Below are positions 1 to 42,877 of a DNA stretch of 42,877 nucleotides, in pieces. The stretch comes from Perkinsus olseni (lineage: Eukaryota). The translations under genes were made by a program, and so were the position numbers. The stretch's first letter is position 1. Every line of letters starts with the position of its first letter. Under the pieces are notes generated by a model, which did not search any database, was not told the DNA's origin, and worked only from the letters and a program-made list of their open reading frames with translations. Location of the stretch: assembly GCA_013115125.1 (NCBI GenBank), contig JABANN010000284.1:1-42877 (forward strand), written 5' to 3'.

Positions 1-158
1 GTATCCGTACACAGTCTGGTCCTTGAGCTGGTTAATAAGGTTTGGGCAAACTTCCCCTATATATAACCTTACAGTCATGACGTCATAGTGTGACGTGTCT
101 CCTTGACTACATTGAGTTAATGAACAACTGTCTCGTGTAGTTTTCTCCGTTACTGCAG

Positions 159-611
159 GTATTGGTCGTTAACGGGGATCAAGACTATCTGACCAATGCT
201 GTGGGTACAGCAGAGTGGCTGTTGAAGTTGAAAGGCGTAGAGAAGTACGGCGAGATGCTCGGGCATGTCAGGCCCGTTCCTCTTAAGGTCAGGAAATACT
301 CCTACAGTAGGCTACGTAGTGCCATGCTCGATATTCATCCTTTCCTCAGGATGACAAAGGTCGAGCCTTCGGGAATATAAAAGCTCTAAAGTATGGCAAC
401 GCAGCTAGGCTCGCATTTCTAGAGGTACTATACTGTCAGTTCGAAGGAACCCTACCGTGTGGCCCCTCCTCAGGTGACAGGCGGGGGCCATAGTCTTGTC
501 CTCAACGAGCCAGTGGGTATGCAGCAGACGCTCTGGGCCTTCCTCGACGGTGGACTCTGGTCAAATATGATAAAGACAGATGATGGTAAAGTATGCTACA
601 TAGACACATGA
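159..611 (+). CDS. Serine carboxypeptidase (peptidase S10), 3' exons only; gene begins upstream
   Basis: Exons 159-287, 350-424 and 474-611 joined by GT-AG introns give VLVVNGDQDYLTNAVGTAEWL...RLAFLE|VTGGGHSLVLNEP...*. This contains the S10 catalytic Asp (GDxD) and His (GGH) motifs. Clear paralog of the gene at 12142-15012, with the same intron positions. Confidence 0.85.
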
Positions 612-728
612 TTGTTATCATGATCATCTCACCGACTTATTAACCGTGTGAAACTTTTCCTACCCGCTGTCAGTGATAAACCCTCAATATTTTTTACTCT
701 CTTAAAGGGAGTCCCTTTCTGTGGATGC

Positions 729-1321
729 TTAAGCGACTAAAATGGCTTCTTTCAAGAGTGATACTGCGTTACCGCGAGTCTCGGGATGAAGGACATAAGT
801 AAGGCTGAAGAGGCCGTCGTATGTCGTGATGATGCTATCGTCTTCATTGACCTGATCTTCTGCCTTGAGATCGGCATAGTGGAGATTCACCAGTGGAACC
901 GGTTAGAAGGTAACCGCGCAGTGGTGTCCGCGAAGACCTTGAAATGGTGAAGTTATTCACCGCTGCAGAATAGCACTTTGAAATACCGATCCACTAATAC
1001 GTAGTACGTATTATGAGTAAACCAGGCAAAGCGTTGGAAATAGGTAGCGGAGGACTGCAACTCAGTTTTAACAACTGAGCTCGAGTCGAGGCATTGCGTG
1101 TAGGTCGGGTTGGGTGGGGGGGGGCGGCCCCCCCCCCCCCCCCCCCCCCCCCCCAGCCCGCGCCCCCCCCCCCGCCCCCCCCCCGCCCCCCCCCCCCCCC
1201 CCACCCAACCCCCCCGACCCGGGCCCCCCCGTGAAGGCGGCACNNNNNNNNNNTTTTTTTCTACAACCCCCGCACTTGGTTTTAAAGTGGTTCGGGTTGC
1301 CCTCCAACTCTTTTTAAAAAT

Positions 1322-1362
<41 letters not shown>

Positions 1363-1449
1363 GCCCCCCCCCCCCCCCCCCCGACCCACACCGACGGCAA
1401 TCCGAGGAACGCCAGGCAGGACTACCAAATATAACTTTCCTGCGGACAT
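729..1449 (-). pseudogene. Possible degraded or gap-broken hypothetical gene
   Basis: Protein-like minus-strand segments (MSAGKLYLVVLPG..., TELQSSATYFQRFAWFTHNTYYVLVDRYFK, VNLHYADLKAEDQ...EAILVA*) lie in different frames and are interrupted by the poly-G/C gap region. Confidence 0.25.
1106..1395. other. Assembly gap (10 N at 1244-1253) flanked by low-quality poly-G/poly-C sequence
   Basis: A run of N with long G and C homopolymers on both sides. The two flanks look like reverse complements (G-run-CGG-C-run versus G-run-CCG-C-run). Confidence 0.9.
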
Positions 1450-2231
1450 CACGACGATTGCCGTTACAGATAAAACGTCGACGCAGTTCTCGGATTTCTA
1501 ATGAGGGGAGCACACCTTTCAACCAACAACTCTCAGATAATATCGTGCCTGTCGTTCGACACGCAATGCCTCGTGATATTGTCTACTGCTAGGCTTAAGT
1601 GATCTATCATTAAATTGTGGACGGTTCATTGAGATTGGATATGCGTCAATTTGAGATTGACTCCTTCTACAGTATATCTAGGTATTGCGTTATCTCAGAT
1701 AACTTATCTGGGGCCGTATGCGGATCCTGATTTCGGAATCTGTGACCTTGATTCAAATCACCCTGTGATCTCGAGTCGTGATTCGACTCACACCCTGATT
1801 CAAGAGTACTGATTCAAATTCTATACTCGTGAGTAAGATTCGAGATTCGAGAGAAAGATTAGTTGAGTCCGAGTCAGAGTGAGGAATCGAGAGCGATTTT
1901 CTGTCTGACTGTCCAGCTCCCCTTGCTTAGATATGGCGGCCTCGTAACCCCCACCCTTGAACAGAAATCGACCCTCCCTGAACAGAAAATCGCGGCTGAG
2001 CGGAGGGGCTCCTTGGAGGTCCTTTCGCGTTGTAATTCTGGCTGCACACCTCGAGGATCTATCAAACTCCGGCGTCGCATTTTCTATGACATCGAACCCC
2101 TCTGGCCCAATTTCCATCGTCAAACACCCATTTCTCGCCGGTGGGACCACGATCAAAGTCTCCACACCGCAGTGAAACACCCTTCATAAACGCTACGGGG
2201 TATCGTTCTCCTCGACTCATGCTTTCCGTCG

Positions 2232-2303
2232 GCGCCGCTGGTCTAAAGGTTATGACTTCTGTCTGCCAAACGGAAGATCCGGGTTCAATTCCCGGGCGGC
2301 GCA
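2232..2303 (+). tRNA. tRNA-Gly(GCC)
   Basis: Acceptor stem GCGCCGC/GCGGCGC plus discriminator A, D-loop TGGTCTAAAGG, anticodon loop CT-GCC-AA in a TCTGT/ACGGA stem, T-loop GTTCAATTC, and a T4 run about 15 nt downstream. Confidence 0.95.
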
Positions 2304-2535
2304 GAGTTGACAATCACTTTTGGTGTAAACGCCTACCTGGCGGCGATTCACCACTATACCCCCCTTCGTCGTCCCCCCAACTGGCTTAAGATGCTCATCG
2401 TTTCCTACTCTTCGGTCTCCATCAACTCTCAATAATGATGAACTCTACACTGCTATCACCATTACACGTGTACCCCGTGGTAAATGAATACACATCACAC
2501 ATTCATGAAGCACTATTGCGTCCCCCGTAGCATGC

Positions 2536-3471
2536 TCATGCCGCAGGGGCGGGCGTCGTGGGAATACTGACGTTGATAGCAGGGACGATGTCAATCGAGG
2601 GGATAACTTTGCAGGTCTCCACGATGTTAGCGCCGTTATTCATGTGAGAGACGTAGCGACCAAAGCCGCCAATAGCAGCGGCGAAGGCCTTGATAGCCTC
2701 ACAGTCGAGCCTCACTCCCCCAAGCTTAGCGGGGAAGTCCACCATGTCGATCTGATTCTTCGTTTCCTTTGTAAATTGAGTCAAATGGGACAAGTCGGGA
2801 GCCACGAACTTGTCCGTCGGTCCATCACCGTTCCCATCACCGCCAAATTCGAGAGTGATGGTCGAATGACCGGGCAGGAAGTCAACCTCGCACTCGCTGC
2901 CGTCAGTAGCGGCAGCACTGGGCGCCGAGGAGCCGTCGTGATTACAAAGGACCTTGACGCCGTTGAGGAGAGGATCGCGACCACTGTGAAGGTAATCCGA
3001 GAGAGCTTGGCATGTGACAGCACGACGCTCTAGGTTGCCGATGAACCTAGGCCCGAACGTCGCCATCTGCCCGGCACAGCGTCCACTGACTAGCTTATGG
3101 ACATCGCCGGTATGAGTGAAGACCAAATAGGTATCGGGGTCTCCGAGGAAGACCTTGCAGGAGTTACCGGCCTCCTCTGGTGGTAGTACCTGGCAGATAG
3201 AGGACTCAGTTCTACGAGCAACAGAGTGTGGCCGAGCTGGCTCCATCAGCCCCACCCCTCACAACCCTCCAAGGCGCTTATAGGCTCCCGGTTCGAGTGC
3301 CCCTCTATTACCTCAGCCGAGTCTGTCTTGTAGGGGAAATCCTCTTGCTTGCCGCAGCCACCAAGGAGCCTGACGACAGGGGGGTCCCTTCCTGGTAGCT
3401 TCCCAAAGGACGGGTGTGACTCACGCTGTGATGGCCGCCGCGGCCACGCCAATAACTGCTGCTTTCAACAT
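2536..3471 (-). CDS. Secreted or membrane-anchored hypothetical protein (~252 aa, 3 exons) with lipobox-like signal peptide
   Basis: Exons 3471-3425, 3369-3312 and 3189-2536 splice in frame (GTGAGT..AG, GTAATA..AG) to give MLKAAVIGVAAAAITALLGGCGKQEDFPYKTDSAE|VLPPEEAGNSC...PAPAA*. Confidence 0.75.
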
Positions 3472-3593
3472 GGAAGGGTTGCTGCGGAAAGTGGCCAAAA
3501 CGATAGAACTACTGAGATCAACGCTTTTAGCATCCGAGACGCCGCGGTCGTTGGAAAGCGGACTTGGCTCGAATAAGTGCACGAAAAAATTAC

Positions 3594-4410
3594 ATGCAAG
3601 GCGACGAGAGAAATCAGTTGGGTTGGCCCTCTACGACTCCGGCCAGCATCAACCTGTCCTCGTTTACCTCAGTCCCAGCTGGAGCTGTTCTAACTTGGAA
3701 GTAAAGGCTTATCGAAATCGCTGTCCCCTGTAGACCTGGCTGATACTGAGGTCACCGATGCTTGGGGCAGACAGTGACCATTCTGTACTACTACTTAGAA
3801 GCGGACAGGAGGCTTGGGACAGGGGGAGGGCTGAACGGCAACCGTCTCGGTTTGATAGGCCTACCACGGCGATGGTGTTGTTGGCAGTTGAGCCTTTCCT
3901 TATGACTGATCGTCGACCAGGGGCTGGTGGCTACGATGATGATGCCCTCCCTGTGAAGGTGCTGCCTGTGAAAGAGTACATCAAGGAGTTCGAGAAGGAG
4001 CATCCTGAAGGTACTCCCGGGTTGATGATGAGGTGAAGGAGTGGTACTCTCAGTGGTACGGAGGGGCCAGTCGGAAGACCGCCAAGAGCAACTAGTACCG
4101 CAGCCCCCGTCCAATGCAAATTTACGGATTAAAGATGTGAGCCAGAGCGCGAAGAGGGTGTCGCCATACCATCTCATCACAGTCCGCCTCCTGCATGGCC
4201 TCTTGCCGGTATGCCCTCTACAAGCAGGCCGAACTCGAGGCCAGCTTGGACTCCTCAATGGAAGACCCGCAGGAAAGGGAAGTCCATCGCCGAGTGGTAG
4301 GCCCGGTGGGGAGGGACGCCGGGGACTCCTTCGGTCAGGTCCACTCACGCTTCTCGGCGATGCAGCATCAGTGTCGTCGATTATGCAATCAAGCCTTTGT
4401 TAATCGATAA
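3594..4410 (+). CDS. Hypothetical multi-exon protein
   Basis: Exon-like blocks bounded by splice signals (GAGGYDDDALPVKVLPVKEYIKEFEKEHPE; SCMASCRYALYKQAELE...QCRRLCNQAFVNR*). The 5' end and full exon chain are not resolved. Confidence 0.4.
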
Positions 4411-4485
4411 TGAATCGTTTCTGGGGTTCCTTACGGTGCGTCGTGCAGCAGTCACTCAATTAGGGCCAGCAGCGAGTCGTTTCCA

Positions 4486-6572
4486 ATGCCCGGCCAGTAC
4501 AGCCAATTCGTCCCGGGCTTCGAGCTTCGCTCCGCTAACGACAATAACAAAATTTATCTCTTCCATCATCTGCTTGGAGAGGGGGCATTTGGCCAGGTTG
4601 GTAGTCCTGCGGCACCACCGCTGCCACTGTTCTCGAGTAGGTGTGGAGGTGCACCGATCTGTCGTCGGAAACGGAAGTGGCTTTGAAGGTTGTCGATTGC
4701 AACGCCGTCGGTAATGAGTCGCTAAAGGGCATAGAGAAAGAGATCGAGCTCACTGGTGAGCGGTCCCCGCCCCTGCGCCTTCGCCAAGTTGGTTGGTACG
4801 TAGCCAAAGCCCGCAGCGCTATGGGTAAGCTGTGTCCCAAGTTCTATGAGGCCTTCCGAGTGGACCTGCCCGACCCTCTGGTACCTAGTGGGAGGTCCTT
4901 TGTCAAGTAATAGGATGGTGCCAGCAGCTGAAGGGGGGGTGGCTGAGTTAGGTACCTGATCATGTCCATGGAGTTCGTTGACGGTGTCCCGCTGGACAAG
5001 CTGATAGAATTCAGTCTCCTCAACGAAACCGTCTGCGCGTAGGGTCTCTAGCAGTGGTCCACCGGCCCAGCCTTGTCGCAGTTACGTCGTTTACAACATC
5101 CTATTGGCGCTTAAAGGCCTGCATGAGAAACATATTATTCACAGGGACATTAAGGCGGCTAATGTCATGATAGGTATGTCTGCTTTGCGATGAGGCTGAT
5201 GTAGTCGTTGGTTCAGGTAAATCCGGCCGAGTGGTCCTCTGCGACTTTGGTGTCTCTAGACTGCTCGAAAAGGAGGCGCAGGCCCTCACCTTCACCGGTA
5301 GGCCTGGCAGCGGCAGTAGTCGCTTCGGTGCGTATTACCGTTGTGACATGATGATGTCGAGTCGACACGGTTGGCGTAGAATGGATGAAAATTTTATGAC
5401 TTCGATGTAATTCATAAGATATTATAGTATATGTATCATAGTAACTTATTACATTAACTTAGAGTCTAATATGAAGTTTCTATTTTTTCATCCTCATGAT
5501 TACAAACGTAACACATCCAGGTCAGCGTAACACAAATTGTGTTACACAATCGATGGGGACAGTATCCGTCTCAGCGATGTCGCGCAACTGGAGACTTGGT
5601 AGAACTGATCAGGATTGTGATCATACTATAGTCAGAGGTCTCTCGCGGATGTGGCTGGCCAGGGCGTCGGTTGTCCATATGCCGTGGCGTCCCATGCTCT
5701 ACGTCATTCGGATTCGATGAGATCGCACATACTGATTGATGAGGATGCTGGCCAGTGGCCACAATCCTAACAAATTTGATTCGAAACTCTCACGGGGAAC
5801 AGACTTATGCGTACTGGAAAGTGCTCATGAGGGTTTGAAGTACCCTCTAGCATCTCTGCAGCGTTGTATTAGAAACAGAGACTACTTGTATGAGACTCGC
5901 TTCATACGAGTGGTGGACTTGTTACTAGTAGTGCAGCATGAAGCATGTAGAGGGCCTAACCTGTGCTAGGCACACCGTTCTGGATGGCCCCTGAGGTTAT
6001 CATATCATATTCGTTGTCACAGAAGTCGGGTGGCAGTGGCCAGGTGAGTGATGGAAGTCCCGAGGAGACTCAGAAGGCTACCGTAGGTCCCGGGGGGCAT
6101 GCGGGCCGGCTACGACTGCAGGGCTGATATATGGTCCCTTGGGGTTACTGCCGTTGAGGCCTGTCTCGGCCATCCACCGCATGCTGATAAGTTTGCACGT
6201 AAGCTCGTGGCCTCCAATCATGCCATCACCGATTGCCCCTAGGGATGCCGCATATGGTCTACCTAACGATAGTGAAGGACCCCCCTCCCACTATGGACAT
6301 GGCAAAGTACACAGGGACGGTCTTGAGGGACAGGAGCGCCGGTCGTGATAGGTTCTCGGACACCTACCGGGACTTCCTCGGCCATTGCTTCCAGAAGTGC
6401 CCTGATGACCGAATGACGGCTTCACAACTGCTCAAGTGCCGGACGGCTGTTTTTCCTGACACTTCTAGCTTTGTTGTTTCCACTCCTCATCAGACACGAA
6501 TGGATAACAGAGATGAAGGAGTACGAGAAGGACGTCGTGAAGGACAGGCTAATCTCCAATGTTAACACGTAG
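4486..6572 (+). CDS. Ser/Thr protein kinase, STE20/STE-group-like (about 10 exons)
   Basis: Spliced motifs occur in order: LGEGAFGQV, VALKVV, EKEI, MEFVDG, IIHRDIKAANVMI, LCDFGVS, TFT|GTPFWMAPEVI, YDCRADIWSLGVTAVE, DRMTASQLLKHEWI, with TAG at 6570-6572. HRDIKAAN plus GTPFWMAPEVI is typical of STE20 kinases. Confidence 0.92.
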
Positions 6573-6798
6573 GCCCTGCAGTCGTAGAGTTCTTGCCCCT
6601 ACCCGAGTAGGGCTTCTGTCGGTGAGGCGTGCCGTAGCACCCTCCCTGTGTGCCTCAATTGTTTTTTAATTGACGTCAAGCTATCCGTATCTATCACATA
6701 GCTATTCGATAGATCTCCCTATTTCAATATACTTGGCATTTAATACAGGTACCTCCTCTGGGAGGCTCAGCAAGGTGAAGACGTTGAGGAGAGTAGCG

Positions 6799-6800
<2 letters not shown>

Positions 6801-6837
<37 letters not shown>
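6801..6837 (+). repeat. (GAT)12 microsatellite
   Basis: Perfect trinucleotide run in intergenic DNA. Confidence 0.95.
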
Positions 6838-7248
6838 TGGCACAGGAGATGGCGATCGGCGGTTGAGGTATAAAGTCAATTAGTGCTAATTAATGGTGGA
6901 GCCCTTGGCTCAACCCCAATCGGTTATGTGGAGTCTTTGTTGCAACAAATTCAATCGTTTGAGGTCGACATGTTTTGTGTTGGTCATGATAATAGTACAG
7001 GATATAATTTCGTGGCGCGTGACGATTGTCGTACTGAACCCTCTACAAACCCTATGGCTCCGAGCAACTCCAGGCATGGGCGTGTATGCAACTTTTGGTT
7101 CCGCCAGGAGGCGTCGGGCGCAGCCTTGCCGAGGCTTCGTACGGACTGCCCTCGGAGTTGATGTCTTCATTCCTGTTGGATTCTTTTAGAGAATCTTGAT
7201 CCCTGATGGACCGAGAGACCTCAGCTTCTTTGTAAAGCTGTACCCATC

Positions 7249-9378
7249 CATGCCTCTCGACATCAACTGGAGGCTCCTCATCATATCCTACGCAGCGACT
7301 GTGCTAGTCGGCCTGATAGTACTACAGATAGTGTAGGGGTAGACACCAGAGAGACGACAGGATCCTCCCTTGGCAGGGTGGGGTCGATAGGCCTCAGTAC
7401 GGCGGCCCACTTCCGAGGAGGCCATGCATCCCTACTGGGGCTCACTCTCCCAAGGAGCGCTTCAATGGCTGATGCGGGAGCTCAGAGGGAGTAGGTCGAC
7501 CGGCGGTTCCGTTGAGGACTGTATGGGATCTCAGAACCGTCCAGAAGGACCAGATACGCAGTACGACGGAGGCAACGATGGCTTCCCCGAGTTTGTTGTT
7601 GTTGCTGCTGCGGACAGGTTTTCCGTCGATTTTTCAGGTCAATTGACGGCGCCGTATGGAGAGGTTAATAAGGACCCGACCACCCTTCACGTCGTGTAGG
7701 CTACGCACCGGATTCTTCAGGGAGGAGGTCGAGGCAGCTCAGGTATGCTTGTGATAAGGAGCAAATGGAGGCTCTGAAGGCTAGTGTTGCCAGTCTTATC
7801 AGTAACACGGCAGAGCACAGAAGGCTGCACGTACGCTCCGACTCACTCATCCTCACCACTACCGCTGCTGCTGCTACTAGATACATCTTCTCGTTGGCAC
7901 CGCTTCTGACCACCGGAATGTCGCTGAAGTGATGGGCATACCGTCAGCGTTGGACTCGGGAACACTGAGAGGAGGTAGGCCACTGGTCCCTGGGCTGGCG
8001 GTCAGCATTGCCGCAGGGGCCCGAGTCAGCCTGCTACTGGTGGAGTCACAGACGATGATGATCTCAAACGTTGATGAGGCGGTCGTGAAGGTGATGGTCA
8101 CATTAGCCTCGGCCACTACGACTGTTCAGGAGCGCGGCAACATCAGAGCGGTGGAGAACTACGCCCGCTTCTATCTGGACCGGATACTTCCGATGGACTC
8201 GCTCGATACAGTTGTCGTTTACTTGGATGCAGACACCATCGTACTCGGCGATGTCGCTGAGGTAAGATTTGACCCATCACTAGCTGTCCAGTTCCTCCTA
8301 GGTAGCATCCGCTCTGCTGGGCTCTGTAGGGGCTGCTGTGGCTCTGGCGCAGCGGAATGAGCCGACAGCGATGGAGGCCTTCCTCGAACCGGATAAACGA
8401 TGTATGCCAAGCGTCCCTTAGTCATCCGAAGGTCCCTCAGGTCTCGACTTGGATGTCAAGGAGCGCATCGGGAATCTACGGTCGAGGACGGCTTATAACG
8501 CGGGGGTGATGGGCATCCATCTCGGACGATGGAAGAGCTTGCGAGTGAGTATCCTCCTAGTGAGCATCCGAATTCGTTGTACATGATCGAAGAGACGACA
8601 TGGGGATGATTTTCGGGTCTCGAGCTTCGTAATTCTCACAAAGGCATGCTCTTGGACCAAGGCAAAAAGGTTAGTATCCGCAAATATTGTCCCCATGGCT
8701 GGTGAACTCGACATAGTAAAGGTAGAATTTTTCGGTAGTTGCATACTCGTGTTTGCAAATGTGAAGATATCTAGCTCAGCGTAGGACAATACATGGAGAC
8801 AGTATCCGTAGGCAAGATCGCACAATAAGAGACGTAACAATAATTTGGAAGCATCAGTGATGGGCAGGTAAGGGATCGTGTGGAACAGTGGATCAGCTGG
8901 CATAACAAGTGCCGGATATGGAAGGGAGGATCTCAGCCTCCCTTGTTGCTGGCCCTATACGATCTGACTGCTAACCAACCGGTGAGGCTCCCTTCTTAGC
9001 GACAGAGAGGAGAGTGACCATCTCAGGGAGCGGAGCAAGTGATGGTCGAGCTGCCGTCTGAATGGAACTTCGCTAACCTAGGATGGAGTGGGCGGAAACC
9101 CTGAGTCGCCCGGTTGAACTTCTCCTCTTGTCGTTCAAGAGACTGATTTTGCTGCGACGGAGCTGGCGGGGCAGAAGGGGCTCCATTGGAATGGCCCGAA
9201 GAAGCCGTGGCTCCAGAATGGCCTTTACGTCGAGGCCTGGCTGCCCTGGCGGAAAAAGTTCGACTCAATGGTACGCACTTTCCTGAGCAAAATTAGGGAG
9301 CGAGTCAATGAGTTGATTCCACTACTGTGGTGTCTTTTTGAGACCAACCAAGGTCTCGTTATGCAGCTGGGGAAGTAA
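7249..9378 (+). CDS. Glycosyltransferase family 8 (GATL/GLT8D-like), type II membrane protein
   Basis: N-terminal TM segment (WRLLIISYAATVLVGLIVLQIV), then ASVASLISNT, NYARFYLDRILP, VVYLDADTIVLGDVAE (DxD), YNAGVMGIHLGRW, GGSQPPLLLAL, LPSEWNFANLGW and LHWNGPKKPW. The exact start and last exon are uncertain. Confidence 0.88.
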
Positions 9379-9480
9379 CGGCAGTGATTTGAAATCGGAT
9401 CGATTCAATTGAGCCGTTTATCACCTCGTTTCTGCTCCGCCGATACGCGCTGAGATGTCATTTGACCTGTTTAAAGTATC

Positions 9481-9552
9481 GGCTGTGTGGTCTAGTGGTA
9501 TGATTCGCGCTTCGGGTGCGCGAGGTCCCGGGTTCGATTCTCGGCTCAGCCC
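9481..9552 (+). tRNA. tRNA-Pro(CGG)
   Basis: Acceptor stem GGCTGTG/CTCAGCC (one T-T mismatch), D arm TGGTCTAGTGGTATGA, anticodon stem-loop CGCGC-TTCGGGT-GCGCG, T-loop GGTTCGATTC. Confidence 0.93.
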
Positions 9553-9733
9553 TTATGTTCTTATATAGATAGTGAGCAGCAGTGAATCAAAACCGTCATT
9601 GACCATCAACCAATCGCATCACTCCGTCAACACCTCGGCAGCGTGCCAAGTTAATCTCCTGAAGCAGAAGTCTCGAACGGCCTGTAAGTGAAACTCATAA
9701 CCAACTTCCATCGACCCACCTGAAATGATGTAG

Positions 9734-11629
9734 GCGTTGGTGGTCTCTCGTTCGGCTGCTACTCTCCATTGGAGCTATGGGTGGACAGAGGCTGCAAAGG
9801 AAAATTCGCCGTATACCGTGAGTCTCTTACAGTCGTCATCGCTGCATGCGATGCAAGTGTGACGCTTTTGGTCGGACTCGTCCGTATACCATAGGGAGGG
9901 TCGCTTTACCCCGCCTGACCTTGCAGGTGTACCAGCAGGGACTACTGATGTGCTGGTCCTCGTGGAAGCTCTCTTCTGCAAGTCTCGTGCAGGCGCTCTG
10001 AATGTCTGTGACGTCGTTCCCGAGGTCCCTGATGGTACGCTTTGGTGACTTGGCGGTCACGGACAAAGCAGTTAGGTCAGCCGTGCGAGGCGCAGATTCT
10101 CACGACATATTTCACACAACACAAGTCAGATTGGCAACGTGAGGGTGTACGGACGAAAGTGAAATACAAGTAGGCATGGTCTCCCTCTCTGGTCGCTGCA
10201 TCGCCCAGTCGGTAGATACATGCGTAAGTTCTACGAATCAGCACGGACGGTGTCGGGGGTTCGGGTGGAGATCATCCATGATGGCTTGCCTGAGGAGTTC
10301 ATAGCAAATTACACAACCGACAAGATTAAGTTTGTGTGAGTGCTCCAACGATGGTGCATGAGAAAGCGGCTGGCAGGTATTGTGACTTGCACCAGTACGA
10401 GCAAAGGCTCGGCGTTAACGATGTAGGGTGCTGCCACGTCGCAGTTTTCCGTTGTTTTCCACATGGACTCAAAGTCTTACTTTTATTGATCCCTCCCTTC
10501 CACGTGCTGTCGGGCACGCCTTCAGCCGCCTCTTGTTGCTCAATGGTGATGGCAGGTTCGATACTACTGCTTCAAAGAGCGTCTACGCGCTAATCCCCAG
10601 TGGGAATTCGTGTTCACGACCGATCTCACAGATGTCTTCGTCAAGAGCAATCCTTGCCCTTACGTGAGCCCCCGCGGCTGTCAGCTCTTAAATACTCACA
10701 TCAGGCCAGAAGACATCGGGACCGCATCTTCGTCGGCCGAGAGACGGTGGACTTGCCGAATCACCCATGGATGGAGAAAAGGTTCAGAGAAGTACAGTCA
10801 GAGGCATGCCCGTTGGTCCAGTCCTGCAATTAGGAGTTTCTCGAGACGCCCCTCTCGCCTGTTTAGCTGTGCATCGATCGTGGTCTCAGTTGAGTGGGAA
10901 GTACTACAACTGGTTCCGTTCTATGAGTCCCATCGGCGTAGAGGACAAGCGTATCTTCAACTGTGGCATCCTGGGTGGTAAGCCTCACAGTCCGGCCCTA
11001 GGCGCGAGTCCGCCTCTCCCGAGGTACCCCTCGACTTTTGTTACGCCTGTTCGACCGGATGCTCGAAGTTATCGAAGATCCCGATCTGCGCATACGAAAG
11101 GAGAGTTCTGATGCTGAGGTACCGGCTCACTAATGTCACGCTGCTCCCGGTAGTTAACTCAACGTAGTGAAGAGTTTACCAGGTATACAAACCGGTCGAA
11201 AAAGTTTTCCGGTCGGATTGATTTTCACCGTATAAGCTGTGAATAACGGAGCTTAACAGCTTATGTAGATGCTCAAGATACGCTCTTGGCCGGAGTGTTT
11301 ATGAATCGTCGTGAGAGATGCAACTCGGTAGCTCAGCTCACGGCTGAGTATCTCAGTCACATGGGTCCTAGTCAGGTGAACACGATTCATCCACAAGCTG
11401 TCTCCGACAGCAGTGACCTCTTCATCGATGATCTTTACTACTCAGGTTAATGTGAATATGCCGGCCCTCAACTGGGTGCTCTTCACTTCGTACTCACCCG
11501 AGGCAATCCAGAGTGACCAGCCAGTCCACAGCCGGTAAGACTACGAGGGGGTTGTCAACTCGTGATCTCCCGCGAAGGTATAAATCGTGGGAGTCGGATC
11601 GAACTGATGTCTGGTTTGTGCACAAGTGA
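9734..11629 (+). CDS. Putative GT-A-fold glycosyltransferase-like protein (5' end uncertain)
   Basis: Exons splice to ILTTYFTQHKSDWQR..YMRKFYES..VEIIHDGLPEEFIANYTTDKIKFV..VFTTDLTDVFVKSNP..IFVGRE..IFNCGILGG..VNMPALN..PVHSR..DRTDVWFVHK* (TGA 11627-11629). TDxxDV and NxGxxGG resemble GT-A/PLOD-type glycosyltransferase motifs. The function is an inference. Confidence 0.7.
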
Positions 11630-12141
11630 CGGCATCATCCCATACCTGTACCATGTACCGTGTATCGTTCCCTTTCCAGCGGATCACAGGCTTCTCTTTC
11701 GTCCGCTCCGTGACCGGGTTGAGGCTGGCATGAGCTCCGGGACATGTCGGTCCCGTTGGACAATTGACAGGACTCATAAGCTAGTGTATGTGCGAGATCC
11801 TGATGATCAGATCATCTCGCGAATCAATCGCGAGATAAAGTTACGAAATTAGCCCGCATGACTAACTCAAAGGCCACAAACAGCGCCTGTTGCTGATCAA
11901 CCGAGTGGAGGTGACCCCTTCTTAAGTTAAGAAGGAATAAGAATCTTAACGGGAAAAGAAAGAATAAGAGGCATCTGGGATACCTAGAGGCTCCTGGCTA
12001 GAGCATCTGCTGCGGTTGTGGGATCCAAATCCTCCAAACAACAAAAGATTGGAGAATGAGTTCTCTCATGGCTCCATGACGATACATAGGACGATCAGAC
12101 TTGAAGAATGTCGTTCTCCTTATACTCGTCGCCTGTAAGCT

Positions 12142-15012
12142 TCACCAGAGACCGCCACGAGTGAAATCCAGGAATGCTTGCTGCATCCCGTCGGGCTTAT
12201 TGCGTATAAGTCTGTGGCTGCCACCTGTCACCTAGGTAGACACCATTAACAGCTACCCTCTCTCGTAGACGCTGTACCTCTATGAATGCCAACTTCCCTC
12301 CATTCGAGTACGTCAGAGCCCACAACTTTCCCAAGAGACCACCTCTATCATACTAAAGGATGGACCAGAATGATGCACGGAAGCAATAACCATCGACCAA
12401 GAAACTCCTGACTACCTCAAGGTCCACGGGCGTGACAGCCCCCAGCTTCTCGCCGTAGTCTTGAGCGCCCTTCAGCTTGAACAGCCACTCCTTCGTACCA
12501 TCCGCGCTCGTGAGGTAGTCTACATCACCATTAACGACCAGTACCTACGTCAGTGATACCCCGGTAAGTTACCGGCGGTAACTCTCAATCCTAGACCGCA
12601 GTAGCCAGCCATCAGCAGATAATGACTTGCTTCATTCAAGACCAATGAGAAACATCAAATCATCAAATCCATATGCGCAAAAATTTTGGGAAGTTCATTT
12701 TCTGTCGTTCATTCGTAGACGCCGAGATTATCAATATTATGATCATGTTCTATCCTCAAAGCGTCAACCTAATAACGATATCTTCGGACTTGTTCTCACT
12801 TTCAAACCGTGGTCGAGGAGCTTTGCTACATAGAAGGTTCCATCGTAGGCTACATACTTAAGGGAAGCATGAAAGACCTGAAAAGTCAACCGCCGCCTGT
12901 GCTATCAGTCTTCCGTAGAGCGGGCAACAGTAGTCACCTCATCATTTGTCGCTCTCCATTTCTTCGTGACACCGAGTTCCTGCTTGACGGATGGGTTATT
13001 GAGCAAATCACGCGCCTGAGGGTAGGGCACCGAGTACCGTAAGAATACTTTCCTTAGGTTACTGGTACAGGATCTGATGTCACTCTACTACATGCTACTC
13101 GCGACGAAACAATAATACACATTCCCAGCGAGAGTGTCGGAGCTTACTTTTCCTGGCCTGAAAGCGTAGTATTTGCACTCCTCTCCTGGACTCACGCGGA
13201 CGTCGTAACTGGAAGAGTTGGAATGATGACATCAAGCTCAGCTTGACAAGCTTTAAAGGAAGAGGTAATCGGGAAGTTTTCGACGCCGGAGAATTCGAGA
13301 GAACGGATTTCTTGGGCCGATCTCGGGAACACTCACTAGCTTATGTAGGCATCGTCTAGAGGTTTCTGAGTGACACGATCGCAGGTCCCCACGGCTCCCT
13401 CGCACCGATCTGATAGGCAAGCCTTTCCGAGGAGTTCTCAGGACGTCGACTTACCGGGTACAGGTGCTCCACCGGGACCGTTTGCATTGCACTTGGAGAC
13501 TTCCTCTTTGCACTTTTGCAAGTCGTCCTGCATCTTATCGAGTCTGAGGTAATTGTCGGTGAAAGGGCGCAGCGATCTACACCATTTTCCGATCAAGTAA
13601 AATATTCTCTCGATCGATTGATTTCGATAGCAAGTTATCGAGTGTCATGGGAATAAAAGAATTGTCAAAGCAACTTCGTTTGTCACCGAATTTAGATCCA
13701 TGTGCAAATTCGATTCATTCGAGCAATTTGCCATTCTATTTACATCGATTTTGACCCAATTTCGCTATCTGAATCATTCTCCAACTTCGGCAAGAGCCCC
13801 TGCTACTACAACCTCCTTCCTGCAACTCGAACACCTACTCTATTGTGTTTCCTCACTTTTCACGCTAAGCATGGAAAGTGAGATTTTATATGCGCGACGT
13901 GAGGTTTTTAAATTTAATAGAACTTAAAAAATCTTTTATTCGATCGGGAAATGGTGTAGGGCACGCACTCCTCTTGAGGAAGCAGTTTTCTGCCCGTGGC
14001 CAACTTGTAACATCCGTAGTATCTGGGACGATGATGAGCTTATTGACGCCAAGACAGCTAGATGGACCGTGTCCATTGGACACTCACATATCATAAGGTC
14101 CTACGATGCCAGAAAACAGCGTTACACCTTTGAGAGCGACGCTCGACCCCGGGGACTTCAGGATCCGCTCTGCCACCATGGCAGCGATCAGAGCTGCGGG
14201 ACACAAGGTGACAGCACTACGCAGACGAGTGCCTTGTAACGGCAGTCATACCAGACGACGAGGATCCCACCAGATGGACGTCCCTGTTGAGGTTAGGGTG
14301 CTTCTTGAGGACGCCATCGACGAAGGTCGCCCTGCGTGGCAGGGATGGAAGGCCCATCGCTCTTACTCAGAGGAATCTCCTCTTATTCAGAAGCTCTCAC
14401 ATATGCTCGATAGACTCTTCCAAGCTAGTCTCGACTGCTCCCTCACTAAAACCGGTTGGTCCAGGCGCGTCGACCCAGATGCCACTGTTATGTTTAGTCC
14501 ACGAGTATCTGCACAATAGTAGGGAGACCATGATCATGGTCTCCATGAGGGACTCGTAATGATTGCCTCACTCGTTAAGTATTATGCCTCTCCCATCCGG
14601 AGTCATTCTACACGGCCCGTTGGCCCCCATCAACGTACCGAGGCTGCTGCCACCAGGACCACCAGCCATGTAAATGAAAGTCCGCGGTGGAGCCGACGGA
14701 TCTGGTTCATCAGCTTCCATAGCAACGTAGAAGTACCTTCAAGCTGCACGAATTAGCATGAGTTGGCAGCAGAAATCATATACTTGTTCACTGGGCCGAC
14801 TTCGATATAACCAAACTCTTGTTCACCTTTGCCATAAAGGCACAATGTGCTACCGCTTAGCGAACGAGTCTGTGGACACGCCGGCGGACCACCTAAAGAT
14901 AGTCGATCCTGGCTCCAGCTCAGCATTTGAGTATCACACCTTTCCCCCTGAAAGAGCCACTGACAATGGTGGCTACTACTGAGGTATAAATTAATGATAG
15001 AGGAACGATCAT
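12142..15012 (-). CDS. Serine carboxypeptidase (peptidase S10), full-length, secreted, many exons
   Basis: Signal peptide MIVPLSLIYTSVVATIVSG, then FIYMAGGPGGSSL..NGPCR, NEYSWT, WVDAPGPTGFS, VHLVGSSSSA, VLVVNGDVDYLT and VTGGSH, with the stop at 12142-12144. Confidence 0.88.
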
Positions 15013-16020
15013 GGTGATCGGATGGCCAACCTCGGGCTAACCTTGATAGCAAAGTTAAGTTCGGACTCTGGAGGAGTTTAATAATAGCAACGACAGTCGC
15101 ATGAACTCAGAGAAGTACGTTTCACTCCCGCGTTCTTGATGGGACAGTCTGAGACTGTGACACTGAGTCAGTGACGCTAACCAACCAATACATGCTATTT
15201 GCGAGTAGATGACGGGGACAACTCATACTCCCACAGAAAAATAACAACTGCATGCTGCCATATTATGCTGTGAAGTAGCGATGCTATACGTCGTGGTACT
15301 CTACACTGGGAAAGCCATGCAACAACTCGGTACAATGTGGGGCACAAAAACAAGGTGCGCCTCCCCACTGGTGTCGGTTAGGTCGGCAGTACCTTACGAC
15401 GGCAGCGAGGGCAACGACTGAAAGAACTCGGTTAAAGAAGTGTGAGAGCATCGGGAGGACGATGCCCATCTGCTCAAATAGTTACCGAGTATTGGCGGAC
15501 TCAAGCGTGGTGCCCTTGCACTGACCTCCTAGCGTGGGAGGCGAAACTGGGACACGAGATGTCCCATTGTGCATACAACATACCGGTATCTCTTCGCACC
15601 GGTTTTGACCTTGTTAAACCGCTGGCTAGTCCTCTGAATAAAACCAGGACAGATCGGGTTAGAGGGATGATCATGTATACACCGTTAAGTATGAAACCAT
15701 TCAGAAGGAACCGCCGTGTCTATGATAGCACTATGTTATCCAATTGTTCAATATTTGGAACGCACACGCCCATGGATTAAGCTCATTGCCAATGAGTCAT
15801 TGGTCTTCGGAATGGTCTACTATCATGGGTTTCATAACCCGTTACATACTCTACGAAAGAAGGCTAACAACACAGTTCTCCGTAAATCTCCCGGGAAAAA
15901 CTGCCGAGAGCCTTCCCAGGAGATTTCCCGGGAACAGTCACTTGGAAGGGCATAGTTCCGATCCTTGAAATAATCACGAAGAATCATGCACGGCAGTTGA
16001 ATGCCCCCCTTTCGGCACCA

Positions 16021-19000
16021 ATGAGTCGTCCCTCACCGACACAGAGCGTCAGCAGTGAAGGACAGCCTCCTCGACGATCGTCGAACAATTCAGAAGGACT
16101 CGACTCTGACGATGATCTCCCGTTCTTCTGGTAAAGGCTGAATTGGTCTTTGGAAGAAGCACAGTAGGTGTACACAGGGTGGCCAAACGACGGGAACAGG
16201 AGCACTTCGAAGTCGACTTTCGGTGTTGGCGGCGTTTCACTCCACGGGACGAAGCGTCGCTGGAAGCAGCGTATCTAATTGGCAGTCAAGAGGCCATCCC
16301 TGTGGAGCAAGGGAGGTGTGACTGTTATCTCAATCCAGATATCTTTCTACTCGTTAGATACATGGTCAACCTCAAGACCATGACCTCACACAGTGTCTAT
16401 TGGGAAGAGCCCGTCTGGCCAGTGATGAGATCGTCTTGGTTTTGGCGTCCCAACTACAGCACTGACCTCGGGGTTGAACTCATCAGTAACAGTTGGTCCA
16501 ATGTGAGCCGATATCTCTCCCATCGTCTTTTGCTGACCATATTCCCTCACAGGACACTTCTCCTCCCACTCTGCCTCCATTACCTGTTGACCCTTACCTG
16601 TGCCCATTTGGGCCTTGCGACTGTGAGCTCCTGGAAGGTTAGTGCTTGCCATCATGTCAGTGCCATGTGTTGCTAGTGTTGCCAATTCCAATCTTAGGAG
16701 CTTTCGAAGAGCTTCGTAGAGAGTTGGACTCCGGCCCTATCGATTGTGAGCTCGAGGATACCCCTGAGCATTCGAGTGGGTCAACTTGAGAAGCACTCCT
16801 TGAGTGCTCCTAGCCCTGCAGAGTCGATAGTCCAATTCACCGTTACGGAGAAGAAGAAGTCTGCAAAACGGTCAACGACCCCTTCATCACTCCCCGAGCC
16901 TCTCACACTTGATGATTACGTCATTGAGCACGCACTGTATGACACCGCCAAGAGGCTGAGATTGCAAGTGGCTATTGGCACCTGTACGGTCGACAGATCA
17001 ATACACCTCGTCGTAGGTGTATCGCGGCTATCCGGTAGTGGAGGAGCCTCCGGCGGACGACGATATCCCAGAGGTCCCCTTCGCAGCCTTAGCCAGCCGC
17101 GCCTTCCATGCCCTCAGGACTCCCCCGTATGGCTGTGCTTTCTGATACATGGTATTGGGGAGATGCTGTACAACCGAGGGCACGTCCCAGAAATTGGAGC
17201 TCCAAGGTGAGGCCTCACCGAGCTAGGAGCTGCTGCCGTTTCGGCCGGCCTCAGATGCCGCTCACACTGTTGGCGATATCGTCAACTCTTCGGCGAGAAG
17301 CTCAAAGAAGATCTGAACGTCACGCAGGAGGGAGTTCCTGCTAGAATTGAGGTAGCTGGGTTGATCATTATGGCTCGCGACAAGGCCTCAGTTAATCCCC
17401 ATCGAGTGGGGCCTGAGCGTCCACGACTCGGCACTAGATGATCAGCTCGAGAGCATCACCCTTACATCATGCGGACGAGTGAGAGGTTGCTGTGCTGTCC
17501 GACCATACCACAGTTATGGTATGCAGGTACGCACCTTCGCCAATCTGGCCATCTCGGACGCTTTCTTGTACAGTCAACCAGCTCGGAGGGAAGGCATCCT
17601 TGACTATGTGGTCAAGAGCGTACCGCGAAAAGTTGAATCTCACGCCATCGGAATGGTCTCTGTCAGATGCGGCAGAAGTATCATCTGTTTTGCCAAAACA
17701 ATCCGACCTTCCATCCCGATGTACTTTCTGGCCGGAGCGCAGTCTGCATACTCGGGCACTCATTAGGTCCGCCTGTATCACTGAGCAGGACAGCATTACT
17801 TCGCTCGTCTATTGGTAGGCTCGGTTATAGGATTCGACCTCCTCGCCCGACAGCCACCACCAGAATCGGGGGAGGAGTCGAGTGCCCCTCGCAAAAGTAC
17901 GACGAATGGTTCCACCGGCCATACTCACGCTGGAGCTGCCGCATCGACCGACGACGATCTCAACGGTAGAGGCCCCGAATCTCCCAACGGACATGTAGAG
18001 GCCTCAAATCCTGTTGTAAGACCGGGGCCAATCTGAATTACTCGAGTAAACTACTCAGGTAAGTGACGACTTCCAACTGCCCTTCTGTCCACGAGTTCTC
18101 TTCCTCCTCGGCTCACCGCTCGGCCTCTTCCTCACCATCCGTAATGAACTTCTCCCTGGCGGAGCCCTGCCTACATGCCGCAGAGTATTCAACATATTCC
18201 ATCCCAATGATTGCGTGGCTTATCGCGTAGAACCACTCGTCGCTCCGGTGAGACGTGCGAGCCTAGTTAGGCGCATCATCTTCATAGTCTTCAGGAGCTC
18301 AGTGAGGTGCCTCCGATGTATATTCCACACCGAGGAGGCCACCGACTACACGTGGCGGTATCCTCTTCGCGCTGTGACTGGGAGAGTATCGCCTCTCTTC
18401 AGGTTAAACGTTTGCATTCTGACGTCGGATCAGCCTTCAGTAACGTTGGTAGCACTATCTCCAGGTGGTTTGCCGATCCAACACAAGAAAAGGTGAGGGA
18501 GCATACCCTTACTGGGCATTGGGTTCTACCGACGAAAGGCGTGAAGCAGTTTCAACGAAATGTTTGATGCAAGAGTCGTGGTGTTTTTTCTATCGTTTCG
18601 CCGCGAAACTTTCGCGCTATAACACTACTGTGGCACGCAACAACGTTTCTCACAATATAAGACTTGCCCATGGTCATAACGCGTTCCGACGTTTCATAGT
18701 CCAGCGAAACGCGTTCCTCAGTGAGATACTCCCACAACGAGCGCGATACATCACCAATTTGAACTATATTCACGCGTTACAACATAAGAGAAGTTCTCCG
18801 AGATCTTGGAATAATTCCGGCTGATGCTCGACGTGACGTCGGGCGGGGACGTTGGCCACGTCAATAACATAGGTGTCATGGAAACTCACTTCAGCTGATC
18901 TTCACCCCTCGTAAGACTGATAGCCGGAGCTGCCTTCGCTTCGGCCTCAGCTTTCGTTCGACCAGTAGCGGAGCCGTGGTCGGCCTGGTCCACCACCACG

Positions 19001-19575
19001 ATTTCTTGCGCAGCATGCGGCTTCTAAGGCTAAGATGGGAACCTGCCAATCGATACCGTCGTCACGTCGATACCGTCATCACAGACGCGCGTCCGAAGCT
19101 CAGACTGGTTGCTGACCAGTGATCAACGATCGAGGCCATGGATATAACGTCTGCGCCACAGATATAATAACGCGTCGCGTTAGTGTAATGCGTTGAACAC
19201 CACCGTTAAACGGTTACCGTTCCACGTAGCGCGGGTGGAACCTTACTGTATTCGCATTCAGGTGGCCGAGCAAGAACGGAAGAACAAAATCGAATGTGCT
19301 ATGAGGGATTCGATCCCCAATGTTAAACTCAACCAGGGTATACCTCCCACTGCAAGTGGTTCTAATCGCCACCTCCTCGTGCGTTGCCAGGCCGACGAAT
19401 CGACTGGGTCATCCAGGAGTCGGTCACTGAGGCAGCCTCAGAGCTGTGGTCGGCATTTGGATCACATTTTTCGTACTGGAGGCATGAAGATGTTATCTCT
19501 TTCATCGTAGACCAGCTCGTATGGTGTAGCGAGGATGATAAGCAGTGGCGCGATAAGAAGAATAGTTTCTTCTGA
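16021..19575 (+). CDS. DDHD-domain intracellular phospholipase A1 (SEC23IP/DDHD2-like)
   Basis: WWE-like N-terminus (WRRFTPRDEASLEAAY..GRYMVNL..VYWEE..VMRSSWF), FLIHGIG, lipase motif GHSLGSVIGFDLL, LFLLGSPLGLFLTIR, VFNIFHPNDCVAYRVEPLV and LNQGRRIDWVIQE..SHFSYWRHEDV. The start codon and exon-2 frame are ambiguous. Confidence 0.9.
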
Positions 19576-19599
19576 CGGTGAGTTCTTGTCGTGCTCAGT

Positions 19600-20482
19600 C
19601 TATCATTGCAGTCGAACGCCATTCTGGTGGTGGCTTTCATTCTCATAGTATGATCGAACTTATTTTCGGCAAGAGTTTTCCGGGTGAATCCGGGGTTCAA
19701 CTCGACAGCTTGCGGGTATTTCGGCGAGATTCTTCGAGGGTCTGTGCCGACGACCCCGTATAAACCTGCACTGTCAATATTCTTGAGAAGGTCAACATGG
19801 TCAGGGTCGCCACACAGATAAGGTCTGAGATATGGACGGAGAAATGGAGATATAGCCATCGAGGGTCGAGAACCCTAAGACCAGCATAAGAAGAATGCTG
19901 GAGAAGCGCACACATTGGTGTAGAAATGCCTTACTCTGTGCACTTGTACGTATCATAGCACTCAGTCTTGGCACAACTGACGAAGAAGGCTTCGGTGGCA
20001 CTCCATACTGGAGAGTGGTCGAAATTGTAACCGACAATATGCTCTTGTGTTCCAGATCGGGGAACTGAGATTGGTGGATCGAAGGCCGAAGTGGCAGTCC
20101 GCTAAGTCCGGGACCTCGGCCTCTACCTCGGCCATCCTGGACCCGTTGTGAGGTGAATAAAAGTTCGACTGGCGACTATGGTGAAGATGGCTCAGTGGAC
20201 ATGGGGATGGGAACCGGATCCTCATCCCGGTATTCGACACATCACAGGCTTCGGTGGAGGCATGCGGAGTGCCGTCAATGACGGCCCGTCATCATCATTT
20301 GTAACCTTGTAGGTAAATGCACGAGTCACACTCGTGTCTTCTTCCAGAAAGAATTCAGTCGTGAACCATGCCTCACCTGGCCTGCAGAAAATCTCATAAT
20401 CGCCTATGGCGTCGATCGGTGAGACCGTGAGAGTCAATAGAGCGACGAAGGACCCCAAGAAATGAGACATCCATGTAAACAT
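19600..20482 (-). CDS. Hypothetical secreted protein or pseudogene
   Basis: Signal-peptide-like start (MSHFLGSFVALLTLTVSPIDA) followed by protein-like segments in several frames. The exon chain and 3' end are not resolved. Confidence 0.35.
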
Positions 20483-20595
20483 CAACTAGCGAGAACAGGT
20501 CGAATGAAATAGCAGGGAGAACAAACGAACTTTCTGAACAAACGATGACCTCCCACGGATGGCGCATTTGCAACGTCAATTATCCACGCATTTTT

Positions 20596-21690
20596 TCATT
20601 CACCATAAGTTTTGTTAGCGAGTTCCTCGATGTTGTCATGTCGACGAAGCACTGCTGTGACCAATGTAAAGTTGGCCGGCTGAACGAGACATGCAAATCC
20701 GTGACGACTCGAAATAGCAGTGCTATTACCACACGCCGCGAGAACCGACAAGGTGACGAGCGATATCGCAACTGCCCAAGCCAATGGCCAACCGGCGGGT
20801 GATCCGTCGCGGGTGATGTCAGCAGCCTCCGATGTGCTTCCTCCACATTCAGGGAGCGGAAGGCTGCGTCGAATTCTCATTCTCCGTTCCTACAACCCTC
20901 ACACGGTACACCAGATGGCTGGATCCACCGCTAGCGGCTTGCTAACCCTGGCAGCAACATCACTGCAGCATGTCTCACCTCTTGTGACTGTCTCCCTTGC
21001 TAGCCTAGCTTACGTATTACTGTTATTACTGTAGTTATAACTCAAGAACCACTGTGAACGACTCTTGTTGAGTTATCTAATCTAACACGAGTGTCACCGA
21101 TTCTCAGCTGGAACACAACTCTCCCAGCCGGCTTTCATGCGTATGCGGCGATGATGATCAGGCTTGCTTTATACGTCATTGCTGGTTGAGACAGCATCTC
21201 GTTCGGCTACTTGGATATTAGCTTCATTATTCCGCACTATCTGCCTCCGAGGGCTCAGCCGCATCTGCGGAGATAACTGATTTTCTCAGTATTTTCGAAA
21301 TAGTATTTTGATCGATAGGCAACCCATTGATCTGCTCGGCATGAGCCGTGCTTCTCCGTGTCGGCTTCTCGACGACTGTGTGACGGGTGTCTTGACTTTA
21401 CAGCCACTCGGCACTCCGGTTAGTGTAAATATGTAAGCCATCTACAGAGTGTCTTCCGCCGCCTCATTCCCGACCGAGGCAGTCTAGAGCGATCGGCCCG
21501 CACGCAGCCGATTAGATAACAAGGATATCATTTTCTGGCCTCCTGAATAGATGAATATCCTGGGGGTCGAATTGGAATGATTCCTGTTTTCCATGCGAAT
21601 TGCAGCCTCATCGTTTGGCTAGTTTCTCGTCTCGGCCTGTGTATCATCCCTACCACATTAAAGCAAGTTTCTCATCGCATGCTCTCCTCG
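20596..21690 (-). CDS. Possible multi-exon hypothetical gene
   Basis: Several minus-strand GT..AG intron-like segments and a hydrophobic stretch (PLAWAVAISLVTLSVLAAC). No complete model could be built. Confidence 0.22.
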
Positions 21691-21774
21691 CGTTCGTCAA
21701 ATCGTGACAGCCTTCGTGTTCGAGTGGAGTAGGGGAGAGATGAAGCTCGCCGTCGAGCAGTCTCTCACTCACAA

Positions 21775-24700
21775 ATGGGACCTCCACCTCATCGCTGCCT
21801 TTCTTGCGGCGATTCGGTGGTCCGTACGCCCCGCAGCAGCGTATGCGTGCGTTGCTTCGCGCTCGACTGCGCCAACGGTGGTAGCCTGACGATTGGCTCC
21901 CTCGGGGATCTCATCAGTACCGGAGAGGCCCTGTGTGGATCCTTGAGGCCCGGCGTGGTCACAGAACAGATCCTCAAGGATATCCTACTAGCCGCTAACA
22001 ACATGGCGAAGGTTGATTACACCGTGTTGGATAAGGAACGGTCGAAAATGATATGCCGGAAAGTCGACAAGTTGAGCGACATCCTCGTGCGGATCAGCAG
22101 CATTCTGCTATCTGATCTCACCGCCGACGACTGCGAGATGCTTCTCAGAGAGTACGTCGTTGACGGCTCGGCCCTTCGACGGTTGGTTCTCGGTCTAGCT
22201 CATGAGTGGGGTTCGAAGGCCTCCACCCTGGTACCCTGGCTTCGAAGACTCTCCCTGCCGCCGAGCCCGTTACTCAGCGACTGCCTCTCGGGGCGGATGG
22301 ATGAGTATCTTCTGGAACTGCTGGATGTTATAATCGACGTCCACTCAGAAGAAAGTGGGGGTGCCGACTCCCTCTGGTTCGCCGACTTCGACCTGGCCCT
22401 CCGCCTGGTTGAAGCCCTCCCTTCAGCCAGAGACTCTGACGGCATCCCAGGCGCGTTGAAGCTCCTGGCGAGGTTGTCAAGAGAAGACTACTCGCTCGCA
22501 CGCTTGCTGAGCACGCCGGAGGGCTACGTCGCTCCGCCTGCCGACATCGATAATTTTCGAGATCGGCTTAGTACAGGGCTTACCTCGATCCTGGCCTCTG
22601 AGACTACAACGAAAGAGTGCATAATAAAGAGCCTCGAGTGCGCCTCGACGCTGCTGACTCCTCAGGAGCATCGTCCGACAAACTACAGAGCCCACCATAA
22701 GCCATGTGAATGGGCCGCTGAGCTCCTGTCATCATCGAACGACCCCGACGTTGTAGCAGCTGCAGGCACCTGCGTGTTGTCAATTCTGCGGGCAGATCCT
22801 GTCCTGGCGACCAGCCTGAAGGGTTGCATATGCCCGGCTGCCTTGGCACGTCTCGCGAAGGAAACAAGTCAGTGCCCCTCGATTCTCGCATCGCTTGCGG
22901 AAGTCGTCTTGTTGACATGTGAACAACAACCCCACTGTCTTCCCGACATGGTGCGTGCTGGTGTCGCCCTGGCACGAGTGGGTGACCTGCCGAGGAGCCA
23001 CGGCATCCTTCAGAAGGCAGCTAACTACAGTAGCTGCCTTAGACCTGGTCAATCAATAGAGTTGCTCAACGCCGTGATGGACTCGCTCCGTAGCGGCATC
23101 ATCGACATCTCCATCCTCATCCCCTGCCTAGAGGCCGCCATTGCCCTTCAGCCGTCTCTCCCCCCCGAGGGAGGGGCAAGGATGGTTCACCCCCTGCTCG
23201 AGGCTTCGGCTAAGAGCCGCTCCGTGAGCGAGGGGGTCGCAGTCTGCGCTAAACTTGCCGACCAGCTACACGAGGCTGCGGAACTACCCAGCATTCGCGA
23301 GCTCTTTATGGGCTCCTCGGAACTACGACTCGCCATTCTGAGTGTTGATGGTGGTGGCAAGCTCGCTAGGTCGGTCCTTGATGGCACTCTGCCAACGCCT
23401 CTCTTGCCCTCATCAACCTCCGTAAAGGGTTTGTCCTGCCCTCCCACCGCCATACAGTGGCAGTTGGCCTTGACCATGTCACCCCAGTTGGATAGTACCA
23501 GAGCCGTGTGTCTGCTTGCGTGGCTGTTCTTCGAGGTTTATGCATGTGGTGGTGACGTCGAGCTCCCGCTGACTGCCACTACAAACCTGAATGCCTGTGA
23601 CGTGGACTTCAACCTCGGCCTCTTACTCGCGGCCCTTCACGCATCAGTCGGGCACTCAGCATCGCGAGCATCCCTCATCGAGTTGCTGTCTATGGCGAGC
23701 CCCTCGTGGGAAGTGGAAGACTGCACTCTGCATGCCCCAGAGGTCATCGCTACCATTATCAGCTTCTTGGCCGCTGATGTTGAGACTGCTGGCCCTCTCG
23801 CTTGCCGAAGGCTTTTAGCGGTCGTCTCCGCGCTGGTCAGCAAGAGGCCACAGCTCGGCCGAGATCATCGTATCATTGAAGTCGCCTCTCAATGCCTCAA
23901 TCGGGCCGGGCAATCGCTTGAAGAAGACCGACTATTAGCACATTCCATGAGACAGCTGGTGGCAGCCGTCCCGACGGCGAGCTTAGATTTGTGTGTCCAA
24001 GGTCCTTTCATCATCAAAGCCCTCTCCTCTGTTGGACTCTCCTCTCTCCCCTTCGACGTCACAGTTTGCGAGGATCTTCTCTTTCTGCTCAGCCATTGCC
24101 TCGAGGGCAGCTGCTCCGATGCGCCTCAAAGTCGAATCATGGCGTCAATGCTGCGGTCCTGCGTTCACGATCTCGCGAGGTCCCTGAGCTTAGCGAACGA
24201 TGAGGTGTTGAGCCCTGCAGCTCCTCTGCTGTTGAGGCTGTGCACTCAAGCCTCCCTACACAGCCGTGCCGAACCCGACCCGTATGTGATGGCGCTGGCC
24301 GAGCGATCTGAGTCGGGGGTCTGCGGCGTCTCCTATTTGCTATCAGTTTCTGCACTCCCCTCTGCCTCTGCATTCTCTGTTGTCCCTCCAACGGTGGGCA
24401 TTGAGCGAGCTCAATGGTTTCTACAGTGGGTTCGACTCCTCTTAGCGGTCAACTCGGCCAGTCGAGTCGATTCTGACCTCATCCAGTCGCTACTAGTCCC
24501 TGTCTGCGAGACGGTCGTCGTAGCTATAGAACAGGTGCCCTGCCCAGTTGACGTGCTGGTCAGTGCCACTGCCCTCTGGGTGACCCTCCGTTCCTTCTCT
24601 GAACAAGCTCTGGACTCCCTCTCTCAGGAGCCCGCCTTGAGCGCCATTGCCTCTAGTGGTGACTGCTCCCAAGTCGCCTTGTTAGTGTTGATTCTCTCTA

Positions 24701-25005
24701 TCGTGGTCGACCCGCCCCTCTGGTTCGATCTTCCTTCGTTTGTGCACCAACTCGTCCAACCTCTGATCAATCAGATCAGCACAGCCGGCAGCACAATGTC
24801 GCTGGCCAGGCGTATCCTTCGGGAGCTGCTCCACCTCGAGCTACTGCCCGTCGGGGCCGTCCCTGTTGTTATGAGGTTGCTGGGAAAGTTGGAAGGTGTG
24901 AAAGGAGTCTCTGTCCGCACTAATACCGGTGATGACTGGGTGTCAACAACATGCATTGTTCTTGCCAATAGAATCTGCTCGGCTCTCGTAGAGGACGAAT
25001 CTTAG
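21775..25005 (+). CDS. Intronless 1076-aa Leu/Ala/Cys-rich alpha-helical (ARM/HEAT-like) protein with N-terminal CxxC-x13-CxxC
   Basis: Uninterrupted 3.2-kb ORF with amphipathic helical-repeat composition. The N-terminus reads HRCLSC...VCVRCF. Identity is not established. Confidence 0.85.
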   Translation: MGPPPHRCLSCGDSVVRTPRSSVCVRCFALDCANGGSLTIGSLGDLISTGEALCGSLRPGVVTEQILKDILLAANNMAKVDYTVLDKERSKMICRKVDKLSDILVRISSILLSDLTADDCEMLLREYVVDGSALRRLVLGLAHEWGSKASTLVPWLRRLSLPPSPLLSDCLSGRMDEYLLELLDVIIDVHSEESGGADSLWFADFDLALRLVEALPSARDSDGIPGALKLLARLSREDYSLARLLSTPEGYVAPPADIDNFRDRLSTGLTSILASETTTKECIIKSLECASTLLTPQEHRPTNYRAHHKPCEWAAELLSSSNDPDVVAAAGTCVLSILRADPVLATSLKGCICPAALARLAKETSQCPSILASLAEVVLLTCEQQPHCLPDMVRAGVALARVGDLPRSHGILQKAANYSSCLRPGQSIELLNAVMDSLRSGIIDISILIPCLEAAIALQPSLPPEGGARMVHPLLEASAKSRSVSEGVAVCAKLADQLHEAAELPSIRELFMGSSELRLAILSVDGGGKLARSVLDGTLPTPLLPSSTSVKGLSCPPTAIQWQLALTMSPQLDSTRAVCLLAWLFFEVYACGGDVELPLTATTNLNACDVDFNLGLLLAALHASVGHSASRASLIELLSMASPSWEVEDCTLHAPEVIATIISFLAADVETAGPLACRRLLAVVSALVSKRPQLGRDHRIIEVASQCLNRAGQSLEEDRLLAHSMRQLVAAVPTASLDLCVQGPFIIKALSSVGLSSLPFDVTVCEDLLFLLSHCLEGSCSDAPQSRIMASMLRSCVHDLARSLSLANDEVLSPAAPLLLRLCTQASLHSRAEPDPYVMALAERSESGVCGVSYLLSVSALPSASAFSVVPPTVGIERAQWFLQWVRLLLAVNSASRVDSDLIQSLLVPVCETVVVAIEQVPCPVDVLVSATALWVTLRSFSEQALDSLSQEPALSAIASSGDCSQVALLVLILSIVVDPPLWFDLPSFVHQLVQPLINQISTAGSTMSLARRILRELLHLELLPVGAVPVVMRLLGKLEGVKGVSVRTNTGDDWVSTTCIVLANRICSALVEDES

Positions 25006-25205
25006 TGAGGCTTCGAGTCGAGTTATTCAGTGACAACAACACGACAGCCAGCTCGGTGAAACATGAGGCTAATTCGGTTGATGAAAGAACGAACACTCGG
25101 AGTCGAATGAATCCTCCCACGGGTCTTCAACTGGGGGAGGAGGCTTCGCTTCGCTGTCCCTCCTGAAAATAAGAACCATTTGGTTTCTACCGGCTTCGAC
25201 GGGTC

Positions 25206-26482
25206 TCACAAGTAATCAGCCAGCGCGGTGGCGATGCTGCCTCGGCAATCATCGAAGAATTCAGATTCAAGCAATTGACGTGCGTGTGTGTTTCTGAGCC
25301 GAGGGTCGTAGCGGAAGGCCCCGGCGAGCATAGGGAGGGCGGTGGGAGGCAGTCGGGGGATCTGATCGAACACGAATCGACACTGTCGAGCCCAACTGGC
25401 CCAGAAGATACTCACATCTGCTGCTAGTCTACCAGACCAGCTCTGGGCGCTCTCAACTGCGTCTCGGGCGAAGGGGATTTTGCCGTAGTCAGGCAAAAGC
25501 GTTGCCGCTGGCCAATAGCGAAGATCATCTCCGAGGAGATCTGTCGGCCGATCCTTTCGAGGTACCACCAGAGGGCTTCCGCCGAAACGTTTGTAGAGGA
25601 GGAAGAGCTGCTGTATGTCTGTCTGGCCTGAAACGGCTGAGTCGATGCCGACGGGAATGGCAGTGGCCCGACCGGCGATGAGCGGTTGGCCGCGGTACAT
25701 CTCGCAGAGGATGCAGGCCGCTGCCCAGATATCGCAGCTCGAGGTTTGAACCTCCGTGCCCAGCAGGATCTCAGGGGACTGGTACCTGGGAGGGGCGATG
25801 GCAACCTCCTCGAAGAGAGGGAAGCCACCAGCGTGTCGCCACTTCCCGAGTGATGGGTGGTATGCACTCCTTCTCCTCCCCTGACGCCCTCGCCAGCCCG
25901 AAGTCGCAGAGGACTACTCGGCCGTCCCTGATAGAGCGATGGTAGACGACTCGGCATGACGGCAGCTCACCCGTCCAGGAGGATATTGCCGGGCTTCAAG
26001 TCTCGATGCATGATACCCGCATCATGGACGAAGGAGAGACCGTTGAGCACATCCCGACAGATGAGCTTGATCAGGGATGGTGGTAGAGGAGGGTTGCCTA
26101 GTGTGTGTGACGAGGAAGTTGGCCGTTGGCGACCGATCACCGAGCCTACGGTCCATGAGGCTGTCGAGGTCCATGTCGTAAAGCCGCAGTTGCAGGACGA
26201 GGCAGTGGCCCTCAAAGCGGTGGTCGAAGAGGTCGATGATGTTGGGATGGTGGGAGAGGAGGCGAAGGATGAACAGCTCCCTCAAGGCCCCCTTCAAGGA
26301 CTGAATCCCCAGACCTAATGAGGGCATGTTGACGGTGGCCTGCCAAGGGCGGTGGTACCCGAAGTGCTGGTGTGGATCTTCTTCTCGGCTATAGACTCGC
26401 CTCGGTGGGGATCGTCAACCTTGAGGACACTAGAGAAGCGTCCGGCGCCGATTTTGACGATGGGCGGCCTGTTGATCGCCAT
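25206..26482 (-). CDS. Cyclin-dependent-kinase-like protein kinase, most like CDK20/CCRK
   Basis: Spliced motifs: IGAGRFSSV, IAEKKI, GALRELFILRLL, HPNIIDL, IMHRDLKPGNILL, LCDFGLAR, TREVAT, YQSPEILLG, DIWAAACILCEM, GQTDIQQL, WPAATLLPDYGKIPF. DIxQL and LPDYxKIxF recall CDK20/CCRK. The subfamily call is an inference. Confidence 0.85.
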
Positions 26483-26667
26483 CGAAGTATCTTAGGTCGA
26501 ACCGTGCTCGCTGGACGTGCCCCCTGTTCAGTGAACAAATCTTGGAACCCAGAGTCGATCTCGGATTTTCTACGAGTAGCGGTCCAGGATCGATTCTGAG
26601 TTTCAGAACTGGCTCGTTGAACACAAAGCCTATCCTTCAATGAAGCGTGACGGTCGTTCATGGTGTC

Positions 26668-27245
26668 TCATTCATTGTTCATCAACCGCTCCAGTGTAGC
26701 CTTCCTCTCCATCTCGAGTGCCTCCATACTTCGCCTGACCAGCACCAATCGTCGCGCTGCCTTCGCGGCTACCGACCCTCACCGATGCTCCTCTACACGA
26801 GCCAGCTCCCTCCTTTTCTCCGCAAGAACTGTCTGCAAGTGGGCGATTCTGAAGACCATCACAGCACGAACCGACTCCCGCAGGCATCTCACTTTCTCTC
26901 TCGGCCTTCGTCCCGCTCCATAGCCGTCATAGTCCGAGCCCCGATGACCCTCAGCCTGATCAACACGAACACCTCGCCTCGAAGAAGCACTATCTGGCTA
27001 CCGAGCTTCGTCAATCTGCTCAGCTTGGGCAGCTAGGTGGCTAACAACCGTACCGACAACATCGTTGAACCGGGAGGATTCTAAATGGTAGTATACGCCA
27101 ACGCCGCCGGACGAGGGCTGCCCTTACTCGTGGAGAATTCGACAGATGTATCGCGGAGGTCCGTACTGTGAATGTAGGCGTCCTCGGGGAGGACCCTTAG
27201 CCGATTGGCCGAATCGAAGCTCACTGTCACATCGGTGTCAATCAT
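26668..27245 (-). CDS. IFT20: Intraflagellar transport protein 20
   Basis: Spliced product MIDTDVTVSFDSANRLRVLPEDAYIHSTDLRD..FNDVVGTVVSHLAAQAEQIDEARLRVIGARTM..LQTVLAEKRRELARVEEH..ERLMNNE* follows the IFT20 pattern (FDxxNxLRVL...AIGARN...LIAEKKxxLER) and has the expected ~130-aa length. Confidence 0.85.
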
Positions 27246-27618
27246 GATAACAAGATAACCAAATGAAGAACGATTGACACTGGCCCGTGGGCGTTCACTT
27301 CCCCAAGCCAATAATCTTCTCATTGGCACCAACTTTCCACTCGGATTTCCGATATCGAATGATGAGTATGGTAGTTGATGAATTAATAGTCGATCGGTCC
27401 CGAACAGCAACACCATCGAGGATTGTCCTACGCCCCAGGAAAAGAAGATGCACAGAAGCCCGATGGGGCCCTCTTAAGTGCAGCCAACGACCGTCACGAC
27501 TTACCAACTCAACAACTGCGAGAACCACACATTAGACCATCACCTTGATCTCTAATCCACGATCAGTACGACGTTCCGTGGATGATACAACCTAATTACT
27601 CTAACCTAACGATATGGT

Positions 27619-28475
27619 CTACTGTGCGGCAACAGCATTGGCGGCCGGGGGAGCCGGGGGAGGGGCCGCCACAGGCGACGCAGCAGCAGCGGCGGCGTTG
27701 GGGATGGCCTTCTGGACGGGAAGGAAGAGCTTGAACTCCGGAGGCAACTCCTCCTCGCTGAAAATACAAGGCATGCAGAGCAGCAACGCTGCGGATGAGG
27801 GAGATACCTGTACAGACGGTCCGAAAAGTAAACCCTTCTGATGCGGCAATTGGCGTGAAGTTGAATCGCCAAAGTCTCGATGTAGTTGGTGCCATAGGCC
27901 CTCCTGGTGAAATCAGAGAGGTTGAACTGAAGAGATGGTATCGAGCGATGATACTCGCGCGGAATGGCGGCTAACTTGAATCTGGTTCCAGCCCTCATCA
28001 AGTCTCATCGGCATCGTGCAGATGAAGGGCTTTACTCGGGTCGTCCTTTGATAGTTGGACGCCCGGAACCTCCGACGAATGCCCTTGTCGTCAAGAACGG
28101 CAACTTCGAAGGTGAAGTACTTTTTCAACTGACAAGAAGGTAAAGATGAACCGTAAAGGGACCCGAGAGGCCAACTCACGTTCTTAATTATCATCACCAA
28201 AAATGGCAACTTGATGCCGAGAGTCTTCCGCGGGTCAGCAGGGCACTTGATGAAAGTAGTGGCAACATTGGTGCCCATAATCTCCAATACCTGCAGAGAG
28301 AGATCTGGAAGCTTCCAAGCAGCATGTGAAGACCACTCACGCTCGATTGGATGTCCGAATCGGTGAGGCGCTTGATGTGGCCGTTCCTGACTTGGTCAGC
28401 CCAGATCTGCAGAGGCTTGCTGCCCACCGAGTACAGCACCGAGAGAAATCCGGACTGGAAGGTGTTCTTGAACAT
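27619..28475 (-). CDS. CFAP20: Cilia- and flagella-associated protein 20 (BUG22/FAP20), 5 exons
   Basis: Near-invariant family sequence: [114 protein letters not shown], followed by an Ala/Pro-rich tail. Confidence 0.98.
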
Positions 28476-28815
28476 TCTTGGTAAACGCCAATGTAACTTA
28501 GAAGCGAACTCAACTGTACGTGAACTCGGGAACCGTTTCCTCGGATCTTGCGCACAGCGATGAAAATGCCGCTTCGCTCCGCTAAGGTAAACGCCACTTT
28601 CGTGGCGTGCGCTTTTAACAAAGAGGCCCGAGTGTTGTCGCGTGCTGCGTGACGCGGGAGCGCGTTGATTTAGTGTTGTCCCCCCTGCAGCGCTTAGCGT
28701 TCACTCCGCTCTTTCTCAGGATCTCACTGAATCAGTCATTTTAGCTGTCACAGTCAGCAGTCTTGTCGTTCTGCCTCTTGCTGGACCGTGTATCATCCTA
28801 ACTAGTATTACCGCC
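28476..28815. promoter_or_regulatory. Putative bidirectional promoter region between CFAP20 and the Mei2-like gene
   Basis: A 340-bp interval between divergent start codons, containing CG-rich motifs (CGCGTG, GACGCGGG, AGCGCGTT). Function is inferred from position only. Confidence 0.4.
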
Positions 28816-30116
28816 ATGGACAATCCACCTCTACCACCACCTAATTTCATGAAGGGTGAGCACCAGCTGTGTCCTCGGGGAGCTTATTGTTCCTCTGCCC
28901 TCAGTTTCCCGTATGAGAGCCCACACCATCGCTTCCAGTGGGCAGCAAAGCCTTCCTACTACCGCCAAGACCTTTCGACGTCCCCGTTGTGTTTCGTCCT
29001 CTGCCGGTGGGACAGGGTTCGCACACAAGCAAGTCCCTCGGAGGGTAAGCCCATCGTCATCAGTCCTCCGTCAATGCTTCTTATCAGATTGATCTCACCA
29101 ACCAGGCCGTGGCCAACCCCGACGCGGTAGCATATCCAACAACCCTGATGCTGCGTAACATACCGAATCGCTACACGCAAGGAGAAATGCTAGCCGAGAT
29201 CGACGGCGACCTGGGCTTCAAGGGAACGTGAGCTCGCTGTTGCTGCTGCTCTCGGTGAACCCAACCCGCCAGGTACGACTTCTTTTATATGCCCACGGAC
29301 GTTCAGAACAAGTGCAATGTCGGCTATGGTTTTATCAATTTCCGAACGGCTACTGACTGCACGCTCTTCCAAGCTGCCTTCGAGAAGTATCATTTTCGCA
29401 AGTTCAATTCGAAAAAGATTGGAAAAGTAAGTAGACGGCGACTGCTCCCGAACCGTCCCTGTAATGCTTATCATCGTCAGACGTGCTTTGGACACATCCA
29501 AGGCCTGGAGGCTAACATCTCTCACTTCAAGAAAGCTCATGTTGGCAATTGGGATGCTGACCGTCCTTTGGTCTTCCTTGAAGATGGTCGGGTGGTTAGT
29601 GTCCGCGTAGCCGCATCAATTCTGCCGCTTCGCCGACCAACACAACCAAGCACACAGGAGGTTCTCAAGAGCTCAGTTATCGACACTCGTATAGGGGCAC
29701 AGGATTGTCCTGAGCCAGTGACTTCTGCTGCTGCTGATGTTTCGGCGACCGGTGTTGGAAGTCATCACCGCTCTCTACCTCAAAAGTCGGCATGGACGAG
29801 TAACTTTGATATCGCGAGTCTGGATTATGACCCGGATTTTTTTAGAGGATCACCCGCATCGGGTGGAAGTACAATAGACGACATCTTCGCGGACGTCGAG
29901 GACATGGTGCCTCGCCGTGACCACTCTCTAAGCGTCGATGATATGATATATAGAAAAAAGTTTATAGATATACCTTTAGAGACATCGGGTGGAAGTCCTG
30001 ATATACATATCAACATTGACGTCTTGGCTCGTGATGCAAGTCATCATCATCCTTATCATCTTAATATGGCAAAGAGCCCTATTGTGACCGACCTGATTTC
30101 GCCTTGGTCATGCTGA
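28816..30116 (+). CDS. Mei2-like RNA-binding protein (single Mei2-type RRM3 / RRM_2 domain)
   Basis: PTTLMLRNIPNRYTQGEML..GFKGT|YDFFYMPTDVQNKCNVGYGFINF..F..FNSKKI..GHIQGLEANISHF..RPLVF is the diagnostic Mei2 C-terminal RRM signature. Confidence 0.9.
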
Positions 30117-30159
30117 CTCTCGTACTTTGAGTGGTCAGTCTATCTACCATTGATCGTTA

Positions 30160-32200
30160 ATGATCGGCGACTCCTGGACTACGACCTATTCTTCCTACTC
30201 GAAGGTCATCCTGCCATTATTGGCTATTATGACGATCCCTTCACGTAGAGCAGCATCACCACACTTCATCACCATTGGAGTCTTCTTGGCTTGGCTCAAC
30301 CGCGTCTGTTACAGACGACAGTATCATCACCACCACCACCACAATCACCACCAGCGGCAGGATTCCTGCTTCTTCAGCCATCTCGTACTACTCTTCCCTC
30401 TCGTGTTCAGTCAATTAGTTCTGGAGGATTCTCGTTTGCGCACAGCAATGCAGCTCAGCGGCTATTCATCGATCGGCCGCCACGACCTCGGTCACTTGAG
30501 TATCAGCGAGCCTTGGAGTGATTGACAATCTTGGCGGCGAAGTCAACCAGTCCTACTCTCTTCCATCTGCACAGTAGCTGATGACCTTCATGTCCATGAC
30601 GATACCTCATCCTTCGATGAAGCCCTCCAGTGATAGTGCTCGCCGAGCAAGGGAGGTGAGCAGCAGCAGCAGCAGCAGCAGACCTCAGCCGCTGTTGACC
30701 CGAAGTGAGCTCCTCTAGGCTATCTATCACGCCGAGCCCGAGAACACTACCTATGGCAACGTCTCCACTGGTGGCTTCGATCCCTCTGGTAGTATTCCCT
30801 TCAAGTATCGACCTGCTACTGATTTGATAGGTGATGGCAGTTCGCGTGGCGCCGAGTGGATCATGCACCTTCCTTTGGACGGCTCTTTAGAGCATCTTAC
30901 CGAGAAGGTCCCCGGCCGATTGCCAGCCATCGCGTGATCGTACTCTCAGACGTTGCACCACTTCCTCAACGCTACGATCGACGCCACTTCGACCGTAACA
31001 CCGACCTACCTCACAGTTCGGGTGAGTTGGCGACCTTCGCGAGGGTACCGGAGGAAGATCGCTTCCCTTGGAAGGTGCTGGATGGCGTCGCCGTCGCCGG
31101 AGAGATGCCCATCATCGCCGAATGCTGCATCGGCTTCGCGGACGTCGATTTATTCAGAGTACCACCGTTTCTGTCGTTCAACTAGCAAGGGGCCGCCTGC
31201 AGGAGTTTCTACTTCGTCACGTCCAAGGGGGTCAAGATGCTGTCTTTTGTGCGGAGGTCATGACCATGCTTAGAAAAACGGCAGAAGCTGAACCGTAGTG
31301 GGCTAACTGCGAGGCCCATGTTGATCATGTGGGTAGGGTGAATCATCTAGGGAAGGCCACTTCGGCGAGGAGGAGGAATGGTGGAGGCGAGGAAGTTAGC
31401 CCAGTCTTTGTCGACCTTCACCGCATGATGATGAGGAGAGGATCGTGTGCGCCGATGACGATAAGAAGCCAGATGGACAGGAAAGGTGAGTCGTGGTTGA
31501 ACGCGGCAGCTGATCCTCAGACCCATTGCTCAGCGGAGTGGGTGCGTGGATTGAACCGTCGAGAGGTGCTGGCCCTGCGTAGCTATCTGGAGGCGTGTCT
31601 ACGGCGAGGGAAGGAGGTCACATGGGCAGAGGTATCCGAGGTCGATCCGTGGAAGATACGGGAAGGTGGTGATCTCGATTTCAGTTCATCAAGCACGTCC
31701 CCGCAGCCGTCGACTCTACCAGAGCGTCCGGTGTGGGCCGACAGGAGTTCATCAAGTCCGCGCGGTCCTCTCGTGGGGGTTCCCTCGATAGTAGAAGGGA
31801 TTCCTCAGTGCTTACTGCCGGTGAGAAGGACGGCTCGCAGTTACTCCCAAGTATGATTCCTGGCAGGTGGTGGTGGTGGTGGACCCTTCGACGAGTCGAG
31901 GATGTGGAGCGGCAGAGGTCGTGAGGGCAGTCTCAGGCTTGACGCGTCTACGATGACTAGTAGTCGACGGAGCCCCAACACTCCTGGCGGGCTGGTCTCG
32001 GCTGGGCGGTTCGACAAGCAGGCCTCGGTTAGGAGGGAGACCGCTTTAGGAGCCAGGCTGAGAGAAGAGAATCGTAACGGCAATGGCAGGCTAATGGCAA
32101 AGGTGAGGCTTCCGCTGAGTCAGCGAGATTCTTACTCGCCATCTTCCGGAAGCTGTGGGTCCACAGGCCCTGCATGGTGGACGAGGAAGCCATCCACCTA
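30160..32200 (+). CDS. Hypothetical multi-exon protein (boundaries uncertain)
   Basis: A chain of exon-like blocks with GT/AG ends (e.g. VPEEDRFPWKVLDG..FADVDLFR; LQEFLLRHVQGGQDAVFCAEVM; EWVRGLNRREVLALRSYLEACL). No recognisable domain. Confidence 0.4.
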
Positions 32201-32617
32201 GGGCGCATTCCGCGGGAGCATCTACAGGAAGGCGACAGCGAGTGGACAGACAAGAGAGGAGACACAGCAGTCTCGTAGCTGATACTTCGGTAGTACTGTA
32301 TTGGGGAAAATGGTTTTCTCCGAGTAAGGTCATCAGGTTCACCCTCCTGAAGCAGCTTTTACCCCAGCTGCTAATCGAACGTTCCTGGAGCCACCACCTG
32401 CAGGAGGTAGGAGCCATCGCCGGGACTGGTCGGAGGATGGGGCCTGCTCGTATAGAGCTGCACACCGCAATGAGGGTTGATTATCCCCATCGCCCAGAAC
32501 AGCGTGGTGGGCATCCTCAAGTGGTGGATACCTGGATCGAACCCCCGGCCAATGACAGCTACATTGGCAGTAGGATGGGGGGAGTCGCTGGCCAGGAAAT
32601 CATCTTATCGTGACAGG

Positions 32618-33087
32618 CTATCCCAATGGGCCCGTCCTTTCTGCACCTCTGCTGACCGCTGGGACCGCGGATGGTCCTGGGCCACTCAAGAACGGTGGCA
32701 TCCCGCTGATGTCTCCACTGTAGGCTTCGGGTGGTTGTCGACGTGAGTGTAGCTTGCAGTAGAGCGCGCCATCTCTGTTGTGAAAGCGCGTGATGAAATC
32801 AGCTACTGAGCATCCAAGGTCGCTCTTGCAATCATAGACGATACTCCGGTTCTTTTCTTGCAGCGTGTCCATGACCTCGACTATGTGAGCCTTGCCGCCT
32901 TGAATGCGTTTCAGTTACTCCAGGATTAGCAGCCCGACGACAGCGCCAGTGCTGTCTTCTGGAGCCGCGCCGAGATCAAGTCCCCTCAGCTCATGTGCAT
33001 CCTTGGGACCTCCATCAGTGGCAACCCCTCTCCCTTCTCGAACCTCAGCAGGGGGGTTGTGGCCCTTCATGGGAGCTGTACTCATGC
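32618..33087 (-). pseudogene. Degenerate ORF with an in-frame stop, containing a dispersed repeat shared with 41.4 and 42.2 kb
   Basis: Frame MSTAPMKGHNPPAEV..DSTGAVVGLLILE*LKRIQGGKAHIVEVMDTL.. is continuous apart from one TAA. CAGCCCGACGACAGCGCCAGTGCT (~32930-32953) recurs at ~41418-41441. Confidence 0.4.
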
Positions 33088-34780
33088 CATCGCCGATGGG
33101 GCTGGTCTATCAGCGCGTCCCGTGAAGTATCCGCAAGCGTGAAGCCCAAGCCGCGATAAGTCGTCTGTTGTAAATTTTACCGTACACTGAGTATCCTATC
33201 GTCAATGTAATGCCGTTGCATGTTTCGAATTGAGTCGAAGTGGAAGTGAGTGACTCCATCGTGTAATGAGCTTCAAGCGTCTGATTACGTGCTTGTCATT
33301 GCTGATGGTTGCTGTCTTGCGCTTCCCATCAATGAGTTCTCAGTGGAAGGTCTCCTGGCTCGGGTGGCTGCTGTGTATCGTTATTTTGATGGATTCATCT
33401 AAATTCGCTTCGGAAGTAACTTCCGTAGTGCGGCATCGCCTTTCCCGAAGTATATTCGACCCAGTTTCCATGGCGTTACCTGCAAAGAGCATCAGCGGGC
33501 TGCCTACAAAATGGTCCCTCAATTTGGGCCACGAATGAAGGGTTTGGAGATATCGTGATTACTCGAATCCACATGAGAGCGTGATGAATAGAGTCGTTCA
33601 CTACGGTGGAGCTGAGCGAGGCCACGGAACCTTGTTGTACCACCTCGAAGACGAAACGTTTGTTGGCTTCCGGGTTTGCAGGTTCTGGTTCCAAGATCTT
33701 GGTTTGTCCTTCAATTAGCGGTTCGGAGGAAGACGGAATCACCGGACTCTGCAACTGTGCGCCGAGTATGAGAGTCGTGCCGTTGAGAGCCTCACATTGT
33801 AAGGTTGGGGTCCGGTTATGCAGAGTTAGATGCAACTTGCAGTGTAGCCCGCTACTGTCAAAACTAAAAATCCTACGGATAAAATATAATCCGAAGTATG
33901 GCAGTCAAGTGCGCCACATGCGCGCACACATCGTATGCATGAGCGTGATGCCCTACTCGCACTTCACATCAAGGAGACCTCGTTCGGACGGTATGACGAG
34001 GCTTCGGCTCCAACGCGGACTAGAAGTATATGAGAGTTTGCCCGGAACTCATCAACGCGACTCTCAGGAGGTGTCATTAAGACGATCGAGAATTGACTAC
34101 TGAGGGCGCCTTAGTACGCCTTAGTAAGGCGTAGGCCTTATCGGAGCTCGAGTATACGAAATACTACGGCTACCTACTACGACTCAGAAGTTGGATACTG
34201 CATATGAATAGAAGACTGGCCATGGCTCGGCCCGAGCAAAACACACGTGCTCGTTGTTGCACGCGATCGTCGCATTTAGCGTCGAAAGATAGACAGAAAC
34301 GTAATAGCGAGTAACAACTCACGTCCAGGTGACTTGACAACATCACTTCCCACCAGGAAGTGGCGATCATGGGTGTCTATCGTGGGAAAAACGAGGAAAA
34401 CAAAAAAACGGGGGAAATGGAGGCGCGAGACACCTACCGGCGGCCGTGGTCCGAGCAACGGCACGGCCGTGCGTCCGTAAGGGTCACAGCAACGACGAGA
34501 GCGACCGCCTATGAGCGGAGCTAAAGAGGCAGAGTTAGCTCACCGGCGGTGAGCTGCTCACCTATGATGACAAGATGGTGCCAATGCCATGGCGACATCA
34601 CTGGCAATGAAGGAGGTTCGTAATGGATGAAGTTCACATCGCAAAGAGCTCAGGTGTTGGTCTCGAGGTCTCGCGGCTGTTACCGGAGGCATGGTACAGC
34701 ATGCCATGCGAGCATTGCCAACACACCAATGATACAAGGGTTGTATTATCAACCGGCAAGAGGAGTGGCTTTCACCAAAA

Positions 34781-36472
34781 CTAATAGGTGTGCGAAAAGA
34801 GGAGAAATCGCTTGTGCCATGAGGGGTACCAGAAGAGGAAGCTGATTTGAGCATCGAAGTTCAGCCAACCGGTTAAATGCCACTTCTGTAAGTATTTGTC
34901 GACGGAGACGGCCACGTAGTGGAACGTGATACTAGCACTTGCACTGGGAAAATCGATCGATGCACTTGTGCCGATGCTGCCATTAGCCCGCATGAAGTTA
35001 GCAGGGCCAGCAAGAACATCGAGATTGCTGGTTAAAGTGATCTCAATGATGTTACCGATTGGGTTAGGAAGATGAACCCTGAAATACGCCCAAGCCTCGA
35101 TAGACGCAATACATATGCCGGTGTCAAGATTATAGTTACAATTGCCCGTGGCCTCGACGCATATGGTTACGCTGATGGAGACGCTCGAGCCTAATTTGTA
35201 GACCACCGAGCAGCCATCGCCATTAACTTCGAAGTCAAGGTCAAAATCATCGTACCACATCGTAATATCTACGTCCAAGATTGCCCCACGCTCAGTTCTC
35301 TGGACATTCGGGAAATCTACGTGAAGATACCCGTCAGCATAACTGTCGTTAGCTGCAGAAACCTGAATAGCAATACAGAAGTCTTTGTTACCGTCCCAAG
35401 CCTGGCATCCCTTCGGATACTGGAAGTCAAACGCGACGAGGCGTCGAGAACCAATGTGCCTTCCGAAGTACTTAGCAGCCGCCGATCCAGCTTTGGCGGC
35501 AAAATACGGGATAATTGACGAGGACTTGTGATGCTTGTGATTTTCAACCATGCAGCTGAGTGGATGAGTTTACCAGGGTCGGAAGGTATATGTCCAGAAA
35601 GTAGACTATCAACCGCTGACCCGAAGGTGTCAAGATGCTTCCTTGTGGACCTTAGGCGCCTGGAAGCTCCCTGGTTATGGTGATTACCGATTTCGTACAA
35701 GTAGAAGAGGCGCTCCTTAGCCTGGTCGGCGGACAAAAAGCTGTTATTCTTATGAAAGCGGGTGAAGAGCACTTCCTGATGGTATGCATTTTCATGCATG
35801 CTATTGCTTGCTAGTAGCAAGTTGCTACAAGCTTCAACGGCTTCTCGTCATGCTCGTCCATGAAAAGAGTCCAGGTATCCGGTGCTAGATTAGCGTCGTG
35901 CGCATATGAATGGTTGAAGCCTGTGGCTGGATCGACACCTTTGAAGCCGTACTTCACCCACAAATTCTGCCTCACACCATCATTCTCCACCAGAGAGCCA
36001 TAGGGGGTCCACCCGTCTTCTTCCAGCGACAAGGAATCATCTGCTTTGATATGTAGCTTATGAGCTGGAGGAGGGGCACTTCCGATCAAGTCCGCTTCAC
36101 CGTTCCTGAGACTATGCACAGTAACTAGCTCCGGAGTCGTCGTCGTCATGAAGTACTGATAAGGATAGCTAGGATGAGCTTCAACTTTGGTCTCAGAGTC
36201 TGAGAGTCAGAGTAGTGATGGGTCTGAGACTCAGACCCATCACTACCGACAATCACATGAGACCTGAACATGAGAGACTTGCCGTCTTCCATACCGGGAA
36301 GGGTCAAGCCAGCCGTGTGCGTGGAGATAGACTGGCTGCAAGGTGGTGGTTTCCCCTGTGCATCTTTGAGGCCTTCAACGGAGTAGAGTTTAGTCTCAAG
36401 ATGGAACTCGTAGTGGTGAGAAGCAACAGAGGCTATGGTGACGAAGTTTACCAGGAAGACTGCCGTCCACAT
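34781..36472 (-). pseudogene. Frameshifted paralog of the 552-aa secreted protein at 38610-40268
   Basis: Collinear with the intact copy (GLKDAQGKPPPCSQSI..AGLTLPGM, SLEEDGW, ANLAPDTW, SLLSGHIPSDP, QYPKGC) but split over four ORFs. The breaks are a 38-nt insertion (36198-36235), a 14-nt insertion (35808-35821) and a +2 shift near 35525-35545. Confidence 0.88.
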
Positions 36473-38609
36473 GAGAGAGTGACGTATCAAGGGAGAACTG
36501 TAGGCAAGCGGTTGCAAAACTTCGATTCGTGACCAGTGCCCATAGCCTTACAATAGCCGAACTCTTCAATCGATCGCGGATGAGTAGGAAAACGCTCATA
36601 CGTGCTTGGTGACGCCAGGTCACCGACATGCCCTGTCTCGCTTATGTGCCTAGACAGCTGCTACGTTATGAGACACCTTAGGCGTGTCTTACTAACAGTA
36701 CGGTCCAAGCATGTAACGAGGATTTTTGCCAAGGGTAACCTTGACCAGATGGGAAGGCAGCAGGTTAGATTCCAACCCTCGCGTGCATGACTGGAGCTCT
36801 GCGGTGTCTTCCGTGATCGGGAATTCTGACTCGAGCCCTCCCAGTGCTGATTCATAGGCCTCATTAACTCCGCAGTTCTCCGGGTGCTACTGACCCCGGG
36901 TGAGATGCCATTAAAGGAATCGTACTCGGTGATTTGCGAGGAATCCCACCGCCGCAGCGCGCGTGCCACACATGCACTATCATGACAACGTAGTGACGAC
37001 TATAGTGGACGCTATGTAACAGCTACAGCCGGATTCAGTAATATTCAGCTGTTAGACTATCGTCGCTGCACCACCTTCACTGCTACCGCCTACCATTAGT
37101 ATCAGATAACTGTGCGACCTCATTCTGTGCCTTGTTGCGTGCCTCTATTGACTCTTAACCGAAGGCTTCTTCAAGGTGCAGAAGGCGGCTTTCTGAAAGC
37201 CGGGCTTTCAAAGCCCCATGAGTATACGTGCTACACTAAGCTTAGCTGAGTAAGCTACAGTCTATATATAGCCTATAGATCACATCGGCGAAATTCGAGG
37301 GGGACTCAATCTCCTCAAGACTGTTTAACCTTTCTTCGAGCCCCGTCTCGAATTGCCACACTGTACTGAGTTATGGTGCACGCAGAGCGCCCGCTCAATT
37401 GCGAAGCTGTTGTGACTGCTGCTCTCTCCGATCGATCCCAGTCCTAGGCTCCCAGGTGGTGGAGCTCTTCGACTATAGGGAGGAACCCGCGAGCTTAATA
37501 GAAGGCAGGAGGGCCTGCTTCTAGGATATTGATGTTGCCGATAAGGCCCTATCGGAGGAGCCGTGCCAGCACGGTGACTGAGGCGGCGATACCGAAGCAG
37601 CACCAATCGTACTGTACCATAGCTTACTAAAGGAGTCTGGAGTTACAGCGTTGCTTTTACAATCATAACCAGGTGAGTGGTGACGCCCGCGCTGTCATAG
37701 AACGAGTGACTACTCAACCTTTCACGACGGAGTGGCAGAGCTCGCTCAGCTAAGCCGTTAACTCGAGGCAGCCAGCGGGGAATACCCAGTGCGCTCGAGT
37801 TATCCCGGCTCAAATTACTATCCCAAAAAGGGCTTTCGCGCATAACTGACTAAGGGTCCCTTAGTAAGGGAGTCTGCCGATCAGCTTCAGTAAATTCGTT
37901 TGCTGTGGGGACCGGTTTTATTCCGCCTTGGCTGAAGAGAAATAGTTCGTGCGTACACATGCGCGCACGAACACTCGAGATGATCCGAGTTAACGATCGA
38001 AAAGATTGGGATGATCGCAATGAACTTCCTAGTCAATATCATCATTTACAACACCAGAACAACTTTTCATGCCAAGGGCGACGAAACAAAGTAAATCTAG
38101 CCGTTGGTTGTATGAATGCTCAGACGACCGAAATAGTTTTCCTCACGGCTCTCAGAATCTGAAGCTCCACCTGAAGTTCGTCGCCGTCGAAGCCCGCAAT
38201 GGCGAAAATGGATTCAACCATGACTCTACAGACCGGACAACAGACCAGTTAGGACTGTTGCAGCAGAGCAACACATATCGAACAGATGCAAGGTTTGCCT
38301 TGCTTTGACATCACTTCTAACGAGAACGGAGACTACGGCGGACTATCAGCCGAACCCCAGTACTGTACTGCCAGTACTACTGACAGCGCACATAGAAATA
38401 GTATAGCACAAAAAAAAGGAGTTTACCTATGTTGATGAGGCAGCGTCAGTGCGACACTGGGATAACGAAAAAAAAGTTACATGGTAACCAACTGTGAGAA
38501 ATACCCAACCAATAACCATCAGAACCAACCACAGGCTCGCCGAAGGCTTCGCGATCCATGCTTTAATAGCATTGTTATGTGAGATAAAAGATAGAAAGCA
38601 TCAGGCAGA

Positions 38610-40268
38610 CTAAGTTGAGTAGGACCAGAGGGTATAGGTTTCTCCCCATGTTGGACTGAAGAAGGGCGTGCTGACTTTGGCTGAGAGACGCACATTTGAA
38701 GACATCTGCCACTTGCCCAGGTTGTTATCGACAGTAACGGCCAAGATGTCCAACTTGATACTAGCGCTTGCTATTCCGGCGGCATCGGCACTGGTGCCAA
38801 TGTTACCATAAGCCCTAACGTGATTGTTATTACCAGCATTGCACTCGATTTTACTATCTATGGTGACATCAATGATGTTGCCAACCACAGGCAACGTAAT
38901 ACCGAAAGTAACCGAGGCAGGTATATACGCAGAGAAGGTAAAAGCCTTGTCGTCGTACTCTGCGTCACCGTCAGCTTCCAGGCAAACAGTTACGGAGATT
39001 GCAACACTTCCTCCTAACTGGAAGACCAGTGCGCAGCCCGAGGCCTCCACATAGAGGTCGAGAGCCAAGTTCCCACTTTCCAGTTCGAGCGAAAGCTCGA
39101 CGGTCAGAGAAAGTTGCGCTGTACGACCCTTCTTTTTGACATCGGGGAGCTGCATATCCAGGTCGAGAGTGGCAAACGATGATAACAAACTCGCATCGAG
39201 CGTAATAGTTGTACATAACCCGTCCATATCGTCACTTTCTGCGCATCCTTTCGGGTACTGATATTCGAGTAGCTGCCGTGGAGGATTTTTCAGCCGTTCG
39301 AAGTACACAGAAGCCGCAGTTCCATCTTCGACGGTGAAATAAGGGATCACTTGAGAGGATCGTAGATGGCGGCGTGACAGCCAGCTGGCCGAATCGGCAA
39401 GAGAGTCAGGGTCGGAGGGTATGTGGCCAGAGAGTAGACTTTCGCGCATCGCCGAGAAGGTCCCACCCTGCTGTTCTGCCGTAGTAGCACCACTGGCAGA
39501 CATCGGGGCTCCACCAGTATTGATCTGGTACAAGTCGTAGAAGCGCTGGTGTGCCTGCTCTGAGGGCATAAAACCATCCTTTTTCTCGAAGTTCGTAATA
39601 GTCATCTCCTGGTGGATCGCATGGCCATGCATAGCGTTGGTAGCAACAATCTTCAAGGGCTTCTCGTTATTCCTATCCATGTAAAGGTTCCAGGTATCCG
39701 GTGCTAGATTAGCCATGTAGATAAAGGTATAGTTGAACCCTGAGGAGTGGTCTACACCTTGAAAGCTTTTCTTCACCCACTCATTCACTCTCACGCCATC
39801 CTTCTCCATGGCCCCACGGAAGGTCCACCCGTCGTCTTCCAGTGACATGGAATCAGATGCACTGATAGGTAGAGTATCAGCAGCCTCAGAAGCAACACTC
39901 CCAATGAAGACAGCTTCGCCATTGATCAGACGTTCCATGGTAACCGAGCTCTCACTTGAGGTTCTCATGAAATACTGGTAAGGATAGCTAGGATGGGCTT
40001 CTACTGTGGTTTCAGACCCATCACTACCGATCATCACGTGAGATTTAGTGGTAAGAGCGCCATCATCCATACCGGGAAGGGTCAGGCCGGCAGTCTTGGT
40101 AGCGATGGACTGGCTGCAAGGTGGTGGCCTCCCTTGTGCATCTCGAAGACCTTCGATGCAGTAACGTCTAGTCTCCAGCTGGTATTCGTAGTAGTGATAG
40201 GCCTTGTCGGGAGTACCCGCAACGGAGCCCACAAAGAGAAAGCTTCCAGAGAGGAGAGTCGTCCACAT
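38610..40268 (-). CDS. Intronless secreted protein of unknown function (552 aa), beta-rich Cys-containing C-terminal half
   Basis: Long ORF. The start is placed at MWTTLLSGSFLFVGSVAG because it is a signal peptide and aligns with MWTAVFLVNF.. of the paralog. Confidence 0.88.
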   Translation of the reverse strand: MWTTLLSGSFLFVGSVAGTPDKAYHYYEYQLETRRYCIEGLRDAQGRPPPCSQSIATKTAGLTLPGMDDGALTTKSHVMIGSDGSETTVEAHPSYPYQYFMRTSSESSVTMERLINGEAVFIGSVASEAADTLPISASDSMSLEDDGWTFRGAMEKDGVRVNEWVKKSFQGVDHSSGFNYTFIYMANLAPDTWNLYMDRNNEKPLKIVATNAMHGHAIHQEMTITNFEKKDGFMPSEQAHQRFYDLYQINTGGAPMSASGATTAEQQGGTFSAMRESLLSGHIPSDPDSLADSASWLSRRHLRSSQVIPYFTVEDGTAASVYFERLKNPPRQLLEYQYPKGCAESDDMDGLCTTITLDASLLSSFATLDLDMQLPDVKKKGRTAQLSLTVELSLELESGNLALDLYVEASGCALVFQLGGSVAISVTVCLEADGDAEYDDKAFTFSAYIPASVTFGITLPVVGNIIDVTIDSKIECNAGNNNHVRAYGNIGTSADAAGIASASIKLDILAVTVDNNLGKWQMSSNVRLSAKVSTPFFSPTWGETYTLWSYST

Positions 40269-41021
40269 GGATGGGTGATACTTCGAAAGAAAACTGATGA
40301 GACTGCGCAAGCCAATCGAAAGCTTCGATTCGTCGCCAATCCGTACCATAGCTGAACTCGTCATATCGATCGGAAGGAGCAGGTGGATGTTTCCGCGTAC
40401 CTGTTGACACTCAGTGTCTCCCAACCGATTTCAAGTCTCCAACCCTCCAGAAAGGATCGGGGCCTTTGATTGGCCACCTTGCGGATTGGCAATGCTCTTC
40501 ATTTTCAAGCTTCTCAGTTTTTGCCAGGAAAGTCTCAGCCTGCGACTGCTTCATGCAATACTGGAGATTCCGAACTCCTGTCTGCTGGAGCAATGGACGA
40601 CTTGCAATCCTGGACGTAGGTGCCTTGTTCCTTCCGAAGAGTTTTTCGGACACTTCCACAGAGCAGAGATGAAGGCGTGGGTGAGGTTTTGTGCCCGAGT
40701 TCGCCAAGTTCCAAGTTAGCAATTGGATTGGTCTGGCATTGACTTGGTTTTTCTGGCTGCTGCCAGCGGCCCGCTGGCGCCATCAACTGTCTCCTTGGGC
40801 GTTGTCCCTGACGGTCTGCTCCAAGGGCTCACATGTACCGTACACGAGCAGGCTACTTCAGTGTTGTGGAGAGTGTTGGTGGATTCCTATTCTCCTTGGA
40901 TGCAACATATGTGACTGACGAGGTCTAGCGTTTAAAGTTGGTCTGATAAGCTGGGATAGGCTCGAGGGACACTGTCCCTGGGACAGTGTCAAAGGCGCGA
41001 CGCGCCGAATTGGTATTACCA

Positions 41022-41168
41022 ATGATGCGCTTCGCTCCGCTGTGCTCGAGACGAGACAAATAACAAGATTTGGATTGGTCAGTAGTAGTACTACTACTAC
41101 TTACTAGTTAGTAATCTTGTTAGGGGGGAGGATGATGCGCTTCGATCCGCTGTGCTCGAGACGAGACA
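41022..41168 (+). repeat. 37-bp direct repeat pair (41022-41058, 41132-41168) enclosing a 73-bp palindromic spacer
   Basis: ATGATGCGCTTCG(C/A)TCCGCTGTGCTCGAGACGAGACA occurs twice, 36/37 identical. The spacer has TAACAAGATT..AATCTTGTTA arms and GTAGTAGTACTACTAC. Confidence 0.9.
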
Positions 41169-41384
41169 CTTCCTTCATGGATTTACATGGCTTTAGATGA
41201 TTTAGTACGTCTCTCCCTGTGTGTTGAGTCCTATGTCACCAGATACACCCGAATGGCACAACAAACAAGATGCATGTACTCACCATTGTGAGAAGTCCTC
41301 GTTGTCGGCGAGTCACTACGACACTATGAAGATTTCTGGTTTGATTTGAGTTTGAGTTTACCCAACTCAGCAGAGCGCTCAACA

Positions 41385-42766
41385 ACCATTACTCCACATA
41401 ATTCAATGCAGGCGCAGCAGCCCGACGACAGCGCCAGTGCTACCGTTTGCGGCCCCGAGTCGAGTCCTCTCAAGTTGAGAGTCTCAACTTATAATATAAG
41501 TCTTATATGCATTCTTTGGTCTTCCATTCGTGGCAACCAAAGGCTTCAACTCCTCTTAACTTCAGATCACCAGCGGAAAGTTTGTGGTTTGTAGGCGAGC
41601 GAACTCTTATCGTTTAACGATAATCGTTAGAGCAGTATTGAATTGTAAGTATTTTTGACGAAAACACTAAGTGTCCTCGTCGCACACTCTACGGTACTGC
41701 CACATTCGTCGTGAGTTATGGTTCATGAACTCATCTCATCAGCTCCAGTGAGTTCGATCAGTGCGTATGAGAGACCTACGACGTAAGTGGGCCGTAAGGC
41801 ATATAAGCCCAGGGGCCTGAGAAGCATCCGACATAATATCACGTCGATATTGATCATTTATTTGGTGTGCATCACAACTTCTGATGCGGACAGTGATTTT
41901 TGCTGGTACTGGCACCACTTTGATCGTTCACGCTCCACAGACTGTCGACGACAGTAGCATCGCTGCCAGCAAGCTAATTTGAAATTCGCGGGAAAACTTA
42001 TTGCTAACTGGATTGGTGTCTGACAGCCACTGGCTGTCAGCCGTTGGCTGACATGCTACGTTCGATGCTTTATTCATAGCTTGTCACGGTGAACTTCATC
42101 AGTGGTGAGCAGATGAACTTCATTTATCCGATGTCTATCTGGTGGACTTCATCGGATGAAGTCCTGGACCAGATTGCTTGGCAACCATTACTCCGCATAA
42201 TTCAATACGAGGGGAGCATCCCGACGAGAACGCCAGTGCTACCGCCTGAGGCCCGGAATCGGGTCGAGTCCTTTCAATTCTTATGCATCCTTCGTTCTTC
42301 CGCTCGTGGTAACCCCAGAGGGTGAACCCCTTTCCCTTTTCGATCCCTAGGAGAACTTCCTCCCGCTGCGAAAGGTTTGCAATGGTACGGAGTTGATTGA
42401 TTCGTCGGAAAGTATCCCATCCGATGGAATCCATCGAAGGCGAGCGATTAAGCTCTCATCATTAGGGTGGTATTGAATTGTAAGTATCTCTGCCGGACAC
42501 TGTACGAAATCGCATTCGCCATGAGCTTTGATTCATGAACTCACCTCGCCGGCTTTAGGAAGTGTGGTCAGTGCCTAGAGCTACGACCTAGGTGGGCCGT
42601 TAATAATGGCATGGCAGCCCAGGGGTTGGAAGCAGCCAACATAACATGTCACATGGATTTCGGTCGTTGTCAATGACTCATTGATTCGGTGCGCATCACA
42701 ACTTCTGATTCGGAAGGTCAGACAGTGATTTGTACTGATACTGGTACTACTTTGATCATTCACGCT
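41385..42766 (-). repeat. Diverged tandem duplication (~550-580 bp units, 41385-41934 and 42183-42766), probably decayed gene copies
   Basis: Ordered shared blocks: CAACCATTACTCC.CATAATTCAAT, CGCCAGTGCTACCG, GTATTGAATTGTAAGTAT, TTCATGAACTCA, GCATCACAACTTCTGAT and TTTGATC.TTCACGCT. The minus strand gives IKVVPV..ITV.RIRSCDAH in both copies, with stops and indels. Confidence 0.8.
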
Positions 42767-42877
42767 TGGCAGTTATATCGCTCCCAACAGGCTGATGGCT
42801 CAGCTGTTGGGAGCCGGAGGCACGCACTGAGTTATTGTTGACAGCCGTTCGAGTCCCATCTGTGGATGACTCAGAGT

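What the first reader, a model, noticed from the sequence alone, without database searches (positions are those of the whole stretch)
1696..42040. Window-wide signature of perfect palindromes with a single central base, often centred on AGT/ACT
Seen in non-coding or decayed DNA: CAGATAA-C-TTATCTG (1696-1710), CCTTCTTAA-G-TTAAGAAGG (11917-11935), CCGGTAA-G-TTACCGG (12561-12575), TACGCCTTA-G-TAAGGCGTA (34115-34133), AGCTCACCG-G-CGGTGAGCT (34537-34555), CGGCTTTC-T-GAAAGCCG (37186-37202), ACTAAGGG-T-CCCTTAGT (37849-37865), GACACTGTCCC-T-GGGACAGTGTC (40968-40990), AAGTTGAGA-G-TCTCAACTT (41472-41490) and CTGACAGCCA-C-TGGCTGTCAG (42020-42040). The arms are unrelated to each other, so this is not a repeat family but locally copied sequence, often nested. 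About half of my hand-picked cases have AGT/ACT at the centre and several others GAC/GTC. Established: hairpin sealing and opening (hAT excision, RAG P-nucleotides) and polymerase-theta snap-back synthesis both leave inverted footprints. Inference: an unusually active and possibly sequence-biased hairpin-forming repair or recombination process shapes this genome. This is my best candidate for an undescribed system here.
Basis: partly seen in the sequence, partly recalled or inferred. Interest (0 to 1): 0.78.

Follow-up and report, generated by a model that had tools for sequence, protein, structure and literature searches.

The report
Transposon excision scars in Perkinsus DNA
The odd palindromes are real and far too many for chance, and they are best read as uniform 14-base scars left where a cut-and-paste transposon with an 8-base target duplication jumped out, so this is a known kind of mark in an unusually regular and dense form.

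Summary
All 10 listed palindromes are perfect. Only palindromes with one central base are in excess: 55 with arms of at least 7, against 3.5 in shuffles. Spacers 0 and 2-9 are near chance. Arm length peaks at exactly 7 (38 vs 2.1), and 16 of 23 close neighbour centres lie exactly 7 nt apart.

The real unit is a 22-nt structure built on an 8-mer W: W[1-7] + revcomp(W) + W[2-8]. There are 13 perfect copies and 30 with at most 2 mismatches, against 0.0 and 0.19 expected, and only for an 8-base unit. Paralogues in the window carry a single 8-mer where the structure sits, so each is a 14-nt insertion. The central bases complement the outer bases of W. The AGT/ACT bias is real (20 of 55, p=8e-6) and fits the hAT target pattern nTnnnnAn. 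No structure lies in supported coding DNA.

Best reading: excision scars of an 8-bp-TSD transposon that forms hairpins on flanking DNA, most likely hAT, in Perkinsus olseni. Repair opened the hairpins far from the tip and annealed the ends through the duplicated target. No element or transposase is in the window. Not supported: polymerase theta snap-back, an undescribed system.

The parts
1689..1710 (.). Perfect 22-nt scar (14 of 14 pairs), inferred target GTTATCTG.
5529..5550 (.). Perfect 22-nt scar, inferred target AACACAAT.
12561..12582 (.). Perfect 22-nt scar, inferred target CCGGTAAC.
15782..15803 (.). Perfect 22-nt scar, inferred target CTCATTGG.
18595..18616 (.). Perfect 22-nt scar, inferred target GTTTCGCG.
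20271..20292 (.). Perfect 22-nt scar, inferred target GCCGTCAT.
35807..35828 (.). Perfect 22-nt scar inside the DUF6740 pseudogene. It is a 14-nt insertion relative to the intact paralogue and breaks the reading frame.
36191..36246 (.). Compound scar in the pseudogene, a 38-nt insertion relative to the intact paralogue. It holds a 17-nt inverted copy of one flank and a 7-nt inverted copy of the other. Each is centred on the complement of the ancestral base; the target on the minus strand is GTCTGAGA.
37180..37216 (.). Two scars at targets shifted by 1 nt (AGAAAGCC, 13 of 14 pairs; GAAAGCCC, 14 of 14 pairs).
37850..37871 (.). Perfect 22-nt scar, inferred target CTAAGGGA.
40965..40990 (.). Perfect 22-nt scar, inferred target AGGGACAG.
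41467..41508 (.). Two perfect scars at targets that overlap by 2 nt (CTCTCAAC and ACTTATAT). The tandem paralogue at 42130-42620 has neither 14-nt insertion.
41608..41629 (.). Perfect 22-nt scar, inferred target TATCGTTA. The paralogue has a single 8-mer (CATCATTA) in the same orientation as the outer segments.
697..718 (.). Scar with 1 mismatch (13 of 14 pairs).
13232..13253 (.). Scar with 1 mismatch.
14062..14083 (.). Scar with 1 mismatch.
40756..40777 (.). Scar with 1 mismatch.
41934..41955 (.). Scar with 1 mismatch.
42016..42040 (.). Scar with 1 mismatch.
42415..42436 (.). Scar with 1 mismatch, in copy 2 of the tandem paralogues.
42663..42684 (.). Scar with 1 mismatch.
11795..11816 (.). 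Scar with 2 mismatches (12 of 14 pairs).
19201..19222 (.). Scar with arms of 6 only. Both outermost pairs fail.
38357..38378 (.). Scar with arms of 6 only, just downstream of the intact DUF6740 gene.
37236..37257 (.). Weak candidate scar (12 of 14 pairs).
42695..42716 (.). Weak candidate scar (12 of 14 pairs).
11919..11950 (.). Variant scar. The left target copy is followed by a 9-nt inverted tract, 2 filler bases, a 5-nt inverted tract, a centre A and the right target copy TCTTAAC. The two centres and the two copies agree on the target TTCTTAAC.
34106..34141 (.). Variant scar. A 9-nt-arm palindrome is followed, 3 nt later than in the standard form, by a direct copy of the 6-mer GCCTTA.
34537..34562 (.). 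Variant with centres 9 nt apart (arms 9 and 7). It behaves like a 10-bp unit with a truncated third segment.
38610..40424 (-). Intact DUF6740 gene, the paralogue used as the 'before' state. It holds no scar.
34784..36547 (-). DUF6740 pseudogene, read in four frames. Two of its three frame changes lie at scars (35807-35828 and 36191-36246); the third (35320-35569) does not.

Best explanation
The palindromes are excision scars of a cut-and-paste DNA transposon that makes an 8-bp target-site duplication (TSD) and leaves the donor flanks as covalent hairpins. The hAT superfamily is the most likely source. The host is the alveolate Perkinsus olseni.

Proposed sequence of events, with the target written t1..t8:
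1. Insertion duplicates the target (inferred).
2. At excision, each flank is nicked one base outside the element and sealed into a hairpin. The tip of the hairpin is the complement of the TSD base next to the element. This is established hAT chemistry; it is inferred here.
3. Both hairpins are nicked at least 8 nt from the tip. Unfolding gives long palindromic 3' overhangs (inferred).
4. The left overhang now carries revcomp(TSD) and the right overhang carries TSD. They anneal over these 8 nt, the flaps are trimmed and the gaps are filled (inferred).
5. The product is t1-t7, comp(t8), comp(t7..t2), comp(t1), t2-t8. That is 22 nt where 8 stood before, a 14-nt insertion holding two overlapping 15-nt palindromes, each with a single central base, 7 nt apart. 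This is the structure shown in the sequence.

When annealing fails, the ends are joined with inverted tracts of other lengths (variants at 11919-11950, 34106-34141 and 36191-36246). The AGT/ACT centre bias is the element's preference for T at TSD position 2 and A at position 7.

My confidence that these are scars of an 8-bp-TSD, flank-hairpin transposon is 0.7. That the element is specifically hAT is about 0.5.
For: 1. Only spacer 1 is enriched (55 vs 3.5; spacers 0 and 2-9 are near chance). A one-base centre cannot be a folded loop, but it is what an offset covalent hairpin gives.
2. The scan for W[1..L-1]+rc(W)+W[2..L] over L=4-13 with 100 shuffles picks out L=8 only: 13 perfect, 22 with <=1 mismatch and 30 with <=2 mismatches, vs 0.0, 0.01 and 0.19 expected. 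L=9 gives 1 and L=10-13 give 0-1.
3. The boundary is sharp. In 27 sites chosen on the inner 12 pairs alone, the 7th pair holds in 24 of 27 and 22 of 27, and the 8th in 9 of 27 and 8 of 27, which is chance.
4. Direct 6-mer repeats are enriched only at offset 14 (43 vs 8.6, z=12).
5. Paralogue 'before/after' comparisons. The tandem copy at 42130-42620 lacks three 14-nt insertions and has single 8-mers in the orientation of the outer segments. The intact DUF6740 gene lacks a 14-nt and a 38-nt insertion of the pseudogene. At the 38-nt site the centres are the complements of the ancestral A and G.
6. In the variant at 11919-11950 the left centre and the right copy agree on t8, and the right centre and the left copy agree on t1.
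7. Target bias: T at position 2 / A at position 7 in 20 of 50 vs 24%, p=0.011. AGT/ACT centres 20 of 55, p=8e-6. Hermes prefers 8-bp nTnnnnAn targets (PMC10368747, passage read).
8. Ac/Ds footprints are palindromic insertions centred on the complement of the base next to the element. In yeast the arms reach 20 nt, and microhomology is used after hairpin opening (PMC5873905, passages read).
9. These are real mutations under selection: 0 of 30 structures and 0 of 55 centres lie in the 9545 nt (22%) of supported coding DNA (P=5e-4 for the 30). Copies carry 0, 1 or 2 mismatches, which suggests different ages.
Against: - No element is present in the window. No transposase domain was found in 120 stop-to-stop ORFs of >=90 aa. 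No TIR pair flanked by an 8-bp duplication was found in two scans (0 real hits, 0.05 per shuffle).
- I could not test whether any Perkinsus genome holds hAT elements. The four paper searches that named Perkinsus found no report of hAT elements or of such scars there.
- Classic hAT footprints are heterogeneous, with short inverted tracts and deletions. Here short-arm palindromes (arms 3-4) and offset-8 repeats are at chance. The near-uniform 22-nt product therefore needs a special repair route that I only infer.
- The target bias is modest: 40% at positions 2 and 7.
- Nine palindromes with arms of exactly 7 have no third segment (3439, 15151, 17693, 19175, 19434, 20720, 30310, 33418, 41016). 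About 2 such palindromes are expected by chance, and the model does not explain the rest.
- At 35807-35828 the intact paralogue matches the middle segment better (7 of 8) than the outer ones (5 of 8), so that site is ambiguous.
- Three pairs of scars share almost the same target. I estimate about 0.5 such pairs by chance, and this needs hot-spot re-use.
Confidence: 0.7

Rival explanations
1. The same kind of scar, but left by another superfamily with an 8-bp TSD (Mutator-like such as Muta1, Merlin, P, Zisupton) or by an unclassified Perkinsus element.
For: Muta1 has 8-9-bp TSDs and forms flank hairpins (PMC5499845, passages read). Merlin-related genes with 8-9-bp TSDs elsewhere are reported in Perkinsus marinus (PMC8101967, passages read). 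One site has centres 8 nt apart, i.e. a 9-bp unit. No hAT element was seen here.
Against: Muta1 excision with TSDs present was about 90% precise in yeast (PMC5225508, passage read). The Merlin copies in P. marinus lacked detectable TIRs and TSDs. I know of no hairpin intermediate for Merlin or P (recalled, not from a call). The unit is 8 bp in 30 sites against 1 for 9 bp. The T2/A7 preference and the centre being the complement of the adjacent base are the documented hAT signature.
Confidence: 0.15
2. A transposon-independent process: a host nuclease (for example a domesticated transposase) or a repair pathway makes staggered breaks and hairpins at ordinary sites and creates the 14-nt insertion without any element having been there.
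For: No element is present in the window. The product is very uniform. Neighbouring events cluster at 37180-37216, 41467-41508 and 36191-36246.
Against: The product holds two direct copies of the 8-mer plus an inverted one. Hairpins formed on a single unduplicated target would give an 8-bp inversion or no length change, not +14 (my derivation, an inference). The 8-bp unit and the T2/A7 preference are integration signatures.
Confidence: 0.08
3. Replication or repair template switching, either polymerase theta snap-back synthesis or quasi-palindrome correction, copies the opposite strand locally.
For: Both processes are known to leave short inverted templated insertions.
Against: These processes need a loop of several bases and give variable lengths. 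Here only spacer 1 is enriched and the length is fixed at 7+1+6+1+7. Paralogues show no pre-existing imperfect palindrome at the sites.
Confidence: 0.04
4. A sequencing, amplification or assembly artefact.
For: The window does hold an assembly artefact, a poly-G/poly-C tract around a 10-N gap at 1100-1400. Raw reads could not be inspected.
Against: 0 of 55 centres lie in supported coding DNA, which is 22% of the window. Copies show graded decay with 0-2 mismatches. The target-site bias and the agreement with the ancestral bases of paralogues are not expected of chimeric reads.
Confidence: 0.03

Closest known systems
Excision footprints of hAT transposons (Ac/Ds in plants, yeast and Candida; Tam3, hobo and Hermes recalled)
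   Same: An 8-bp target duplication. Inverted (P-nucleotide) tracts centred on the complement of the base next to the element, hence an odd palindrome. Use of microhomology after hairpin opening. Arms up to 20 nt in yeast (PMC5873905, passages read). Target pattern nTnnnnAn (PMC10368747, passage read).
   Different: Here one product dominates, the whole TSD inverted between the two copies (+14 nt). The short tracts and small deletions typical of plants and Candida are not enriched. The density is about one scar per kb of non-coding DNA, and no element is present locally.
P nucleotides at V(D)J coding joints (RAG) and Transib excision
   Same: A covalent hairpin forms on the flanking DNA and is opened off-centre, giving palindromic additions. 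Long tracts appear when tip opening is defective (recalled).
   Different: RAG and Transib hairpins join directly opposite bases, so their palindromes have no central base, and Transib makes 5-bp TSDs (recalled). Here spacer 0 is not enriched (5 vs 2.3) and the unit is 8 bp.
Mutator-like element Muta1
   Same: 8-9-bp TSDs and hairpins on flanking DNA (PMC5499845, passages read).
   Different: Muta1 excision is mostly precise when TSDs are present, and without TSDs it leaves small deletions (PMC5225508, passages read). No stereotyped inverted scar was described in the passages I read.
Polymerase theta templated insertions (snap-back) and quasi-palindrome template-switch mutations
   Same: Short, locally templated inverted insertions.
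   Different: Their length and loop vary and they have no fixed 8-bp unit. contradict this reading.

Membership tests
hAT excision footprint | Built on an 8-bp target-site duplication. | tested here: met
   The length scan picks out L=8 only (13, 22 and 30 sites vs 0.0, 0.01 and 0.19 expected). The 7th pair holds in 24 of 27 and 22 of 27, the 8th at chance.
hAT excision footprint | Inverted tract centred on the complement of the TSD base adjacent to the element (a single central base). | tested here: met
   Only spacer 1 is enriched. The centres complement t8 and t1. At the 36191-36246 site the centres are the complements of the bases of the intact paralogue. The definition is from PMC5873905.
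hAT excision footprint | The site was a single copy of the 8-mer before the event (empty-site comparison). | tested here: met
   Paralogues, not alleles, were compared. Three sites and one fit. One site (35807-35828) is ambiguous in orientation.
hAT excision footprint | Target preference nTnnnnAn. | tested here: met
   The match is weak but significant: T2/A7 in 20 of 50 vs 24%, p=0.011. A.T around centres in 26 of 55, p=5e-5. The consensus is from PMC10368747.
hAT excision footprint | hAT elements (TIRs; transposase with BED and hAT dimerisation domains) present in the genome. | tested here: not met
   This holds for the window only: no transposase domain in 120 ORFs and no TIR+TSD pair. The rest of the genome could not be reached with these tools.
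hAT excision footprint | The same site is occupied by an element in another allele, isolate or species. | not testable with these tools
hAT excision footprint | Heterogeneous products with short inverted tracts and small deletions, as in plants and Candida. | tested here: not met
   Arms 3-4 are at chance (563 vs 521; 135 vs 131). Offset-8 direct repeats are at chance (12 vs 7.9). This is a difference in repair, not in the cleavage chemistry.
Mutator-like (MULE) excision | TSD of 8-9 bp (Muta1) or longer, with mostly precise excision. | tested here: inconclusive
   30 sites have an 8-bp unit and 1 has a 9-bp unit. Precise excisions would be invisible here.
RAG/Transib-type P nucleotides | Even palindromes (no central base) and a 5-bp TSD. 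| tested here: not met
   Spacer 0: 5 vs 2.3. L=5: 4 vs 0.86 perfect.
Polymerase theta snap-back / template-switch insertions | Variable length, a loop of several bases and priming microhomology. | tested here: not met
   Spacers 2-9 are near chance. The architecture is fixed.

The most novel reading that the evidence does not exclude
Perkinsus carries a very active and still unrecognised cut-and-paste system, either elements that almost always leave again or a domesticated hairpin-forming transposase. Its breaks are repaired by one stereotyped route: the hairpin is opened away from the tip, and the ends then anneal through the duplicated target. If so, the genome is being seeded at about one site per kb of non-coding DNA with 15-22-nt perfect palindromes. 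These scars would be a countable fossil record of transposon traffic and of the parasite's end-joining pathway. Some may be tolerated inside genes as tiny introns; a public gene model already places introns over two of them.
Probability: 0.15. Interest if true: 0.8.

Novelty: new variant of a known kind. Interest (0 to 1): 0.55.

Why it matters
Excision scars are normally too short and too varied to be recognised in a genome sequence, so how often cut-and-paste transposons leave is almost never measurable. Here the scar is long, uniform and easy to find, with 30 copies in 43 kb. That would allow several things:
- counting past excisions;
- dating them by their decay;
- reading the element's target preference;
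- inferring how this alveolate parasite of molluscs repairs hairpin-capped breaks.

There are also two practical points. The scars break reading frames, and at least one public gene model appears to hide them as introns. They also create many perfect palindromes that could be mistaken for regulatory or structural motifs.

Tried and rejected
- First count. It did not separate nested spacers, so spacers 3, 5 and 7 looked enriched. The recount with minimal spacers removed this.
- Idea that the middle segment is the ancestral copy, raised by 35807-35828. I rejected it as a general rule because three sites and the 36191-36246 site show the outer orientation. That one site stays ambiguous.
- Third centres at 40986 and 42037 (12 of 14 pairs). 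I read these as chance 4-nt extensions, not as further events.
- Resident elements. An exact 8-bp TSD with TIR matching >=11 of 14 gave 73 hits, all in the poly-G/poly-C tract. A TSD matching >=7 of 8 with TIR >=11 of 12 gave 0 hits. Pfam on 120 ORFs found no transposase.
- Protein atlas search for the DUF6740 protein: best scores 0.75, below the lead threshold, so not used.
- Papers. Not held: (Yu 2004, Hickman 2014, Lazarow 2012). What I say of them comes from citations in PMC5873905 or from recall. One search failed on term syntax. 'DUF6740' returned 0 papers. The searches naming Perkinsus and the search on genome-wide palindromic transposon footprints gave no report of these scars. The Amoebophrya introner paper concerns inverted repeats at intron ends, not footprints.
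- Not checked: other Perkinsus contigs, haplotypes and raw reads; the presence of hAT, Ku, Lig4, Artemis/Pso2, Mre11/CtIP or POLQ genes. No eukaryotic DNA collection was open, and I held no query for those genes.

Full report

I then counted every perfect inverted repeat by spacer length and compared the counts with dinucleotide-preserving shuffles.

A first count gave 57 palindromes with spacer 1 and arms of at least 7, against 2.7 expected. It also showed apparent excesses at spacers 3, 5 and 7. These were nesting artefacts, because a spacer-1 palindrome contains a spacer-3 one.

The recount used the minimal spacer and masked the poly-G/poly-C tract at 1100-1400 (40 shuffles). It gave 55 vs 3.5 for spacer 1. 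Every other spacer was near chance: spacer 0, 5 vs 2.3; spacer 2, 2 vs 2.0; spacers 3 to 9 between 1 and 8 against 1.6 to 2.4. The excess is therefore specific to palindromes with exactly one central base.

The arm length is not a decaying tail. It peaks at exactly 7 (38 vs 2.07), with 19 vs 8.25 at 6, 6 vs 0.55 at 8 and 6 vs 0.17 at 9, while arms of 3 and 4 are at expectation. The central triplet bias is also real. AGT/ACT accounts for 20 of 55 centres against 12.9% expected (p=8e-6). A and T flank the centre in 26 of 55 against 22% (p=5e-5). GAC/GTC is not enriched, at 5 of 55.

**2. What the thing really is**

The list of centres shows that they come in pairs exactly 7 nt apart. Of 23 neighbour pairs within 30 nt, 16 are at 7 nt, and shuffles give 0.08 such pairs in all. 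Two reflections 7 nt apart define a 22-nt structure on an 8-mer W: W[1-7], then the reverse complement of W, then W[2-8].

I scanned for the analogous structure with unit lengths 4 to 13 (100 shuffles). Only 8 stands out, with 13 perfect copies, 22 with at most one mismatch and 30 with at most two, against 0.0, 0.01 and 0.19 expected. Unit 9 gives one site and longer units give none or one.

To avoid circularity I chose 27 sites on the inner twelve pairs only and asked about the next pairs. The seventh pair holds in 24 of 27 and 22 of 27, and the eighth in 9 of 27 and 8 of 27, which is chance. Direct 6-mer repeats are enriched at offset 14 only (43 vs 8.6, z=12). Offset 8, which a plain tandem target duplication would give, is not enriched (12 vs 7.9).

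By my count from the lists, 37 of the 55 centres belong to the 30 structures.

**3. Before and after**

The window happens to hold two pairs of old paralogues.

*DUF6740 gene and pseudogene.* An intact DUF6740 gene (38610-40424, minus strand; Pfam E=1e-129) has a pseudogene copy (34784-36547) that reads in four frames. In the alignment (77% identity), two of the three frame changes fall at the structures.
- At 35807-35828 the pseudogene has 14 extra bases.
- At 36191-36246 it has 38 extra bases. These are a 17-nt inverted copy of the left flank and a 7-nt inverted copy of the right flank. Each is centred on a base that is the complement of the base in the intact gene at the corresponding end of the 8-mer GTCTGAGA (minus strand).

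*Tandem ~800-bp copies.* These lie at 41330-41800 and 42130-42620 (75% identity). They differ by three 14-nt insertions in copy 1 (41467-41488, 41487-41508, 41608-41629). Copy 2 has one 8-mer at each place, in the orientation of the outer segments.

Each structure is therefore a 14-nt insertion into a formerly single 8-mer, much younger than the duplications around it. One site (35807-35828) is ambiguous, because the intact gene matches the middle segment in 7 of 8 bases and the outer ones in 5 of 8.

**4. Variants**

Eighteen centres lie outside the 22-nt structures.
- Six have a direct copy of the adjacent 6-mer nearby and parse as the same event joined differently. The clearest is 11919-11950. 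The left copy is followed by a 9-nt inverted tract that runs into the flank, two filler bases, a 5-nt inverted tract, a centre and the right copy. The base inferred for t8 from the left centre equals t8 in the right copy, and the base inferred for t1 from the right centre equals t1 in the left copy (target TTCTTAAC).
- Two centres sit in a short AGT/ACT repeat (41081-41101).
- One (1004, arm 9) has no partner.
- Nine have arms of exactly 7 and no third segment. About two are expected by chance. The rest remain unexplained.

**5. Real mutations, not artefact**

None of the 30 structures and none of the 55 centres lies in the 9545 nt (22% of the window) of coding sequence supported by Pfam or homology (P=5e-4 for the 30). 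The pseudogene, in contrast, carries them. Copies carry 0, 1 or 2 mismatches, as expected of events of different ages. A library or assembly artefact would not avoid exons or decay. The poly-G/poly-C tract around the 10-N gap is a separate matter and probably is an artefact.

**6. Organism and context**

The DUF6740 protein has nine hits. One is the window's own protein, and the eight named ones are all Perkinsus (olseni, marinus, chesapeaki). A named P. olseni protein maps at 97-100% identity onto most of the pseudogene. The other genes are intron-containing eukaryotic genes: CFA20, a protein kinase, DDHD, RRM_2 and WWE.

No transposase domain was found in 120 ORFs. No TIR pair flanked by an 8-bp duplication was found in two scans.

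**7. Mechanism**

*Shown:*
- the architecture;
- the unit of exactly 8 bp;
- the single central bases being complements of the outer bases of the 8-mer;
- the origin as a +14 insertion;
- the preference for T at position 2 and A at position 7 (20 of 50 vs 24%, p=0.011).

*Established elsewhere (passages read):*
- hAT, Mutator-like and Transib elements and RAG leave hairpins on the flanking DNA (PMC5499845).
- Ac/Ds footprints are palindromic insertions centred on the complement of the base next to the element. Arms reach 20 nt in yeast, and microhomology is used after hairpin opening (PMC5873905).
- Hermes makes 8-bp duplications at nTnnnnAn targets (PMC10368747).
- The one-base offset of the first nick in Hermes is from my recall.

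*Inferred:* an element inserted and duplicated t1-t8. At excision both flanks became hairpins tipped by comp(t8) and comp(t1). Both hairpins were nicked at least 8 nt from the tip, which is what an Mre11-type endonuclease does at blocked ends (recalled). The unfolded 3' overhangs then carry revcomp(TSD) on the left and TSD on the right and anneal over 8 nt. Flap removal and fill-in give exactly the 22-nt product. The alternative register restores the single target and is invisible. Failure to anneal gives the variants.

A one-base centre cannot arise from fold-back priming, which needs a loop. This, together with the fixed length, rules out polymerase theta snap-back and quasi-palindrome switching. 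Even palindromes, which RAG and Transib would give, are not enriched.

**8. What speaks against it, and what stays open**

- The element itself is missing from the window, and I could not search other Perkinsus DNA.
- The target bias is modest.
- The near-absence of the short, varied footprints typical of hAT elsewhere means that the repair route must be unusual, and that part is inference.
- Three pairs of events share almost the same target (37180-37216, 41467-41508, 36191-36246), where I estimate about 0.5 by chance. Re-use of hot spots or local hopping would explain it, but this is untested.
- A Mutator-like or unclassified 8-bp-TSD element cannot be excluded.

**9. Comparison and novelty**

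The kind of event, a hairpin-derived transposon excision footprint, is known. Three things appear new:
- the dominance of one complete product, the whole target inverted between its two copies;
- its density, about one per kb of non-coding DNA here;
- its occurrence in Perkinsus.

The four searches that named Perkinsus and the search on genome-wide palindromic footprints found no report of it. Papers of subscription journals and Repbase reports were not searchable. I rate it a new variant of a known kind, with interest 0.55.

**10. Verdict**

Confidence is 0.7 for excision scars of an 8-bp-TSD, flank-hairpin transposon and about 0.5 for hAT specifically.

Noticed in passing
window 1100-1400: Long poly-G and poly-C runs on both sides of a 10-N gap (1244-1253). 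They form 40-73-nt inverted repeats and account for two of the 57 arm>=7 palindromes (1126, 1362). They look like an assembly or base-calling artefact at a scaffold join, not biology.
   Followed up: partly
window 34784-36547 (minus strand): A DUF6740 pseudogene. A named public P. olseni protein model (P0007) maps onto it at 97-100% identity over most of its length. The model has gaps at 36207-36238 and 35776-35828, which lie over the scars. The gene model therefore seems to turn frame-breaking scars into small introns. Whether they are really spliced is unknown.
   Followed up: partly
window 41330-42620 and 32921-32969: A diverged tandem duplication of about 800 bp (75% identity), with a third partial copy of 49 nt some 8.5 kb upstream. 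It is non-coding as far as Pfam shows, and it was useful as an internal 'before/after' control.
   Followed up: partly
window 21775-25005 (plus strand): An uninterrupted 1076-aa ORF with no Pfam match. It is the longest ORF in the window and holds no scar.
   Followed up: no
window 37180-37216, 41467-41508, 36191-36246: Pairs of scars whose inferred 8-bp targets overlap or are shifted by 1-2 nt. There are three such pairs, against about 0.5 that I estimate by chance. This suggests repeated use of the same site, or that a fresh scar is itself a good target.
   Followed up: partly
window 41081-41101: A short run of AGT repeats followed directly by ACT repeats, i.e. a palindromic microsatellite. 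It gives two overlapping centres (41088, 41091) that do not fit the 22-nt structure.
   Followed up: no
window 3439, 15151, 17693, 19175, 19434, 20720, 30310, 33418, 41016: Nine 15-nt palindromes with arms of exactly 7 and no third segment on either side. About 2 are expected by chance. The excision model does not explain why a solitary inverted tract should stop at exactly 7.
   Followed up: partly
window 27609-28700 (minus strand): A CFA20 (cilia/flagella-associated protein 20) gene split over three ORF pieces, so it has short introns. This fits a flagellated alveolate.
   Followed up: no
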